Notes under the pieces: generated by a model
What the model was told of the DNA's origin: nothing
The model's database searches: none
The model's input: only the letters and a program-made list of their open reading frames with translations
Made by a program: the position numbers and the translations under genes
In this document: one piece after another, positions 1 to 64,000 of the stretch
Position numbering within the stretch: position 1 is the first letter of the stretch
How the letters are laid out: each line of letters starts with the position of its first letter
NCBI GenBank assembly: GCA_002316675.1
Contig: DCDZ01000028.1
Coordinates: 3,002-67,001 of the forward strand
Length of the DNA stretch: 64,000 bases
DNA from: Tyzzerella sp. UBA1042
Lineage (GTDB): Bacteria; Bacillota; Clostridia; Lachnospirales; Anaerotignaceae
Direction of reading: 5' to 3'

Positions 1-456
1 ATCCTCTTTTCGCAAGGAATTAGGCTCCTTTTTTGCAATCATTTTGTGAAGCATTGCCATCATTGCTTTATGGATAACACCCAGCTTTTTATAGTCTATG
101 GCTCCCCGCAGATGGAACATCTTGATTTTATCCTGCATTTGCGCCGTAAGAACTTTACCGAGACTTTTTTTAATATGATCTGTATTGCTTGTGTCCGTAG
201 GATCGGCTAATCCGCAGGTAAACAATATCAGATTTTTATGGCACAGCTTATCGAAATTTTTTGTGAACAAATCAATTCCGCTTACACCACCGGCATAGAG
301 CCCTCCGCCAAAAATAATCGTATGATACGATTCCAAATCCGTAGGTTTTATAGTTTCACGATTCAATATATCACAAGATAATTCCTCTGCAATCCACTGT
401 GCATATTGCTTTGAAGAACCATATTTTGATTGAAAGACAACCACCGTTTTATTCAC
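1..456 (-). CDS. flavodoxin-domain protein, 3' end beyond the window edge
   Basis: The minus-strand frame is open from the window edge up to a GTG at 454-456, with AGGAG 5 nt upstream. It translates as VNKTVVVFQSKYGSSKQYAQWIAEEL...IIFGGGLYAGG, which is flavodoxin-like. It is absent from the ORF track because of the GTG start and the edge truncation. Confidence 0.6.
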   Translation of the reverse strand, partial: MNKTVVVFQSKYGSSKQYAQWIAEELSCDILNRETIKPTDLESYHTIIFGGGLYAGGVSGIDLFTKNFDKLCHKNLILFTCGLADPTDTSNTDHIKKSLGKVLTAQMQDKIKMFHLRGAIDYKKLGVIHKAMMAMLHKMIAKKEPNSLRKED

Positions 457-883
457 TGTTCTCCTCTTTTCTCAATCTCGTTTCTCTGATATAGAGATAT
501 TTTTTATGAAGTATACCATGTCTTTTCCATAAAAAAAGACATCTTTTTTTCTGGCGGAGAGCTTATTTTTTTGCGATAAACATTACTGCTTATGCATTCT
601 TATTTGCAGCAATACATTGAAAGGCTCTCCTATCAATTTCTGTGAATCTGTTTGACGGAAGCAATATGAAAACGCTACTACTATGCTTTATGATATAAAA
701 GAAGATGGTTCTTCTCCTTAGAGCAAACTCCATGCCTTTCGTGCAGAAGTTGGTTCATTTAGATTGCACTGTGAATCACAGAACGTTGTCGTTTACCACA
801 AATTTGAACATAAGCCGATGCAATCAAGAAGCATCAGCTTATGTTTTTGTTCTTCGGAAAAAATCCAAGATTCATGAACTTAT

Positions 884-2926
884 TTATCGAAGGGCCTTCA
901 CTGCCTTGATTTTGTTTAGGCCTTCTTCCATCATGCGGATTTGGTATCCGATAATCAGCGCACTTTCATAGCGCATTTCGGCAGAAGTGTCTTGCGTGCT
1001 CAAACCTTCAAGAATGTCTATATTTCTGTGTGTGTCGCAATAATCTCCAAATATATCCTGCAGATTTTTTAATAAAGCAATGGTATCCCCACGTTTAAGC
1101 GTAAGTAGGGGGTCAAGTATGCTGAGGCTGTAACGGAGCTTTTTGATGCGGATGCGCAGCTGGTGGATTGCCGTATACTCATTATCCGTGATTTTTCCAA
1201 CGCCGGCATTTATTTTTTTCAGCTGGCTGCTAATCCGTTTTTGGCAAAAGGCCGCAAACGACGTTTCCTCTTCCTCAGTTGCCGCAACTGCCGCCGAAGG
1301 CAATACATCCTCTACCCATGTTAAAACATGGAAAATAGTCGAGGTGATGGCCGCCTTGTCGGCGCAAACCAGATCCTGCTCCTTTTGGCGCTCGGACAAA
1401 AGGGCAGCACTCAAAACGCTTGCTCCTTCATGTAAAAGCGGATATACTTTTAAGAATTTGCTCCACTTTGATTTTAAAACGTCCAGTTCCCGCAGACGCC
1501 CCATTTGATTTGCAAGCTGCCGCATTTGCGCCTGCACGGCTGTATATTGGGTGGGGTCTAACAATGGTTTCATAAAGGACAGGGCGGCTCGAAACGTTCG
1601 GATGCTTATACGGAACTGATGGACGGTTGCGGGATCACCGGGTGTTTCAAGAAATTTTTGCAGTAACCGAAAGACTTCATGGCAATGGAAGCGCAGAATC
1701 TTCCGAAATTCGGGGACAGCTGCTGCACAGGGCTTGATTTTAAGACCCTTCGGAAGAACGGTCTCGGGTAACAGCGTCCATTCCGGCTGGGCGCCCAAGG
1801 GCTCTTGCGATGTGATGCGAAAGCCTACGGCACCGCCTTTTCCGAAGGGAATCCTAAAGCCGCAAAGTCTACGGCTCCACTCGCTTAGGTGAGGCTCATG
1901 GCCTACCACAACAAGGGTAAAAGGGGGAGCAAGCCTTTGATACGCTTCCAACAACCCTTCGTAATTTCCGCTTTCCACCCAGTCAACCTGTTCAAAGGCT
2001 TCTATTCCCATATGGTTTGCAATGAGCGCGGCAGTTTGGGCGGCACGCGGCAACGCACTTGAAACGAGCTGTAATTTTAGGCCGTCGAAATGGGATTCCA
2101 GTGCCGGGAGTATTTTTTTAAAATCCTTTACACCTTTTTCCGTTAGCTTTCTTTTGGCCTCCTCTGGGACTTCCTCTCGAGGATCTGCTTTTCCGTGGCG
2201 AATCAGAATCAATTTTTTTTCTACCGGCTGGCACCTCCTAATAGCGGGGGCTGTTTTCTCAAACTGTTCCAAACCCCGTCTGTATTTTGATGTTTCAGAA
2301 ACAGTTAAACCATCAATTTTTTTCTCAAGATCCTCTGAAAGCCGTTTTAATTCCGTTCTATGGGAAGAATCAGATTTTAGCTCGATCTCTAATTGAAAAT
2401 CTTGTACGGTTTCGCCGTTTTTCTTATAAACAACGTCATCCAGAGCCATTTCCATGGACAGGCTGCCAGCTGAAATGTTTACAGGCTCTCGATTATTCTC
2501 AATCACTAACGATTCAGTCAAAGCATCAGTTTGTTCTAAAAATGTAAGGTGTCGGCAAATATAATCCCGGTGGTCGCTTAAAGAGGGCTGTTTAATCAGC
2601 TTTTGGATTTCTAAACGCTCCATTTGGCTGCATTCTGCTTGGCCGGGCACCGGTTTTTTGATTGTAAGCTCATACTTACCGGCCTTTTCTCTGATTCTTA
2701 ACGTACAATTATGTTGATCCAAAATTCCGTTATTTGTGTCAAAATAGGTATCGATTTGCTTTTGCTTTGGCTGTATTTCATAGGCATAGCCAAGCTGTTG
2801 GTCTATCGTTTTTAAATACGCCTTTACTTTATCAAAAACGAGCCTGCTTGAAAAATGATATTTCTTTTCAATTTCAATTGGAGCTTCCGCTCTGCACTGC
2901 TTATCCATTTTGTTGATTTTTCTCAC
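884..2926 (-). CDS. three-domain protein: CYTH (triphosphate tunnel) - histidine phosphatase (SixA-like) - CHAD
   Basis: 680-aa ORF. The N-terminus has IEIEKKYHF...FQLEIELK (CYTH-like). The middle has LILIRHGKA...VVVGHEPHL (RHG / GHE histidine-phosphatase motifs). The C-terminus has VHQFRISIRTFRAALSF and IHQLRIRIKKLRYSL (CHAD-type helices). Confidence 0.8.
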   Translation of the reverse strand: MRKINKMDKQCRAEAPIEIEKKYHFSSRLVFDKVKAYLKTIDQQLGYAYEIQPKQKQIDTYFDTNNGILDQHNCTLRIREKAGKYELTIKKPVPGQAECSQMERLEIQKLIKQPSLSDHRDYICRHLTFLEQTDALTESLVIENNREPVNISAGSLSMEMALDDVVYKKNGETVQDFQLEIELKSDSSHRTELKRLSEDLEKKIDGLTVSETSKYRRGLEQFEKTAPAIRRCQPVEKKLILIRHGKADPREEVPEEAKRKLTEKGVKDFKKILPALESHFDGLKLQLVSSALPRAAQTAALIANHMGIEAFEQVDWVESGNYEGLLEAYQRLAPPFTLVVVGHEPHLSEWSRRLCGFRIPFGKGGAVGFRITSQEPLGAQPEWTLLPETVLPKGLKIKPCAAAVPEFRKILRFHCHEVFRLLQKFLETPGDPATVHQFRISIRTFRAALSFMKPLLDPTQYTAVQAQMRQLANQMGRLRELDVLKSKWSKFLKVYPLLHEGASVLSAALLSERQKEQDLVCADKAAITSTIFHVLTWVEDVLPSAAVAATEEEETSFAAFCQKRISSQLKKINAGVGKITDNEYTAIHQLRIRIKKLRYSLSILDPLLTLKRGDTIALLKNLQDIFGDYCDTHRNIDILEGLSTQDTSAEMRYESALIIGYQIRMMEEGLNKIKAVKALR

Positions 2927-3143
2927 CTCAATTTAGTATTCGGCTTGCTTTTTTAAGCAAGCTTTGCATTCAGCTTTTCTAATATAGAGTGACACAAATT
3001 TTCTATAATTATACCATAACCTATCGTATTTTCAAATGTTTGCTATGGTCTGTCTTTGCAGTCTGTATGTTTTGCCTTTTGCCCATGTGTAGGATTCTGT
3101 TGAAGAAAGAAAAAGGTGGATTCCTATCCGCCTTTTTTGATAT

Positions 3144-4729
3144 TCAGAAAGTATAGCACTGTGGTTGTGAATCGTTTCCTTTGCTTTCATCCTTGTCCAA
3201 AGCAAGTGCTCCCCTCGGGATTGCTGTCTGCATTTCAGCCAACAAAGGGAAATCTGTTTCCAAGTCAGCGCGCAGCTTGAACTTGCCTATTTCCTCCCGC
3301 AAGGCGGCGGATTGCGCCGACATTTTCTCGCTAGTGGCAGAGTTTTCCTCTGCTGTGGCGGCGTTGGACTGCACCACGTCGGAAACTTGATGCAGTCCCT
3401 GACGGATTTGCTCAATGCCACTGGCCTGTCCGGAGGAAGCCTCCTCGATGGTTTTGATAATATTGACACTCTGACGGGCAGGGGAATCAATATTCATATA
3501 GACTGCGCCAGCATTTTCATATGCTCATTGCCCGAATGGACTGCTTCTCTTGCTTGCTTGGTATATTGGGTTACAGACTGCACGTTTTCTAGGTTCTTTT
3601 GCGCTTGCTGTGCCAACATGGCAACAGAGGTACCACCTGTCCGGTTTCGTCGGCGGAATTTATGCTGATCTGTGCGCTTAAATTCCCACGGGACATCTGG
3701 TCTGCCACATCGGTCAGCCGGCGCAGCGGGCGTGCCGCGCTCCGAGAGAAGAACAAAATCAAGATACCGATCAACACCTCGGTAATGATAAAAATAGCAG
3801 TGGTTGTTGTACGCATGGCAGTGATGGGAGCCTCAAATTCGGTGTTGGGCAGGCCGGAGATCACAAGCCAGCCGATATCCCCAATGGGGGCGACATAGCC
3901 ATGGCTGCTTTGCCTGTGGGAGGCGTATTGCAGACTGATGGGCGTTTTTTCGGCTACGGTTTTTTTCAGGTTATCCGAAAGGTCGGTTTCAGCCGCCTGC
4001 TTGCCCACATAGCTTTCATCCGGATGATATAGAATCTGCCCAGAGCCGGATACCAAAATATAAAAGCCCCGTTCTCCCAGTTTATGGGCTTGGATGATCT
4101 CGGTCAGATGGTTCATTGCGGTATCCGCACCTGCCACACCCGCCCACCGGGCGTTGCCGTCGTAGATGGGCATTACCATGGTAACAACGTTAAGGTTCAC
4201 GGTATCGTCCGAATACAGGTCGGTCAAATCACCCGGTGGTCTGATCGGCATTTATCACCGACCGATACCAGCCCCGCTGCGCTATGTCCCAGTTTTCGTC
4301 CGAAATAAAGCCGTCCAAGGCCCAGAATTGGCTTGAATCAATGTCCGCAAGTCATGTGCTCAGAATACTTTCATTCGTTTTTACAAGGCTGATCATTGTA
4401 TCTGTGGCCTGTGCAAAGCTTTCCGCCTCGGCAATGAGGCTACCCTTTTGGGTGTCCGACAGAATTTTCCGAAACTGCTCATTGGCGGCCATATCCTTCA
4501 CAAGTTGGGAAAAGGGTTCAATCTTCCCATCAATTCGATAGGAGACCGCCTTGAAGGTGGTTGCCAGCTCATCGTTCGGAAGGCTATAAATACTTGCTCG
4601 GGCACTGTTCGTTGTTAGAATGCCCGCAATCAGAAAGGCAATGATTACCGGAAGAGCGATGATGACCAATATTTTTGTCCGAAGGCGTTTCAGCCTTATC
4701 TTTTTTTCGCCTTTCGTAATACTCTTCAT
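3144..4729 (-). pseudogene. methyl-accepting chemotaxis protein, degraded by frameshifts, a stop and an internal deletion
   Basis: Three collinear minus-strand ORF pieces. 4352-4729 carries an N-terminal TM segment and the start of the sensor. 3589-4251 carries a Cache-like sensor, a second TM and HAMP (ARPLRRLTDVADQMSRGNL). 3144-3497 carries only the C-terminal arm of the signalling domain (...EENSATSEKMSAQSAALREEIGKFKL). The pieces are in different frames, and the conserved hairpin core (QTNLLALNAAIEAARAGE-type) is missing. Confidence 0.7.
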
Positions 4730-5194
4730 AAATTACCGTCCGTCGCTTTTTGTTTTCGTCATAGTTACCATAAATATGACTGTTATTATCGAAAAAAATA
4801 AACTTTTATATATTATTTCAGTTTAGTTATTCTCCATGACATATTCTAGCGCAAGACAGTAAAAAATAAGTAAAGCCAACTTCTTGTATCCCTTAGAAGA
4901 GATATTGCAGAGAGCTTTTGATTCTTGAGGTTTCCGTGAAATTTTGACACCGTTTCATCATAGCATCCTCTGGTGTAAGGCGTAGATTCAAGCCGTCTGC
5001 ATGGATCGGCTTCGTCACCACAGAGGGAACTGCGCAAAGCCATAGTATTCAAGCCTATACTGAATAGAATCATTGCCCGTATAGAGAAGGATGAATGAGC
5101 ATGAATGAAATGTGTGCAATTGCTTTGGCAGAACAAAGTTTTATCAAAAGAAGTCGATGGAAGTTGATAGACTTCTTTTGATCCATATGCTAAA

Positions 5195-5992
5195 ATGAAA
5201 AAGAAATTCATGTCGTTTGCATTGGAGAGAGCTATGGAGAAAAGAATGCAAAAACATATTGTTTTCATATGGTATCTTACAACCTTGATCGTTACGGGGG
5301 GCTTGCTCTGTTTGCACTTTGTTTGGAAAAGTGTAGGGGAGTATTCCGTCTCCTTCACCCAATTCGGGCCAATGCTTGCAACATTGCTGCTCCTCTGTAT
5401 TACTAAGGATAAGCTTGCTTTGTCAGACCTACAAAACGGATTATTGTTCCGTAGGAAATATGTTGTTTTTTATGTAGCGGCGGCAATTTTACCCCTTGGG
5501 TTTATGGCCATGAACGGTTGGCTGCTAGCAGTGCTTTTTCACAGTCCGTATCTTCCTTGGAAGGGAGACACAATTTTTTATACTCTAAATTTTGCGGCAA
5601 TTCTGCTCGGAAGTATGGGGGAAGAAGTGGGCCGGCGTGGATATTTGCTGCCGAAACTAAATAAAAAATTCACACCTTTTTTCGCCAGCATCCTTGTGGG
5701 CTGCTTGTGGGGATTTTGGCATCTAAACTATGCGGGAGATATTCTTTTTTGGATTCTGTTCACTATAACTACGATAGAACTTTCCGTTATCTTTACATTT
5801 TTTATGTACAGAACAAAGGGAAACTTATGGACAGTTATCCTACTGCATACTTTTTTTAACGTTGCAAATCGTGTGTTTGTCTGGGAGCGGTTTCACGCAA
5901 TGCTTTTGTTCACAGAAATGATTTTATTGGGATTGGTTTGCATGATTATTGTGATAGGAAGCAGGGGATGGATATTCCAAAAACTAAGATAG
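5195..5992 (+). CDS. CPBP family intramembrane glutamic endopeptidase (CAAX protease / Abi-like)
   Basis: Polytopic membrane ORF with GEEVGRRGYLLP, FWHL and LLHTFFN motifs. The true start may be an internal Met. Confidence 0.75.
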   Translation: MKKKFMSFALERAMEKRMQKHIVFIWYLTTLIVTGGLLCLHFVWKSVGEYSVSFTQFGPMLATLLLLCITKDKLALSDLQNGLLFRRKYVVFYVAAAILPLGFMAMNGWLLAVLFHSPYLPWKGDTIFYTLNFAAILLGSMGEEVGRRGYLLPKLNKKFTPFFASILVGCLWGFWHLNYAGDILFWILFTITTIELSVIFTFFMYRTKGNLWTVILLHTFFNVANRVFVWERFHAMLLFTEMILLGLVCMIIVIGSRGWIFQKLR

Positions 5993-6118
5993 ATATGCTT
6001 CAAAATAGAGCCTGTATCTATGGTTACGAATGGGAAATATTTAGAAAAATGCAGATAAAGTTTAGTTTGGTAATGGGGCTGGCATATCTTACAGTCCTTT
6101 TTTCTTGAAACACCGAAA

Positions 6119-6164
6119 ATAGCCGTTGCAAAGAGGTCAAGCCTTCATTGCAACGGCTATTTTT
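6119..6164. terminator. bidirectional stem-loop between convergent genes
   Basis: atagccgttgcaa (6119-6131) pairs perfectly with ttgcaacggctat (6148-6160), a 13-bp stem. It is flanked by an A-run and a T-run. Confidence 0.5.
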
Positions 6165-6196
6165 ACAGTGTAGCCATGCTAACTATACATTCAAGT

Positions 6197-7609
6197 TTAT
6201 TCTGTAATTTGAGAGAGCGCGTTTTCGGCATTGGCCAACTGGTTCGAGTCAGGGTATTCGGTAATAACCTTTTGATAGTAGGTTTTTGCCTGCTCTATAT
6301 CTTCTGCATTTTCGGCAATTTTTGCCAAATAATAGTAGGCATCATCAATAAAGTTTTCGTCGGAGGCATAGTTCAATGCGCTCTCCAGATTTGCCTTTGC
6401 TTCTGTAAATTTGTTACTTAAAAAGTCACTTTTCCCCTTCGTATAAAGGCTATCTGCGGCTTTTGGATAAGCCGTTGCCTTCAGTGTGTTATATTTTGCC
6501 ATATCTTCTTCACTAAAGCCCATGGTATCAATCCGATCCAGAGTGGCAACACAGGCCTCAAAGTCAGAATCTGTCATCTGAGAAACTGCTGTCTGCAATA
6601 ATTCAAGATTTGCCTGTTTCGTTTCCTCACTGCGCAAGCGTTTATTTTCATTTTGCAATGTTTCCAGTTCCGTTCGCATGGCCAAAACTTCCTCTGGCGT
6701 CATTTGTGTTTCACCGGCATAGGTATCTACCTTTGCTTGCAGCTCTTGCATTGTTTTATCCTTTACCTCGTTTATGGCGGGCATAATTAAAACCAGAATG
6801 ACAATGGCCGCAGAGGCAATACCAATTAAAAAGGAAATAATATCCCTTTTTTCCAAAATGCCAAGCTTCTTTTCCTTCCTTTTATATCTGGGCATGGGCG
6901 GAGCACTATCGGTTTTTTTGGGAGAAACCGTTTTTTGAGAAGAGTCCTCTTTGTTTTCCTGGGCACGCAACGCTTTTTTGCGAAGGTTATTGGCACCGCC
7001 ATTGATCATACTTTCGTATTTTAACGCCTTCAGATTTTTCCGATCCTTTTTTAAAACAATATCAATAAAATGCTGCGCCCGCTTATAGTTATTTTCTTCT
7101 ATACAGCACAGAATTAATAGGTTATAGGCATCAATAAAATCCGGGTTGCTGTCTATGGCTTTTTTTAATTGAATGATTGCCATATCATCGCTGCCATGAT
7201 TTAGGTATAAAAGGGCTTGGTTGTACATTCTTACGGCATCATTATACCGTTCCATTTCCCTGCCGTTTTTTTGCAAAAAGTCCATATATCCAACGGCGGG
7301 ATTTTTCTCCTTCACAATGGAGGTACTAATAATCCAATGCTTCAGAGCATCTGCAATTTTGCCTGTTTCACAATAAATCAAGCCCAACAGGTTTCGGGCC
7401 TGCATATTATTTTTATCAAAAAGGAGGCTCTGCTCCAGTTTTTCTGCTGCACCGGAAAGATCCAGACCCTTCGCCATTTCCAAGGCTTCGTTATACAGTC
7501 GAACGGAAAGCTTTCTGGTTTTTAATAAAACAAAGGCATCCATTCCGCACTTGGGGCAGAGATAACCTTCGGAAAATTCAAATCCACAATTCGGGCATCT
7601 CATTCTCAT
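6197..7609 (-). CDS. zinc-ribbon / TPR-repeat membrane-anchored protein
   Basis: 470-aa ORF with N-terminal CPNCG...CPKCG, several TPR-like repeats, a central TM segment (IISFLIGIASAAIVILVLIM), a coiled coil and C-terminal TPR repeats. Confidence 0.8.
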   Translation of the reverse strand: MRMRCPNCGFEFSEGYLCPKCGMDAFVLLKTRKLSVRLYNEALEMAKGLDLSGAAEKLEQSLLFDKNNMQARNLLGLIYCETGKIADALKHWIISTSIVKEKNPAVGYMDFLQKNGREMERYNDAVRMYNQALLYLNHGSDDMAIIQLKKAIDSNPDFIDAYNLLILCCIEENNYKRAQHFIDIVLKKDRKNLKALKYESMINGGANNLRKKALRAQENKEDSSQKTVSPKKTDSAPPMPRYKRKEKKLGILEKRDIISFLIGIASAAIVILVLIMPAINEVKDKTMQELQAKVDTYAGETQMTPEEVLAMRTELETLQNENKRLRSEETKQANLELLQTAVSQMTDSDFEACVATLDRIDTMGFSEEDMAKYNTLKATAYPKAADSLYTKGKSDFLSNKFTEAKANLESALNYASDENFIDDAYYYLAKIAENAEDIEQAKTYYQKVITEYPDSNQLANAENALSQITE

Positions 7610-7620
7610 CGCTCCTTTGC

Positions 7621-7773
7621 TTATTCCGGGGAAGCACCGATTTTTTTATCTTTTGCAATATGCTCTAAAATATCAACCAGGTCTTTTAATTGATTGGGCT
7701 GCAATGCCTCTTCAATTTGGTCTAACTCGAGAATGGGTTGATATCTGGAAAGTTCATCTTTAAAGTTGAACAT
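7621..7773 (-). CDS. small hypothetical protein (50 aa)
   Basis: ATG at 7771-7773 (rc) with GGAGG 7 nt upstream. It translates as MFNFKDELSRYQPILELDQIEEALQPNQLKDLVDILEHIAKDKKIGASPE and is too short for the ORF track. It sits directly upstream of the TPR gene. Confidence 0.35.
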   Translation of the reverse strand: MFNFKDELSRYQPILELDQIEEALQPNQLKDLVDILEHIAKDKKIGASPE

Positions 7774-7784
7774 AGTTGACCTCC

Positions 7785-9080
7785 TTATTCAAATGACAAT
7801 ATATAGGAACGTAAAGCACCAATCATATACAGGGAACCGCAGCACAGAATCAGTTCATCCTTTTCTGTGATTTCCAATGCTTTTTGATATGCCTGCTCCA
7901 GCTCCGGTTCAATATAGCAAGGGATGCTGCCGCAGGATATGGCAGTTGCCAAAGCACCAGCCTCTAGCTTACGGGCATTATGAGGCTCGCTAAAAATCAC
8001 ACGATGGGCAAGGGGAAGAATCAGCTCCGCCATTTTTTCATATTCTTTATCCCCTAAAATGCCTAAAATCAGGGTTATTTTCTTTTTTGTAAAATAAATG
8101 GGAATGCTTTCTGCTAAGCGGCGTATTCCATCCACATTGTGAGCACCGTCTAAAATAAGCATAGGCTCTTTTTTGCAAATTTCCATTCTTCCGGCCCAAG
8201 CGGTTTTTTGGATACCGGCACGAATTTGCTGGGGCGTGAAGGAAAGCCCGTTTTTTTTCAGCACCTCACAGGCAGCCAAAACAGTAATGCAATTTTGAAT
8301 TTGGTGCTGCCCTGCCAAAGGCAGAAATATGTTTTCATACTGAAAGGATGCACAGGCTACATCGAAGACGGTTCCCTCTATGGTTTGAGAGGAAACTTTG
8401 ATGCGGGCATCCTTAGGGCAATAAAAGGGCGCTTCCAGAGAATGGGCTTTGTTTTTTACAATATTATATACTACTTCATCCTGAGAATACAACACAACAG
8501 GACAATTTTTCTTTATAATACCGGCCTTTTCTTCTGCAATTTGGGCAATGGTGTTGCCCAAAAACTCCGTATGGTCCATGCTAATCGACATAATGATGCT
8601 CAAAAGGGGGTTTTCAATGATGTTTGTGGCATCATATTTTCCGCCCAGTCCTACCTCCAAAACAAGAACATCCACTTGCTCATTTGCAAAATAGAGGAAA
8701 GCGGCGCCTGTAATGACCTCAAACAGGGTGGGGCATTCCTTTCCCTCTGCAACCAGCTGTTCACAAGCGGCTCGTATTTTGGTAATACTATCGGCAAAGG
8801 CAGCGCCGGTAATTTGCTGCCCATTGATGACAAACCGCTCATTATAGCGTGCAAGGTGGGGGGAGGTGTATCCTCCGGCACGATAGCCCCCTTCCTGCAA
8901 AATGGAACAAAGCATTGCAGTGGCAGAACCTTTTCCGTTGGTTCCTGCAATATGTATCATTTTAAGGTTTTTTTCCGGATTTCCCAGCTTTTCCATTAAA
9001 TTAGAAATTCTTTCAAGGCCGGGACAAGAGGCAAACCCGATTTCCTGTTCTAAATATGCTATACTTTCTCGATAATTCAT
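7785..9080 (-). CDS. folC: bifunctional folylpolyglutamate synthase / dihydrofolate synthase
   Basis: Contains HIAGTNGKGS (P-loop) and a Mur-ligase-like layout. The start is taken at MNYRESIAYLEQ (cat at 9078-9080) rather than the upstream Met in the ORF track. Confidence 0.9.
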   Translation of the reverse strand: MNYRESIAYLEQEIGFASCPGLERISNLMEKLGNPEKNLKMIHIAGTNGKGSATAMLCSILQEGGYRAGGYTSPHLARYNERFVINGQQITGAAFADSITKIRAACEQLVAEGKECPTLFEVITGAAFLYFANEQVDVLVLEVGLGGKYDATNIIENPLLSIIMSISMDHTEFLGNTIAQIAEEKAGIIKKNCPVVLYSQDEVVYNIVKNKAHSLEAPFYCPKDARIKVSSQTIEGTVFDVACASFQYENIFLPLAGQHQIQNCITVLAACEVLKKNGLSFTPQQIRAGIQKTAWAGRMEICKKEPMLILDGAHNVDGIRRLAESIPIYFTKKKITLILGILGDKEYEKMAELILPLAHRVIFSEPHNARKLEAGALATAISCGSIPCYIEPELEQAYQKALEITEKDELILCCGSLYMIGALRSYILSFE

Positions 9081-9439
9081 TGTTGACTCCAATCTTTGAT
9101 ACAAACCCAAACGGGTCCCCAACAGAGACAGTACAGTGCATGAAACCCGCTGTTTTCGGGGAAGTTGGATTTGTCAGTTGCAAATTAAGGGATTTCCAGA
9201 TAAAGAAGGAGAATGGCTTTTTCGGTATTGTTGCATCTTAAGAGGCTGTAAAAATAAAGAAGTGCCATCGTTCTTTTATAATCTTTATCTATTATACCAA
9301 GAATATTCCATTCTGCAAGAAGATTAAGAAAAGTGAAAAAGAAAATTACGATCGCATTTAGATTCTAAATTTTAGTTGTCTGAAAGAGAATAAAATTGTA
9401 TAATAGAACAGATTTGTGGGGAATGAAAGGAGTACTACC

Positions 9440-10540
9440 ATGAGGGAAAATATGGATTACAATAGAAAAAGGCAACAGGAAAGAAGGCAGCTTCGGGAGA
9501 AAAAACGCCGACGGGACAAAAGGATTCGTCTGGGAATGTTTTTGATTATTGCGGTGATCGTTGGACTTCTTTCTTTTGGAATGTCAAAAAATTTTATGAT
9601 GGCTTCGGCGGAGGAGCCTGTCTTAACGGGTGAGACGGTCATTGTGACCATTCCCGAGGGCGCATCAACGGCGGATATTGCAGATATTTTAAAGGAAAAT
9701 AAATTGATCAAAAGTGCGTTTTCCTTTCGTTTGAGCAGTAAAATGAATGGCTTTGACGGAACCTATCAGCAAGGCATCTACGAAGTGGATAAAGGGCTAA
9801 ATGCCACACAAATTATGGAACTATTGCAAACCGGCATTGTTTTTAATGATATAAAATTCACTGTTCCCGAAGGGTATAACACCCAACAGATTGCCGCAAA
9901 GGCAGAGGAAACGGGAATTTGCACCGCCGAAGAATTTATAGAGGCGTGCAATACAGGCACCTATGAATTTGATTTTCTAAAGGATATACCCGATAGAGAA
10001 TTCAAATTAGAGGGCTATCTTTTTCCCGATACTTACTATATGAAGGAAGAAACAACGGCAACAGAGTTGATTCAGAATATGCTCAGCCGTTTTGACCAAA
10101 TGTATACGAAGGAGTATCAGGATGTAGTGGCTTCCGGCGGATACACCTTAGATCAGCTTGTTACCATGGCATCTATCATTGAGAAAGAAATCAAGGTGGA
10201 GGAGGAGCGTCCCCGGGCCGCAGGAGTTATTTACAATAGGCTGGAGGAGAAAATGCCTTTGCAGATGGACGCTACCGTTTTATATGCCATGGGCATTGTA
10301 AAAGAGGACATTTCTACCGTTGATTTGCAGTATGATTCTCCATATAATACCTATCAAGTGTCAGGGCTTCCCATAGGGCCGATTTCTAACCCCGGAGAAT
10401 TGTCGTTTCAAGCGGCTCTTTACCCAGAGGAGAACAACTATATTTATTATGTAGTTGAGGCAAAAGGGAAGGATAACCATGTGTTCTGCGAAACCTATGA
10501 GGAATTTTTAAAAGCCAAGGAGAAATATAAGGCAAGTTGA
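9440..10540 (+). CDS. mltG: endolytic murein transglycosylase MltG (YceG family)
   Basis: Basic N-terminus, a single TM segment, and YceG-like motifs (LEGYLFPDTY, ASIIEKE, VIYNRL, LQMDATV). GAAAGGAG RBS lies before the ATG at 9440. Confidence 0.9.
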   Translation: MRENMDYNRKRQQERRQLREKKRRRDKRIRLGMFLIIAVIVGLLSFGMSKNFMMASAEEPVLTGETVIVTIPEGASTADIADILKENKLIKSAFSFRLSSKMNGFDGTYQQGIYEVDKGLNATQIMELLQTGIVFNDIKFTVPEGYNTQQIAAKAEETGICTAEEFIEACNTGTYEFDFLKDIPDREFKLEGYLFPDTYYMKEETTATELIQNMLSRFDQMYTKEYQDVVASGGYTLDQLVTMASIIEKEIKVEEERPRAAGVIYNRLEEKMPLQMDATVLYAMGIVKEDISTVDLQYDSPYNTYQVSGLPIGPISNPGELSFQAALYPEENNYIYYVVEAKGKDNHVFCETYEEFLKAKEKYKAS

Positions 10541-10557
10541 TTTTAGGAGAGAATAGA

Positions 10558-11238
10558 ATGAATTATGTAACGGATGAAGAGATGAGCAGCTTTTTGCGCA
10601 CCATACAGCCTATGTATGATGGCGCTTTGGGAGAAGTACAAAGAGAAGCAAATGCAGCAAATGTGCCCATTATACCCTTAGAAACAGCAAGACTGCTTAG
10701 TGTTTTGCTATCTATGAAAAAGCCTAAGCATATTTTGGAAATTGGAACGGCGGTGGGCTTTTCCGCGGGCTTGATGAGCAGATATTTGCAGCCGGGGGGG
10801 ACGGTAACCACCATTGACCGTTTTGAGGTGATGCTGCAGGAAGCCCGTCCGAATATCAAACGTATGGGTCTTGAGGACACAATTACGATTTTGGAAGGGG
10901 ATGCGGCGGATATTCTGCCAACGCTGGCGGGCCCTTATGATGTGATATTTTTGGATGCCGCCAAAGGGCAGTATCATAGCTTTTTGTCCCATTGCCTGCG
11001 GCTGATGCCCGTGGGGGGGCTTTTGATTGTGGATGATGTTTTGCAGGGAGGCACCATTGCTCAAACCCGCTATAGTGTGCCCAGAAGGCAGCGCACCATT
11101 CATAAGCGCTTGAGAGCCTTTTTGTGGGATATTACCCATCATGAAGGACTGGAGACTTCCATCATTCCCATCGGGGATGGCATGGCGCTTTGCTATAAAA
11201 CAAAGGAAACAGAAGGAGAAAAAAATCATGGGAAATAA
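10558..11238 (+). CDS. class I SAM-dependent O-methyltransferase (YrrM/TrmR-like)
   Basis: ILEIGTAVGFS SAM-binding motif and FLDAAKGQY. It sits between mltG and a U32 peptidase, matching the B. subtilis yrrL-yrrM-yrrN/O gene order. Confidence 0.8.
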   Translation: MNYVTDEEMSSFLRTIQPMYDGALGEVQREANAANVPIIPLETARLLSVLLSMKKPKHILEIGTAVGFSAGLMSRYLQPGGTVTTIDRFEVMLQEARPNIKRMGLEDTITILEGDAADILPTLAGPYDVIFLDAAKGQYHSFLSHCLRLMPVGGLLIVDDVLQGGTIAQTRYSVPRRQRTIHKRLRAFLWDITHHEGLETSIIPIGDGMALCYKTKETEGEKNHGK

Positions 11239-12472
11239 ACCTGAACTGTTGGCTCCGGCAGGAGATTTGGAAAAACTGAAAATCGCAGTTCTATATGGTG
11301 CCGATGCAGTCTATATCGGCGGCGAGGCTTATGGCCTGCGGGCAAAAGCAAAAAACTTTGATTTGGATACCATGGCCGAAGGCATTCGTTTTGCCCACGA
11401 CCATGGAGCAAAGGTTTATATTACCGCAAATATATTTGCCCATAATGCGGATTTTGAAGGCATGGCGGAATACTTTCAAGCGGTGGAGAAAATCGGGGCA
11501 GATGCTCTGATTATTTCTGATTTGGGGGTGTTTTCTGTGGCGAAAAAGGCTGTCCCCACGATGGAAATACACGTTTCAACCCAAGCCAACAATACTAATT
11601 ATATGAGTGCGGCCATGTGGTATCAGCTGGGGGCGAAGCGTATTGTTGTGGCAAGAGAGCTTTCCTTTCAAGAAGTAAAGGAGATGCGGGAAAAAATCCC
11701 CCGGGATATGGATATTGAGGCCTTTGTCCATGGGGCTATGTGCATTTCTTATTCCGGCAGGTGCCTGCTCAGCAATTATTTGAGCGGCAGAGATGCCAAT
11801 AAGGGTGCTTGTTCCCATCCCTGCCGATGGAAGTACCATCTGGTTGAGGAAACAAGACCTGGTGAATATATGCCCATTGAGGAGAATGAAAGAGGAACCT
11901 ATATTTATAACTCTAAGGATCTTTGTATGATTGAGCATATCCCAGATATTATAGAAGCGGGTATTATGAGCCTCAAAATTGAGGGACGGATGAAAACGCC
12001 GTTTTATGTGGGCACAGTGGTAAAGGCCTATCGCAAGGCCATTGATGATTATTTGGAATCCCCTGCACTTTACCAAGAAAACCTGCCCCACTATTTGGAA
12101 GAGGTCTCCAAGGCCAGTCATCGAGATTATACAGAAGGGTTTTATTATGAAAAGCCCGATGGAAATCAGCAAATATATGATAAAAACACCTATATTCGGG
12201 GATTTGATTTTATTGGCGTGGTAAAAGAGGATTGGAATCCGGAAAACGGCATTGCCATCGTGGAGCAGCGCAATAAATTTTCCGTGGGAGATACCATAGA
12301 GGTTATGCCTGCAAAGGGAGAGTCCTTTACAATGACCGTTGCCAAAATGTGGGACGAAGCCGGAGAGCCCGTGGAATCCGCCCCCCATCCTCAGCAAATT
12401 CTACAAATTTTGTTCGACAAACCTGTGAAGAAATTTGATATGTTGCGCAAAAATGTGTTGGATGCAAAATAA
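11228..12472 (+). CDS. peptidase U32 family protein (YrrN/YrrO, TrhP-like)
   Basis: PELLAPAGDLEKLKIAVLYGADAVYIGG, SLKIEGRMK and a cysteine cluster. The start is taken at MGNKPELL, which overlaps the end of the methyltransferase gene. Confidence 0.85.
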   Translation: MGNKPELLAPAGDLEKLKIAVLYGADAVYIGGEAYGLRAKAKNFDLDTMAEGIRFAHDHGAKVYITANIFAHNADFEGMAEYFQAVEKIGADALIISDLGVFSVAKKAVPTMEIHVSTQANNTNYMSAAMWYQLGAKRIVVARELSFQEVKEMREKIPRDMDIEAFVHGAMCISYSGRCLLSNYLSGRDANKGACSHPCRWKYHLVEETRPGEYMPIEENERGTYIYNSKDLCMIEHIPDIIEAGIMSLKIEGRMKTPFYVGTVVKAYRKAIDDYLESPALYQENLPHYLEEVSKASHRDYTEGFYYEKPDGNQQIYDKNTYIRGFDFIGVVKEDWNPENGIAIVEQRNKFSVGDTIEVMPAKGESFTMTVAKMWDEAGEPVESAPHPQQILQILFDKPVKKFDMLRKNVLDAK

Positions 12473-12544
12473 ATAACTTGATTTTTGTCAGAATTACAGC
12501 TATTCTATAAATAGAGAATCGAGAAAAGGGAAAAGGATAAGCAT

Positions 12545-12976
12545 ATGGAATTGACACAATGTATTAATTATTTATTGACCACGGCGCAGCACTCTGTTTT
12601 TCAGCATCTTAGTGCAAAATTGACAGAATACGATATTACACCGTCCCAATACGGTGTATTAAGTTGCTTATGGCAAAGGGAATTTGCCACACCGAAGCAA
12701 ATTTCTGAAATTCTTTGCTTGGAAACTTCAACGATTTCAGGAGTATTAGACCGTATGCAAAAAAAAGGCCTTATAGATCGAGTGATCAATAAGGAGGATC
12801 GGCGTGAAGTTCGTGTTGTTCCTACGGAAAAGGGCAAGGCTCTGGAAGTGCCGATTACGAAAATTATTGATGATGTGAACGATGAGGTTTTGAAATGTTT
12901 TTCCGGAGATGAGATTGCAGTGTTAAAAAATAATTTGCGCATTATTGCGGATGGAAGTCATTTTGCAGAAGGGTAA
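12545..12976 (+). CDS. MarR family transcriptional regulator
   Basis: 143-aa winged-helix layout (ITPSQYGVLSCLW..., LDRMQKKGLIDRV...DRREV). Confidence 0.85.
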   Translation: MELTQCINYLLTTAQHSVFQHLSAKLTEYDITPSQYGVLSCLWQREFATPKQISEILCLETSTISGVLDRMQKKGLIDRVINKEDRREVRVVPTEKGKALEVPITKIIDDVNDEVLKCFSGDEIAVLKNNLRIIADGSHFAEG

Positions 12977-13064
12977 GTAGGAAAGGTAGGTCATTTGGCC
13001 TGCTTTTTTTATGTTTGGTTGCAAGTGCAGCTTGAATGCTGTTATGTATCAGGGCAAAGCCCTG

Positions 13065-13124
13065 TTAATCCTTTAAAGCGTTGTTGAGCTTTTTTAAAGC
13101 TTTTTTTTCTATGCGTGATACGTA
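13065..13124 (-). CDS. sigK: sigK 3' segment: end of the region 4.2 recognition helix plus C-terminal tail
   Basis: The minus strand reads (Y)VSRIEKKALKKLNNALKD-stop. This is exactly the sequence missing after ...GISRSY in the sigK 5' segment at 47677-48318. It has no start codon of its own. A CAGGGC-AAA-GCCCTG hairpin (13050-13064) follows the stop. Confidence 0.8.
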   Translation of the reverse strand, partial: YVSRIEKKALKKLNNALKD

Positions 13125-13342
13125 CTCTCCTGAGAGAGAAGGGGTAAATGTATCAGCCTTACTTATTTTGCTGGCAAAATATGTGAAAGGAATGAATTTT
13201 TTGTAAAATTTTGATAAATCCTGTGCAATTGTATGCTTTTCTTATTGTTTTATGTAATTAAGTTTGTTACAATATTTAAGATGAAAATGTAATCTGCGGT
13301 TCGGACAACATAGAGCTTATAAGTGTGTATTAGAAAAAGAGA

Positions 13343-16300
13343 GTGAATGTGATGAGAGAAAAAATATCATTAAAAAATCACAAGGGATATACATTGGTTG
13401 AAGTGCTGATTGCAGTGGCGATTATCATTATTATTAGTATCATTGCCATACCCGCAGTAGGCAGTTTGAAAAAAAGTCTGACATTAACGAAATATGATGA
13501 TACTGCACGGCAGATTTATCTGGTTTCTCAAAATAAGCTTACAACAATGAAATCCACAGGAACGTTGGGTGTTTTTTTAGATGCAGTAGAAAAAGACTAT
13601 GCAGCCCAGAAGCTTACGCAAGAGCCACAGGATTATAACGATGAAAAAACGGATTGGAAAGATCTATACTATTTTACCGATTCCGATACTGTTTTTGTAA
13701 ATTATATCATGGGTACCAGTTCTGTTTTAACGGCTTCCATGGAAAACGAAGGGCATTTTTTGGTTGAGTTGAACCCGAAAACAGGAGATGTTTACGGTGT
13801 CTTTTATGCGGAGAAAGCGTTTACATATGATGACATACAAGAACTTTTTTCCAGAGCGAAAAAAGCCCGCAAAACAAAAATGCTTGGCTATTATGGAGGT
13901 ATTTCGGAATTTTCCGCAGGGGAGGAACTGCCGACAGAGTTTACACCCACGGCAGGTATTGTGAATAAAGAGGATTTATATCTCAATATTGAATTAACGG
14001 GTATGCGACCGTTTATTAAAACACAAAATAAGCTTTTGGTATCCGTGACCGTAACGGACGAAAGCTATGATGCTGCAAAGCCCACAGAACATACCTTTAC
14101 CAAAGAATTAAAAGGCGGAACAGATTTTACAATTCAAAAGGCAAATTGCCAAATTCCGGTGCTTTTGGATAGTATCGAAGGCGGCAAGAACAGTTTTAGC
14201 AACATTACCGAGGGTAAGTTGACAGCAGGGGATAATATTCATATAACGGTATCTGTCACCTATGATGATGGAGAGGATATTCATATTACCGGCAATACCA
14301 TTGCCTCCACAAATAGTCTTTTTGCGAAAAAAGAGGTGGAAGGCGATTTAGAGGTGCAGTATGTACGTCATTTGAGGAATTTGGATGAGTCTGTTTATGA
14401 AGTAAATAAAAGTGAGGAAAGTAAGCCGATTACTGTTACCCAGACAAAACCCATTGATTATGATTATACCCAATGGGAAGATGACGCAAGAATTCCCGGA
14501 AATACAGGTGACAATCCTTATTCCGCTGACTTTGCACCTCTGAAAAACCTAAAATTATTTGACGGCATGACGTTTGATGGAAATAACAATGAAATTTTGA
14601 ACTTTAAGATATCCGGAGGCCATTATACCGGTTTATTTTCTAAATTAATAAATTCCCATATGAAAAACATGAAATTAGTCAATTTCAGTGTTACAGGGAA
14701 TTCTTATGTTGGTGCGTTGACCGGTCAGATCACAGGGGGAAGCATTACGAACTGCGGCGTATACCTAACAACGAGAAATGAATTTAATCAGCCGCTTCCG
14801 GATATGCCCGAGCGGGTTCAGCGTTATCAAGTAAAAGGGTCTCCTGAAGATTCTAGTTATGTAGGCGGCATGGTGGGGCAAGCAACCCAGCGTACTGTTA
14901 CCAAAGATTCCTTTGCTGCAATAAATGTTTCCGGTACAGCTTCTTTTATAGGAGGTTTTTGCGGACGATATGATAATGGTTCTATTACAAATTCTTATTC
15001 CTCAGGCGACGTTACCGGAGGACTTTGGTATACAGGCGGCTTTCTGGGAGAACTGAATAATTCTTCCATCAGCCAATGCTATTCTACCTCCGATGTAGTT
15101 TATGTGCTTGGTTCTGCAGGAGGGTTCGTTGGTCGTGCAGTTAACGGAAGTATTTCTGATTCCAATTCCTATGGCCTTGTGAAAAAAAAGGATGGCACTT
15201 CGGTTGTCGGGACCTCCGGAGGATTTGTAGGTGTTACGACCTCGACGATTCGTAATTGCAACTTTCTGAGGCAGCCGAACTACAATGCTGCTTATGAAAT
15301 AAGCCCTGCAGGTGTGAAGGGGCAAGGATTTTCTGGTTTAAAACCAGAAAAAGGTAATTCACCAAGTGATTGCTATCCTTATAAGGATGAATTGGTAGGC
15401 AACAGTATTCCTTTTAAAATGCTGGCGAGAGAGGGCGGGGCAATCATACCCCATTATGGTGATTGGCCGGGAGAGATGAAGCTGCAGACCTCTTTGGTAT
15501 ATTATGAAAAATATGCCACTGCCGATCAGGATGGGAATTATTACGGCTATTATGCCGAAACAAGCTTAACTGATGATGGGAGCGCATATGATTCAGGGAA
15601 AATCAATGGCTGGAGGCTAAATACTTTACGGCAGGAGCCTTGTGTTGAGGATGGGTATGCATTGATGACGATTTACGAACTAGGCGGTTTCCAATATGAG
15701 TTAAATGGGGATTTACCTAATCCAAAGAGAAATTCGGTGAAAGTTACAGATTCAGCAACGCCCACAGCCGAAGAAGCAACAAAAATTATGAATAGGGTTT
15801 CTTTGGTGTTCACCAATATTGAAGAAAGCAATATAAAGTATACCATTTCCAATGCAAGGGTTTATCGTCTGCCGTTTGCTTTGCAGATGACAGATAGAAA
15901 TACTGCGGCAAGGTTTTATGACCGGTTGGAAATCAGCTATGAAGGCAAGGGCAAAAAGACAGAAGAGTATACATTCTTCTATTGCCCTGACTTTGCAAAG
16001 AACGCCATCAATCCGGATATTAGTAGTACTGCGGCGGACACACCGCTGAATCCAACAGGGGATAAAAACCCGATTTCGGTTAGAAGCCCTCGTCATATAA
16101 ATGCTTTGGCGCGTGCGGCTTATTATTGGAACACCACAAAATGGACAGAGAGCACCGATATAAGGTATCATTTTGTGCAGGAAAATGACATTGATTTTGA
16201 ACTTTATACGAAAGAATACTGCGGAAAAAGCTATAATTTAATGGATGCTTCCAGCAAAAACACCTATAGAAACAGACCCATTGGCCGCCCTAATTCTCAG

Positions 16301-17374
16301 GCTTTTACGGATCCCAATGGGGATACCTATACACCCAGTAATTTTAGAAATCGTTATAATGGTCAAGGGTATAAGATTATAGACTATAGATGTATTACCA
16401 CAAAGGCAGATAGTTATCAGTTTACAGGGCTGTTTGGAGAAGTTCAGCAGGCAACCCTAAAAAACATTGTGATGATTGCCTCTGATCCCGAGAATGAGAG
16501 TGGATACGTTATTTCCCAATATAATGATGATAAGCATCCCGGCGTGGGAGCCTTAGTTGGTTTGGTTTATGTGGATATAGGAGGGAAGGATTACGAGGAC
16601 GGAACCCCCGCAACGGTGTCCAATTGTTCCGTGTCTGGCTACGTGGTGAGGTACGAGCCAGCTGGCGATGCAAACCATCCCAGTGCAGTGGGTGGTTTAG
16701 CAGGCTATAACTTCGGGAAAATTGAAAACAGCAGCGCAGTGAATAAGCTGGTAACTGCATCTGAAAAAGCTGGCAGACAGAACCGATATATTGGCGGTTT
16801 GGTTGGTTCTATGAATGGTCAGGGAAGTATCACAAATTGTTATGCAGGTGGTCTGGTTACAGTTGCAGATACTGGAAGACGGTCAACAAAAACAAACTTG
16901 GCAGGTATTTGTGCAGGTTTTGAAAATATCTATGGTGCATTTGATAGCAGTAGCGATAAAAGAAAAATGCTTATTAAAAACGTCTATTCCTATTGTAACC
17001 TGGAAAAAAATGAAAGAAATATGAGGACGTATGCTGTAGTAAATACCGAGGATAAGATAACTTTGTTCAGTAGAAGTGGCTATTATCTCTCCTCCAATGT
17101 GGAGAATATCACATCCTTAGAGGATAGAACTATCTCTCGAGGAATGAGCTTTGATGAATTGCGTGGGCTATCCTTCCAGGCCAGCGGCACTGCTGCGGCC
17201 TCAGGACGTGCCTCCGCAGACAATACCCATCCTTGGTCCAAGGATTTGGAATCCATTGCCTATTCTTACCCTGCAGTGGTAGTTGACCCAAGAAAGAACA
17301 ATACCACCTATGTTCATTATGGCGATTGGTCTTTGGCTAGGGATAGTGCTAGGGAGGAAAGGTTGGTACAGTGA
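13343..17374 (+). CDS. giant modular type IV pilin-like protein with a GLUG-type repeat module (candidate pilus adhesin)
   Basis: The N-terminus ...SLKNHKG|YTLVEVLIAVAIIIIISIIAIP is a prepilin cleavage/methylation motif with Glu at +5. It is followed by about 1300 aa containing about 10 spaced (Y/F)xGG(L/F/M)(V/C/L)G units (YVGALTGQ, YVGGMVGQ, FIGGFCGR, YTGGFLGE, AGGFVGR, SGGFVGV, AVGGLAGY, YIGGLVGS). The start could be GTG 13343 or ATG 13352. Confidence 0.85.
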   Translation: MNVMREKISLKNHKGYTLVEVLIAVAIIIIISIIAIPAVGSLKKSLTLTKYDDTARQIYLVSQNKLTTMKSTGTLGVFLDAVEKDYAAQKLTQEPQDYNDEKTDWKDLYYFTDSDTVFVNYIMGTSSVLTASMENEGHFLVELNPKTGDVYGVFYAEKAFTYDDIQELFSRAKKARKTKMLGYYGGISEFSAGEELPTEFTPTAGIVNKEDLYLNIELTGMRPFIKTQNKLLVSVTVTDESYDAAKPTEHTFTKELKGGTDFTIQKANCQIPVLLDSIEGGKNSFSNITEGKLTAGDNIHITVSVTYDDGEDIHITGNTIASTNSLFAKKEVEGDLEVQYVRHLRNLDESVYEVNKSEESKPITVTQTKPIDYDYTQWEDDARIPGNTGDNPYSADFAPLKNLKLFDGMTFDGNNNEILNFKISGGHYTGLFSKLINSHMKNMKLVNFSVTGNSYVGALTGQITGGSITNCGVYLTTRNEFNQPLPDMPERVQRYQVKGSPEDSSYVGGMVGQATQRTVTKDSFAAINVSGTASFIGGFCGRYDNGSITNSYSSGDVTGGLWYTGGFLGELNNSSISQCYSTSDVVYVLGSAGGFVGRAVNGSISDSNSYGLVKKKDGTSVVGTSGGFVGVTTSTIRNCNFLRQPNYNAAYEISPAGVKGQGFSGLKPEKGNSPSDCYPYKDELVGNSIPFKMLAREGGAIIPHYGDWPGEMKLQTSLVYYEKYATADQDGNYYGYYAETSLTDDGSAYDSGKINGWRLNTLRQEPCVEDGYALMTIYELGGFQYELNGDLPNPKRNSVKVTDSATPTAEEATKIMNRVSLVFTNIEESNIKYTISNARVYRLPFALQMTDRNTAARFYDRLEISYEGKGKKTEEYTFFYCPDFAKNAINPDISSTAADTPLNPTGDKNPISVRSPRHINALARAAYYWNTTKWTESTDIRYHFVQENDIDFELYTKEYCGKSYNLMDASSKNTYRNRPIGRPNSQAFTDPNGDTYTPSNFRNRYNGQGYKIIDYRCITTKADSYQFTGLFGEVQQATLKNIVMIASDPENESGYVISQYNDDKHPGVGALVGLVYVDIGGKDYEDGTPATVSNCSVSGYVVRYEPAGDANHPSAVGGLAGYNFGKIENSSAVNKLVTASEKAGRQNRYIGGLVGSMNGQGSITNCYAGGLVTVADTGRRSTKTNLAGICAGFENIYGAFDSSSDKRKMLIKNVYSYCNLEKNERNMRTYAVVNTEDKITLFSRSGYYLSSNVENITSLEDRTISRGMSFDELRGLSFQASGTAAASGRASADNTHPWSKDLESIAYSYPAVVVDPRKNNTTYVHYGDWSLARDSAREERLVQ

Positions 17375-17580
17375 GACTGTATGAGCAAGAGCGATGGAAT
17401 AATTGGAATTATTATGGAAACGGTGTCCTGTTTGACATTGGGAATACAAGCATTACAGAACTTGAAGCTCGGGGTAATCCGGTAGGAGAATATTCCTACT
17501 ATGAGTATTATGGATATGGCATTGTGTTTGACAGCGCCTTTGCAGAGTATTTATCTGATTGGGAAGCGGAATCTGTGTAG
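17371..17580 (+). CDS. small acidic Tyr/Asn/Gly-rich hypothetical protein, translationally coupled to the giant pilin gene
   Basis: The GTG start overlaps the TGA stop of the upstream gene (GTGA). It is 69 aa with no signal peptide and no recognisable motif. Confidence 0.4.
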   Translation: MRLYEQERWNNWNYYGNGVLFDIGNTSITELEARGNPVGEYSYYEYYGYGIVFDSAFAEYLSDWEAESV

Positions 17581-17832
17581 TCATTTGAATACACATCTGG
17601 ATGGAAAAAAAGAGACTGTACGGAGGCCAGTGTCGTTATCAAATTTAACATCATATACGTTGTCAAATAAAAATGCAAATGGTATAATTGTCAAAGCTTT
17701 TAGGGTTGACAGTGGATATTTAGAAAGCGTTACTGCGCGCAATCAAGAAGATGGTTCAGAGTATAAGTTTGTATGTTGTATATAGCAACAATACGTTCAC
17801 CTTCCAGTCTTAAAGAAACAGAGGTGCCTTTT

Positions 17833-18600
17833 ATGAAAAATATAAACAAAAAACTTAAAAGTGAAAAAGGTGCCTCTATCCTTCTTGCCCTCATGCTTTT
17901 TCTTGTCTGCTTTATGGTGGCCTCCGTTATTTTAAGCTCTGCCACAGCAAATGCAGATAAGCTTCACCAGCGGGAGGATAACCAAAGGGAGTATCTGTCT
18001 GTCAGTTCGGCTGCAACCCTTCTGCGGGATGTTTTGGGTGGAATAGAATATACCGGTTGGGAAAACAATAAGGTGTTTTATTATCAAGATGAGTCGGCAA
18101 TAAATTTGGGAACGCAAGAGGATATACCGGAAAAATGTGAGGCCATGGTGTATACTGAGGAGAAAGAAGCCAGAATGAGGGCAGAGCTGGAAAGAGCAAT
18201 TTATCAAGCATTTTCCTCTCATACGAAATGGTATACGAAAGTACCCGTTGCTGATGTATTGACAAAGGAGTTCGTAATATCCGGAGAGGGTATGGAGGAG
18301 ATTAAGGTTGTATTGTCTTTAGATACAAAAACCTATTATGTGACCTGCGAGCTCACGCAAAACGATAGTTCGGGAACGAACAATGCAATGACAGTGCTAT
18401 TTAAGGCGGCGGTTCACAAGGATGACTCTCCCCAAAGCCGTGAATATACGGATGAAAATTTTACATATTGGGAAGCAGTTCCTAATGCTGATGGGGAAGG
18501 CACCCACTGGGAAAGCAGGCTGTATAGAATTGTGGAATATAAAATTGTGACTAAAATCAGCTATGATGCAGGAACCATCACAAAGGGGGTATACCCTTGA
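17833..18600 (+). CDS. pilin-like minor component lacking Glu5 (PilX/GspK-like role possible)
   Basis: MKNINKKLKSEKG|ASILLALMLFLVCFMVASVIL has a basic leader, a Gly and a hydrophobic helix but no Glu at +5. The gene sits inside the pilin gene cluster. Confidence 0.6.
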   Translation: MKNINKKLKSEKGASILLALMLFLVCFMVASVILSSATANADKLHQREDNQREYLSVSSAATLLRDVLGGIEYTGWENNKVFYYQDESAINLGTQEDIPEKCEAMVYTEEKEARMRAELERAIYQAFSSHTKWYTKVPVADVLTKEFVISGEGMEEIKVVLSLDTKTYYVTCELTQNDSSGTNNAMTVLFKAAVHKDDSPQSREYTDENFTYWEAVPNADGEGTHWESRLYRIVEYKIVTKISYDAGTITKGVYP

Positions 18601-18908
18601 AATTAGAAAAAAAACGTAGAAGCATAAAAGGAGAAACACTGCTGGAAACCTTGGTCGCCATTCTTATTCTTACTATTTCCGCCATGATGCTGGCAGAGAT
18701 GACGGCTTCTTCAGTGAGAATTAACCGCACTGTAGAGAAGATAGACAAAGAATACCGGGAAAATGTGTCTGCAGCTGAAAAAAGGAAATTCTATAAAAAT
18801 GAAACGGTTACAATCAAAACAACTGATAAAGAATATACCTATAAGGTTGAATATTATGGAAAAGCAGATGGGCTAACCTCCTATAAAGCGGAGGAAGGGG
18901 AGATATGA
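18597..18908 (+). CDS. minor (pseudo)pilin
   Basis: MKLEKKRRSIKG|ETLLETLVAILILTISAMML has a prepilin-type leader with Glu at +5. The start overlaps the previous stop. Confidence 0.7.
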   Translation: MKLEKKRRSIKGETLLETLVAILILTISAMMLAEMTASSVRINRTVEKIDKEYRENVSAAEKRKFYKNETVTIKTTDKEYTYKVEYYGKADGLTSYKAEEGEI

Positions 18909-18909
18909 A

Positions 18910-19407
18910 ATGAAGGTGCTTCAAAAAATTGCAAATTGCAAGGGGTTCTCTTTGTTAGAATCTATGGCGGCATTACTCATTATCTCCATTCTAACCGTGG
19001 GAATTACCACCGGGGTAAACGCCGCATCTAAAATTTATCAACAATCCCTTTTTGTTTCCGAGGGAGACATATTGGCGGCTACGGTGGATACGGCACTATC
19101 CGATGTTCTGCGCTTTTCCTCAGAAATTAGTGAGGAAGATGGTGTGGTCAGCTTTACCAACGCAAACTACAGCGTAAAAAAGGGCCATTTGCTGTCGGAA
19201 AGCGGTTGGCTGTATTTAAATTTGCGGGGAGAGGAGGATGCACCTTTGGTTTTATTGCTGAATAATGGGGTTTATTCTTCTATGGAAATTAATTCTTTTC
19301 AACTAAGCTATGCGGAAGGTGTTTTTTCCGGCAGCTATGAAATAAAAAGCAAGAAGGATGATACGCTGGTAAAAAAGTACGCTTTTCATTTCCGCACGCT
19401 AAGCTGA
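18910..19407 (+). CDS. minor (pseudo)pilin
   Basis: MKVLQKIANCKG|FSLLESMAALLIISILTVG has the canonical G|F...E5 prepilin motif. Confidence 0.75.
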   Translation: MKVLQKIANCKGFSLLESMAALLIISILTVGITTGVNAASKIYQQSLFVSEGDILAATVDTALSDVLRFSSEISEEDGVVSFTNANYSVKKGHLLSESGWLYLNLRGEEDAPLVLLLNNGVYSSMEINSFQLSYAEGVFSGSYEIKSKKDDTLVKKYAFHFRTLS

Positions 19408-19444
19408 TTCCGGTCAATGCGCTGACAAGGAGGCGAAAGAGAAA

Positions 19445-21160
19445 ATGAAATTCAAACGACTTGGAGATATGCTGACCTCTACGGGAATGATTACGGAGGA
19501 ACAGCTGAAAGTTGCATTAAATAAACAAAGGGATACGAAAAACCGCTTGGGGAAAGAGTTAATTGAAGAAGGCGTTATTTCTGAGGAGCAATTAATTCAT
19601 ACGCTAAAGCTTCAGCTTGGATTGGATTCCATTGATCTGTCCACGGTCAATATACCCAGTGCGCTTTCTGAAATCATTCCGAAAAAAATGGCCAATAATT
19701 ATGGCCTTGTACCTGTAAAGCAGGAGGGGGACTCTCTGTATGTGGCAATGAGCGACCCCTTGAACTTTGTTGCCCTGGAGGATGTAAAGGCAGTAAGCAA
19801 AAAGCGCATTATACCCTTAATTGCCACGGAGGAATCCATACAAAGAAATATTGGCTCCTTATATGGCAATGAGGGTGCCGCCAGAGCCATTGAAGAAATG
19901 AAGCGAGAGATGAATGATGCCCCTGCGGCCGTTATTTTTGGCGATTCGTTCCTTTCCAATAACATAGATAACGATGAACAGTCTGCCCCAACCATTCGTT
20001 TGGTGAACTCCTTAATTGAACGTGCGGTATCGGAGCGTGCCAGTGATATTCATATTGAGCCTGCGGAAAATGAGGTTCGTGTGAGAATGCGTATTGACGG
20101 CTTGCTTCGTCAGATTATGATTGTGCCGAAGGATTTACAGTCCTCGGTCATTTCCCGCCTTAAAATTATGGGCGGCATGGATATTACAGAACGCAGAATC
20201 CCCCAAGACGGACGCTCTAACGCTAAGGTGAAAAAAGCGGATATCGACTTGCGTATGTCGACCTTGCCCACCATTTACGGAGAAAAACTGGTAATCCGTC
20301 TTTTGGATAAAAACACACAGCTTTTGGATAAAGCGAAAATCGGCTTGACAGGGGAGGATTTGGAGAAATATATGCGGCTGATCAACCAAAAGGGCGGCGG
20401 CGTGGTTTTGATTGCCGGTCCCACAGGCTCCGGTAAATCCTCCACACTGTATACAATGATTCGTGAACTAAATACAGAGCAAAGCAATCTGATTACATTG
20501 GAAGATCCTGTGGAATATAATATTGCCGGCATCAATCAAGTGCAAATTAACGAAAAAACAGGAATGACCTTTAGCGGAGGCCTGCGGGCAATCCTAAGGC
20601 AGGATCCGGATATTATTGCGGTGGGCGAAATCCGTGACGGCGAAACGGCGGAAATTGCCATGCGTGCGGCAATTACGGGGCATTTGGTATTATCTACCAT
20701 CCATACCAATAGCTCCATAGCCACCTTGGACCGCCTTTTGGATATCGGTGTTGAGCCCTATCTTATTTCCAGTGCCCTCAATGGCGTTGTTTCCCAGCGT
20801 CTTGTGCGTAGAATCTGCCCCCATTGCCGTAAGGAATATGAGCCTACCCAAGAGGAGCTGGCCAGCATTGGCCTTTCCCATGAAAACCACGGTTTTTATC
20901 ATGGCGAGGGCTGTCCCATGTGCTTTGGTACGGGATATCGGGGGAGAGTGGCAGTTTTTGAAATTTTGGTTATGGATAGAAAAGTAAAGAATGCCATATC
21001 AAGCGGTGCAAAAAGAGAAGAATTGGCGGAAATTATACACAGCCATAAAGGCTTTGTTGCCCTAGCAGATAATTGTCGCAGGCTTGTTTTGGAAGGTGTA
21101 ACCACTGTTGAGGAGGCAAAAAGAATTACGAATTCAGAGGATTATGAATATGAAAGTTAA
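19445..21160 (+). CDS. pilB: type IV pilus assembly ATPase PilB (GspE family)
   Basis: N-terminal T2SSE_N-like repeat (ITEEQLKVAL...), Walker A GPTGSGKSST, Asp and His boxes, and a CPHC...CPMC tetracysteine motif. Confidence 0.92.
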   Translation: MKFKRLGDMLTSTGMITEEQLKVALNKQRDTKNRLGKELIEEGVISEEQLIHTLKLQLGLDSIDLSTVNIPSALSEIIPKKMANNYGLVPVKQEGDSLYVAMSDPLNFVALEDVKAVSKKRIIPLIATEESIQRNIGSLYGNEGAARAIEEMKREMNDAPAAVIFGDSFLSNNIDNDEQSAPTIRLVNSLIERAVSERASDIHIEPAENEVRVRMRIDGLLRQIMIVPKDLQSSVISRLKIMGGMDITERRIPQDGRSNAKVKKADIDLRMSTLPTIYGEKLVIRLLDKNTQLLDKAKIGLTGEDLEKYMRLINQKGGGVVLIAGPTGSGKSSTLYTMIRELNTEQSNLITLEDPVEYNIAGINQVQINEKTGMTFSGGLRAILRQDPDIIAVGEIRDGETAEIAMRAAITGHLVLSTIHTNSSIATLDRLLDIGVEPYLISSALNGVVSQRLVRRICPHCRKEYEPTQEELASIGLSHENHGFYHGEGCPMCFGTGYRGRVAVFEILVMDRKVKNAISSGAKREELAEIIHSHKGFVALADNCRRLVLEGVTTVEEAKRITNSEDYEYES

Positions 21161-22196
21161 TGAACTGATTGTATATGCAAATAATAAAAAGGCCTCGGAT
21201 ATTCACTTGATTTTCGGGCTGCCGCCCAAATGCCGTGTGGCAGGCCGCTTGGAATCTATGGCTGATTTTATTCTAAATGATGATGACTGTGACAATTACG
21301 CTATGGAATTAGCTAGATATAGATATGACGATTTTTTGGAAATCGGCGAAATGGACTTAGCAAGAACCATTGAAGGGGTGCGTGTGCGTATCAATTTATT
21401 CAGACAGCAGGATCATACCTCTGTAGTAATCCGCCTTTTGAATGATAAAATCCCCATGCTGGAAAGCTTGGGCTTGCCCGACGGCGTAGAAAGATTAACC
21501 GAGTTAAAAAGAGGCATTGTAATTGTAACAGGGCAGACGGGTTCGGGTAAATCCACCACCCTTGCCTCCCTCATTGACCGCATCAATCACACAAGGGATT
21601 GTCATGTCATTACCCTGGAAGACCCCATAGAATATATCTATGAGCCGGATTTATCTATTTTTAACCAAAGGGAAATCGGGCGGGATACAAAATCCTATGA
21701 ATCCGGGCTTCGTTCTGTTTTGAGAGAAGACCCCGATGTTATCCTAATCGGGGAAATGCGGGATACCATTACCATGGAAACTGCCCTAAAGGCGGCGGAA
21801 ACAGGGCATCTTGTGCTGACTACATTGCATACCGGCTCTGCCTCGGAGGTGGTGGATCGAATTGTGGATTCCTTCCCCGAAGCAAGGCAGCAGCAAATAC
21901 GTTTACAGCTGTCTCTGACGTTAATGGCGGTTTTGGCACAACAGCTTTTGCCGAAAAAAGACGGAACAGGGCGCATTGCCGCCTGCGAATTTATGCCCAT
22001 CAATGCCGCCATCAGAAATCTGATTCGTGAGGGGAAATCCCCCCAGATTGATAACGTGATTTCTACCTCGGCGGAGAAAGGCGCCGTTACCATGGATAAT
22101 GCAATCATTAAGCTGTACCGGGATAAAAAAATCTCTAGCAGAACGGCGTTGTTTGCGGCAAAAAACTTAGAGTTTGTGAAACGAAACATCACTTAA
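21144..22196 (+). CDS. pilT: type IV pilus retraction ATPase PilT
   Basis: ASDIHL, Walker A GQTGSGKSTT, IGEMRD, and GHLVLTTLHT. It is short and lacks the GspE N-domain. The start overlaps the pilB end. Confidence 0.9.
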   Translation: MNMKVNELIVYANNKKASDIHLIFGLPPKCRVAGRLESMADFILNDDDCDNYAMELARYRYDDFLEIGEMDLARTIEGVRVRINLFRQQDHTSVVIRLLNDKIPMLESLGLPDGVERLTELKRGIVIVTGQTGSGKSTTLASLIDRINHTRDCHVITLEDPIEYIYEPDLSIFNQREIGRDTKSYESGLRSVLREDPDVILIGEMRDTITMETALKAAETGHLVLTTLHTGSASEVVDRIVDSFPEARQQQIRLQLSLTLMAVLAQQLLPKKDGTGRIAACEFMPINAAIRNLIREGKSPQIDNVISTSAEKGAVTMDNAIIKLYRDKKISSRTALFAAKNLEFVKRNIT

Positions 22197-22230
22197 ACGG
22201 CCTTTGCCGTAAAGGAAAGGGGAGATATCC

Positions 22231-23427
22231 TTGCTTACCTATAAATATAAGGCGGTTTCAAAAAAAGGCGCAGAAATTGAAGGTTATATAGAGGCTTTTA
22301 ATGAGTATGAGGCAATCAATAAAATTAAAGAAAGCTGTGATATTGTAACAAGCATTTCCGAGGTTCGTATGGGGAAGGGCATTGAGGTTACAGGTAAAAT
22401 CAATGAAAAAGCTCTGGCCATTCTTTGCTCTCAGCTCTCCATCATTGTGGGGGCGGGGCTTCCGGTGCTTCGTGCCGTGGAAATGATTGCCGCCCAAACG
22501 GAGAATAAAAAATTGAAAACAATCATGGAGGGTGTCTCCAAGGATGTGGCATCGGGGGGAAGCCTTGCTAAAAGCTTTGAGACAAAAGGCCCGGGCTTGC
22601 CCATCACCTTTGTGGAAACCATTCGCTCCGGCGAGGAATCGGGTACTTTGGAGCATTCCTTCAACCGCTTGCATGATTATTATGATAAAACGGCAAAAAT
22701 GAAGGGTAAAGTAAAAAATGCTATGGTTTATCCCACCTTTACCATGATTGTCGCCATTGCAGTTATTGTCATTATCATGGTGAAGGCGGTGCCTGTTTTT
22801 ACCAGCAGCTTTGGAGAGATGGGGGTAGAGCTTCCCCTCCCCACAAGAATGCTGATTGGTATATCCAATTTCTTTGTGGAATATTGGCTTGCCTTGGTGG
22901 CGGTAATCGCCTTTGCCCTTGTGATATATAAGCTGTATGAGAAGCGAAAGGAAAACCGCTTGAAGCTAGAGCGCTTGAAGCTTCGCATCCCTTTGTTTGG
23001 AAAGCTTGCAGCCCTCAAGCAGGCCTCCCAATTTGCGGCAACCATGTCTACCCTTTTGGGAGCGGGCTTGCCTGTGGTAGAGGCAGTTTCTATCACGGGA
23101 AAGGTCATTGATAACGAATATATCGGCAATCAAGTGCTGGAAACGGTGTCTATGCTGGAGGAAGGCAAACGCCTTGGCGATAGCTTACATACCCGAACGG
23201 AGCTGCCCCAGCTGTTGGTGGAAATGACGGCGGTGGGGGAGGAAACTGGTTCCCTTGAGACAACCTTGGATACCATTGGGGACTTTTACGACAATGAAAT
23301 TGATACAGCCACCTCAAGGATGGTAACCCTTCTGGAGCCTATCATCATTTGTGTGCTGGCGGTCATCGTTTTGTTTATCCTCATTTCCGTTTATGCCCCT
23401 ATGTTCTCTCTCTATGGAGGGATATAA
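22231..23427 (+). CDS. pilC: type IV pilus platform protein PilC (GspF family)
   Basis: Two GspF-like repeats (GLPVLRAVEM... / GLPVVEAVSI...) and three TM segments. TTG start. Confidence 0.9.
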   Translation: MLTYKYKAVSKKGAEIEGYIEAFNEYEAINKIKESCDIVTSISEVRMGKGIEVTGKINEKALAILCSQLSIIVGAGLPVLRAVEMIAAQTENKKLKTIMEGVSKDVASGGSLAKSFETKGPGLPITFVETIRSGEESGTLEHSFNRLHDYYDKTAKMKGKVKNAMVYPTFTMIVAIAVIVIIMVKAVPVFTSSFGEMGVELPLPTRMLIGISNFFVEYWLALVAVIAFALVIYKLYEKRKENRLKLERLKLRIPLFGKLAALKQASQFAATMSTLLGAGLPVVEAVSITGKVIDNEYIGNQVLETVSMLEEGKRLGDSLHTRTELPQLLVEMTAVGEETGSLETTLDTIGDFYDNEIDTATSRMVTLLEPIIICVLAVIVLFILISVYAPMFSLYGGI

Positions 23428-23601
23428 GGCTTTCCTAAACTTACCAGTGCAAACCGGCATCCTTTGCATTGCCAAAAGTAGGCACTGCACGTAAACTATA
23501 AAAGCACCATTGCCCTCTAAGGGGTATTAAGTTGGTATTTTTTGTGAGAACCCGCTCACAAATGATATATTTAATGTTGATGAATTAAGGAGGTACATAA
23601 T

Positions 23602-23997
23602 ATGAAGAGTATGTTGAAAAGAAAAAATAAAAAAGGCTTTACGCTGATGGAGATGCTGATTGTTGTGGGTATTATTGCGATTTTGGTAGCAATTGCCATC
23701 CCGACGTTCGGCGGCGCACAGAAGAAGGCAAAATATGCTGCAGACATAGCGAATGTTAGGGCATGGTATGCGGAACAGCTGGTGAATGATATGACAGAGG
23801 GAGATGGCTTCACTGAAAAATCATTTTCGGAAGAGAATTCAGATACTGATGAACTCAAGCTCCAGATGAAGGGTGCTACTGCAGAGGCAACTGGCACGAC
23901 TGCTGAAACATTCAAGGTGGTTTATGATCCAAATGGCGACGGAACAGAGGATGAGGGAGACTTCCCATCGGTTACATTCCCTTCGGATGCTGACTAA
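23602..23997 (+). CDS. pilA: major type IV pilin
   Basis: MKSMLKRKNKKG|FTLMEMLIVVGIIAILVAIAIPTF has the canonical motif. The protein is small (131 aa), has a strong AAGGAGG RBS, and is followed by a strong terminator. Confidence 0.9.
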   Translation: MKSMLKRKNKKGFTLMEMLIVVGIIAILVAIAIPTFGGAQKKAKYAADIANVRAWYAEQLVNDMTEGDGFTEKSFSEENSDTDELKLQMKGATAEATGTTAETFKVVYDPNGDGTEDEGDFPSVTFPSDAD

Positions 23998-24080
23998 TGA
24001 TCTGATTAAAGCAGAAAAGCAGCCTATTTGCATCTAAAGGCAGCGGGTGATTTTACCCTCTAACCCCAATCCGATTACCA

Positions 24081-24120
24081 CGATAGAACTGGGGCGGGTT
24101 GCAGTTCTATCGTCGTTTTT
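24081..24120 (+). terminator. rho-independent terminator after pilA
   Basis: cgatagaactg (24081-24091) pairs perfectly with cagttctatcg (24102-24112), followed by tcgttttt. Confidence 0.6.
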
Positions 24121-24141
24121 GGTTGAAGGAGAGAAGCGATT

Positions 24142-24951
24142 ATGCTTTTGTTTGAACAATTCAATTTTATTTATGTATACATATTCGTCCTAGCCTTTAT
24201 GATTGGGGCAGTTATGGGCAGTTTCATCAACTGCGTGGCGTGGCGCATATCCCATGGGGAGGATTTCATCCATGGCAGAAGTCATTGCACCACTTGCGGA
24301 CACACCCTCACACCCTTGGAACTGATGCCTATTGTATCTTTTCTGATACAGAAGGGGCGAAGCCGTTGTTGTAATGAAAAAATTTCTTTGCGCTATCCTG
24401 CTACGGAGCTTTTGACGGCTCTGGTGTTTGTGGCTTTGGTTTTTAAATTTGGCTTCAGCTTAGACACCCTGCAATTTATGGTGTTATCCCTGCTTTTGCT
24501 GGCGGTTTCCTTGGTGGATTTGGAAACAGGGCTGATTCCCGATGGTTTTATTTTAGCTGGAATTCTAAATTTTGTTTTGTTTACTATCCTAAAGGGTGGT
24601 ATGATTTTTACAGGGCTTCTGCACGGTGCCCTTGGCGGTTTCTCCATCTCCGTACCCATTTTACTCCTTTCCCTTTTGATGGATAAGGTGTTGCAAAAAG
24701 AGAGCATGGGCGGCGGAGACATTAAGCTGTATTTTATGACAGGGCTTTATTTCAGTATCAAGGCCAATGTTTTGTTGGTTTTGCTGTCTTGTGTTTTTGG
24801 GATTGCCTTTACCCTTATTTTTCAAAGCATTCGGGTGGGGGAGAAGGAAAATCCACTGGCGTTTCCCTTTGGGCCGTCCATCGCCATGGCGGCAATGGTT
24901 TCTGTGTTTTTGGCAGAGCCGATTTTGCAATTTTATATGAGTTTATTTTAA
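24142..24951 (+). CDS. pilD: prepilin peptidase (A24 family) PilD
   Basis: Polytopic membrane protein with CxxC...CxxC near the N-terminus and a GGGDIKL active-site motif. Confidence 0.9.
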   Translation: MLLFEQFNFIYVYIFVLAFMIGAVMGSFINCVAWRISHGEDFIHGRSHCTTCGHTLTPLELMPIVSFLIQKGRSRCCNEKISLRYPATELLTALVFVALVFKFGFSLDTLQFMVLSLLLLAVSLVDLETGLIPDGFILAGILNFVLFTILKGGMIFTGLLHGALGGFSISVPILLLSLLMDKVLQKESMGGGDIKLYFMTGLYFSIKANVLLVLLSCVFGIAFTLIFQSIRVGEKENPLAFPFGPSIAMAAMVSVFLAEPILQFYMSLF

Positions 24952-25066
24952 ATACATCAATTTGAAAATGACCGGTCTGTTGGCCGGATGAGTATAAAGT
25001 ATCTTTTGAAAGGGTACATAATTTTGAAGAAATGACTTAGAGAGCTGGATATAAGGGAGGTTTCAT

Positions 25067-26062
25067 ATGTCCAAGGGATATACGGCAATACAAATTGGGG
25101 AGAGTACCATTAAGATGGTTCAAGTTAGTGATGGCAAGGCAGTAAAAACTGTTCTGGAAGCTACCCCGGACAATTTGGTGCGGGACGGGCATATCTTGTC
25201 CTTTGAAGCACTGGCGGAAATTTTGAAAAGCATGGCAAGGGATAATCAAATGCGAAACCGCAATGCGGTGGTGGTTTTGCCCTTGGAAAATTGTTATTTG
25301 CGGCGCACCAGTATGCCCTATATGACGGTAGACCAATTAAAATTGAACCTGCCCTATGAATTCAGAGATTATATTCATGCCGACCGCGAGGATTATTTTT
25401 ATGACTATGCCGTTGTAGGGCAGGAAACCGACGAAGCGGGTGAAATGAAATCACTGGATTTGCTCATTGCGGCGGTAAAAAATGAATTGATCGAAAAATA
25501 TATGAAGATTTTGACCTTTGCCGGCTTTAAGCTGAAAATCGCATTGCCCGATGCCTGTGCCTTTCGCAATATCATCCGGCAGTATGAGGAAAATAATGAA
25601 GAACACCCGGCGGCGTATTGCATTGTAGACTTGGGACATTCCTCCATTCGGGTACATTTATATAACGGGAGCGTTTACGAAACCACCAGAGTCATTGAAT
25701 ATGGCGGCGTCACCCTAGATTCTCTGATTGCAGAGGAGATGGATGTGGATGTACATATTGCTTCTTCCTATAAAGTGAAAAACTATAATCAGGTGCAGGA
25801 ATTAGAGGCCTGCAAAGAAATTTATGATAAAATGATTGTGGAGCTTTTCCGCTCCATCAATTTTTACAATTATAATAACCCCGACAGCGAATTGAAGGAT
25901 ATTTATTTTTGTGGCGGCTTGGCAAAGATCACACCCTTTATGGATATGGTGCGTTCCGCCTTGGAGGTGCGATGCCATACCATTGGCGAACTGATGGAGG
26001 AAGCAGAACAGGATGATACTTTGGAGTTGATTTGTGCCGCAATTGGCGCAACGCTGCAGTAG
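25067..26062 (+). CDS. pilM: type IV pilus assembly protein PilM (actin-like ATPase fold)
   Basis: 331 aa. Position and size match PilM, and it has IVDLGHSSIRV and FCGGLAKI motifs typical of the FtsA/PilM fold. Confidence 0.8.
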   Translation: MSKGYTAIQIGESTIKMVQVSDGKAVKTVLEATPDNLVRDGHILSFEALAEILKSMARDNQMRNRNAVVVLPLENCYLRRTSMPYMTVDQLKLNLPYEFRDYIHADREDYFYDYAVVGQETDEAGEMKSLDLLIAAVKNELIEKYMKILTFAGFKLKIALPDACAFRNIIRQYEENNEEHPAAYCIVDLGHSSIRVHLYNGSVYETTRVIEYGGVTLDSLIAEEMDVDVHIASSYKVKNYNQVQELEACKEIYDKMIVELFRSINFYNYNNPDSELKDIYFCGGLAKITPFMDMVRSALEVRCHTIGELMEEAEQDDTLELICAAIGATLQ

Positions 26063-26065
26063 GGG

Positions 26066-26677
26066 GTGAGAGCTTTGCAGTTAAATAAAAAAATTGGTGT
26101 GAGATATCCCACAAAAACGAATATGAACCTTGCCGTGCGGGAGACAAAGGGTGTTGATAGAAGGTCGGTGCTTCCGATCGGCATTTTTCTGGCAATCGCA
26201 GTGCTGGCTTTTGCAAAATTGGCTGTTTTTGATTTGTTCCATGCCGTGGATTTGGCGGAGGAAAACGTGCGTCTGACCCAGCAGCAGCTTGACCAAATGA
26301 AAGAGGCAAACTCCATTTATGATGAAGTTTTGAAGGAATATAACGAAAGTGTTTCTTTGAGTATTTCTTCACCGGTGATTGCAACGCTTTCCGAAAGGCT
26401 TGAAATTGTGAATCAGTATTTGATTTCCAATGCCAAGGTGGAATCCTTTAATGTTTTGGATGATGTGATTACGGCGCAAATTTCCGGCGTTACCTTAAAT
26501 CAAGTTTCCGGCATTTATACAGCCTTGATGGCCAATGAATTTGTTTCCAATGTACAGTTTTATACGGCAAGTACGGAGAATGAAACCGGCTCTCTGACAA
26601 CTGCAACAATGACCATTATCCTTACGGCCAATGAAGCTGTAGCCGAGGAACAGGCGGAAGGAGGCGAGGCACAATGA
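26066..26677 (+). CDS. PilN-like bitopic pilus alignment protein
   Basis: Short cytoplasmic N-terminus, one TM segment ([21 protein letters not shown]), then a coiled coil. It lies immediately after pilM. Assigned by architecture and position only. Confidence 0.55.
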
Positions 26678-27231
26678 TCTCCAAGTCTTTTACAAAACGG
26701 GAAAAGGTTTTGCTTGTCATTTTAATTGTTATTTTGCTTTCTGCGGTGTATTATTTTGCCGTGGCACGCCCTTCCATGAACCGTATTTCCGTAGCAGGCG
26801 ACCAAACAATGGCATTGCAGGATGAAATTACACTGGAAATGGCAAAGCTTACGAAAATAAAAGAGATGCAGGCAAAAATTGAAGAGGCAGCCTTAACGGA
26901 GCGCTTTAAAACCAGTATTCCCGATTACGATAATTTGGAAAATGTGATGAAGCAGTTGGATACAGTTTTAAGCAGCTCCACAGACTATAAGCTTTCGTTT
27001 TCACCAACCACGGAGGAAAGCGGCTTGCTTTATCGGCCCATTGATGTGGAGTTTGACTGTGCAAATTATGGGACTGCCCGAAGCATTATAGATAAAATTT
27101 ATGCCAGTCCGTTTAAAAGCATGATTGATACCCTCAGTGTGGATAATACGGAATATAAGGAAACGGATATTACCACTTCTCCCGTAAAGGTTACCATGAC
27201 GGTAATTTTTATCGAAAAGAAGACAAGCTAG
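26674..27231 (+). CDS. PilO-like bitopic pilus alignment protein
   Basis: One TM segment ([19 protein letters not shown]) plus a coiled coil. The start overlaps the previous stop. Assigned by architecture and position only. Confidence 0.5.
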
Positions 27232-27268
27232 GTTGATAAATACTATAAAAGAGATGTTTTGTATTTTC

Positions 27269-27294
27269 GCAGGCGAGATTCGCCTGCTTTTTTT
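27269..27294 (+). terminator. rho-independent terminator ending the pilus operon
   Basis: gcaggcga-gat-tcgcctgc is a perfect 8-bp stem followed by a T7 run. Confidence 0.6.
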
Positions 27295-27456
27295 ATACGC
27301 ATTTGAACAGAACTGACGGTATTGCAGTGTCTGAAATAGGCATGAGAAGGGTGAAACCCCTTTCAATACACAGTTTTTAAGGAGTATTAGGTTGCCGTAA
27401 GGGAAGGTTTTGAAAAAAAAGAAAGAATTCTGCAAAATTTTCATTTAGACAGCATA

Positions 27457-27487
27457 TTGACATTCCAGTGATTGTATGGGCTATAAC
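27457..27487 (+). promoter_or_regulatory. candidate promoter with 19-nt spacer upstream of the acyl-CoA dehydrogenase operon
   Basis: TTGACA (27457-27462), a 19-nt spacer, then TATAAC (27482-27487). It shares ATTGACATTCC...GCTATAA with the promoter at 35315-35345. Confidence 0.45.
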
Positions 27488-27596
27488 TAAGATATGCCTA
27501 ATTAAAACCTTCTTGAGGTGACCTTTTGGTGAAAAGGCATATACGCCTAATAAAGCACAATGTAAGTGTTGCTATTTTAAATTTAAGGGAGAGAGG

Positions 27597-28751
27597 ATGA
27601 AAAGAATGGATTTTTCATTAACGAGAGAACAAGAAATGTTAAAAAAACTTGCTCGCCAATTCGCCGAAGCAGAATTGGAGCCCGTTGCAGAAGAAGTTGA
27701 TCGAGAGCATATTTTCCCGGCTGAAAACTTTAAAAAGATGGCAGCCATTGGTTTGACAGGAATCGGCGTTCCCAAAGAGTATGGCGGTTCCTGCGGAGGT
27801 ACATTGGAAAAAGTCATTGCAGTTTCCGAATTTGCGAAAAAATGTATGGCCTCCGCATCTATTTTATCAATTCATTTGATTGCTCCCCAAGCAATCTACA
27901 AATATGGCACCAGAGAGCAAAAGGAAAAATATCTTCCTCGTTTGACCAAAGGCGGAGAATTGGGTGCCTTTGCTTTAACGGAACCCAATGCAGGTTCTGA
28001 TGCTGCCGGCGTGAAAACAACAGCCATTTTTGATCCAAATACCAATGAATATGTTTTAAACGGAACAAAATGCTTTATTTCCGGCGGAAGCAGAGCAGGT
28101 GTTTTGGTCGTTTTTGTGTTGACTGCGCCGAAAAAAGGCTTGAAAGGAATGTCTGCGTTAATTGTGGAAAAAGGAACCCCCGGTTTCACCATTGGTAAAA
28201 TTGAATCCAAAATGGGTATTGCCGGTTCGGAAACAGCGGAGCTTATTTTTGAGGACTGTCGTGTTCCTGCGGAGAACCTTTTGGGAAAGGAAGGCAAAGG
28301 CTTTAAAATTGCTATGGAAGCCTTGGACGGTGCCAGAATCGGCGTAGGTGCACAGTCAATCGGCATTGCGGAAGGCGCCATTGATTTATCTGTAAAATAT
28401 GTTTACGAACGGATTCAATTTGGTAAGCCCATTGCGAATTTACAGGGCATTCAATGGTATATTGCAGATATGGCAACAAAGACCGCAGCAGCAAGGGCGC
28501 TGGTAGAATATGCGGCTTATCTTGAGGATGCAGGCAAGCCTTTTACAATGGAATCCGCCATGTGTAAGCTGAATGCATCAGAAAATGCACGCTTCGTTAC
28601 CAACTTGGCATTACAAATTCATGGCGGCTATGGATATATGAAGGATTATCCTTTGGAGCGGATGTATCGTGATGCAAAGATTACGGAGATTTATGAAGGA
28701 ACCTCGGAAATACATAAGGTTGTAATTGCCAGAGAGGTAATGAAAAGATAA
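27597..28751 (+). CDS. acyl-CoA dehydrogenase (butyryl/propionyl-CoA dehydrogenase type)
   Basis: 384 aa with FALTEPNAGSD, a GFKIAM..LDGARIG layout and a YEGTSEI C-terminal motif. EtfB and EtfA follow directly. Confidence 0.9.
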   Translation: MKRMDFSLTREQEMLKKLARQFAEAELEPVAEEVDREHIFPAENFKKMAAIGLTGIGVPKEYGGSCGGTLEKVIAVSEFAKKCMASASILSIHLIAPQAIYKYGTREQKEKYLPRLTKGGELGAFALTEPNAGSDAAGVKTTAIFDPNTNEYVLNGTKCFISGGSRAGVLVVFVLTAPKKGLKGMSALIVEKGTPGFTIGKIESKMGIAGSETAELIFEDCRVPAENLLGKEGKGFKIAMEALDGARIGVGAQSIGIAEGAIDLSVKYVYERIQFGKPIANLQGIQWYIADMATKTAAARALVEYAAYLEDAGKPFTMESAMCKLNASENARFVTNLALQIHGGYGYMKDYPLERMYRDAKITEIYEGTSEIHKVVIAREVMKR

Positions 28752-28766
28752 GAAGGAGTGTATAGG

Positions 28767-29570
28767 ATGAGAATTTATGTTTGTGTAAAACAGGTTCCGG
28801 ACACATCCGGAAAGGTTGCCGTAAACCCCGATGGAACATTAAACCGTGCCTCCATGACAGCAATCATCAATCCGGATGATATGAGTGCCATTGAGCAGGC
28901 CTTAAAATTAAAGGATGAAACGGGATGTCAAGTGACTGCTGTTACCATGGGGCCGCCTCCTGCGGAAGGAATGCTGCGAGAAATGATTGCTATGGGTGCT
29001 GATGACGGGGTTTTAATTTCCGCCAGAGAATTTGGCGGTTCCGATACTTTCGCAACATCTCAGATCATTGCAGCGGCTCTTTGCAAATTAGGACTTGGCA
29101 AGGAAGATATGATTTTCTGCGGCAGACAGGCTATTGATGGCGACACGGCACAGGTTGGCCCACAGATTGCTGAGAAATTAGATATTCCTCAGGTGACTTA
29201 TGCCTCGGCCATTAAAAAAAGCGGAAACAGCATTTTGGTGAAACGGATGCTGGAGGACGGATACATGATGATCGAGGTGAATACACCTTGCTTAATTACC
29301 TGTATTAAAGATAAAACGGTGACACCGCGCTATATGACATTGAATGGAATTATGGAATGCTATAGCAAGCCCCTTGCGGTTTTGGATTTTGAGGCCCTTA
29401 AGGATGAACCGCTGATTGAGCTGGATACCATTGGTCTGAAAGGATCCCCTACAAATATTTTCAAGTCCTTCACCCCGCCGCAAAAGGGTGTGGGCGTTAT
29501 GCTGCAGGGCACAGACAAAGAAAAAGTTGATGATTTGGTGGACAGATTGATGAAGAAGTATGTCATTTAA
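28767..29570 (+). CDS. etfB: electron transfer flavoprotein beta subunit
   Basis: MRIYVCVKQVPDTSGKVAV is the typical EtfB N-terminus. CGRQAIDGDTAQVGPQIAEKLDIPQVTY is also present. Confidence 0.9.
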   Translation: MRIYVCVKQVPDTSGKVAVNPDGTLNRASMTAIINPDDMSAIEQALKLKDETGCQVTAVTMGPPPAEGMLREMIAMGADDGVLISAREFGGSDTFATSQIIAAALCKLGLGKEDMIFCGRQAIDGDTAQVGPQIAEKLDIPQVTYASAIKKSGNSILVKRMLEDGYMMIEVNTPCLITCIKDKTVTPRYMTLNGIMECYSKPLAVLDFEALKDEPLIELDTIGLKGSPTNIFKSFTPPQKGVGVMLQGTDKEKVDDLVDRLMKKYVI

Positions 29571-29591
29571 CCGAAGGGAGATGGGCGAAGT

Positions 29592-30695
29592 ATGGCTTTC
29601 AATAGTGCGGATATAAATTCGTTTCAGGATATTTGGGTATTTTGTGAGCAGAGAGAGGGAAAGCTGGTAAACACGGATTTTGAATTAATCTCAGAAGGCA
29701 GAAAATTGGCTGACGAACGTGGGTCTAAGCTTGTCGGCATTTTGCTTGGGCACAAGGTAGGAGAGATTGCCAAGGAATTGGGTGGATATGGCGCGGATAA
29801 AATCATTGTTTGTGACCATCCGGACTTGAAATTTTACACCACAGATGCATATGCAAGGGTGCTTTGTGATGCGGTTATGGAGGAAAAGCCCGAAGTTATT
29901 TTAATCGGCGCTACCAATATTGGGCGTGATCTGGGGCCAAGATGCGCGGCACGCTTACATACCGGCTTGACAGCGGATTGTACGCATCTGGATATTGATA
30001 TGAAGAAATATGTGGATTTTCTTTCTACATCCTCTACCTTGGATGTCGCATCTATGTCGTTCCCCATGGCGGACACAAATTTGAAAATGACACGTCCGGC
30101 GTTCGGCGGACATTTGATGGCAACGATTATTTGCCCTCGTTTTCGTCCTTGTATGTCTACAGTGCGTCCGGGGGTAATGAAGAAATCAGAGTTTAGTCAG
30201 GCAAAGGCGGATGCGTGTGAAATTGAATTGCGTCAGGTTGCTCTTTCTAAAGAGGATTTGAAAACAAAGGTAGTCGACATCGTGAAGGAAGCGAAAAAAA
30301 TCGTTGATTTAATCGGTGCAGAAATCATTGTCTCCGTAGGACGTGGTATCAGTAAGGATGTGGAAGGAGGCATTGCTCTGGCAGAAAAGCTGGCTGATGC
30401 CTTTGGAAATGGCGTTGTGGGCGGTTCTCGTGCGGTAATTGATTCCGGTTGGCTTCCTGCGGATCATCAGGTTGGTCAAACGGGAAAGACTGTTCACCCG
30501 AAGGTATATGTTGCGCTAGGTATTTCCGGTGCAATTCAGCATAAAGCAGGTATGCAGGATTCTGAATTGATTATTGCGGTGAATAAAGATGAAACAGCAC
30601 CTATTTTTGACTGTGCGGATTATGGAATAACAGGAGATTTGTTTCAGATCGTTCCGATGATGATCGAGGCAGTAATAGAAGGAAAAAATGCATAA
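29592..30695 (+). CDS. etfA: electron transfer flavoprotein alpha subunit
   Basis: Contains the FAD-binding C-terminal motifs VGQTGKTVHPKVYVALGISGAIQH and IIAVNKDETAPIF. Confidence 0.9.
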   Translation: MAFNSADINSFQDIWVFCEQREGKLVNTDFELISEGRKLADERGSKLVGILLGHKVGEIAKELGGYGADKIIVCDHPDLKFYTTDAYARVLCDAVMEEKPEVILIGATNIGRDLGPRCAARLHTGLTADCTHLDIDMKKYVDFLSTSSTLDVASMSFPMADTNLKMTRPAFGGHLMATIICPRFRPCMSTVRPGVMKKSEFSQAKADACEIELRQVALSKEDLKTKVVDIVKEAKKIVDLIGAEIIVSVGRGISKDVEGGIALAEKLADAFGNGVVGGSRAVIDSGWLPADHQVGQTGKTVHPKVYVALGISGAIQHKAGMQDSELIIAVNKDETAPIFDCADYGITGDLFQIVPMMIEAVIEGKNA

Positions 30696-30947
30696 GTGTA
30701 CAAAAGGATAAAATGCTAGGTATTGGTAATGTTTCGGCTGATAGAAGCATTACCGGTGCAGCTAAAAATTTTCATTTTAGATTAGATGGCAATCAATGCA
30801 TTCCATGAAAAAAGGGAAATGGTTTCTGATTGCAGGACATGGAAAACCATGGTTTTACAAAAAATTCTTTCTGCATTTTAAGGAGTGCGATTGTAAGCCC
30901 AAGGGGGTTGTCCTCTAAAAGAGTTCTTTTGCAAAAAGAAAAGGGGA

Positions 30948-31328
30948 ATGACTATGAAGGAAGAAAATGTAACATTTCGTTATAGGATGTCGGATAGAGA
31001 TGTGTTTTACGGCGGCGGTGTAGTCAATGGCGCAAGAAGCATTACCCTTGCCAATGATGCTGCAAACCGACTGATGGCAAAGGTATTTCAAAATACAGGG
31101 CATTGCGTTGAGGTGAAAAAGGTGAGACTTTACGATCCTTGTTTTGCTGGGGATTATATGGAATTTATAGCAAGAGTGAAAAAAATGGAGGGAAACCGGG
31201 CTGTGATTGAAGTACGCTCCTTTAAAATTATTGAGGTGCCGGAAAATCCACTATATCCCAGCTCTATTGATGTACTTTCCAAGCCACCATTGTCTACGGT
31301 AGTGCAATTTGTTTATGAATCATACTAA
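30948..31328 (+). CDS. hotdog-fold protein, aminoacyl-CoA ammonia-lyase-like (copy 1)
   Basis: 126 aa with FRYRMSDRDVFYGGGVVNGARSITLAND...GDYMEFIARVKKMEGNRAVIEVRSFKI. Its size and pattern resemble, from memory, the small hotdog beta-alanyl-CoA / 3-aminobutyryl-CoA ammonia-lyases. The function is tentative. Confidence 0.6.
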   Translation: MTMKEENVTFRYRMSDRDVFYGGGVVNGARSITLANDAANRLMAKVFQNTGHCVEVKKVRLYDPCFAGDYMEFIARVKKMEGNRAVIEVRSFKIIEVPENPLYPSSIDVLSKPPLSTVVQFVYESY

Positions 31329-31355
31329 GCATTGTATTGACAGGAGAGAAAAATT

Positions 31356-32537
31356 ATGAAAAAAGCGCTGGAGGGTTTGAAGGTAATTGATCTTACAACG
31401 GCATTAAACGGGCCTTTTTGCACCATGATATTAGCAGACTATGGCGCAGAGGTTTTAAAAATTGAGCCGATTGAAGGGGAGCAATGTCGTTTTTGGGGCC
31501 CCTTGGATGAAAAAAGCGGTGAAAGCGGATTCTACAATTATGTAAACCGAAATAAAAAGGGTGCCACGTTGAATTTGAAGACGGAAAAAGGATTGCAGTT
31601 GTTTTATGATATTGTAAAAGATGCAGATATTCTGGTGGAAAATTTCAGGGGCGGCGTCACAAAAAAACTGAAAATTGATTATGAAATAATTAAAAAAATA
31701 AATCCTAACATTATTTATGCATCCGGCTCCGGTTTTGGGCAGTATGGTCCCGTTACCCACCGCCCATGCTATGACATTGTTGCCCAAGCTATGGGCGGGA
31801 TGATCAATTTAACGGGCTTTAAGGATAGAGACCCCGTGAAGGTTGGGCCGTCTGTGGCGGATCACGTTGCCGGAATTTATTTGGCGCTGGGGGTTATGAT
31901 AGCGCTTTACAACCGTAAGGTGACAGGGGTAGGACAGCAGGTGGACGTGGCAATGTTTGACACCATTTTCAGCATTTTGGAGAATGCTTTGGTGAACTAT
32001 ACCATGGGCGGAGTAATTACCGAAAGAAATGGCAATGTTGACCCATCCATTTCACCCTTTGATGTGTACGATTGTAAGGATGGGTTTGTGGCACTGGGCG
32101 TAGGGAATGACAGACTGTTCAATACGTTTTGCAATACCATTGGCCACCCGGAGCTTCTAGAAGACCCTCGTTATGCCACAAATCATTTGCGCTGTAATAA
32201 CTATATCCCGGAATTACAAAATACCATTCGCCGGTGGTGCGAAGGATATACCAAAAGTGAAATCGAAAACATCATGGATCAAGCGGGGATTCCCTGCGGC
32301 CCTGTTTTAAACGTGAAGGAGGCCATTGAGCATCCTCACATTCAGGCAAGAGAAATGATGGTGCATTGTCAACATCCCACGGCGGGAGATCAGTATTTTC
32401 AAGGCTGTGTGATTAAGCTTTCCGAGACACCCGGAGAGGTATATACATCATCTCCGCTGTTAGGCCAGCATAATAAAGAAATTTTTGGATTAACAGAAGA
32501 AGCGGTTAAAAAGCTGAAAAAAGAAGGCGTTATGTAA
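31356..32537 (+). CDS. family III CoA-transferase (CaiB/BaiF family)
   Basis: The N-terminus LEGLKVIDLTTALNGPFCTMILADYGAEVLKIEP is typical of the family. Length is 393 aa. Confidence 0.9.
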   Translation: MKKALEGLKVIDLTTALNGPFCTMILADYGAEVLKIEPIEGEQCRFWGPLDEKSGESGFYNYVNRNKKGATLNLKTEKGLQLFYDIVKDADILVENFRGGVTKKLKIDYEIIKKINPNIIYASGSGFGQYGPVTHRPCYDIVAQAMGGMINLTGFKDRDPVKVGPSVADHVAGIYLALGVMIALYNRKVTGVGQQVDVAMFDTIFSILENALVNYTMGGVITERNGNVDPSISPFDVYDCKDGFVALGVGNDRLFNTFCNTIGHPELLEDPRYATNHLRCNNYIPELQNTIRRWCEGYTKSEIENIMDQAGIPCGPVLNVKEAIEHPHIQAREMMVHCQHPTAGDQYFQGCVIKLSETPGEVYTSSPLLGQHNKEIFGLTEEAVKKLKKEGVM

Positions 32538-32590
32538 TCTTTAACTAGGAAATTTTATTTATAAAATAAAGAAGGGCGAGGTGTAGTTTT

Positions 32591-33049
32591 ATGAGAAAGG
32601 TATCTATTTTAAGTTATAACATGACCACAGCCGACGGCGCAAATCAGGATGGGTTAATTCCCATTGGCCGCCAGTTTGATTTTATTGGAGATGTGGAAAC
32701 GGAGGAAATGATCCTGGTAGACGGGGACGAATCTCTTTGCTTAGGCTACGAGGATGTAAAATGCTACAAGGATGTTTATGTTGGCGATATGATTGATTTT
32801 AAAGCGACGCTAACCAATGTGGGGAACACCTCCCGCGATTGCTGGATTGAGGTATTTAAGCTGGCAACTCCTGCATTCCGGGAAGGAAAAACTGATTGTA
32901 TGCCGGGAGAGATGGTTTGGTTTGACGAACCTATTTTATGCACCGAAGGAAAGGTACGTTTAGTTGTAAAGAAGCACTTGCAGCGTGGGGCACAGCCGGA
33001 AGGCAAAGTGATAGAGCCGTGGCGCCCATTGTCAGATTTTCCGGAATAA
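32591..33049 (+). CDS. hotdog-fold protein, aminoacyl-CoA ammonia-lyase-like (longer paralog)
   Basis: 152 aa with ...EEMILVDGDESLCLGYEDVKCYKDVYVGDMIDFKATLTNVGNTSRDCWIEVFKL. It is distantly similar in pattern to the two 126-aa proteins. The function is tentative. Confidence 0.55.
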   Translation: MRKVSILSYNMTTADGANQDGLIPIGRQFDFIGDVETEEMILVDGDESLCLGYEDVKCYKDVYVGDMIDFKATLTNVGNTSRDCWIEVFKLATPAFREGKTDCMPGEMVWFDEPILCTEGKVRLVVKKHLQRGAQPEGKVIEPWRPLSDFPE

Positions 33050-33074
33050 GCGATATATTCTGATAGAAAGGGGA

Positions 33075-33455
33075 ATGAATATGAATGAGCAAATTGTAAC
33101 CTATCGTTACAGAATGTCGGATAGAGATGTTTTTTACGGCGGCGGTGTAGTAAATGGCGCAAGAAGCATTACCCTTGCCAATGATGCTGCAAACCGTTTG
33201 ATGGCAAAGGTATACCAAAATACCGGACATTGCATTGAAGTGAAAAAAGTAAGGCTGTATGAGCCCTGTTTTGCGGGGGATTATATGGAATTTATAGCAA
33301 GAGTGAAAAAAATGGAGGGAAACCGGGCTGTGATTGAAGTACGTTCCTTTAAAATTATTGAAGTGCCGGAAAATCCGCCGTATCCCAGTTCTATTGATGT
33401 ACTACCTGAGCCGCCCCTGTCTACGGTGGTACAGTTTGTTTACGAAACATATTGA
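33075..33455 (+). CDS. hotdog-fold protein, aminoacyl-CoA ammonia-lyase-like (copy 2)
   Basis: 126 aa, about 90 percent identical to the product of 30948-31328, with long stretches of identical nucleotides. Confidence 0.6.
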   Translation: MNMNEQIVTYRYRMSDRDVFYGGGVVNGARSITLANDAANRLMAKVYQNTGHCIEVKKVRLYEPCFAGDYMEFIARVKKMEGNRAVIEVRSFKIIEVPENPPYPSSIDVLPEPPLSTVVQFVYETY

Positions 33456-33459
33456 ACAA

Positions 33460-33996
33460 ATGAATACCATAGCGTGTATTAAATCCAGAAGAAGTATCCG
33501 CCGGTATTTACCCAGGAAGGTTGCGCACGAGATCATTGAAGAGTTGATTGCGTGTGCTAAGTGGGCACCTTCATGGAATAATTGCAAGGCTGTGCGGTAT
33601 ACGGTTGTGGAGCGGGAGGAAGATTTAAAAGAACTTGCAGATACTCTGGTTGCATCAGAAAATATCCATATTGTTAGAAATGCACCGCTGATATTTATTA
33701 TTTCCAATGTGAAAAAGCGTTCTGGATATGAACGGGACGGACATACCTCTTCTGCCAAAGGGGATAGCTGGGAAATGTTTGATGCGGGTGCGGCATGCCA
33801 AACCTTATGCCTTGCAGCAGCGGAGCTGGGGCTGGGAACGGTGATTATGGGTACTTTTGATGAGATTGGTATTGGAAGGTTTGCAGGCATACCGGAGAAT
33901 GAAGAAATCATTGCGTTGGTTGCCTGCGGATATGCCGATGAAACACCCAAAGCACCACGAAGAAAAGAGGTAGCAGAGATACTGCGGTATTTATAA
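33460..33996 (+). CDS. nitroreductase family protein
   Basis: MNTIACIKSRRSIRRYL...APSWNNCKAVRY is the typical nitroreductase N-terminus. The start is taken at an internal Met (33460), not the ORF-track start that overlaps the previous gene. Confidence 0.85.
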   Translation: MNTIACIKSRRSIRRYLPRKVAHEIIEELIACAKWAPSWNNCKAVRYTVVEREEDLKELADTLVASENIHIVRNAPLIFIISNVKKRSGYERDGHTSSAKGDSWEMFDAGAACQTLCLAAAELGLGTVIMGTFDEIGIGRFAGIPENEEIIALVACGYADETPKAPRRKEVAEILRYL

Positions 33997-34227
33997 TTGC
34001 TACAAAAAGTATATAGTTTGGGATTGATATAATGAATATGCTCCTCGGTCAAAGCGGCTGGGGGGCATTTGCTTTTAGGGGGAAATACAGTATGGCAGCG
34101 AACTGTTTTAAAATATGGAAATGCTTGCATTTAAGGATGCCGAAAGTTTCATAGCGCCATTACAAGAGTAAAGGACAACGCTCAGATAGTATGGTAAAAT
34201 CCGGGCGTTGTCTGTATGTAGGCATGA

Positions 34228-35091
34228 TTATTTTTCTTGCTTTTTTTCAATCGGAACAATTATTTTGGTAACATGCTCGTCGATGTTATTAATGTCTAAG
34301 GGAGAGATTATAAATTCTTCAGAAACAGGACCAACAACTTTGTATTGGTTTTGGTTAATCCACTGAACCAGACGAATATGTGTATGAATAATATCGGCAT
34401 AATTTCCCGTATGAATCGCAGTAGCAGCAGTAAAGTTTCCAAAATCTCTGAAGCAGTTTTCTTCCTCCTGATTATCTACAGTAATGCCGAATTCAATATC
34501 TATATCAGAATATAGAAATTGCTCAAGAAGATTACAGTAATAGGTTACAATAATTGTCCCTTTACTTTTTACTTTTAGATTGTCGCATAAATCAAGAATT
34601 TCCACCCAACGATGCACTGAAACATCAATGTTAGAATAGTTTGACATAGTTTTTCGTGTGAAAACCAAATGCATTTGCGGAACTTCCTCCAGTTTAATAT
34701 CCTCCAGCGAAATGGATTCCTTTAAATTTAAAAGGTGTACCCCTGTTTTCAAACGCTGTAAAAAAGCACTGGTAGATGCATATTTTCGCTGCATACAGTT
34801 GATTTCTTCCAAGAGCTCGTTCAGTTTGGTTTCAATATTTTTTTCAAGATCACCTGCTTTGTTGCCTGTAATAATACATTGAATTTCTTTTAAGCTAAAA
34901 TCCATGGAACGAAGCTTTCGTATGATACATAATGTTACCAGTTGGTCCTTACTGTAATATCTATATCTGTTCACTTCATCTCGAAATTCAGGAACCACAA
35001 GTTCTATTTCGTCATAGTAGCGCAAAGTTTTGCTGGGAATGTTACAAATTTCAGAAACTTCTCTAATTGAGAATTTGTAATCATGGCTCAT
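34228..35091 (-). CDS. MerR family transcriptional regulator with a GyrI-like effector-binding domain
   Basis: MSHDYKFSIREVSEICNIPSKTLRYYDEIELVVPE is a MerR HTH, followed by a coiled coil and a C-terminal domain of about 150 aa. GGGAGGGTGAG RBS lies before the ATG at 35091. Confidence 0.85.
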   Translation of the reverse strand: MSHDYKFSIREVSEICNIPSKTLRYYDEIELVVPEFRDEVNRYRYYSKDQLVTLCIIRKLRSMDFSLKEIQCIITGNKAGDLEKNIETKLNELLEEINCMQRKYASTSAFLQRLKTGVHLLNLKESISLEDIKLEEVPQMHLVFTRKTMSNYSNIDVSVHRWVEILDLCDNLKVKSKGTIIVTYYCNLLEQFLYSDIDIEFGITVDNQEEENCFRDFGNFTAATAIHTGNYADIIHTHIRLVQWINQNQYKVVGPVSEEFIISPLDINNIDEHVTKIIVPIEKKQEK

Positions 35092-35314
35092 TTTCTCACC
35101 CTCCCCATAAAAGATATAAATTAGTATAGCATATTTGGTTAAATATATCAAATTTAAAGGAGGGAATATAGTAAAATTATTTTTAAGCATGATTTTTTTG
35201 TACACTTTCTGTTTGAACTATGTATATAAGGAATAAAAAATACGTTAGAATCCTGCAACAGGAATGTTTTGATAAAAAAATTTTTTTTTATCGGAAATTT
35301 ATGTTTATTTATTA

Positions 35315-35345
35315 TTGACATTCCCCCAACTGCAATTGCTATAAT
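35315..35345 (+). promoter_or_regulatory. consensus sigma-A-type promoter with 19-nt spacer (MerR-type architecture)
   Basis: TTGACA (35315-35320), a 19-nt spacer ttcccccaactgcaattgc, then TATAAT (35340-35345). It is divergent from the MerR gene and points toward the dihydropyrimidinase operon. Confidence 0.5.
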
Positions 35346-35728
35346 TTGATTATAGAAATTGTTAATTTAGGATATTTTTAGATTTGTTTACATTAAAATT
35401 TTGATGTTAATTTGCAAAATTTCATTATGATAGATAAGGAATTCGGAAAAAACTAATAATAAAATTCAATTGTCAGCACTATATTTTTACTTAATTATTT
35501 GTCTGACAATATAAAGAAAAAGCTTAATTGCATAGAATTTGTGAAAAAAAATACTGAATTGTGTGAATGAAAACTCAAGGTACTAAGCTTATTGCTATGC
35601 TTTATAATAAAACATAGTGCGAAATAAGTGTAAACATAATAACCATATAACATTATCTGGAAAGGGGGATGTGAATTTAAGGAAAAGTCAAATAAATGTC
35701 TATTTACTAACAAGGAAGGTGAGTGTTC

Positions 35729-37087
35729 ATGGACTTATTAATTAAAAATGGTACGATTGTAACAGAAAAAGAAATGTTCCAAGGCGATATTGCAGTAAAA
35801 GATGGAATTATAGCAGAAATTGGAAAAGATCTCTCAGACATTTCTTGTAAAAATGTTGTAGATGCAAAGGGAAAGCTTGTTTTGCCCGGCGCAATTGATG
35901 CACATACACATCTTGCTATGCCTTTTGGTGGAACGGTTTCTGCTGATGGCTATTATGCGGGCACCAGAGCAGCTGCTTGTGGCGGCACTACCACAGTATT
36001 TGATTTTGCTTTGCAGGATTTTGACGAAAGAATGATGGATGTCGTTAGAAGAAGAGATGCTCTTGCTGCACCGGAGGCCGCTGTGGATTATGCTTTTCAT
36101 ATCGGCGTAAAGGATGTTCATTGTGATCTTTTGGATTCCATGAAAGAGGCTGTTGAATTTGGCGTTCCCTCCTTTAAGGTTTTTATGGTTTACGATTTTG
36201 GTGTAACAGACGGTGTATTTTATAGAGTGCTTGAAAAAGCAAAAGAAATTGGTGCACTCATTTGTGTTCATGCGGAAAATAATGAATTAATCAACACCCT
36301 TGTAGAGAGATATATTTCAGAGGGAAAAACAAGCCCTTGGTATCATTATATGTCCCGTCCCGAATTTGTAGAGGCGGAGGCGGATTTCAGAGCAATTTCA
36401 TGGGCAAAATCTCTGGATGCTCCACTTTACATAGTACATTTAGCGAATGAAAAAGGTGTTGAATATGTAGCGAAGGCAAGAGAAGAAGGATATCGCATTT
36501 ATGCGGAAACTTGTCCTCAATATTTGCACTTCACCAGTGATGTTTATAAAAGAGAAGACGGCAGAAATTTTGTTTGTTCTCCTCCTATGAAGGGGCAAAA
36601 AAGTCAGGATGCACTTTGGAAGGCAGTGAAACAGGGTATCATCGATACGATTGCCACAGACCATTGCCCATTCCAACAGTCTGAAAAAGATTGGGGCAAG
36701 GATGATTTTAGAAAAATTCCCAATGGCTGTGCAGGCGTGGAAAATATGTATCCTTATATGCTTGACAAGGCAAACAAAGGAGACATAACTTTTATGAAAG
36801 CTGTTGAAATATGCTCCTCCAATCCGGCACGGATTTTTGGATGTACACAAAAAGGCAGTTTAACGGTAGGCAAGGATGCGGATATTGTTATTTATGATAC
36901 AGAAAAAGATTTTACAATCAAATGCGAAAATATGCATTCTGATTATGACCATACAATTTGGGAAGGAACAAAACTTCATGGCTATCCTGTGAAAACCTTC
37001 TCAAGAGGACGCCTTGTTTATGATGAAGGTGAATTTAAGGGCGAACCCGGATGGGGCAAGTTGATCAAAAGAAGGTTGAGCGAATAA
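35729..37087 (+). CDS. dihydropyrimidinase / D-hydantoinase
   Basis: MDLLIKNGTIVT...LVLPGAIDAHTHLAMPFGG...GGTTTVFDF, plus VHAEN and ATDHCPF motifs of cyclic amidohydrolases. Confidence 0.9.
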   Translation: MDLLIKNGTIVTEKEMFQGDIAVKDGIIAEIGKDLSDISCKNVVDAKGKLVLPGAIDAHTHLAMPFGGTVSADGYYAGTRAAACGGTTTVFDFALQDFDERMMDVVRRRDALAAPEAAVDYAFHIGVKDVHCDLLDSMKEAVEFGVPSFKVFMVYDFGVTDGVFYRVLEKAKEIGALICVHAENNELINTLVERYISEGKTSPWYHYMSRPEFVEAEADFRAISWAKSLDAPLYIVHLANEKGVEYVAKAREEGYRIYAETCPQYLHFTSDVYKREDGRNFVCSPPMKGQKSQDALWKAVKQGIIDTIATDHCPFQQSEKDWGKDDFRKIPNGCAGVENMYPYMLDKANKGDITFMKAVEICSSNPARIFGCTQKGSLTVGKDADIVIYDTEKDFTIKCENMHSDYDHTIWEGTKLHGYPVKTFSRGRLVYDEGEFKGEPGWGKLIKRRLSE

Positions 37088-37112
37088 AATCTAATAAGAT
37101 GGAGAGGGTTAT

Positions 37113-38711
37113 ATGAGTAAATATACGCAGCAGGAAAAGAACGGGCTTTACGAATTAACGCCGGAAGCTGCTTCCGAACTGAGTAACTCTGAGTATTACA
37201 ATCAGGATTTAGCTCCCACCACGGTAAATGAAAGAACATGGAATGCGGTAAGCATCTGTAACCTTTGGGTAGGTATGTCGATTTGTGTTCCATCCTTGGC
37301 ATTGGCCTCCTCCTTGGTTGCATTGGGCATTTCACCCTTACTTGCAGTTTTTAATGTTATTTTGGGAAACTTGATTGTGTTAATTCCAATTCAGTTAAAT
37401 TCTAAAATCGGAACCAAATATGGCATTCCGTTTCCCATTTTTTCCAGAATGACATTTGGAAATAAGGGAACACAGCTGCCGACATTTTCCCGGTCAATCA
37501 TCGCTTGCGGTTGGACCGCAGTACAAAGCTGGGTTGGCGGCGGTGCGGTTGCTGCTTTAATTGGTGTTGCAATTCCAATGTTTGCTGATCAAAGTATAAA
37601 GGTTTCTCTTCCCGGAAACGACGGTGTTGTTGTAGGACAGTTGATTGGATTCTTCCTGTTTATGCTTTTTGTATTTTTGGTTGCATACAACGGGATTGAA
37701 AAGGTAAAATGGGTTCAAAATATTGGCGGTCCTATTCTGATTATTGTAATTTTAGGCTTGCTGTTATGGTCTTTAAATGCAATTTCAACCTCGGGCCATT
37801 CTATGGCAGATGTATTTGCTGTTGGCAATGATGAGGTACTGATTGAACAAAATGGTGGATTTGCCTTTGTATATATGGCTGGGCTAACGGGTAACATTGC
37901 CTTTTGGGCAACCATGGCTCTCAATATTCCTGACTTCTCAAGATATGCAAAGAGCCAGAAAAGCCAGTTTATGGGTCAGTTGACAGGTATGCCTATTCCT
38001 ATGGCATTATGCGCTTTTGTTGGTGCACTGTTTGCTCAGGCTACAAAATATACAGTTGGCGAAGCTTTATTTGACCCCACAAGTGTTTTCTACTATGTAG
38101 ACAATAAGCTGATGGTTATCATCTGTGCCATAGGTGTAATTATGGCTACCATTACAACTTGTGTTGCGGCCAATGTGGTTGCTCCTGCCAATGGTTTCTC
38201 CAATATTGCACCTAAGAAAATCAGCTATAAGAAGGGTGTAATCATTACTTGCCTTATCGCAACCTTTATCACACAGCCTTGGTGGATTTATGGTTCCGGA
38301 TCCAGCTATATTTTCAATTGGCTGAATAATTATGGAACCATCATTGCGCCGGTTGCCGCAATTTTAATTGCTGACTACTTTATCTGTAAAAAGCAGCTGG
38401 TTGATGTTGCTGGGTTATATCAGGGTGAAGGCGGAAGATATTGGTATAGCGGTGGATGGAACAAAAATGCAATGATTGCATGGGTAGTTTCCTTTATTAT
38501 TCCACTGGTGGGCAATACTGCATTGAAATATCAAGCAGGTTCAGGCTTAAAGCCAAACTTCATACAATTCTTGGCTGCAAATGGGTACGCTGTATCTTTC
38601 ATCATTGCCATTGTTGTTTATGTAGCTTTGATGAAATCCACGGTAGGCAAGGATCACTATGGATTTGTATCAGAAGAAGAGCATGAGAGTTTTACAATGA
38701 ACGGAAATTAA
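37113..38711 (+). CDS. NCS1 family nucleobase (uracil/cytosine/allantoin-type) permease
   Basis: 532 aa with about 12 TM segments. The N-terminal motif NQDLAPTTVNERTWN is typical of NCS1 transporters. Confidence 0.88.
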   Translation: MSKYTQQEKNGLYELTPEAASELSNSEYYNQDLAPTTVNERTWNAVSICNLWVGMSICVPSLALASSLVALGISPLLAVFNVILGNLIVLIPIQLNSKIGTKYGIPFPIFSRMTFGNKGTQLPTFSRSIIACGWTAVQSWVGGGAVAALIGVAIPMFADQSIKVSLPGNDGVVVGQLIGFFLFMLFVFLVAYNGIEKVKWVQNIGGPILIIVILGLLLWSLNAISTSGHSMADVFAVGNDEVLIEQNGGFAFVYMAGLTGNIAFWATMALNIPDFSRYAKSQKSQFMGQLTGMPIPMALCAFVGALFAQATKYTVGEALFDPTSVFYYVDNKLMVIICAIGVIMATITTCVAANVVAPANGFSNIAPKKISYKKGVIITCLIATFITQPWWIYGSGSSYIFNWLNNYGTIIAPVAAILIADYFICKKQLVDVAGLYQGEGGRYWYSGGWNKNAMIAWVVSFIIPLVGNTALKYQAGSGLKPNFIQFLAANGYAVSFIIAIVVYVALMKSTVGKDHYGFVSEEEHESFTMNGN

Positions 38712-38883
38712 AGGCTTTAGAAATTTTGAACGCAATGCTTGTTCATAACGGACAGTGTTTTATAACACATATGTATTGCATTGCGGTGCAATACACTTTG
38801 GACTATCCCCTTGGCGTAAAGCCAAGAATCCAAACGCCCGTTTCATAAAGGTTGAAAAGATAAGTGATAGAAAGAAGGAATGA

Positions 38884-40149
38884 ATGATGTACAGAAGCAG
38901 TTTAAAGAGAACAAGTGAAAAAATCCATACTTTTTCTAAGTTTGGCGATGCCGGCCACGGCGGAATTACAAGATATTCTTTATCCGACGAGGCGAAACAA
39001 GCAAGACAGTACTATGTAGAAAGAATGACGAAAATAGGAGCAACCATCGAAACAGACGATTTTGCCAATATGTATGCCACATTGCCGGGCAGCGATTCCA
39101 ATGCAAAAAGAATTGTTATGGCTTCCCATGCAGACTCTGTTAAAAACGGCGGAAACTATGACGGTATCTTGGGTGTTATCGGTGCCATGGAGGTTTTGGA
39201 AACAGTTGCGGCGGAGAAAATTCCCCATAAGCATCCTTTGACGGCAATGATCTGGACAAATGAGGAGGGGTCTCTTTATCCCCCTGCAATGATGAGCTCC
39301 GGTGTTGTTTGCAATGCGTATTTGCCAAAAGAAATTGCAAAAAATTTCAAGGAAGAAAATATGCTTGCATCTAAGAGTGTTTTAGATAAAGTTTCTACCT
39401 TTGGTGAAGCTTTGGAGAAAAGCGGTTTGAAAGGTGCAAAGGAAAACCGTTTGTCACCCGATAAATACAAAGCAATGTTTGAATTACATATTGAGCAGGG
39501 CCCTATTTTGGAGAATGCCGGCTTAGATGTTGGCGTGGTAACTTGTGTTTTGGGTATGTTTAACACCAGAATAAAATTCTATGGTCAGGCAGCTCATGCA
39601 GGCACATTCCCCATGGAATTCCGCCAAGATGCACTTTTTGCGGCAGCACAGGTACTTTGCTATCTTCATGCAGAAATCGATAAGCTTGGACATCCGGAAT
39701 TGGTATATACTACAGGCGAAATGGTTGTACATCCTTGTGTACATACGGTAATTCCTGATTATGTAGATTTCTCCATTGATGTGCGTCATGAAGATCCGGA
39801 GGTTCTGAAAAAGGTTTACCAGATTGTAAGAAGCCTGGAAGGAAAAGAATGGGCAAAATGCCGTTGTGAAGTTGTGGATCAATGGAATCGTGATACCGTT
39901 TATTTTGACAAGAAGCTAGTAGGTTATGTGAAAGAGGCCGCCGAAGAGTTGCATACCAAGCATCAATATATCAATAGTGGTGCGGGGCATGATGCACAGT
40001 TTGCGGCTTATGTATTACCGACAACCATGATATTTGTATCTTCTGAAAAAGGATTGTCTCATTGTGAACCAGAGCATACAAGTGATGAGGTTTGTAATGA
40101 AGGAATCAGCGTATTGCTGAATGCAGTTTTAAAGTGTGATAAAGAATAG
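38884..40149 (+). CDS. M20-family Zn-dependent amidohydrolase (N-carbamoyl-amino-acid / beta-ureidopropionase type)
   Basis: GGITRYSLSDE..., ASHADSVKNGGNYDGILGV, WTNEEG and HIEQGPILE motifs match the allantoate amidohydrolase / AmaB family. Confidence 0.85.
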   Translation: MMYRSSLKRTSEKIHTFSKFGDAGHGGITRYSLSDEAKQARQYYVERMTKIGATIETDDFANMYATLPGSDSNAKRIVMASHADSVKNGGNYDGILGVIGAMEVLETVAAEKIPHKHPLTAMIWTNEEGSLYPPAMMSSGVVCNAYLPKEIAKNFKEENMLASKSVLDKVSTFGEALEKSGLKGAKENRLSPDKYKAMFELHIEQGPILENAGLDVGVVTCVLGMFNTRIKFYGQAAHAGTFPMEFRQDALFAAAQVLCYLHAEIDKLGHPELVYTTGEMVVHPCVHTVIPDYVDFSIDVRHEDPEVLKKVYQIVRSLEGKEWAKCRCEVVDQWNRDTVYFDKKLVGYVKEAAEELHTKHQYINSGAGHDAQFAAYVLPTTMIFVSSEKGLSHCEPEHTSDEVCNEGISVLLNAVLKCDKE

Positions 40150-40188
40150 TTTTGTGAAAACAGAAAATTTTTATGACTAAGACTGCTG

Positions 40189-40223
40189 GGAGGCGTCTGA
40201 ACTTTGGGACGTCTCCTTCTTTC
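40189..40223 (+). terminator. candidate terminator after the amidohydrolase gene
   Basis: ggaggcgtc (40189-40197) pairs with gacgtctcc (40208-40216) with one mismatch, followed by a T-rich ttctttc. Confidence 0.4.
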
Positions 40224-40430
40224 ATCACATTTTGAATAAGAAACAATGGAAAGAAGGTTGATTTGAAAAGAAAAACGCAATTTGGGGATGAGGAATTTAA
40301 CAAAAAAGTTCTTGTTCATTTCGGCTTCTGAAGATAACAGAGACAAAAATAAGTTTTGGTTTGCCGTAAAAAGGAATCGGTGAAAGTTTAGGTGATACTA
40401 TGCAGATTGATCCTGAACAGATGAGAGGAG

Positions 40431-41717
40431 TTGAAGAATTTGAGTAAAGTAATTAAATCAACATATGTTTCTGAGGCTGTTGATGGCTTTACCCCAAGAA
40501 CCGCTATGGAGGAAGCTTCAAGGTGCTTATTATGCCATGATGCCCCTTGCAGCAAAAGCTGTCCAGCCGGCACAGATCCTGCAAAATTTATTCGCTCTAT
40601 TCGGTTTAGAAATGTTAAGGGTGCGGCGGAAACGATCAGAGAGAACAATGTTTTGGGTGGCAGCTGTGCCAGAGTCTGTCCTTATGATCGGCTTTGTGAA
40701 GAAGCTTGCAGCAGATGCGGCATTGATAAACCCATTGAGATTGGAAAATTACAAAGATTTGCTGTGGAGCAGGAGGAAGCTTTACATATGAATGTACTGC
40801 AGGTTCCCGCTACAAAGAAGGGTGTAAAGGTTGCCTGTGTTGGCTCCGGCCCCGCCTCTCTTGCTTGTGCGGCAATGCTTGCGCAAGAGGGATATGAGGT
40901 TACGATTTATGAAGCTGAGGAAAAGGCCGGCGGCGTTTTAACTTATGGGATTGCCCCCGCCAGATTGCCGCAGTATGTTGTTGATCATGATATTAGTACA
41001 GTGAAAAATTTAGGCGTAAAGTTCATTTTCAATACAAAGATTGGAAAAGATATTTCCATGGAAGCACTGCAAAAAGAATACGGTGCAATATTTATCGGTG
41101 TCGGCTTATGGCAGGAAAAACTTCCGGAAATCCCCGGTGTGGGCCTTCCCGGTGTTCTGGCGGCGGCAGATTTTTTGAAAAAAGCAAGAAAGTCAGGGGG
41201 TTCGTATCATCCCGGTAACAGGGTTGTTGTAATCGGCGGCGGCAACGTTGCTATGGACTGCGCTGTTTCTGCAAAACTATTGGGCGCAGAAAAGGTGGAT
41301 ATTTATTACAGAAGAACCATTGAGGAAGCACCCGCTGATATGGCGGAATTCCAGTATGTGCTGTCTCTGGGTGTTTCCATTACAACTAACTTTGCGCCTG
41401 CTGAGGTGCTTGGCACAGACAAAGTGGAAGCAATGCGCTTTAAAGGCAGAGACGGTGTATCTGAGGCAAAGGTTATGGTGGATACAGTTATTTTTGCAAT
41501 CGGACAAGGTGCAGATGATATGACAGAGTTAGCGCCCTTTGCACTGAATGAAAAAGGTTTAATTAAAGTTGATGATTTCTGCAAAACAAATATTGACGGT
41601 ATTTTTGCAGGTGGTGACGTGGCTTTAGGCGGGAAGACTGTTGTGGAAGCTGTTGCATCGGGTAAAATTGCGGCGGTACATATGATGAATTATCTTGCTA
41701 AGAAAGAGGTGAAGTAA
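40431..41717 (+). CDS. preT: NAD-dependent dihydropyrimidine dehydrogenase subunit PreT-like (glutamate synthase small-subunit fold)
   Basis: [23 protein letters not shown] (Fe-S) then [14 protein letters not shown] and [14 protein letters not shown] dinucleotide folds. TTG start after a GAGAGGAG RBS. Confidence 0.85.
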
Positions 41718-41718
41718 A

Positions 41719-42972
41719 ATGGGGATCAAAAAAGACTTATCTATTGATTATTTAGGTGTGAGATGTGAAAATCCTTTTTTCTTGTCCTCATCTCCTGTAG
41801 GCAGTAATTACGAAATGGTTGCCAAGGCTTTTGAAGCCGGCTGGGGCGGTGTTTTTTACAAGACAATCGGTATTTTCGTTGCGGATGAGTGCTCACCTCG
41901 TTTTGACCATGTGCAAAAAGAAGGGATGCCTTGGCTGGGCTTTAAGAATATGGAGCAGATTTCCGATAAGCCTACGGAAGTCAACTTTGAAAATATGTAT
42001 AAGCTAAAAAAGGCTTATCCCGAAAAAATCATGGTTGCTTCTATTATGGGCTCCAATGAGGAAGAGTGGCGTAAGCTGGCAAAAATGTGTGATGAAGTTG
42101 GTGTGGATTTAATTGAAGGAAACTTCTCTTGTCCTCAGATGACTTCCCATGCTATGGGCTCCGACGTTGGTACAAACCCAGACTTGGTGCGGGCGTATTC
42201 CAAGGCTGTGGCGGAAACCACAAAAATTCCTTTTATCGCAAAAATGACACCGAATATTACAGATATGACCATTCCTGCCATAGCAGCAATTGAAGGCGGC
42301 GCAAAGGGCATTTCTGCAATCAATACCATTAAATCCATCACAAATATTGACTTGGAAAATATGACGGCGATGCCCGTTGTAAACGGAAAATCCTCCATTT
42401 CCGGCTATTCCGGTGCGGCGGTGAAACCCATTGCCCTGCGCTTTGTGGCACAGCTGCTGCAAAATGAGAAGCTGAAAAATGTGCCTCTTTCCGGCATTGG
42501 CGGTATTGAAACATGGAGAGACTGCTTGGAATTCCTGCTGCTTGGATGCAGAAATCTGCAGGTAACTACATCTGTGATGCAGTATGGTTACAGAGTGGTT
42601 GAAGATATGTCTAATGGTCTGATGCACTGGATGGATGAAAGGGGCTATCATAAGCTGGATGATTTCATCGGATCAGCATTGGGCAACATCATTCCTGCGG
42701 AAGATTTGAACCGTGATTTTAAAATTTTGCCTGACTTTAGCCAGACAAAATGTGTTGGTTGCGGCAGATGCTACATTTCTTGCTACGATGCAGGCCATCA
42801 GGCAATTGATTGGAATGCGGATAAGCGCAGACCGGAATTAAACGAAAAATGCGTTGGCTGCCATCTCTGTCTGAATGTATGTCCTGTTGCAAATTGTATT
42901 ACACCGGGCGAAATCAAATGGAAAGACGGCAGAGAAAAAGTAGGCGTTGCTTTAAAGAAGTCTTATGAATAA
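41719..42972 (+). CDS. preA: dihydropyrimidine dehydrogenase subunit PreA-like (DHOD-fold plus two 4Fe-4S motifs)
   Basis: DHOD/DHPD-like barrel ([29 protein letters not shown]) and C-terminal [11 protein letters not shown] and [12 protein letters not shown] clusters. Confidence 0.9.
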
Positions 42973-43029
42973 TCAGAATAAAAAGTTATAAATCTCTTTT
43001 CCCTCAAACATAAAACATACTTAAGAAGG

Positions 43030-43067
43030 CATCCCGTTTTGCAAAATGCAGACGGGGTGTTTTTTTG
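43030..43067 (+). terminator. candidate terminator after preA
   Basis: An imperfect stem catcccgttttgca...tgcagacggggtg is followed by a T7 run. Confidence 0.5.
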
Positions 43068-43133
43068 CGTTGTCATTGACCATCGGTTCCGAATAGGACG
43101 AGAGCATTTTTTATATAAATAAAAAAGGGGGGG

Positions 43134-43397
43134 ATGGAGGTGCTTGTATTGACGTTAGCCGAATTGGAAGAAATGAAGAAGGTCAATCCGTGGGAAATAG
43201 ACCCGGAGGAGCTAATTGATATTAATGATGTGGTGATTCGTACAGATTTGCCAAGGGAAGAAAGAATTGCCGATTTTATTCAGCAAATCAAAAATCCGTA
43301 CCTGTTTCGCTGCGGAGATTTGGTAGTCAAGGTAGAATTTACCGGAGAGGAAATTACGCTGTCAGATCGGATTCAGCAGTATATGAGGTTGATGTGA
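43134..43397 (+). CDS. small conserved hypothetical protein preceding the recombinase genes
   Basis: 87-aa ORF (LAELEEMKKVNPWEIDPEELIDINDV...NPYLFRCGDLVVKVEF). From memory, proteins of this kind often precede clostridial large serine recombinase genes. Its function is unknown. Confidence 0.6.
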   Translation: MEVLVLTLAELEEMKKVNPWEIDPEELIDINDVVIRTDLPREERIADFIQQIKNPYLFRCGDLVVKVEFTGEEITLSDRIQQYMRLM

Positions 43398-43450
43398 GCA
43401 TTGGAACCGTAGGAAAGTAGAGTACCTTTGTAGCTTTGAGAGGGTTGCGT

Positions 43451-45052
43451 ATGAAAGAAGACAAGGTGTATCGGGCGGGGATTTATCTACGGCTATCCCG
43501 GGAAGATGGGGATAAGGCAGAAAGCAATAGCGTACAGACACAAAGAACGCTGATTCAATCCTTTTTGAAGAAGAAAAAGGATATTTTTGTTGTGAGCGAA
43601 AAAATTGACGATGGTTTTAGCGGTGTAAGCTTTGAACGGCCGGCCTTTCGTGCGCTGATGGAGGAAATCAAAAGGGGTACCATCAATTGCGTGGTGGTAA
43701 AGGACCTTTCCCGTTTTGGCAGAAATTATTTGGAAGCGGGAAGGTATATTGAACAAATTTTCCCCTTTTTGGGTGTTCGTTTCATTGCTGTAAACGACAA
43801 TATCGATACTGCCCAAGATACTGCATATGAAAATTATATGATTGTACCCTTTAAAAATTTGTTAAATGACGCCTATAGTCGGGATATTTCCATAAAGGTG
43901 CGTTCTCAATTGGAGGCACGGCAAAAAAACGGTGAATTTGTGGGAGCCTTTCCTGTTTACGGATACCGCCGTTCTTCGGGAAATAAGCATAGGCTGGTGA
44001 TGGACGCCTCCGCCGCAGATATGGTAAAAAAGATATTTGCAATGCGTATTGGGGGATGGAATAATTTATACATAGCCCGGTATTTAAACCATCTGGGTAT
44101 CCCCTCCCCTGTAGAATATAAGGAAGGCTGTGCTTCAAACTATGCCACACCCTTCAAATTAAACCCCAAGGCAAAATGGTCCCCCGGGACAGTGGATCGG
44201 ATATTAAAAAATGCAATATACACGGGGGATTTGATACAAGGGAAGGAAACAACATTCAGCTATAAACTGAAAAAAAGAGTAAAAAAACCGGAAGAGGCTT
44301 GGATCAAAAGGGTGAATACCCATGAAGCCATTATACCAAGGGAGGACTTTGAAATTGCACAGCAAATTATGCAAAATGATACGAGAACAGCCCCCCAACA
44401 AAAAAGGCTTTATCCGCTGTCCGGGATGCTGAAATGCGGAGACTGCGGCAGTAATATGGTGCGTAAAACCGCAAGGGCCGGCGGAAAGGCCTATACCTAC
44501 TATATATGTGGGACAAATAAAGCAAATAAATGGGAATGCTCCAGCCATAGAATTCGGGAAGCTTTGGCAGAGGAAGCATTGCAGACGTTTTTTCAAAAAC
44601 AGATCACGTTATTTGAGCAATCGGTTCGGCTCCGGGAGAGAGAAATTCAGACAAAAAGAAATGAGAAAGAAGCAATGGAGAAGCTGCTAAATTCTCAGAA
44701 AGAAGAATTGTCTCGTAATAAAGAATTAATCAGATATTTATATGAGGATTTTTGCCGTGGCCTTCTTACTGAAGAGGAATATTTTTCTATGAAATTCGGC
44801 TATGAGGAAATTTGCAGTGCGCTTGCAAAGAGCTTGGAGGCTTTACTGTGCAAAAAAAAGGAGCTAGAAGCAGTGAAAGAGGGCGGTCATGAGAACGCTT
44901 CCGCTAAAAATAACAATGTTCAAATGGAACGCACTGCTGTGGTCGTATTCTTTGAAAAATTGATCGTGCTGGATAGCAAAACAATTCGGGTGATTCCTCG
45001 ATTTCAAGATGAACTCATGCTGTTTGCTAAGAGGAAAGAAGAACTGCGTTGA
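43451..45052 (+). CDS. large serine recombinase 1
   Basis: Catalytic N-domain YRAGIYLRLSREDGD...QTQR, VVKDLSRFGRNYLE, a recombinase domain, a Cys-rich zinc ribbon (CGDCGSNM...YYICG...C) and a coiled-coil tail. Confidence 0.9.
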   Translation: MKEDKVYRAGIYLRLSREDGDKAESNSVQTQRTLIQSFLKKKKDIFVVSEKIDDGFSGVSFERPAFRALMEEIKRGTINCVVVKDLSRFGRNYLEAGRYIEQIFPFLGVRFIAVNDNIDTAQDTAYENYMIVPFKNLLNDAYSRDISIKVRSQLEARQKNGEFVGAFPVYGYRRSSGNKHRLVMDASAADMVKKIFAMRIGGWNNLYIARYLNHLGIPSPVEYKEGCASNYATPFKLNPKAKWSPGTVDRILKNAIYTGDLIQGKETTFSYKLKKRVKKPEEAWIKRVNTHEAIIPREDFEIAQQIMQNDTRTAPQQKRLYPLSGMLKCGDCGSNMVRKTARAGGKAYTYYICGTNKANKWECSSHRIREALAEEALQTFFQKQITLFEQSVRLREREIQTKRNEKEAMEKLLNSQKEELSRNKELIRYLYEDFCRGLLTEEEYFSMKFGYEEICSALAKSLEALLCKKKELEAVKEGGHENASAKNNNVQMERTAVVVFFEKLIVLDSKTIRVIPRFQDELMLFAKRKEELR

Positions 45053-45067
45053 TATTTTTAAGGAGCA

Positions 45068-46051
45068 ATGAATATGGCAAGAAAAAGCAGAAAAATAAAG
45101 CAAGCCCCCCTCCTTGTAAATGAAAATAAAACGAAGTGCTACCGGGCAGGAATTTATGCAAGGATTTCTGTACCAGACGGGGAGTTGGATGGCACTTCGA
45201 TTGCCAATCAAATATGCATCGCAAAAAATTATCTGGACGAACAGAAGGATATGGTTTTAGCCGGGATTTATATCGACCATGGACAAACAGGCACCCATTT
45301 TGAGCGGCCTGCTTTTTTTAGACTTTTGCAGGATATTGAGGAGAAAAAAATAAATTGTATTCTCGTAAAAGATTTTTCTCGTTTTGGCAGAAACTATTTG
45401 GAGGTAGGGGAGTATCTGGAAAATTATTTTCCCCAAAAAAATATAAGATTTATTGCGGTGAACGACCATTTTGACAGCGTTCATAAGAGGAAGCAGGAGG
45501 ATTTGATTGTTTCCTTGAAAGCCATCGTCAACGATAGCTATGCAAAAGATATTTCAAAAAAAGTAAGTACGGCCATTACCGCAAAAAAGAAGGCGGGTAA
45601 ATTTATGAGCAGCAAGCTGCCTTATGGCTACAAACGCTCCGACACAGACAAATATCAGCTGGAAATCGTGGAGGCCCAGGCGGTAGTGGTAAGAAAAATA
45701 TATGAGCTGTACTTGGAAGGCTTTAGCGGGGCTGCCATTGCACGACGGCTGAATGATATGGGTGTGCCGTCGTGGCGGAAGCTGCGTTTTTTAGAAGGGT
45801 ACGGCGATGGCACAGAAAATGCCCTTTGGCATAGTGGGGCAGTCATTGGGATTTTAAGAAATCCGTGCTATTTGGGCTGCCTTGTGGAACGAAAAACGGA
45901 AAAAGTGCTGTATAAAGGCGGACAACTGCGGGCTTTTCCCAGAGAAAGCTGGAATATCATCGAAAATACCCATGAACCCATTATATCGCGGGAAACGTTT
46001 GACCGGGTTCAGTGTCTGTTAATGGGGCGAAATGGGGTGGTGAAAAAATAG
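45068..46051 (+). CDS. serine recombinase 2, short form without zinc-ribbon or coiled-coil
   Basis: YRAGIYARISVPDG..., LVKDFSRFGRNYLE and a recombinase domain. It ends after 327 aa, only 10 nt before the next gene. Confidence 0.8.
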   Translation: MNMARKSRKIKQAPLLVNENKTKCYRAGIYARISVPDGELDGTSIANQICIAKNYLDEQKDMVLAGIYIDHGQTGTHFERPAFFRLLQDIEEKKINCILVKDFSRFGRNYLEVGEYLENYFPQKNIRFIAVNDHFDSVHKRKQEDLIVSLKAIVNDSYAKDISKKVSTAITAKKKAGKFMSSKLPYGYKRSDTDKYQLEIVEAQAVVVRKIYELYLEGFSGAAIARRLNDMGVPSWRKLRFLEGYGDGTENALWHSGAVIGILRNPCYLGCLVERKTEKVLYKGGQLRAFPRESWNIIENTHEPIISRETFDRVQCLLMGRNGVVKK

Positions 46052-46061
46052 GGGGAGTATT

Positions 46062-47630
46062 ATGAAACTTGGTATCTATCTTCGTGTTTCTGATGAGGAT
46101 CTGCAGGGGGAAGAAAGCAATAGCATAGACGGACAAAGGGAAGTGCTGCATGGCTATATTCATAAAACGGAAGCGTTGTCAAAATGTGAGATTTTAGAGT
46201 TTTGCGACGATGGGTATAGTGGCACAAGCTTTCAAAGACCGGCGGTGCAGGCTCTGCTGCAAAAAGCCCGGGCGGGAGAAATTCATTGCATACTGGTGAA
46301 GGATTTCTCTCGTTTTGGCCGAAACTATATCGAGGTTGGAACATATGTGGAACAGCTTTTTCCAAATCTTGGTGTGCGCTTTATTTCCGTAAATGAACAT
46401 TTTGACAGCGGTGCATCCCAAGGGGAAGATACCTTCATAAGCACTGCATTTCAAAACCTTGTGTATGATCTTTACAGCAGAGATTTGTCACAAAAAATTA
46501 TCAGTGCGAAACGGGCTGCCGCCGGAGCCGGAAAGTTTGTCACAGCGTTTGCACCCTATGGCTATCGTAAAGATAAGGGACAGAGACTTTTCATTGATGA
46601 AGAGGCGGCCTTTGTGGTGAGAAGGATTTTTGCTGCAGCGGCCCAAGATGTATCCAAAACCGAAATTGCGGAAATGCTGAATCGTGAGAGGGTTCCCAGC
46701 CCCTTATGCCTTCGCAAGATGCGGGGGGAGCCTTTTCCTTCCTCCTTTGGGGGAAGAACCTATTTCTGGAACGCAGTCGCCATAAGCCGTATTTTAAAGG
46801 ACAGAAGATATGTGGGGGATGGGGTATACGGAAAAACACGAAGAACAGCCGTGGGCAGTATCGTAGAAGAAAAGGTGCCCAAAGAGGAATGGCTCCTTGT
46901 GCCCCACGCCCAGGAAGCCATTGTAAGCCGGGATATTTTTGAGGCGGTCAATGCCCAGTGTAAGACATACCGGAGGAGAAGAAAAACAGAAAGATATCCC
47001 CTTTCAAAAAAGGTGCACTGTGGTGTATGCAAGGGTAGAATACCCGGGAAAAGTGTAAGAGCAAAAAATGGAGAGGATGTAAGGGTTTTTTATCAATGCA
47101 GTACCTTGGCTTGTTCAAAAACCTGCGGCTGTTATGGGGGAAAATTTGAGGAAATGCAGCTTTCCAATATGATTTTAAGTGTTTTGAATCATTTTTCTAT
47201 CATTGCAGAGGGGAACCGCTGGAAAATAGAAAAGAAAAGGCAGGTGCAAACAGAAATAAACGGTATACAGGAATTTTTTATACAGCAGGAAAAGTTGCAA
47301 AAAAATCTTAACGTGACCATGCTCCGATTGTATGAAAGGTACCGAGAGAATGGGCTGAATGAAAAAACATTTTTAGAAAAAAAACGGAAAATACTGCATT
47401 TGACGGAAAAAAGCAAAGAAGAGATGGAAGAAAAGAAAAAAAGACTACATTTGCTATATGCAAATTTCAATAAAGAGTCTTACGAAGAGAACCAAAACTC
47501 TTTCTCTGCTTTCACAAGGAAGGAGGCAGAAAATTTTATTGATGCTGTGGTCATTGAGCAAGATGGTTCCATAAAAGTGATAGTTCCGTTTCGGGATGTT
47601 TTCACCAAACAGGGAGAGGCCCAGGAATAA
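46062..47630 (+). CDS. large serine recombinase 3
   Basis: MKLGIYLRVSDEDL...IDGQREV, LVKDFSRFGRNYIE, a recombinase domain, a Cys-rich motif (CGVCKGR...YQCS...C) and a coiled-coil tail. Its stop lies 47 nt from the shared GTA core at the right junction (about 49 nt from the element's right end). Confidence 0.9.
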   Translation: MKLGIYLRVSDEDLQGEESNSIDGQREVLHGYIHKTEALSKCEILEFCDDGYSGTSFQRPAVQALLQKARAGEIHCILVKDFSRFGRNYIEVGTYVEQLFPNLGVRFISVNEHFDSGASQGEDTFISTAFQNLVYDLYSRDLSQKIISAKRAAAGAGKFVTAFAPYGYRKDKGQRLFIDEEAAFVVRRIFAAAAQDVSKTEIAEMLNRERVPSPLCLRKMRGEPFPSSFGGRTYFWNAVAISRILKDRRYVGDGVYGKTRRTAVGSIVEEKVPKEEWLLVPHAQEAIVSRDIFEAVNAQCKTYRRRRKTERYPLSKKVHCGVCKGRIPGKSVRAKNGEDVRVFYQCSTLACSKTCGCYGGKFEEMQLSNMILSVLNHFSIIAEGNRWKIEKKRQVQTEINGIQEFFIQQEKLQKNLNVTMLRLYERYRENGLNEKTFLEKKRKILHLTEKSKEEMEEKKKRLHLLYANFNKESYEENQNSFSAFTRKEAENFIDAVVIEQDGSIKVIVPFRDVFTKQGEAQE

Positions 47631-47676
47631 AATGTTTGTGGCGATTTTTAAGATTTCGCCCTAAAATCACAGGAGA

Positions 47677-48318
47677 GTATGATCGTGATATTCCTAAGCG
47701 CTCGGCGATTTCTTGCTGTGTCAAAATATCCTGATTGCACAATCCGTATCGAAGGATGATAACTGCCCGTTCTCTGGGTGTGAGGGTACTCTGGATTGCC
47801 GCCATCATCTTTTCCGATTTCATGGAAAAATCAATGGTTTCCACAAAATCCGGTGTGTCGCTGTTGATGATGTCCAGCATGACGATTTCGTTTCCGTCCC
47901 GGTCGGTACCGATGGGTTCGTGCAGTGAAATATCGTTCTGATATTTTTTACCGCTTCTGAGCCACATGAGCAATTCGTTTTGCACACATTTTGCGGCGTA
48001 GGAGACAAGGCGGACGTTTTTATCTGCGTTATACGAATCCACGGCCTTGATTAACCCGATGATGCCGATTGAGATGAGCTCCTCCGGTTCTTTTACGCTG
48101 CTTGAATATTTTTTTGCAATGTGCGCCACCAGCCGCAGATTATGAAGTATCAATTTATCTTTTGCTTCCTTTTTTTCGCTTTCGTTTCCTGACTGATATT
48201 GTTTTAAGTAGTAGGCTTCTTCTTCTTTGGATAATGGTTTTGGAAAAGCACCGGAAGAAGAAAAGCCAAATAAGAAAGGCAAAGCGGCGAAGAGAAGGAA
48301 CACACATACACCCCCCAA
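47677..48318 (-). CDS. sigK: sigK 5' segment: pro-sequence and regions 1.2 to 4.2, up to GISRSY
   Basis: ...FGFSSSGAFPKPLSKEEE matches the pro-sigma-K AFPxPLS processing region. HNLRLVAHIAKKY, DLISIGIIGLIKAVDSY, YAAKCVQNELLM and TQQEIAERLGISRSY follow. The track ORF then continues for 24 non-sigma codons (SPVILGRNL...) into the element. The start is TTG 48318 or an in-frame GTG 48303. Confidence 0.85.
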
Positions 48319-48510
48319 AAAAGTTTGAACCCATAATGAAATTGTGGTATAGAGCTATTGTATGAGGATTTTTATGTTATGTGCGTGTCTGAAATAAAGT
48401 TTTTTTGTCCTTTTTTTCGAGGACATGACGGGTGAAGGGAGAATTTGATGATGGATTTTGCAAGCGCGGGTCAAAAAATCATGTATAGTTATTTAGGAAG
48501 GAGGAGTTTT

Positions 48511-48861
48511 ATGGAGCTAAAATTCTTAAAACGCAACAAAACCTTGATTATCAAAATAGACGGAGAAATTGACCATCATACTTGTGAGACTTTGCGGGGA
48601 GAAACGGATCGAGCATTTGAAAAAATGGGAGGAAAAAATATTATTTTCCGCATGAGCGGCGTTTCTTTTATGGACAGCTCCGGCATTGGGGCAATCATCG
48701 GACGGTATAAAAATATCCAAAGGCTGGGGGGCAGAATTGCAGTTGCAGAGGCCAACGAAAGAGTGGAGCAGATTTTTCGGCTTTCTGCCATGCAATCCCT
48801 TATTCCATCATTCCCGAATATAGATTTGGCTTTGGAATATGTGGAAGGAGGAAAGGAATAA
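48511..48861 (+). CDS. spoIIAA: anti-sigma F factor antagonist SpoIIAA (STAS domain)
   Basis: MELKFLKRNKTLIIKIDGEIDHHT...VSFMDSSGIG has a phosphorylatable Ser in a DSSG context. AGGAAGGAGG RBS. Followed by spoIIAB and sigF. Confidence 0.85.
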   Translation: MELKFLKRNKTLIIKIDGEIDHHTCETLRGETDRAFEKMGGKNIIFRMSGVSFMDSSGIGAIIGRYKNIQRLGGRIAVAEANERVEQIFRLSAMQSLIPSFPNIDLALEYVEGGKE

Positions 48862-49289
48862 TGGAATATCAGAATGCGTTTCGTGTGTTTTTCGCCGCAA
48901 AATCTCAAAATGAAGGCTTCGCAAGAATTATGACAGCGGCATTTTTATCCCAATACGACCCCACGCTGTCTGAGTTGACGGATGTAAAAACGGCAGTTTC
49001 AGAGGCCGTTACAAATGCAATCATCCATGGGTATGAAGAAAAGACGGGGGAGGTTGAGCTTTTTTGTGGCTATCAAGACGGTAAAATTTACATAGAGGTT
49101 GCAGATCAGGGCATGGGCATTACAGACATCAGCCAGGCAAGGGAGCCTCTGTTTACATCAAAGCCTGAGCTGGAGCGCTCGGGCATGGGCTTTACCATCA
49201 TGGAAACCTTTATGGAGGCTGTGCGTGTAGAAAGCAGGCAAGGGGAAGGCACCAGAATTTTTATGGAGAAGACATTGACTACGGAATGA
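48861..49289 (+). CDS. spoIIAB: anti-sigma F factor SpoIIAB (serine kinase)
   Basis: GHKL-type motifs EAVTNAIIHGY, DQGMGI and GMGFTIME. Position is between spoIIAA and sigF. Confidence 0.9.
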   Translation: MEYQNAFRVFFAAKSQNEGFARIMTAAFLSQYDPTLSELTDVKTAVSEAVTNAIIHGYEEKTGEVELFCGYQDGKIYIEVADQGMGITDISQAREPLFTSKPELERSGMGFTIMETFMEAVRVESRQGEGTRIFMEKTLTTE

Positions 49290-49298
49290 GGGGATGCC

Positions 49299-50012
49299 AT
49301 GGATAGGACACGGGAACTCATTCAGCAGGCAAAAGAGGGAGATCGACAGGCAAAGGAAACCCTTTTGCAGGAAAATACAGGGTTGGTCTGGAGTGTTGCC
49401 AGACGGTTTCAAGGCCGTGGTGTGGATATGGAGGACCTATATCAAATAGGGGCAATCGGACTGTTAAAATGCATTGAAAAATTCGATTTCTCTTATGACG
49501 TAAAATTTTCAACCTATGCCGTTCCCATGATTATTGGGGAGATTCGTCGGTTCCTGAGAGATGATGGAACAATTAAAGTCAGCCGCAGCTTAAAGGAACT
49601 TGCCACAAAGGCAAAAAGGATGCAGGAAAAGCTTCAGCAGGAAACAAGCAGAGACGTAACCCTCCAGGAGCTTGCCGACGCCCTTTCCGTTGAGGTTGAA
49701 CAGCTCATTCCTGCATTGGAGGCAAAAACAGAGGTGGAGAGTTTGAATGCGCCTATTGCCCATGAAGAGGATTTGCAGGTGCAGGACAAGCTTGCGGCCA
49801 AGGAAGACGGGGAGCAGGTAATCAACCGAATTTGCCTAATGGAAGCCTTGGATAGCCTTGAGGTGAAAGAGCGTCAGATTATTGTCCTTCGTTATTTTGA
49901 GGACCGCACACAAACGGAGGTTGCGAAGCGAATGGGTATTTCGCAGGTTCAGGTTTCAAGAATTGAAAAAAAGGTTTTAGAGCGGATGCGGAAACGGCTG
50001 TCTAATGAATAA
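49299..50012 (+). CDS. sigF: sporulation sigma factor SigF
   Basis: Sigma-70 regions 2-4 (NTGLVWSVARRF, DLYQIGAIGLLKCIEKFD, TQTEVAKRMGISQVQVSRIEKKVL). It is the third gene of a spoIIA-type operon. Confidence 0.9.
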   Translation: MDRTRELIQQAKEGDRQAKETLLQENTGLVWSVARRFQGRGVDMEDLYQIGAIGLLKCIEKFDFSYDVKFSTYAVPMIIGEIRRFLRDDGTIKVSRSLKELATKAKRMQEKLQQETSRDVTLQELADALSVEVEQLIPALEAKTEVESLNAPIAHEEDLQVQDKLAAKEDGEQVINRICLMEALDSLEVKERQIIVLRYFEDRTQTEVAKRMGISQVQVSRIEKKVLERMRKRLSNE

Positions 50013-50130
50013 CTTTTAAAATTTATTTTAAACGCAGTAGTAAAAATTGCATGAAGATGCAAAGAGAAGCATGGGAATCCTGTTAAAAATCAGCCAATTG
50101 TGGTAATAATAAATTTGTTAGAGAAAAAAA

Positions 50131-50166
50131 CTCATGATTCGCATACTATGCTATCATGAGTTTTTT
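50131..50166. terminator. bidirectional terminator between sigF and a convergent gene
   Basis: ctcatgat (50131-50138) pairs with atcatgag (50153-50160), with an A-run before and a T6 run after. Confidence 0.6.
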
Positions 50167-50174
50167 GAATAGGC

Positions 50175-50537
50175 TTATATTTTTCGCCCGCACTTGGGAC
50201 AATAGGCGTATTCAGGAGATACTAAAAACCCACATTCAGGGCAATGGGAAGAGTCTGCACTGCCCAGTATCTCTAAGTCTTCTTCCCGCAAGGTGATGGG
50301 CTCTCTCCGTTCAATGGCCTTGCCCACCTCGTCGGGAATGGCAAATGTAGTTTGACAGCAGCTGGAAACAGCATAATATTTTTTGCCCCATTTGAATAAT
50401 GGAATAAAGAAAAAGCTAAAATAGGTGTAAACCATAAATACGGAGACACTGCCATAGCGTCCGCATTTTTTGCAAATCAGTGTTTGTAAAAAGCCTAAAT
50501 CCTTTTGCCCCTGCCCGATACCGCCGATAAAAATCAT
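50175..50537 (-). CDS. zinc-ribbon domain membrane protein
   Basis: 120 aa with CKKCG, a hydrophobic segment and C-terminal CPECG...CPKCG. Confidence 0.6.
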   Translation of the reverse strand: MIFIGGIGQGQKDLGFLQTLICKKCGRYGSVSVFMVYTYFSFFFIPLFKWGKKYYAVSSCCQTTFAIPDEVGKAIERREPITLREEDLEILGSADSSHCPECGFLVSPEYAYCPKCGRKI

Positions 50538-50912
50538 AAAAAGAGCACATCCTTTGCAAAATTTGATAAATATGTTTTACTTCTTATGGGTAACATGATA
50601 AAATATTTCCATATAATTTGCAAGTATTTCCGAAAGGAGGTAATTTTGGTGAAGGTATCCCGTTTAGTCATCAGTGCGGTTTCTCTTGCGGTATCTGCTG
50701 CGCTTTTAACATTATCAATCATTGATATGCTGTGTTCAGAAGAATATTAATTCGTATTTTTTTTGCACAGCGGGGCATGATGAAATGGAGTTATTTGTGT
50801 CAAAAAGAAATTAGGGGGATTTTGACAGTTTTTCTTCTTTCGGCCCCAAAATTGTGATATACTGGTAAAAGATAATTGCTCTGCCGAAATAGCAATTATC
50901 TATTACAATTGA

Positions 50913-51932
<1,020 letters not shown>

Positions 51933-51972
51933 CCGTTTTTTTCATACTGAAAAGTGTAGTGTGATAAAAGTG

Positions 51973-52008
51973 CCCCTTCTGTTTTTAAGAAAGAAGGGGT
52001 ATTTTTTT
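51973..52008 (+). terminator. rho-independent terminator after gap paralog 1
   Basis: ccccttct (51973-51980) pairs with agaagggg (51992-51999), followed by a T7 run. Confidence 0.6.
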
Positions 52009-52177
52009 GAGTTTTAAAGATGAGCGGCTTCCCTAACTGCGAAAATGAATCCGCTATTTTATTTGCAAAGCGAGGATGGAAAATCCTTTGGCGCAGAAGA
52101 AAATCAATGAAAAAACGTAGGATTTTCCTGTTTTATGGCTGTTGGTGAAAATGCTTTCAAAGGGAAAATATAATATA

Positions 52178-52237
52178 GGACAAAAAACGTCCCGCAAATT
52201 TATGCAATAATTAAGAATAGGACGAAAAACGTCCCAC
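52178..52237. promoter_or_regulatory. two GGAC-N7-GTCC repeats, candidate CggR/SorC-type operator
   Basis: ggacaaaaaacgtcccgc (52178-52195) and ggacgaaaaacgtcccac (52220-52237) are 42 bp apart. On the opposite strand they read GCGGGACGTTTTTTGTCC and GTGGGACGTTTTTCGTCC. Confidence 0.35.
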
Positions 52238-52396
52238 GGAAGTATCAAGAATTCATAAACTTAAAAACACAAAGAGTTGAGAATCTGGTTAGAGTTCTGA
52301 ATTTTACTTTTTTGTCCAATTCCGAATTTTTTTGGGCGTAAGTATGCTACAATATTCTTTGCAGGATAGTTTTCAAACGATGAGAGGGGATACACT

Positions 52397-53416
52397 ATGG
52401 CAATAAAAGTTGGTATCAATGGTTTTGGTCGTATCGGCAGAGTGGTTTTCAGAGTTTTAATGAACCGTCAGGATGAATTTGAGCTTTGTGGCATTAATCT
52501 AAGAAATGCCGAATTAGACTATATGGTTTATCAGTTAAAATACGATAGTGTTTTTGGGCGTTTCAATGGCGAAATTGAGGTTGGCGAAAATTGTATTATT
52601 GCCAATGGCAAAAAAATTCGTGTTTTTAGTGAAAGCGATGCAGGCTTAATTCAATGGGCAGAATGCGGTGCTGAATATATCATTGAATCTACAGGTGCCT
52701 TTAATACTGTTTTAAAGGCTGGATTACATAAAATTGGCGGTGCAAAAAAAGTCATTCTCACCGCACCCTCCAAGGATGATGTGATGCCCACGTTTGTTAT
52801 GGGTGTAAATCATATGGAATATAAAAAAGAGCAAGATATTGTATCCAATGCATCTTGTACAACAAATTGTCTGGCACCCCTGGTGAAGGTTGTGCATGAT
52901 AACTTTGGAATTGTGCAGGGCTTAATGTCTACCATTCATTCCGCAACGGCAAAGCAGAAGGCTGTGGATGCCAGAGCAGGGAGAGACTGGAGGACAGGAC
53001 GCTCGGTGTTTAATAACATTATTCCCTCTACAACAGGGGCTGCAAAGGCTGTTGGCCGGGTTATTCCCGAATTGCAGGGGAAAATGACGGGGATGTCCTT
53101 CCGCGTGCCCACAAATGATGTTTCTGTTGTAGATTTAACAGTACGCTTAAAAAATCCTACCACTTATGAAAAAATATGTGAAAAGGTGAAAGAGGCTTCC
53201 GAAACCTCTATGAAGGGCATTATCAGCTATATGAACGATGATATTGTATCCTCTGACCTTTTGGGAGACCCCAATACCTGTATTTTTGATGAAAAGGCAG
53301 GAATTATATTAGACGACAACTTTGTAAAATTAATTGCTTGGTATGACAATGAGTGGGGCTATAGCAATAAGGTTGTTGACTTAATTGCACATATGTATCA
53401 GGTAGATAATGCATAA
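52397..53416 (+). CDS. type I glyceraldehyde-3-phosphate dehydrogenase (paralog 2)
   Basis: [27 protein letters not shown] and WYDNEWGYS. It is clearly diverged from paralog 1. Confidence 0.9.
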   Translation: MAIKVGINGFGRIGRVVFRVLMNRQDEFELCGINLRNAELDYMVYQLKYDSVFGRFNGEIEVGENCIIANGKKIRVFSESDAGLIQWAECGAEYIIESTGAFNTVLKAGLHKIGGAKKVILTAPSKDDVMPTFVMGVNHMEYKKEQDIVSNASCTTNCLAPLVKVVHDNFGIVQGLMSTIHSATAKQKAVDARAGRDWRTGRSVFNNIIPSTTGAAKAVGRVIPELQGKMTGMSFRVPTNDVSVVDLTVRLKNPTTYEKICEKVKEASETSMKGIISYMNDDIVSSDLLGDPNTCIFDEKAGIILDDNFVKLIAWYDNEWGYSNKVVDLIAHMYQVDNA

Positions 53417-53583
53417 GCAAAGGGTTTCCTGAGTATTTGTAAACTATTTGTTTAAGATATTAAACCTCTGTTATGACAATCATTCGTTTAGTATGATAAG
53501 CATGGTATATGACTAAAAATCTAGTATGACAATGAAAACTCCTTTCTTTTACTTGAAATAAATAAGAGAAAGGAATTTTTTTG

Positions 53584-54488
53584 ATGAAGATAAGAACTAT
53601 TGCAGATGAATATTTATTTGAATGCGAATACAAAAAATTCGCTCCAAGAACACTAAGAATTTATAGGCAGCATATTAATTTTTTACTTGATTTCTTAGAG
53701 CAAAAAGGAATTACAGAAATTGAAGATGTAAAACCCCTACACTTAAAACAATACCTAATGGCAAAACAGAAAGCAAAAAATAAACCAAATTATATTAACG
53801 GCATTTTAAGTACCTATAAGACTATGTTCCGCTATTTTTATAATGAAGGATATACAGATAAAATATTAACGCAAGATGTAGGAAATGTAAGAAAAGAAAA
53901 AGTTATTATTAGAACTTTTACCAAAGAGAACATAAAAAAATGCTTGAATACTATAATGACAGGACTTTTTTAGATGTTAGAAATAAAACTATCATTGCAA
54001 TGTTTTTTGATACTGGAATAAGGTTATCTGAATTAATAAATTTAAAAGAGGATGATATTAAAGAGGATTATTTACTTATCAAATGTGGTAAGGGTAGCAA
54101 AGATAGAGTTGTTCCTAAAAGCCCATTTCTTGCAAAGCATATCTTTAAATATCAAGTAATTAGGGAAGAGCGTTTTGTGGACAGAAATTTAATTGATAAA
54201 AATTTTTTTCTGAGTAAGAATTGTCGCACACTTTCCCGAGAAATGGTTGAAAGAATTGTAAAAGATGCAGGAGAATTTGCAAATGTATCAAAAGATATAA
54301 GAATCTCCCCTCATACTTGCAGACATACTTTTGCCCATATGCAGCTTATGAATGGATTGGATATATATTCCCTTAGTAGATTAATGGGACATGAAAATGT
54401 TTCAATCACACAAATATATCTGAATGGCATTAAAGACGATGATGTTATTTGTCAGAGTAAGAAAACAAGTGTACTGATGAATTTATAA
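53584..54488 (+). pseudogene. tyrosine recombinase (phage integrase family) split by a 1-nt frameshift in an A7 run
   Basis: ORF 53581-53973 has the N-terminal SAM-like domain. ORF 53940-54488 has the catalytic domain (GIRLSEL..., SPHTCRHTFA, LMGHENVSITQIY). The frames join if A7 at 53934-53940 is read as A8, giving ...TKENIKKMLEYYND. Confidence 0.8.
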
Positions 54489-54633
54489 GTGGTAAATACC
54501 ATACCCCTTTTAAGCTTAAATTTAGCTTTCTAAGGGGTTATTTTTTTAGCCAATGAATTAGTCAAGTTATCTAATAAAGTGTCTGTAATCTTTGTAGATT
54601 GCAAATATCCCCTTATAAATGGTATGTGGTGTT

Positions 54634-54879
54634 TTACCACCCACCTTTTGCACCTGCTACCATAGCAATTTCTTTAGCCGTAGAAACTTTGATATTATAA
54701 ATATGTTCTTTGACGTTTTTACGAATCCCTTTGAAGTGAAACGTTAAAATGTAATCATATCCTTCTTCTAAATCCATATCTTCAATTTGCTGTTTAATCC
54801 AATCAGTATATTGTTTTGCAACACCTAACTGTTCCCAAAGTAATCTACCGTCTACCCAATTCTCATTGTCATCTTGCAA
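54634..54879 (-). CDS. phage antirepressor-like C-terminal fragment
   Basis: VDGRLLWEQLGVAKQYTDWIKQQIEDMDLEEGYDY resembles the AntA/KilAC-type pattern (ELHxxL...F.DWIK..I....F.EG.D). The gene is short and probably truncated at its 5' end. Confidence 0.45.
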   Translation of the reverse strand: MQDDNENWVDGRLLWEQLGVAKQYTDWIKQQIEDMDLEEGYDYILTFHFKGIRKNVKEHIYNIKVSTAKEIAMVAGAKGGW

Positions 54880-55564
54880 TACTGGTAATTTCTTTTATCG
54901 GCAAAACCGATATCTAAACTTGTTTTCTAAAGTGCATATCTGGAACAATTCAAAAAGGTAACACTAATTAAACCTCTATATATAACTCTTACTTATATAG
55001 ACATTTAAAAGGTGTTACCTTTTTTAACTCCACCCGTGAAAAAACAACTGAACAGAAAGCCAGAGAAGCTAAAGCTTTGAAGGAAGTTGAGAGTGTTTTA
55101 GCTAATAAACGACAGTCTTTATTAAATGGGAAGAATGTGCTTACGCCAGTTTCGGCGGAAGCTACAATCATCCAAACTAAAGGCGAATCACGTAATATTG
55201 TAGCCAAAAAGGTGGGTTTGAAATCTGGACATGAAGTGGACAGGTCTATTAAAGCTATTAATACTATTGATTCCCTTTACCTATATCCTTAGGAAAAATG
55301 CACGTTTTTCACCTCTATTTTCAACGATAATACTTTTCTTGAGCAATTCTTCACCTAAGATATTACAATCAATTCTAAAGTGCATATCATGCATTTTAAG
55401 CCTAGGTATATGAGCATTAAATTGTCGTCGTTCTGAACGACCACCTTTAAATTTACCCCTTCAAAAGGGAAAACCACAATACTTGGCGGTAGACGTGGAA
55501 GATAAGCTGACAAGGCGTTTTACCGACTCAGGTCTACCCTAAAACAAAGTAAACCTCTTGCAAA

Positions 55565-55858
55565 CTATTTTATCATTTTCAATCTGGTAATTTCCTCTGT
55601 GTTATGAAGGATTGCATTTTTCAATAGCCTAATATCTAAACTAATATTATTTACATCTTCCGAAATAGAATCTATCTTTTCAATTTTATTACTATTCTGC
55701 ATATATCCTTCTACCAATAATTGGATATTCTTATTCGTTTGATTCTCTAAAGTTGCTTCAATTTTGATAACCTTCTGTTTTACTTCTGATATTTCCTGCT
55801 TCAAGTCCATATACATATCTTTCATTGCTGATAATAATTCTTTATTTTCGTCTGTCAT
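55565..55858 (-). CDS. coiled-coil hypothetical protein
   Basis: 97-aa ORF with an AGGAGGG RBS, heptad-like and Lys/Glu rich. Confidence 0.5.
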   Translation of the reverse strand: MTDENKELLSAMKDMYMDLKQEISEVKQKVIKIEATLENQTNKNIQLLVEGYMQNSNKIEKIDSISEDVNNISLDIRLLKNAILHNTEEITRLKMIK

Positions 55859-56288
55859 GGTAAAGCCCTCCTTTTTAGGTAACCATAAAATTATGGTGAG
55901 TACGCTAATAGTATTTTAGTATAGTTGGGGAGCATATTCAATAGCAAAGTTGTTTTTAGTTTAACTAAAGGATATCCTAAAACAGGGTATAGGGTATGCC
56001 AAGAACCGAGTACCCCAAAACGGGGGTGTCGGTGTGGACGGGCACGTTGAAACAACCAAATGGTAGTCTCCGATTCAACAGGTGCAAGATTGGATTGGTT
56101 GAATTGTTACCCTAAGCAGGGGTATCACTAAGCACGAAGCTGTGCATCAGACGCACAACAACGTGGTGAGTAGGTTTGTATTTGCCCATATAAAAACCTT
56201 CCATCTCTATGTAATATGGTAAATAATTCATATTAAATCATTATATACCATAAATTAACAAAATATAAGATAGAAAATGTGTTCTAGT

Positions 56289-56501
56289 CTATTCCACTTC
56301 ATCCGGCACATATTCAAGTATATCTCCCGGTTGACAGTCTAGCAGCCTGCAAAGTGTATCAATAGTTTTGGTATCCATACCTTTAGTACCATCTTTCAAG
56401 CCGTAATAAGTTGCCTGTCCCATTATTTTTTCTTCTTTAATCCTACTTATTTTATATCCCTTTGCATCTAACAAAGCAAATAGTTTGTCATATTTAAGCA
56501 T
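56289..56501 (-). CDS. XRE-family helix-turn-helix regulator (Cro/CI-type)
   Basis: 70 aa with ...ISRIKEEKIMGQATYYGLKDG...TIDTLCRLLDCQPGDILEY, typical of short XRE repressors. It is divergent from an operator-rich region. Confidence 0.75.
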   Translation of the reverse strand: MLKYDKLFALLDAKGYKISRIKEEKIMGQATYYGLKDGTKGMDTKTIDTLCRLLDCQPGDILEYVPDEVE

Positions 56502-56528
56502 AATTTACACACTCCTTTTTACAATTAT

Positions 56529-56629
56529 ATTCCCTAAATTAAGTGAAATATTACACAAAAAATAGCAATATAAATTCCCTAAATTAAGTGATTAAGTCAA
56601 TAGTAATTCACTTAATTAAGTGATATAAT
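56529..56629. promoter_or_regulatory. operator repeats and a -10 box of the prophage switch region
   Basis: attccctaaattaagtga occurs twice (56529-56546 and 56574-56591). A 16-bp perfect palindrome tcacttaattaagtga (56608-56623) abuts TATAAT (56624-56629). Confidence 0.45.
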
Positions 56630-56886
56630 AAACTCATAAGTAAAGCAACACACACTTAGTATTAAAGCATATCACATTCGACTTTAAATTGTCAAATGCA
56701 TCAAAGTGGTAACAAAGTTTCAACCAAAACAGAATATTAAATCAACCAACTATCACTCTTTAGTCTTATTCAGTAGTAGGTGTCAAAGTATTTTGGCAAT
56801 AAGAAAAGACAAGTATTTTAGCTGTCGTGTTTCACGACATCACAAAAATATCCCATTCAAATGTAAACACATAAGGAGGTTATACC

Positions 56887-57090
56887 ATGAATCAAAACAT
56901 AGCACCCAACCAAGAACCAACCACACCAACCTATGAGGATTTATTGGACATTATTGAAGCCCAAAATTTCCTCATTACAGAATTGCAGATTGATAACATT
57001 AAGCTGCGTAAGGAGCGAGAGAAATTACTATCAGCACCACCAGTAATTGAAAATGGTGTAGTAGTCAAATTAGGAAGGAGTTTTTATTGA
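56887..57090 (+). CDS. hypothetical phage protein
   Basis: 67-aa ORF with an AAGGAGG RBS. It is the first gene rightward of the switch region. Confidence 0.45.
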   Translation: MNQNIAPNQEPTTPTYEDLLDIIEAQNFLITELQIDNIKLRKEREKLLSAPPVIENGVVVKLGRSFY

Positions 57091-57425
57091 TGCTTAATAG
57101 AAAGTACAAAATACCCGCCAAAGCTTGGTCGCCAAGTCGGGAAACCTCCCATAAACACATGTAAGATGAATGTTGCAAGAAGTAAATAGGGGTGGACGTT
57201 TCGGCTACCCCTTTACATGCTGATGGGAACAATGTTCCTATGTGATAAGAATATTTGTTCGTAAAACCTATATTTAATATACTGGCAGCCTAGCCACTCA
57301 CCATAGGATGAATGATATGTATTAATTTCTCTAGTAAAGTCATTATAGCATATCAATTCATCATATGGAAGATTAAAACGATAAAAATTTGAAACCTTAA
57401 AACTGCAATTTCAAACGGGGGTACA

Positions 57426-58034
57426 ATGGAAATACAAGAAACTTGGAAACCAATAAAAAACGTAGAATTGCTGGAAGGATTTTCAGCAAGTAATAAAGGT
57501 AAAATCAGATGTGATAAAGGTTACAAAAAGAAAGGTGCAAAAAGATATACATTTATTATAGAACAGCATCTTGAAAAATCATCATGTAAAAATGACACTT
57601 ATATTCTTTTTAAACGTAAAAAATTTTGGGTGAAAAGTTTAGTTGCCAATGCTTTTGGGTTGGCAGGAACAAAAGAAAAATATATTCTGAAACAGATAGA
57701 TATGAACCCATGGAACAATTCATTAGATAATTTAATCTTTGTTGATACTTGTACCAATATTGCGATTATAAGGATAAATCCTTCTAATATAGATTTGAAT
57801 GATACAAAGTTGAAGGAGGAAATAGAGGAAGTAAAACATGAATTACATGAATTTTTGGGTTATAGAAAAAGAAGAGCAAAGGATACAGATGTAAGATATA
57901 AATTTCAGCCAAAGCATCCTCTAACAAGTAATTTTAAGTATGTTTTACTAGGGAATTTCTTTAATAATTATGATGATTGTGATTCATGGGACGGCGATGA
58001 TGAAATGATGAATCCATATAATGGGGATTTCTAA
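57426..58034 (+). CDS. NUMOD4-motif protein (homing-endonuclease-like N-terminus)
   Basis: MEIQETWKPIKNVELLEGFSASNKGKI matches the E-x-WKPI NUMOD4 pattern of phage HNH-type endonucleases. I did not see a clear HNH catalytic motif. Confidence 0.5.
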   Translation: MEIQETWKPIKNVELLEGFSASNKGKIRCDKGYKKKGAKRYTFIIEQHLEKSSCKNDTYILFKRKKFWVKSLVANAFGLAGTKEKYILKQIDMNPWNNSLDNLIFVDTCTNIAIIRINPSNIDLNDTKLKEEIEEVKHELHEFLGYRKRRAKDTDVRYKFQPKHPLTSNFKYVLLGNFFNNYDDCDSWDGDDEMMNPYNGDF

Positions 58035-58620
58035 AAAGTCTTATAAACGTTGAAAATACAAGGAAAACTAATGTTTTTGTTTCCCTACATATTGTGGAAA
58101 GCAAGTAATCCGAGAGTTTTGTTAGCTTTCTGAATTTAATTTTTAATGCTTGAAACCCTTGATTTTACGGGCTTTTTGGGACATACTGTTTCAAATTGAG
58201 ATTTTCCTATATGGTAATGGTATATAAAAATTCTCGTAATTAGAAAACTGAACGAACCCAGTAATATCAATAGTTCTGAGTGTTTTTGAAATTTTCTATA
58301 TTATGGAGAAGAATATAAAAATCCGAAAATTAGAAAATTATTTTGAACCCCTATAAACCATTGATTTCTCTAGCTTTACAGGTATCACCTAACAGGGCTG
58401 AGATTTTACTATATGGTAGAGAGGTATAAAATGTGCACTTATGTGGGTTTTAAAATACCACTACTATGGAGGACAAACCTACAAAATTTAATAATGTTCA
58501 TCAAGCTCATAAGAGCATTTGGCTGTAACAGGCTTTTTCTAAAGCCATTAAGAGAAGTAATTCTTAGTGGTTTTTTTATTGCAACAAACCAAACTCACAC
58601 GAAAGGAGGACTCCATTCTA

Positions 58621-58796
58621 TGATTTCCAAAGACAAGGCTGTTGTAATTTTCACAGCAAAAGCAGCCCGTAAGTTATTGAAGTCTGGATTTACCATGATT
58701 GATGTTAAACCAGATAAAAATGATATTGACGGCAAACGTAGTGTATTTGTATTCAAGTACCAAGATGGAATTTTTGAAATGTTAAACGAGAAGTAA
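58621..58796 (+). CDS. small phage protein (58 aa)
   Basis: MISKDKAVVIFTAKAARKLLKSGFTMIDVKPDKND...VFVFKYQDG after an AAAGGAGG RBS. The longer ORF-track start (58413) has no RBS and reads as low-complexity sequence. Confidence 0.5.
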
Positions 58797-58825
58797 TTGT
58801 AAAGCACAAAAGGAGCGAATTGAGA

Positions 58826-59965
58826 ATGACCGGTAGATATTTAGATACAAGTAATTTTAAAATTGACAAGGAATTTCAAGAATTATTACCACCATTGGCA
58901 CCAGATGAATATGAAAAATTACAGCAAAATATCCTTGCTTATGGGTTACTAGACCCGATTAAAATTTGGTGTTCTCCTGACGGTAATAACATTATTGTTG
59001 ATGGACATAACCGTTATAGAGTTATCCAAGAGAACAACTTAGAGTTGAATTCATGGACTGATTATAAGATTATGTCTGAATTGCAAACAAGAGAAGATGT
59101 AAAAGAATGGATGTTAGAACAGCAATTAGGGCGAAGAAATTTGTCTGATGTAGAGAAATATGAAATTGTCCAAAGGTTTAAATCCCTAATTCAGAATAAG
59201 GCAAAACAGAATAATTCTGATGGTGGTAAAGGTTTGACAAATTTGTCAAAGGTTAATACCAGAAAAGAATTAGCTGAAAAAGTTGGTGTCTCTGAAGGTA
59301 CATATTCAAAGTTGGACAAGGTTATGCAATCTGATAATGAAGAGATAAAGCAGAATTTGCGTAAAAAAGAAATCTCTACGGACAAAGCTTTCAAAATTGT
59401 AAATAATGTGCCAACCAAGAAAGAACCAGAGATAAGAACACCAAAAATTCAAATTGAAGTAATGGACACTAGAATCAGTGAAATTGAAACAGAAGAACAG
59501 AGACTTCAACAGGAAAAAGAAAATATTTTGAAAAGAAGAAAATTTGTATTTGAATCTTTAGATATTCAATGCCCTGTAAAGTATCGGTGGACAGATAGCA
59601 GGACGATGTTTATTGGTATGAATATCACTTTTTACATTGAATATGAAGGACATGAAGAAATCCTACACGAGCAAACCATAATCGAGAAAGTACCAAGTAG
59701 ATATACCCTCAATGAAATACCAGAAAAATATAAAAATGATTTTTTGATGATGTGGGAAAAAGCATACCAAGAACACCTTAAGAGCAAAAATGAATACGAA
59801 AATTTTATAAAAGAATTGTCTACAGCCCCTAAGCCAAGCAATCCGCTAAAAGATGAACTTCTCAAAGCAGGATTCAAGCAACTGGCTAAAATATATCACC
59901 CTGATAATGGCGGTGATGCTAATAAGATGAAAGAATTAAACCAATTAATGGAGGAACTATTATGA
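58826..59965 (+). CDS. ParB/Srx-like N-terminal domain protein with a C-terminal J-domain-like HPD segment
   Basis: LLPPLAPDEYEKLQQNILAYGLLDPIKIW...IVDGHNRYRV is a ParB-like nuclease/NTPase fold. The C-terminus FKQLAKIYHPDNGGDANKMKELNQLMEEL is a DnaJ-type helix II-HPD-helix III segment. Confidence 0.7.
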   Translation: MTGRYLDTSNFKIDKEFQELLPPLAPDEYEKLQQNILAYGLLDPIKIWCSPDGNNIIVDGHNRYRVIQENNLELNSWTDYKIMSELQTREDVKEWMLEQQLGRRNLSDVEKYEIVQRFKSLIQNKAKQNNSDGGKGLTNLSKVNTRKELAEKVGVSEGTYSKLDKVMQSDNEEIKQNLRKKEISTDKAFKIVNNVPTKKEPEIRTPKIQIEVMDTRISEIETEEQRLQQEKENILKRRKFVFESLDIQCPVKYRWTDSRTMFIGMNITFYIEYEGHEEILHEQTIIEKVPSRYTLNEIPEKYKNDFLMMWEKAYQEHLKSKNEYENFIKELSTAPKPSNPLKDELLKAGFKQLAKIYHPDNGGDANKMKELNQLMEELL

Positions 59966-60159
59966 TGAACAACGTGAAGTATATCTACAATCCAACGCAA
60001 GCAAAATTTTATATTCAAAATGGAGTATTACCTTTAGATGTAGACTTAAACATTAAAACTATGAAAAAATTCTGGGTATTTGACACAGCAAGCAGTGCCG
60101 TTATTTATGACAAATGGTGTAAACAATGTGAAGAATATAGAAAACAGAAACAAGCATAG
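59962..60159 (+). CDS. hypothetical phage protein
   Basis: 65-aa ORF whose start overlaps the previous stop (ATGA). Confidence 0.5.
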   Translation: MMNNVKYIYNPTQAKFYIQNGVLPLDVDLNIKTMKKFWVFDTASSAVIYDKWCKQCEEYRKQKQA

Positions 60160-60181
60160 TTAGGAGGTTTATTTAAAAATT

Positions 60182-60712
60182 ATGGTAATATCAGAAAAAG
60201 TTAAGACGGGTCATAAAGTAATTGACGATACTGGCGAAATCATCATGGAATTATGCGAGGGTGACAGAATTGTTACCAAACAACAAGATGAACATGCGGT
60301 TGAGCATATTATTAATTTTAATAAAACAGTTCCATTTGTCAAAGTATATTTATGTGAACATAATGACTTATATGAGGAATTATCTGGAACAGAAGTTATT
60401 ACAATTAGCACACTAATTAATTACATATCATATAAAGATAATATCCTTAGAATTAATGATAAGCCTATGAAGATTAAAGATATTTCCGAGGTCACTCGCA
60501 AAGACTATGATAATATGAAAAAATTAATTTCGTCTTTAGAGAAAAAAGAAGTTGTGAAGAAAATAAAATGGTTTGATGAAAAATGCAATAAGGAAATGAA
60601 CTGTATTGTAGTCAATCCATTCTTATTTTTTCGTGGCAGAGATATTAAAAAAGATATTGTAGAGTTATTCAAAGATAGTAAATGGAGTAAAATTTCTTAC
60701 AAAAAGGGGTAA
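60182..60712 (+). CDS. hypothetical phage protein
   Basis: 176-aa ORF with an AGGAGG RBS upstream. No motif recognised. Confidence 0.55.
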   Translation: MVISEKVKTGHKVIDDTGEIIMELCEGDRIVTKQQDEHAVEHIINFNKTVPFVKVYLCEHNDLYEELSGTEVITISTLINYISYKDNILRINDKPMKIKDISEVTRKDYDNMKKLISSLEKKEVVKKIKWFDEKCNKEMNCIVVNPFLFFRGRDIKKDIVELFKDSKWSKISYKKG

Positions 60713-61178
60713 AAATTACCCCCTAAATTTTCAAAGAAATCCTGTATTTATAGGGTTTTCGGGCATTTTTGCTCTTCTTATATCTCCCTGAATAACTCAG
60801 AGTGGTAACAGGTGAAAGTTATAGTGGTACAAGGTTAGAATACTTTACAGGATATTGCTAAAATTAAGGAATCGTAATATTCAGAAAAATTATTAGTTTC
60901 TAAATAAGATAATTCTGGATTGTGGAACGACAGTGACACAAGACAAGGTGTGAACTTGCTTGCAAGTTTGCAGCTAAAGTTTGCAGCTAAGGGTTTTAAC
61001 ATTCAAAGGTAATCGTGTTCTTGGGGGAAAGTCACAATGTTCGCTACGCTCCATTGTTTCCTTACATTTCCCCCAAACCCCCATTGTAATTTAAATTTTA
61101 ATTTTACTCTTAGTACCTTTTGATTATAGAAGGTACTTTTTTAATTGAAAAAAATAACTATATACACAGAAAGGTAAT

Positions 61179-61715
61179 GTGATAAATAATATGAGTAACT
61201 ATCAATTCAATAAAGACTTAGAGCATGGTAAAATCGGAGAAAAGTGGTTCCATGATTTCTGCATCGACAAAGGAATTGTTTGTATCAATGTGGGTAAGGA
61301 TAATTTTCTTGGCATTGACAGTGGAATTGATTTTATTGTGCAATATCAGGACAACACTATTGCAAAATTTGATGTAAAATTTGATTCTGTTATGCATCGT
61401 ACTGGTAATATGTTTATCGAAATGTATCAGGACACAGGTAAAAAAGGTTGGTATTATAATTCCAAATCGACTTGTTATTGTTACATTGATGGATACAATG
61501 GAATTCTTTGGATGTACACCAAAAAAGCTTTAGAAGAATACATAAATAATCATAAGACTATGCTGAGAAGCACCACCAATCAGATTGATGAACGTATGGT
61601 AACAGGCTTACTTATCAATATTGGAAAATTTGCTGGGTGGTGTAAAGAGAATAATCATACTCTGGTGAAGTATGTGCGGATGCTGGATATTGAGGATATT
61701 GACGAGGTACTATGA
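61179..61715 (+). CDS. hypothetical phage protein, possible PD-(D/E)xK-like fold
   Basis: 178-aa ORF. GIDFIV...AKFDVKFD is a weak D...(D/E)xK pattern only. Confidence 0.5.
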   Translation: MINNMSNYQFNKDLEHGKIGEKWFHDFCIDKGIVCINVGKDNFLGIDSGIDFIVQYQDNTIAKFDVKFDSVMHRTGNMFIEMYQDTGKKGWYYNSKSTCYCYIDGYNGILWMYTKKALEEYINNHKTMLRSTTNQIDERMVTGLLINIGKFAGWCKENNHTLVKYVRMLDIEDIDEVL

Positions 61716-61772
61716 TTTAGCACTAAACATTATTTAGGGGTGGGGTCAAATTGAGCCTACCTCTATTATATT

Positions 61773-61994
61773 ATGGAGGTTATTATGAGTGAAAATTATA
61801 AAATTACAATACAAAATCTATTGACTGTGAAAAGTATCATTACAATATTATTGACTGCTATTTTCAGCTATTTAGCTGTTGTCGGCAGAATCAGCGGAGA
61901 GCAGTTTTTAACCATCTTCAGCGTGGTAATTGCTTTTTATTTTGGCACTCAATACCAAAAAAACTGTGACAGTGGAGGTGAATTAAATGAGTGA
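61773..61994 (+). CDS. holin-like small membrane protein
   Basis: 73 aa with two hydrophobic segments (SIITILLTAIFSYLAVVG, FLTIFSVVIAFYFG). It overlaps the start of the peptidase gene. Confidence 0.5.
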   Translation: MEVIMSENYKITIQNLLTVKSIITILLTAIFSYLAVVGRISGEQFLTIFSVVIAFYFGTQYQKNCDSGGELNE

Positions 61995-62550
61995 TATTAC
62001 TAAAGCTTGTAGAGATATTCAAGAATTATCTGCACAGGCTCAAATAGCTTGTAATCTCTTCATGGCTGAATGTAAAAAGGCTGGGCTGAATGTTCTTATC
62101 ACTGAAACATATCGCTCTCAGTCACGTCAGAATTGGCTATATGAGCAGGGCAGAACTAGAGACGGAAACATTGTCACGTGGACAAAGAACAGTAATCATA
62201 CCGGAAGAATGGCGTGGGATATTTGTAAGAATGTAAGAGGGCAGGAATATTCCGATGCTGCTTTCTTTACCAAGTGCGGCGAGGTTGCTAAAAAGTTGGG
62301 TATCACTTGGGGCGGTACATGGAGTACACCAGATAAGCCACATTTTGAGATTAATAAGCGTTGGAAGTCACCTATTAAGGAGGACACTGAAATGGTTGAA
62401 AAGGATATGCTTATTGTTAATGGTAAAGAATTTACTGTTGAAATGATTCGTAAGGATGGTTATACATATATCAAGACACAGGATATTGGTAAAGCTTTAG
62501 AACTGAAAGTAAGCAATCAAGGTAGAATTCCTGTGTTAGGGAAGAAATAA
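61987..62550 (+). CDS. M15-family cell-wall peptidase (VanY / L-alanyl-D-glutamate peptidase-like endolysin)
   Basis: ITETYRSQSRQNWLYEQGR, NSNHTGRMAWDI and WGGTWSTPDKPHFE are M15 Zn-peptidase motifs. A C-terminal extra domain is present. Confidence 0.8.
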   Translation: MSDITKACRDIQELSAQAQIACNLFMAECKKAGLNVLITETYRSQSRQNWLYEQGRTRDGNIVTWTKNSNHTGRMAWDICKNVRGQEYSDAAFFTKCGEVAKKLGITWGGTWSTPDKPHFEINKRWKSPIKEDTEMVEKDMLIVNGKEFTVEMIRKDGYTYIKTQDIGKALELKVSNQGRIPVLGKK

Positions 62551-62645
62551 TCAATAATTTATATTTTCTATTGACGTACAGAATATTGTACTGTATAATC
62601 TAATTATAAACGTACAGCATATTGTACTAGATGGAGGTGTATATA

Positions 62646-62909
62646 ATGCTGGCTGTGAACTATACAAACTTAAGAGACAATATGAAAGCTTATATGGATA
62701 AGGTGACTGATGATTATGAGACTATGATTGTTACCAGAAAAGATAATAAGAATGTTGTCATGCTGTCAGAGGAAGCTTATAATAATCTTCTTGAAAACAG
62801 TTATATTATGAGCCATAAAATTAATTTTGATTGGTTGATGGAATCTAAAGCCCAGCTGGAAAATGGGAATGTGAAAACTCATGAGTTAGTAGAGGCGGAA
62901 GATGAATAA
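62646..62909 (+). CDS. yefM: Phd/YefM family antitoxin
   Basis: MLAVNYTNLRDNMKAYMDKVTDDYETMIVTRKDNKNVVMLS is typical of YefM. It overlaps the toxin gene start. Confidence 0.85.
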   Translation: MLAVNYTNLRDNMKAYMDKVTDDYETMIVTRKDNKNVVMLSEEAYNNLLENSYIMSHKINFDWLMESKAQLENGNVKTHELVEAEDE

Positions 62910-63165
62910 AGTCTTTACTGATAACGGTTGGAAGGATTATGAATATTGGCAGACAGAGGATAGAAAAACTTTAAAGAAAATAAACCTTCTTTTGCAGGAT
63001 ATCGAGAGAAATGGGAATATTGGCATAGGCAAGCCGGAGCCATTAACAGGTAATTTATCAGGGTTTTGGAGTAGAAGAGTAAGTGATAAGGATAGGCTGA
63101 TTTATAGAATTGATGATAAGAATATTTATATATTGGCTTGTAGGTATCATTACGGAGATAAATAA
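62902..63165 (+). CDS. yoeB: Txe/YoeB family toxin
   Basis: WKDYEYWQTEDRKTLKKINLLLQDIERN...GKPEPL...LSGFWSRRVSDKDRLIYRI...ILACRYHY is typical of YoeB. Confidence 0.85.
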   Translation: MNKVFTDNGWKDYEYWQTEDRKTLKKINLLLQDIERNGNIGIGKPEPLTGNLSGFWSRRVSDKDRLIYRIDDKNIYILACRYHYGDK

Positions 63166-63233
63166 GTTTAAATAAAGGGACTTCTTATGGAGCCCTTTTT
63201 TAATTGGAAAAATTTTAGAGAGGAAGTGATAAT

Positions 63234-63647
63234 ATGGCTAACAATGAAAGAGATGTAAGGGGAAGATTCAAAGTTCATGAGGATTTATCTCCAATTCAAT
63301 TAAAAATGATTGTAGAATTGCTTGATAATGGTGGAAATAAGACTGAAGCCTGTCGTAAATTAGGTGTACCTCGTACAACTCTGTATACATGGATTGACAA
63401 TACAAATTGGCAAGAAGAGTATAAAAGAGCGTGTGAGAGGTTGTATAAGGTAAGTTTAGCTAAATACATGGATAAGCTTGATAAAATGCTGGAATGTAAG
63501 GACAATAGAACGGTTATGAAAGCGTTGGAAACTGGTTTGAGGTTGAATGGGTACTTAAATACCAACTTGAACGTAGAGCAAAACACCACAGAAACTATTA
63601 CAATTAAGCTTATAGATGATAGTAATAATGATGAAAATGAAGAATAA
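63234..63647 (+). CDS. phage terminase small subunit-like HTH protein
   Basis: LSPIQLKMIVELLDNGGNKTEACRKLGVPRTTLYTWI is the HTH typical of terS, with an acidic C-terminal tail. Confidence 0.6.
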   Translation: MANNERDVRGRFKVHEDLSPIQLKMIVELLDNGGNKTEACRKLGVPRTTLYTWIDNTNWQEEYKRACERLYKVSLAKYMDKLDKMLECKDNRTVMKALETGLRLNGYLNTNLNVEQNTTETITIKLIDDSNNDENEE

Positions 63648-64000
63648 TTATTACCGTCATTATTACAATGAAATATGTGTGATATAAGTGTGTGCCTAAT
63701 TGATAAAGCGTTTCAGTGAGAATAACTATTCGCAAAAGAAATGTTATACGAATAGTTGTATAACTTCACAGTGATAAAGGATGCTTGATATTACTGGATT
63801 CGTAGCATATATAAAACTATAGTGTAATCTGCACAATGGTAATTCATAGGTAAATAAGGTAAAACAAAAGTTTTACTTACATTTCATTGTGTAGATTGCA
63901 TAGAAAAATAGCTGTAATTGTGTGCTGATATTAAAGAATTATTATTGTTAATTTGCACAATGAAAACAGGGTAAATGAGGATAAGGGCGCACCCACCCAA

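Follow-up and report, generated by a model that had tools for sequence, protein, structure and literature searches.

Can an anaerobe carry the breakdown of pyrimidines past beta-alanine by joining it to the acrylate pathway? The question is raised by a 64,000-nucleotide stretch of DNA (the window) from a species of Anaerotignum, an anaerobic propionate producer related to Clostridium propionicum, in which genes for an acryloyl-CoA reductase, a CoA-transferase and small hotdog proteins lie beside genes for reductive pyrimidine degradation. A sequence-only reading of the window had proposed that the two blocks form one route from uracil or thymine to propionyl-CoA or isobutyryl-CoA. As outlined by Herrmann et al. 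(2005) and Hetzel et al. (2003), beta-alanine fermentation in Clostridium (Anaerotignum) propionicum involves Act, Acl1/Acl2 and AcrABC. Known extensions of the reductive Pyd pathway, cited in PMC7332683, are PydD and PydE, an aminotransferase and a malonic semialdehyde reductase, and a route from uracil to acetyl-CoA in Bacillus megaterium.

Results

A general acryloyl-CoA reductase heads the first operon

All 14 genes named in the earlier reading are present as intact ORFs at the positions it gave, and matches to Pfam, NCBIfam and PDB entries upheld their family assignments. The genes make up two or more transcription units. Between these lie a terminator-like hairpin at the end of the first operon (34038–34068; a 13-pair stem with 7 GC pairs, then a T-rich tail) and an oppositely oriented regulator gene, the only feature described here that is on the minus strand. 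The comparison set consisted of 78 species-level loci containing the hotdog gene pair ly152/ly126.

The first operon opens with the characterized acryloyl-CoA reductase operon acrC-etfBA, which encodes AcrC/EtfAB, the canonical reductase of the acrylate pathway. AcrC (27597–28751), the acryloyl-CoA reductase (propionyl-CoA dehydrogenase) subunit, scores 684 bits against the NCBIfam equivalog for this enzyme (NF042972, cut-off 640), and its A. propionicum ortholog (93% identical) shares a 90% cluster with UniRef100_G3KIM8, the characterized AcrC. An EtfB-type electron-transfer subunit of the complex follows (28758–29570; PF01012, E = 7e-38; gene found in 57 of 78 related loci), and then an EtfA-type subunit (29592–30695; PF01012 and PF00766) that carries the RefSeq name "acryloyl-CoA reductase electron transfer subunit beta." Since this enzyme is central to the acrylate pathway, and the acr-type cluster at the locus in A. 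neopropionicum is the only complete one in that genome, the reductase is shared with the fermentation of lactate, alanine and ethanol and is not dedicated to pyrimidines. The dehydrogenase and Etf genes fit the proposed route, but are not specific to uracil.

The last gene of this operon encodes an accessory nitroreductase-family flavoprotein (33460–33996; PF00881, E = 4.5e-30), for which ATG 33460 fits better as the start than 33334. Against the RutE model (cut-off 152) it reaches no more than 45 bits, and such a gene occurs in only 15 of 78 loci.

The small hotdog proteins resemble beta-alanyl-CoA ammonia-lyase

Three small hotdog proteins had been noted and three are present, but they are of two kinds: one Acl-like protein of 152 residues (ly152, 32591–33049) and two copies of a divergent partner subunit of 126 residues (ly126a, 30948–31328; ly126b, 33075–33455). 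The two copies are identical at 114 of 126 residues, the DNA of ly126a is 90% identical to positions 33067–33366, and ly126a was not found between etfA and the CoA-transferase gene in the A. propionicum locus L005; they are recent, lineage-specific duplicates of each other.

None of the three proteins has a Pfam match. Among PDB entries, all three match best to beta-alanyl-CoA:ammonia lyase 2, or Acl2 (4mtu/4mzq; E = 7.5e-7 for ly126a, 5e-15 for ly152 and 1.7e-7 for ly126b), and all three match the 3-aminobutyryl-CoA ammonia-lyase HMM NF052388 at 54–62 bits, under its cut-off of 160. ly152 is 35% identical to Acl2 (4mtu) and retains the DGDxSLxLGY motif in common with it, and the 126-residue protein is about 25% identical. 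In hhalign comparisons with the Acl family, the ly152 family gave E = 5.6e-61 and ly126 a probability of 98.8% (E = 1e-16), and 4mtu was the top Foldseek match (TM 0.70/0.74) of an AF2 model of ly152 (pLDDT 80.6). The lyase assignment, regarded earlier as the weakest link, is strengthened by these profile and structure comparisons, in which Acl2 was best, and ly152 is probably the catalytic subunit of a beta-aminoacyl-CoA ammonia-lyase. Because ly152 and ly126 are neighbors in 78 of 78 species loci and form one fused ORF in 34, they appear to be the two parts of a heteromeric lyase that differs from Acl1/Acl2.

It is very unlikely that these proteins are instead acyl-CoA thioesterases or hydratases, for example releasing acrylate or propionate or hydrating acryloyl-CoA: hotdog thioesterases are the next structural neighbors (Foldseek, E about 2e-6) and the 126-residue half of one fused homolog has a weak Pfam 4HBT match, but Acl2 is best by sequence, profile and structure (30–35% identity, compared with 12–20% for thioesterases), all three proteins match the ammonia-lyase model, albeit under its cut-off, and the lyase genes are paired with that of an Act-like CoA-transferase.

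A second CoA-transferase set

The gene between ly126a and ly152 encodes a family III CoA-transferase (31356–32537; PF02515, E = 4e-129) and occurs in 75 of 78 loci. The protein is 55% identical to the N-terminal 133 residues of characterized Act and 47% identical to one full-length Act ortholog; on sequence, it is a paralog of Act, whose activity as a beta-alanine CoA-transferase has been proven by experiment. Anaerotignum genomes have the classical beta-alanine system, acl2-act-merR-permease, at another locus. The family assignment made earlier stands, but the enzyme belongs to a paralogous second set in addition to the classical acl2-act system, and this set may act on beta-alanine, on 3-aminoisobutyrate from thymine, or on both.

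A reductive pyrimidine operon

The second operon is predicted to encode a complete reductive pyrimidine pathway. Its first gene encodes a dihydropyrimidinase (35729–37087, its start being better placed at 35729; 490 bits against TIGR02033, cut-off 393) and is followed by genes for an NCS1 nucleobase permease (37113–38711; PF02133, E = 3.5e-88) and an M20 N-carbamoyl-beta-alanine amidohydrolase of the beta-ureidopropionase type (38884–40149). The latter scores 336 bits against TIGR01879 (cut-off 204) and matches PDB 8c46, a solved enzyme of this function, with E = 3e-63. The operon ends with the two subunits of dihydropyrimidine dehydrogenase: PreT (40431–41717), the NAD-binding/FAD and Fe-S subunit with Fer4_20 (PF14691) and Pyr_redox_2 (PF07992) domains, whose gene is immediately 5′ of preA, and the FMN/Fe-S catalytic subunit PreA (41719–42972; 608 bits against the NF006183 equivalog, cut-off 335).

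Similar promoters flank a MerR/GyrI-type regulator

The regulator between the blocks (34228–35091, minus strand, start better placed at 35091) has a MerR-HTH and a GyrI-like effector domain (PF13411 and PF06445) in a BmrR-like architecture. On either side of it, each block has a MerR-type promoter with a 19-bp spacer: P_acr (27457–27487; TTGACA, 19 nt, TATAAC) and P_pyd (35315–35345; TTGACA, 19 nt, TATAAT). The sequence TTGACATTCC and the spacer length are common to both, and a repeat search found them 72% identical across 32 nt. P_acr shows no or almost no change across the seven Anaerotignum loci whose sequence covers the region upstream of the acyl-CoA dehydrogenase gene (acd), and P_pyd is the best-conserved island of its intergenic region in eight Anaerotignum sequences. 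Of 69 loci, 31 have a promoter with a 19-bp spacer upstream of acd and 1 has one with a 17-bp spacer; upstream of the dihydropyrimidinase gene, the counts are 13 and none of 22 loci. Dyad symmetry in the spacers is weak.

The leader of the pyrimidine operon, about 380 nt long, contains a conserved inverted repeat (35588–35628) whose arms, CTTATTnCTATG and CATAG..AATAAG, are invariant in Anaerotignum and whose loop is variable; no covariation was seen in the Anaerotignum sequences. This repeat is a candidate operator or RNA hairpin.

A regulator gene of this type is present in 64 of 78 loci, among them loci without pyrimidine genes; it travels with the acr/CoA-transferase/lyase module and not with the pyrimidine genes. 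In Anaerotignum MB30-C6, a 43%-identical MerR paralog adjoins acl2-act, and this beta-alanine-type operon has the same promoter type. The similar promoters support the coupling suggested earlier; the earlier description needs correcting for the division into at least two transcription units and for the association of the regulator with the acr module.

The pairing recurs in other genera

In 26 of the 78 species, two or more pyrimidine genes are found no further than 10 kb from the lyase pair, and their arrangement takes at least six different orders. These species include members of Anaerotignum, Chakrabartyella, Terrisporobacter, Anaerostipes, Dysosmobacter/Oscillibacter, Absicoccus, Pseudoramibacter, Peptoniphilus and Anaerococcus, as well as Clostridium thermopalmarium. 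Single co-directional clusters are found in Pseudoramibacter (preT-preA-dht-thrE-M20-CoAT-ly152-ly126, with gaps of <50 bp where read between annotated neighbors) and in Peptoniphilus (CoAT-acl-acl-ly152-ly126-acd-DUF1097-dht-M20-brnQ). Such recurrence exceeds chance by far and, with the varied gene orders and the co-directional clusters, strongly supports functional coupling. In the other 52 loci, the module has no pyrimidine genes nearby. Since a gene for a BrnQ-type amino-acid carrier (branched-chain family) lies within the module in 19 loci, of which 14 lack pyrimidine genes in the vicinity, the primary substrate of the module would be an amino acid that is not necessarily pyrimidine derived.

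Discussion

The gene content, homologies, conserved neighborhoods, gene fusions and promoter architecture that we observed fit a two-operon catabolic unit, which we consider likely to turn uracil into propionate and probably also acts on thymine (giving isobutyrate as well). Judged by the families of the proteins and the context of their genes, the NCS1 permease would import the base, PreT/PreA would reduce it at the expense of NADH, dihydropyrimidinase would open the ring, and the M20 amidohydrolase would yield CO2, NH3 and beta-alanine (or 3-aminoisobutyrate). The family III CoA-transferase would then move CoA from propionyl-CoA (or acetyl-CoA) to the beta-amino acid, the two-part hotdog lyase would remove the second NH3 and leave acryloyl-CoA (or methacrylyl-CoA), and the general reductase AcrC-EtfAB, whose genes open the same operon, would reduce acryloyl-CoA to propionyl-CoA. 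In sum, uracil + 2 NADH would yield propionate + CO2 + 2 NH3, with no net substrate-level ATP, the gain being nitrogen and an electron sink. The MerR/GyrI-type activator probably turns on both operons through the 19-bp-spacer promoters. The proposal of a single route is partly supported: it gains from the fact that, in many genera, pyrimidine genes co-localize with those for the CoA-transferase and lyase, but is qualified by a shared reductase and by the paralogy of the second enzyme set. Beta-alanine may be handled by acl2-act, elsewhere in Anaerotignum genomes, and the set in the window may have another substrate; the adjacency of acr in Anaerotignum could partly reflect its general role in the acrylate pathway.

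It is also possible, if rather unlikely, that the CoA-transferase and ly152/ly126 are specialized for thymine, converting 3-aminoisobutyrate by way of 3-aminoisobutyryl-CoA and methacrylyl-CoA to isobutyryl-CoA, and that uracil-derived beta-alanine goes through the separate Act and Acl1/2. Two paralogous sets in one genome suggest that work is divided between them, A. hadrus and Peptoniphilus hold Acl-type and ly152/ly126-type lyases in one cluster, and the carrier gene found inside the module belongs to a branched-chain amino-acid family. However, in most of the 78 loci the ly152/ly126 type is the sole lyase type, beside an AcrC-type (acryloyl-CoA) reductase; AcrC itself fits the acryloyl-CoA reductase equivalog, and no sequence feature discriminates a methyl-branched substrate.

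Less probable still is that the blocks are independent, the pyrimidine operon scavenging nitrogen and ending at beta-alanine and the acr-CoA-transferase-lyase operon fermenting an unrelated beta-amino acid taken up from outside, for example beta-alanine or 3-aminobutyrate. In favor of this reading are the division into separate transcription units by a terminator and an opposed regulator and the 52 loci without nearby pyrimidine genes, and beta-alanine was reportedly the end product in classical work on Clostridium uracilicum. But the recurrence in 26 species in varied gene orders, with co-directional clusters in Pseudoramibacter and Peptoniphilus, is hard to explain if the blocks are unrelated, and both have the same promoter type.

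How does the proposed uracil route compare with known systems? It shares with C. propionicum the genus, the chemistry, the same AcrC/EtfAB reductase, an Act-related family III CoA-transferase and hotdog proteins homologous to Acl2, and with the acl-act system a paralogous MerR/GyrI regulator and the promoter type. In contrast, the Act and Acl orthologs of that system lie at another locus beside an amino-acid permease, Acl2 is a single small protein (143–144 residues in the PDB) rather than a pair that is often fused, and in the window the lyase and CoA-transferase genes are joined to acrCAB and a pyrimidine operon. Extended Pyd pathways likewise cluster PydA/B/C-type genes with genes for onward processing of beta-alanine, but use transamination to malonic semialdehyde, whereas the route proposed here would activate the beta-amino acid with CoA, eliminate ammonia and reduce the enoyl-CoA, and would be reductive, suited to anaerobes and propionate ending; neither "CoA" nor "acryl" occurs in the text of PMC7332683. 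Kal, the 3-aminobutyryl-CoA ammonia-lyase of lysine fermentation, belongs to the same hotdog lyase superfamily and its model is matched, but at scores far under cut-off; the partner CoA-transferase here is of family III, the reductase is AcrC-type, and no lysine-fermentation genes are among the recurrent neighbors at the 78 loci.

One published finding may speak against the route. In the gut bacterium Anaerostipes hadrus, a preTA/hydA cluster with orthologous preT, preA, DUF1097 (ycdZ) and dihydropyrimidinase genes was implicated in 5-fluorouracil inactivation; conversion by resting cells stopped at fluoro-ureidopropionate, and the authors reported no beta-ureidopropionase homolog and treated the ureido acid as a dead end (PMC11036815). 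However, an A. hadrus locus from a metagenome-assembled genome (L027) contains an M20 amidohydrolase 68% identical to that in the window, together with a CoA-transferase, ly152/ly126, an acyl-CoA dehydrogenase and an Acl2 ortholog (77–78%) in one locus with preTA. That conversion stopped at this point in a species with an M20 homolog counts against the route.

In agreement with the earlier reading, which knew of no description of the coupling, we found no paper that describes the joining of pyrimidine genes to the acrylate module. The recurrence of the pairing in many gut bacteria suggests that pyrimidines are fermented in a way not described so far.

Results

ORF listing and profile searches recovered, where the sequence-only reading had placed them, all of the genes that it had named. 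Block 1, on the plus strand, opens with an acrC-type acyl-CoA dehydrogenase gene (NCBIfam NF042972, the curated equivalog for acryloyl-CoA reductase AcrC of the Clostridium type; 684 bits, cut-off 640), adjoined by the genes for EtfB (28758-29570) and EtfA (29592-30695; in RefSeq, "acryloyl-CoA reductase electron transfer subunit beta"), and continues with a 126-aa protein (ly126a), a family III (CaiB/BaiF) CoA-transferase (PF02515, E = 4e-129), a 152-aa protein (ly152) and a second 126-aa protein (ly126b). The last gene of the block, which properly begins with the ATG at 33460, encodes a protein of the nitroreductase family and is followed by a strong, terminator-like hairpin (34038-34068). 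On the minus strand, 34228-35091 encodes a regulator that joins an N-terminal MerR helix-turn-helix (PF13411) to a C-terminal GyrI-like domain (PF06445), an architecture resembling that of BmrR. Block 2, again on the plus strand, holds the pyrimidine genes: dihydropyrimidinase (dht; TIGR02033, 490 bits versus a cut-off of 393), an NCS1 permease, an M20 carbamoylase, PreT (Fer4_20 and Pyr_redox_2 domains) and PreA (NF006183, 608 bits, cut-off 335). By their domains and NF006183, PreT and PreA are a dihydropyrimidine dehydrogenase of the two-subunit type. The M20 protein scores above the cut-off of TIGR01879, a subfamily model that does not fix the substrate, and its solved relatives include the N-carbamoyl-beta-alanine amidohydrolase PDB 8c46 (E = 3e-63).

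An alignment scan with the 152-aa protein, taking one genome per species, yielded 78 loci. The nearest are those of Anaerotignum species, among them A. neopropionicum and A. propionicum; it was on the latter, as Clostridium propionicum, that the fermentation of beta-alanine was established. Between these loci and the window, the 152-aa protein is 93-96% identical, the DNA is ~81% identical and synteny is preserved, upstream pilus genes included, which places the origin of the window in a relative of C. propionicum. The pilus genes form a type IV pilus/type II secretion-like cluster immediately upstream (19445-27231; A24 prepilin peptidase, PilM-like protein and others), which is syntenic with A. 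propionicum.

The small hotdog proteins, which the sequence-only reading had proposed to be ammonia-lyases, have no match in Pfam. The best solved relative of all three is beta-alanyl-CoA:ammonia lyase 2 (PDB 4mtu/4mzq; 152-aa protein, E = 5e-15; 126-aa proteins, E ~1e-7), and profile-profile comparison with the Acl family gave 100% probability over the full length of the 152-aa family (E = 5.6e-61, 32% identity) and 98.8% for the 126-aa family (E = 1e-16). With an AlphaFold (AF2) model of the 152-aa protein (pLDDT 80.6), Foldseek returned 4mtu first (E = 2e-10, TM 0.70/0.74), followed by hotdog thioesterases (E ~2e-6). The best match is in each case the Acl lyase family, by both profile and structure for the 152-aa protein and by profile for the 126-aa proteins, which agrees with the proposed assignment; RefSeq also names the 152-aa protein "beta-alanyl-CoA:ammonia lyase."

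Orthology to Acl1 and Acl2, the beta-alanyl-CoA ammonia-lyases (EC 4.3.1.6) of A. propionicum, is refuted by identities to Acl2 of 35% for ly152 and 24-27% for ly126. True orthologues (82-86%) are encoded at other places in Anaerotignum genomes, and no orthologue of Acl2 was found in the 64-kb window. A DGDxSLxLGY stretch is common to Acl2 and the 152-aa protein and is missing from the 126-aa protein. Membership in the 3-aminobutyryl-CoA ammonia-lyase family (Kal, NF052388) was also rejected: all three proteins hit this model, yet their 54-62 bits fall far short of its cut-off, 160.

A 152-type gene followed by a 126-type gene occurs in 78/78 loci, and in 34 of the 78 the two are a single ORF of ~282 aa; the 282-aa protein of Chakrabartyella piscis is one such natural fusion. 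Because of this constant adjacency and fusion, we read ly152/ly126 as a putative two-part lyase that would be either hetero-oligomeric or a double hotdog. Whereas Acl1 and Acl2 have a single type of small subunit, the window system has two different proteins, always adjacent; the pair is related to Acl1/Acl2 and to Kal, yet distinct from both.

The two 126-aa genes of the window (30948-31328 and the region 33067-33455, with the ORF at 33075-33455) are 90% identical in DNA and represent a recent duplicate; A. propionicum has a single copy. The lineage-specific extra copy is ly126a, which lies behind a 253-bp non-coding gap (30696-30947) after etfA. Other Anaerotignum genomes carry a single lyase pair or else the complete duplication, ly152-ly126-CoA-transferase-ly152-ly126. 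The window seems to hold a partial version of this duplication from which the first ly152 was lost; a search for its remnant in the gap between etfA and ly126a found none.

Act (CAG29276), the proven beta-alanine CoA-transferase of A. propionicum, was used in PMC10266731. It, too, belongs to family III, and its first 133 residues (from supplement 3 of PMC13067684) are 55% identical to the window CoA-transferase. The window enzyme was rejected as an Act orthologue, as identity is only 47-55% while a 92% orthologue adjoins acl2 at another locus. In Anaerotignum sp. MB30-C6, this orthologue sits beside an 82% Acl2 orthologue, a MerR/GyrI paralogue that is 43% identical to the window regulator and an amino-acid permease (acl2-act-merR(GyrI)-permease; locus L079, 10001-15108), more than 1 Mb away from the acr locus. 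Since this cluster lies apart from the acr locus, Anaerotignum possesses lyase, CoA-transferase and regulator in two paralogous sets. An amino-acid permease accompanies the classical set, and acrCAB and the pyrimidine operon accompany the window set, which may act on beta-alanine from uracil, on 3-aminoisobutyrate from thymine or on both.

In A. propionicum, the window dehydrogenase has an orthologue that falls in one 90% cluster with UniRef100_G3KIM8, the characterised acryloyl-CoA reductase. PMC9205015 describes the A. propionicum enzyme as NADH-dependent and non-bifurcating, and beta-alanine and uracil appear nowhere in the paper cited on the acryloyl-CoA reductase genes. Given the clustering with G3KIM8 and the cited acr paper, the AcrC-EtfAB (EC 1.3.1.95) that heads block 1 is the general cellular acryloyl-CoA reductase and no dedicated pyrimidine enzyme.

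Within ±10 kb, a CoA-transferase is encoded at 75 of the 78 loci, a MerR/GyrI regulator at 64/78, an AcrC-type dehydrogenase at 61/78, Etf proteins at 55-57/78 and a BrnQ-family amino-acid carrier at 19/78. At least two of dht, M20, preT and preA occur within this distance at 26/78 loci, which span many genera and at least six gene orders. Chakrabartyella and Dysosmobacter/Oscillibacter have the order found in Anaerotignum; Clostridium thermopalmarium and Terrisporobacter carry preT-preA upstream of acrC; and in Anaerostipes the pyrimidine block is inverted and accompanied by a 77-78% Acl2 orthologue. The cluster of Peptoniphilus stercorisuis reads CoAT-acl-acl-ly152-ly126-acd-DUF1097-dht-M20-brnQ. 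That of Pseudoramibacter alactolyticus, DUF1097-preT-preA-dht-thrE-thrE-M20-CoAT-ly152-ly126, is on a single strand, and the gaps read between annotated neighbours are <50 bp. Because the clustering recurs in independent arrangements, some of them apparent single operons, gene order argues strongly for a single pathway in which the pyrimidine enzymes would act together with the CoA-transferase/lyase. The earlier proposal that the two blocks form one route is thus supported by recurrent clustering, but its acd-etf part is the general acryloyl-CoA reductase.

The acr/CoA-transferase/lyase module also works without nearby pyrimidine genes, as in the other 52/78 loci. Since a BrnQ-type carrier sits in the module in 14 of these 52, the data suggest that it there acts on an imported amino acid. 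The nitroreductase gene, present in 15/78 loci, is accessory; the UniProt name RutE (malonic semialdehyde reductase) was rejected for its product because it scores 45 bits against a cut-off of 152.

A repeat search paired 27455-27486, 5′ of acrC, with 35313-35344, 5′ of dht (32 nt, 72% identical). These segments coincide with promoters P_acr (27457-27487) and P_pyd (35315-35345), both of the form TTGACA-19 nt-TATAAY and both starting TTGACATTCC. Over-long spacers of 19-20 bp, here 19 bp, are a hallmark of MerR-family-activated promoters. Among the loci, the 19-bp form is found 5′ of acd in 31/69 and 5′ of dht in 13/22, and a 17-bp form in 1/69 and 0/22, respectively. When eight Anaerotignum intergenic regions were aligned, no stretch proved better conserved than the dht promoter. 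With 19-bp-spacer promoters common across loci, it is plausible that the intervening MerR/GyrI protein would co-regulate both operons. Dyad symmetry in the P_acr and P_pyd spacers is weak (5-8/11 pairs), and we therefore claim no operator there. The MB30-C6 acl-act operon has a promoter of the same type (TTGACATTCCATTTGCTGTATCGGATAAACT, 19-bp spacer) that closely resembles P_acr. That the acl2-act-merR cluster has a P_acr-like promoter of its own suggests that paralogous MerR regulons form a family for beta-amino-acid fermentation.

At Rfam gathering thresholds, no RNA family was found in the whole window, so that the pyrimidine operon, for all the length of its leader (~380 nt), has no known riboswitch there. 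The leader does contain an inverted repeat, CTTATTGCTATG ... CATAGTGCGAAATAAG (35588-35628), with arms that are invariant and a loop that is variable among eight Anaerotignum sequences. No covariation was detected in these eight sequences, the folding energy is weak, and a search 5′ of acrC found no second copy of the motif. The repeat may act in the DNA, as the operator of a second regulator, or fold into a hairpin in the RNA. Further downstream, the permease-M20 gap (38712-38883) contains a perfect 10-bp-stem hairpin (38771-38796), and the 280-bp M20-preT gap (40150-40430) holds a terminator-like hairpin (40188-40217). The pyrimidine block may comprise more than one transcript or be under attenuation.

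Directly 3′ of preA, after a small ORF (~43139-43396), are three genes for large serine recombinases in tandem (43436-47630; products of 538, 327 and 522 aa), followed by sigma-factor genes at 47602-48318 (minus strand) and 49299-50012 (plus strand). This region may represent the insertion of a mobile or skin-like element beside the catabolic locus. Tandem GAPDH genes (50925-51932 and 52397-53416) precede an integrase fragment (53940-54488). From 52000 to 64000, GC content is ~0.33 versus 0.43 elsewhere, and most ORFs are without a family match, apart from a VanY/M15 peptidase. The integrase and low-GC stretch look like a prophage or island remnant.

Discussion

How might these genes work together? 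In the pathway that we consider most likely, uracil or thymine would be taken up by the NCS1 permease, reduced by PreTA with NADH as donor and opened by dihydropyrimidinase, after which the M20 amidohydrolase would release CO2, NH3 and beta-alanine or 3-aminoisobutyrate. The CoA-transferase would activate the beta-amino acid with CoA taken from propionyl-CoA, the ly152/ly126 lyase would eliminate the second NH3 to give acryloyl-CoA (or methacrylyl-CoA), and AcrC-EtfAB would reduce this product with NADH. Per uracil, 2 NADH would be consumed to yield propionate, CO2 and 2 NH3, with no net substrate-level ATP. As the sequence-only reading had proposed, the base would then serve as both nitrogen source and electron acceptor. 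On genomic grounds, the route is best described as a predicted extension of the Pyd pathway, both CoA-dependent and reductive, that employs a putative two-part lyase.

The individual reactions of this route are textbook. Their coupling was unfamiliar to the sequence-only reading, and the full-text literature that we searched, which leaves most subscription journals outside, likewise yielded no account that links pyrimidine breakdown to the chemistry of beta-alanyl-CoA/acryloyl-CoA and no paper that combines acryloyl-CoA reductase with dihydropyrimidine enzymes. The coupling may already have been published elsewhere. A 2020 paper on pyrimidine gene clusters in anaerobes (PMC7332683) describes aminotransferase-based extensions only. 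Known extensions of the Pyd pathway use transamination to malonic semialdehyde, whereas the proposed ending consists of CoA transfer, ammonia elimination and enoyl-CoA reduction.

Our findings bear on bacterial 5-fluorouracil metabolism, as Anaerostipes hadrus, one of the main preTA carriers of the human gut, holds all of the downstream genes beside preTA. According to PMC11036815, resting A. hadrus cells took 5-fluorouracil no further than the fluoro-ureido acid, and no homologue of beta-ureidopropionase was identified in that study. Although the published pathway ends at the ureido acid, the genes at the A. hadrus locus extend beyond it and encode an intact M20 amidohydrolase that is 68% identical to that of the window. 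This enzyme either refuses the fluorinated substrate, was unexpressed or serves another role. Besides M20, the A. hadrus preTA-hydA locus (L027/L025; e.g., L027 7627-19975) holds a two-part ThrE-family transporter and a MerR regulator, and it also contains the CoA-transferase, ly152/ly126, an acyl-CoA dehydrogenase and an Acl2 orthologue.

Since Acl and Act are in use in pathways engineered for acrylate, 3-hydroxypropionate and CO2 fixation, another natural set of such enzymes would be of practical interest. We consider the chances about even that many anaerobic Firmicutes, including the abundant human-gut Anaerostipes, Dysosmobacter/Oscillibacter, Pseudoramibacter and Peptoniphilus, carry an unrecognised CoA-dependent extension that converts uracil/thymine to propionate/isobutyrate, with the bases both supplying nitrogen and accepting electrons, whose key step is catalysed by a new beta-aminoacyl-CoA ammonia-lyase (heteromeric, or a fused double hotdog) under a dedicated MerR/GyrI regulator, and that could also act on catabolites of fluoropyrimidine drugs such as alpha-fluoro-beta-alanine. 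If this is true, the reductive pyrimidine pathway would have a third, anaerobe-type ending, and a new two-part hotdog ammonia-lyase would be defined. It would also account for the way in which strict fermenters obtain the two nitrogens of uracil and at the same time dispose of electrons on the base, and would make nucleic-acid turnover a source of propionate or isobutyrate in the gut.

Follow-up and report, generated by a model that had tools for sequence, protein, structure and literature searches.

Large serine recombinases (LSRs) rank among the major tools of genome engineering; how they work is understood for homo-tetramers that act on quasi-palindromic sites. Bioinformatic work has already described triplets of LSR genes in ICEs of Streptococcus (Ambroset et al. 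2016, PMC4701971; also PMC5053989, PMC13089153). Among the skin systems are that of B. subtilis, with SpoIVCA, and skinCd of C. difficile, with CD1231 and the directionality factor CD1234 (PMC5025042). Bacillus cereus ATCC 10987 carries the gin element in its gerE gene (Abe et al. 2017, PMC5595907); of the three LSR genes of gin, GirC alone, together with the 42-aa protein GirX, is required (PMC5595907). In the searchable literature we found no functional dissection of the Streptococcus triplets or of cassettes of the type described below: a common natural cassette of three, sometimes four, co-evolving paralogs has been noted before and never dissected.

We analyzed a 64-kb stretch of DNA (the window) from an Anaerotignum-like clostridium, in which three LSR genes led by a small gene, DUF6870, stand at one end of a segment that splits sigK. 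We hold with even confidence that this cassette is the integration/excision module of a 34.6-kb skin-like sigK-intervening element and that its three paralogs act together.

Organization of the cassette

The preliminary description had placed a small open reading frame and three recombinase genes at 43134-47630, with gaps of 10-15 nt between the recombinases. All of this was confirmed: the four frames are on the + strand, the recombinase genes are 15 and 10 nt apart, and the catalytic Ser motifs and the SRFGRNY(L/I)E motif that it quoted were both found in the recombinases. Likely starts (TTG 43149, ATG 43451 and ATG 45074) were set from ribosome-binding sites, gene calls and homolog alignment. 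The features are as follows.

43030..43066, + strand: terminator-like hairpin and T-run that closes the upstream pyrimidine-catabolism operon
43089..43120, + strand: block upstream of DUF6870 (CCGAATAGGACGAGAGCATTTTTTATATAAAT), kept in three sister loci
43149..43397, + strand: DUF6870 gene, 82 aa from TTG 43149 (reading frame opens at 43134, 87 aa)
43451..45052, + strand: Rec1, position-1 LSR, 533 aa, full length with zinc ribbon (frame opens at 43436, 538 aa)
45074..46051, + strand: Rec2, position-2 LSR, 325 aa (frame opens at 45068, 327 aa)
46062..47630, + strand: Rec3, position-3 LSR, 522 aa, full length with zinc ribbon and coiled coil

With three adjacent LSR genes that point the same way, the element end (43436-47630) has the layout of an LSR triplet. 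The Rec3 gene ends 48 bp from the attR crossover, and the cassette occupies the right extremity of a 34,555-bp segment. On its other side its neighbor is the pyrimidine-catabolism operon. The hairpin region between them (43021-43075) has a predicted RNA fold of -24.5 kcal/mol and is kept in sister locus L083. Because of this upstream terminator, the stop-to-start gaps of 10-21 nt in the cassette and the ribosome-binding site before each gene, a single transcription unit of four genes is the best explanation of the sequence. No sigma-70-type promoter was predicted at 42900-43133, upstream of DUF6870; the conserved block at 43089..43120 is a candidate promoter of a non-sigma-70 type. An ATA-N16-TATATAAA arrangement upstream of DUF6870 loosely resembles a sigma-E promoter; we do not claim it as one.

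The catalytic domain (PF00239) was matched in Rec1, Rec2 and Rec3, and in each the Recombinase domain (PF07508, 60-86 bits) follows helix E. Pfam added a Zn_ribbon_recom match (PF13408) to the Resolvase and Recombinase domains of Rec1, found nothing beyond these two in Rec2, and overlooked the zinc ribbon of Rec3. The four zinc-ribbon Cys of Rec3 are conserved in 100% of position-3 orthologs, and in its AlphaFold model residues 318-344 form the zinc-ribbon strands, while 364-428 and 434-471 make up a long antiparallel coiled coil. Rec3 is the most divergent of the three; its residues 6-462 can be aligned to the SPbeta integrase (9dxh). Hence the earlier claim that Rec1 and Rec3 keep the zinc ribbon stands, for Rec1 by PF13408 and for Rec3 by the Cys4 set and the model with its coiled coil. 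Rec2 lacks the zinc-ribbon and coiled-coil region typical of LSRs; it stops directly after the Recombinase domain, and no residual C-terminal coding sequence lies downstream. The closest solved catalytic domain is that of TnpX (2mhc; E 2e-26 for Rec1, and 2e-24). NCBIfam Ccr models gave 41-94 bits against cut-offs of 700-900 (CcrB best, 94 against 900), so the three proteins are not members of the Ccr family; the XisF model reached at best 102 bits against a cut-off of 375.

What is the small leading gene? It encodes DUF6870 (Pfam PF21757, 98 bits against a cut-off of 24), with an invariant QIKNPY motif in the homolog alignment and a confident predicted fold (AlphaFold pLDDT 82.6). A fold search against PDB and BFVD returned nothing below E = 1, profile searches against PHROGs and NCBIfam gave zero matches, and neither kind of search showed similarity to known directionality factors; our literature search found no paper naming DUF6870. 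The preliminary description had taken this frame to be conserved, which it is: DUF6870 is the companion gene of LSR triplets across loci. Its tight genomic linkage prompts the guess, made earlier as well, that it is a directionality factor. DUF6870 also sits before single position-1-like LSRs, so one such LSR can presumably act alone. We infer that DUF6870 assists the position-1-type recombinase as an accessory factor, with directionality control as the leading guess.

The split sigK gene and the element ends

The sigK gene lies in two co-oriented pieces, one at each end of the element.

13065..13124, - strand: sigK 3' segment, a Tyr codon, then VSRIEKKALKKLNNALKD, then stop
13100..13148, no strand: attL, with the sigK half-site, the crossover TA at 13123-13124 and element arm P' (TACTCTCCTGAGAGAGAAGGGGTAAA)
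47655..47700, no strand: attR, with element arm P (TTTCGCCCTAAAATCACAGGAGAG), the crossover TA at 47678-47679 and the sigK half-site
47678..48318, - strand: sigK 5' segment, ending ...GISRSY

From the attL TA to the attR TA the intervening segment measures 34,555 bp. The uninterrupted frame of the 5' segment continues into the element down to 47602. Rejoining the pieces yields a 232-aa SigK that spans the whole NCBIfam profile (positions 10-229 of 235), and the SigK subfamily model score rises from 263 to 291 bits on joining (cut-off, 252). The element carries pilus genes and core-looking fermentation genes; conjugation genes are absent. No simple path of one or two inversions leads to the window's gene order from the order found in locus L091 (U32, sigK, pilus cluster).

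The two arms are related to each other. The attL arm is an inverted copy of the attR arm at 17/24 positions, with the palindromic TA in the center. The 21-bp arm motif CCCTNNNNTCNCAGGAGAGTA has two copies in the 64 kb, inverted, at 13123-13143 and 47659-47679 with 0 mismatches each; 0.19 would be expected by chance, and two or more matches occurred in 0/100 shuffles. The earlier suggestion of additional nested att sites was not borne out, as the 64-kb window holds the terminal half-sites only. Symmetry of attP was similar elsewhere (17/24 in L090, 16/24 in L091 and 18/24 in L003). Symmetry of attB was at chance level, 5 of 18-19, and the sigK half-sites show no relation to one another. A strong inverted repeat in attP combined with an attB that lacks symmetry makes a hetero-oligomeric recombinase the best reading.

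The runs that hold this sequence are Logan contigs of one fermentation metagenome only, with no RNA run among them. Looking there for traces of excision, we found one contig, in the integrated form, with joints and loose ends absent.

Three orthologous lineages under purifying selection

In Clostridia and Bacilli, other elements too end in the four-gene module, a recurrence that the preliminary description had proposed to survey. Among 80 genome loci retrieved with a Rec2 profile, 33 modules consist of DUF6870 followed by exactly three LSRs, and DUF6870 followed by at least three LSRs occurs in 51 of 80 IMG/VR viral-contig loci found with DUF6870 alone; some viral contigs carry four-LSR cassettes. 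Several small cassette-bearing contigs from viromes (MT837243 and others) are linear fragments that lack terminal repeats, and not demonstrable circles. In a neighbor-joining tree of 102 LSRs from 34 modules, the proteins grouped by gene position: the largest single-position clades held 34/34, 28/34 and 34/34. We conclude that the cassette is an old, widespread family in which each gene position is its own orthologous lineage. The three recombinases are true paralogs, as had been proposed, and each is catalytically intact.

These results bear on whether the triplet is an accretion, that is, the integrases of three independent stacked or nested elements, each with its own att sites. Multi-LSR composite elements are known, such as 023_CTnT of C. 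difficile (PMC6814731), as are SCC composites. However, the only two arm-type half-sites in 64 kb are the element ends, the genes abut, and the order of the three orthologous lineages is repeated in dozens of unrelated genomes. We regard accretion as effectively refuted.

Nine modules target sigK; they form one clade, with a common predicted crossover at the palindromic TA of the Tyr codon (ISRSY|VSR). At least five separate times in this clade, the middle paralog lost its zinc ribbon and coiled coil. Among the other modules, a short middle paralog occurs in 0/51 from viral contigs and 1/29 from non-sigK genome loci (Fisher p = 2e-5).

Selection was measured on an unsaturated pair, L001 versus L088, the latter being the locus of Anaerotignum propionicum DSM 1682. 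The dN/dS ratios were 0.137 for position 1, 0.138 for the 318-aa position 2, 0.201 for position 3 and 0.152 for DUF6870; flanking genes gave 0.01-0.03. All three paralogs therefore evolve under purifying selection, Rec2 as strongly as the full-length position-1 protein. In the module, dN is about 10-fold and synonymous (four-fold-site) divergence 1.5-2-fold that of the neighboring genes. This excess may reflect horizontal replacement, or weak codon constraint with relaxed selection.

We considered Rec2 as a pseudogene and rejected this on its dN/dS, because its open reading frame stays intact across 57-62% identity, and because the truncation is clean, recurrent and placed at a domain boundary. 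Purifying selection and the clean end agree with the original description of Rec2 as naturally truncated, not broken. The catalytic residues (Y, R, the nucleophile S, Q, G, R, D, R and R) are present in 34/34 modules at positions 1 and 2 and in 33/34 aligned sequences at position 3, where the remaining one is an alignment gap. Inactivating substitutions, which the preliminary description had named as evidence against its proposal, were seen in no copy across the 34 modules.

At least four Anaerotignum lineages, cultured A. propionicum included, have the same sigK insertion and the same cargo. Three intact N-terminal halves are kept in all of them, and cargo and flanks are 88-97% identical in protein between lineages; on these comparisons the elements look vertically inherited.

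Could one paralog be enough? Under this alternative, the position-1 or position-3 protein, with or without DUF6870, excises the sigK element, and the other two serve another reaction, such as integration after transfer, use of secondary sites or multimer resolution, or ride along as selfish passengers. The gin element, which needs GirC and GirX only, is a precedent, and girAB would match the extra copies (PMC5595907). DUF6870 accompanies single position-1-like LSRs, a lone LSR in L036 targets sigK a few bases away from the window's site, and in L089, an A. propionicum-like assembly, position 1 is split into 49 + 450 aa. By analogy with gin and from these single LSRs, one might argue against any heteromeric reading, and the positional clustering could come from co-inheritance alone. 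However, unused copies would be expected to decay, yet all three catalytic and Recombinase-domain halves are intact over synonymous divergence of 0.6 to >2 at dN/dS 0.14-0.20, which counts against a single active recombinase. Loss is confined to the position-2 C-terminus, and active sites are never lost. In addition, girA, girB and girC are separate loci with 22-26% identity, not a tandem paralogous triplet. We consider action by one paralog unlikely.

Perhaps Rec2 is instead a non-recombining modulator, whose mixed dimers adjust or inhibit the reaction, for instance by keeping the element from re-integrating or by relieving coiled-coil auto-inhibition so that attL x attR recombination proceeds? 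The region lost at least five times is the one for LSR synapsis and directionality; the loss is specific to the sigK clade, with short forms scarce elsewhere; and an Asp that is conserved at positions 1 and 3 is replaced by N or H at position 2. Against this, the nucleophile Ser and all other catalytic residues are kept in 34/34 position-2 orthologs, needlessly for a pure regulator, and in most modules the position-2 protein retains its full length and an intact Cys4 zinc ribbon. A purely modulating Rec2 is thus improbable, more so than a single sufficient paralog.

Proposed joint action of the paralogs and comparison with known systems

In the joint-action reading, one of the options that the preliminary description had named, the three proteins would combine into a hetero-oligomeric recombinase. 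Both element arms would be bound by a single paralog, probably the one at position 1, which is always full length; each of the others would read a different one of the two dissimilar sigK half-sites, although which reads which is a pure guess. The tetramer would cut within the Tyr codon, at its TA, and in the mother cell would join ISRSY to VSRIEKK, restoring sigK and freeing the 34.6 kb as a circle. Short Rec2 would serve as a working subunit, binding through the Recombinase domain alone. Within the sigK clade this paralog would not need a zinc ribbon and coiled coil, perhaps because the host selects excision and not integration. Heteromeric action has a precedent in CcrA/CcrB on an asymmetric attB (Misiura 2013, as cited in PMC5595907).

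A stronger version, which we put forward tentatively and with less than even confidence, is an obligate hetero-tetramer with one half-site class per paralog, a Rec2 that suffices for excision without ribbon or coil, and DUF6870 as a new type of directionality or assembly factor. If this is true, the family could target fully asymmetric sequences inside conserved genes, protein identity and not the palindromic central dinucleotide TA would set synapsis geometry, and the viral four-LSR cassettes would be the version with an asymmetric attP. If the paralogs split half-sites between them, they would show a route for directing serine recombinases to asymmetric targets. The sigK clade is a natural experiment in which repeated ribbon and coil loss in one subunit shows the parts needed under excision-only selection. 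Since cultured A. propionicum carries the same module, these questions are directly testable.

How does the cassette relate to the systems already described? Like the window, the Streptococcus ICE triplets have three adjacent same-strand LSR genes at one element end that cluster by position (external, middle, internal). Their insertion is likewise site-specific, within a protein-coding gene, and creates a very short duplication, and some members lack a Pfam zinc-ribbon match. In contrast, the window's host is a spore-forming clostridium, its target is sigK, conjugation genes are absent and the middle gene is truncated; DUF6870, which always leads the window-type cassette, goes unmentioned in the Streptococcus papers (PMC4701971, PMC5053989, PMC13089153).

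TnpX of Tn4451 (Clostridium perfringens) has the Resolvase-Recombinase-zinc-ribbon architecture common to Rec1 and Rec3, but it acts alone, whereas the window has three paralogs. CcrA and CcrB of SCCmec are likewise co-transcribed paralogous LSRs, and the pair acts jointly on an asymmetric in-gene chromosomal site; they are two proteins where this cassette has three. The gin element resembles the window in being non-prophage, in interrupting a sporulation gene and in having three serine recombinase genes and a small accessory factor. However, girAB lie apart from girC, with 22-26% identity, whereas the window has a tandem operon of positional orthologs, all under selection.

Finally, in skin elements, as here, an LSR-bearing element splits sigK in direct orientation, precise excision would restore the gene, and a small accessory protein is plausible. 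The window's crossover, at the TA of Tyr in ISRSY|VSR, differs from that of the skin elements. Those elements are prophage-like and have one LSR; the window has three paralogs, DUF6870 and housekeeping-like cargo. The skin-element idea is thereby widened to putatively excised DNA that holds pilus and core-looking fermentation genes in place of prophage remnants.

Recombinase cassette, element ends and cargo

Four open reading frames had been proposed at 43134-47630, and we recovered all of them on one strand with identical coordinates. Profile searches assigned the small ORF to DUF6870 and found Resolvase and Recombinase domains in all three large serine recombinases (LSRs). Likely start codons at 43149, 43451 and 45074 were taken from ribosome-binding sites, gene calls on identical contigs and homolog alignments.

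Features of the cassette and the element ends
43030-43066: strong terminator-like hairpin, upstream of DUF6870
43089-43120: block conserved in sister genomes, upstream of DUF6870
ORF opening at 43134, likely start TTG 43149, + strand: DUF6870 gene (Pfam DUF6870, 98 bits)
likely start ATG 43451, + strand: Rec1 (Pfam Resolvase, Recombinase and Zn_ribbon_recom)
likely start ATG 45074, + strand: Rec2 (Pfam Resolvase and Recombinase only)
ending at 47630, + strand: Rec3 (Pfam Resolvase and Recombinase)
47678-48318, - strand: sigK 5' piece, ending ...GISRSY
13065-13124, - strand: sigK 3' piece, starting VSRIEKKALKKLNNALKD

Given the hairpin and conserved block that precede DUF6870, the four genes look like a single transcription unit; no sigma-70-type site was predicted upstream of DUF6870. 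NCBIfam models for XisF and CcrA/B/C scored far under their cut-offs, and the three recombinases are generic LSRs outside those named families. Their nearest solved structure is the TnpX catalytic domain, and an alignment to the SPbeta integrase covers Rec3 residues 6-462. Pfam missed the zinc ribbon of Rec3, but it is present, as the preliminary description held, since the AlphaFold model (pLDDT 78.6) places zinc-ribbon strands at residues 318-344, followed by a long antiparallel coiled coil (364-471), and all four zinc-binding Cys are kept in position-3 orthologs. Rec2 does lack both regions: it ends a few residues past the Recombinase domain, 10 nt ahead of where Rec3 starts, and the window has no C-terminal remnant behind it.

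Rejoined SigK is 232 aa and covers the whole SigK profile (+27 bits). The 64 kb contains just two copies of the 21-bp arm motif (0.19 expected), inverted relative to each other, one per junction. The symmetry centre is the TA at 13123-13124 and 47678-47679, and the element is 34,555 bp long. No additional arm-like sites were found in the window; hence, the suggestion of nested att sites fails. The interrupted sigK frame runs 25 codons into the element (47602-47677), where it overlaps the 3'-terminal 29 nt of Rec3, which lies on the other strand.

The cargo (13125-43000), which would leave with the element on excision, resembles ordinary chromosome. Phage and conjugation genes are absent from it, its GC content does not stand out, and its between-species divergence matches that of host genes.

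Element cargo
13343-27231: type IV pilus cluster
27597-30695: acyl-CoA dehydrogenase with EtfB/EtfA
31356-32537: family III CoA-transferase
nitroreductase; MerR/GyrI regulator
35723-42972: reductive pyrimidine-catabolism cluster

We compared window 11141-27231 with L091 1-20942 (GCA_028277605.1), a locus holding a distant sigK-triplet element of 11.3 kb. There sigK has the U32 peptidase and the pilus cluster as neighbours outside the element, whereas in the window the pilus cluster lies inside it. This suggests that host genes near sigK may have been captured into the excisable segment in Anaerotignum; we found no simple rearrangement path between the two gene orders. Beyond the element, two tandem glyceraldehyde-3-phosphate dehydrogenase paralogs (50925-53416), kept in sister genomes, lie downstream of spoIIAA-spoIIAB-sigF. 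A tyrosine recombinase gene at 53581-54488 consists of two overlapping ORFs (130 and 182 aa), and its Anaerotignum propionicum counterpart (L088 18614-19519) is a single 301-aa gene. From about 53 kb to its end the window has a low GC content (0.32-0.34), and the split gene lies on the border of that region.

The cassette family and DUF6870

Does this four-gene module recur elsewhere? A profile of Rec2 relatives drew 80 loci from one-genome-per-species contigs, which we mapped by ORF calling and BLAST. Exactly three LSRs followed DUF6870 in 33 modules, with a fourth LSR-like ORF in 5 more; hosts include Lachnospiraceae, Oscillospiraceae, Christensenellales, Defluviitaleaceae and Paenibacillaceae. 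DUF6870 heads 38 of the 45 runs of at least three LSRs, and four of the seven exceptions reach a contig end. In an independent IMG/VR search by DUF6870 alone, at least three LSRs came next in 51 of 80 loci and four in 12 of these. Some IMG/VR cassettes (L145, L149, L152, L156, L159, L167, L170-L172) carry four full-length LSRs, for example of 546, 491, 574 and 540 aa. Directly after several non-sigK triplets (L004, L007, L010, L026, L030, L049, L087) comes a recombinase-like ORF of 107-150 aa, with a further LSR gene behind it, as at Vescimonas pMM35_01 660682-662567 (L087); such elements may be inserted in another element's recombinase gene.

A neighbour-joining tree of 102 LSRs grouped them strictly by gene position, matching the clustering that Ambroset et al. 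(PMC4701971) described in Streptococcus ICEs for their 'triplets of serine integrases'. Accretion, with integrases of independent elements stacked together, is very improbable. Nor did we find the inactivating substitutions that had been considered for some copies: no catalytic column varies at positions 1 and 2, and at position 3 all are kept in 33 of 34 sequences, the remaining one having an alignment gap. Full-length members of all three positions retain the Cys4 zinc ribbon.

For lone LSRs in these loci the position-1 profile gives the top score, and DUF6870 also stands before some of them. From this constant place in front of position-1-type LSRs, DUF6870 is probably an accessory factor of that recombinase. 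A directionality role is a hypothesis. The window's protein has 82 aa, an invariant QIKNPY motif and a confident AlphaFold model (pLDDT 82.6). Searches found no structural neighbours in PDB and BFVD, no match in PHROG and NCBIfam, and no mention in the literature.

The sigK clade and its short middle gene

Nine modules (window, L001, L083, L088, L090, L091, L002, L003, L008) share one target, the TA within the Tyr codon of ISRSY|VSR, and they form one clade in a concatenated tree of positions 1-3. Both orientations relative to sigK occur: the recombinase end adjoins the sigK 5' piece in the Anaerotignum group and the 3' piece in the other five, as the palindromic central dinucleotide and near-symmetric arms would allow. 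In one Paenibacillaceae MAG (L003 1-13487), the 7,081-bp element (DUF6870, three LSRs and about 2.9 kb) is repeated exactly in tandem, and attP is reconstructed at the internal junction between copies; the repeat may reflect either a genuine tandem insertion or a fault of the assembly.

The middle paralog is short in seven lineages (313, 318, 318, 327, 327, 341 and 450 aa) and full length in two (597 and 515 aa). The full-length lineages are interleaved with the short ones, which requires at least five independent truncations. An intermediate state is seen in one Anaerotignum sister, L083, where a 68-aa remnant ORF lies behind the 450-aa product. Among modules that are not in the clade, the middle gene is short in 1 of 29 from genomes and 0 of 51 from viral contigs (Fisher p = 2e-5, modules treated without phylogenetic correction). 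The short gene is not decaying: in the L001-L088 pair, whose dS is not saturated, dN/dS came to 0.138 for short position 2, as against 0.137 at full-length position 1 and 0.201 at position 3. Truncation of the middle gene is convergent and selected in the sigK clade. In L089, position 1 is split (8337-9943; 49 and 450 aa) in an assembly whose Rec2 ortholog is identical to that of A. propionicum; the split gene may be a genuine pseudogene or a product of misassembly.

Across three Anaerotignum sister loci, flanking host genes and adjacent cargo share 87-97% protein identity with the window; DUF6870 shares 64-84%, Rec1 59-63%, Rec2 57-62% and Rec3 47-49%. No protein closer than 49% to Rec3 was found in a 5.8-billion-protein collection. 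Module dN (43134-47630 versus L001, L083 and L088) is about 10 times that of cargo and flanking host genes, four-fold-site (synonymous) divergence is 1.5-2 times that of neighbours, and the fast-diverging stretch has sharp edges near 43089 and 47654. These figures fit either rapid evolution under weaker constraint or replacement of the module.

Site geometry and comparison with known systems

We compared att sites in four elements for which both ends or a tandem junction were available. Element arms agree at 16-18 of 24 positions (common pattern TTTnnCCCT…GAC…GAG-TA), but sigK half-sites agree at 5 of 18-19, which is chance level. Around their centres, the attB sites of single-LSR systems (phiC31, Bxb1) are clearly quasi-palindromic. 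With attP symmetric and attB fully asymmetric, there are three half-site classes, as many as there are paralogs, which would share these classes out among them; the heteromer model builds on this match. We put co-operative heteromeric action of the three recombinases at even odds. Rec2 acting as a modulator is rather unlikely.

That a single recombinase suffices is a weaker possibility than co-operative action, though a better one than the modulator role. It has a precedent in the gin element of Bacillus cereus, where only GirC and the 42-aa GirX, of three LSR genes, are required (PMC5595907); however, the gin LSR genes are dispersed and just 22-26% identical, whereas ours form a tandem cassette. 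CcrAB is a case in which paralogous LSRs can be obligate partners. Treatment of LSR triplets has been descriptive (PMC4701971, PMC5053989, PMC13089153), and we found no functional dissection in the literature searched. Skin elements carry one LSR (PMC5025042), whereas this skin-type element carries three. We conclude that the cassette belongs to a widespread, poorly understood family, for which use by a skin-type element is new.
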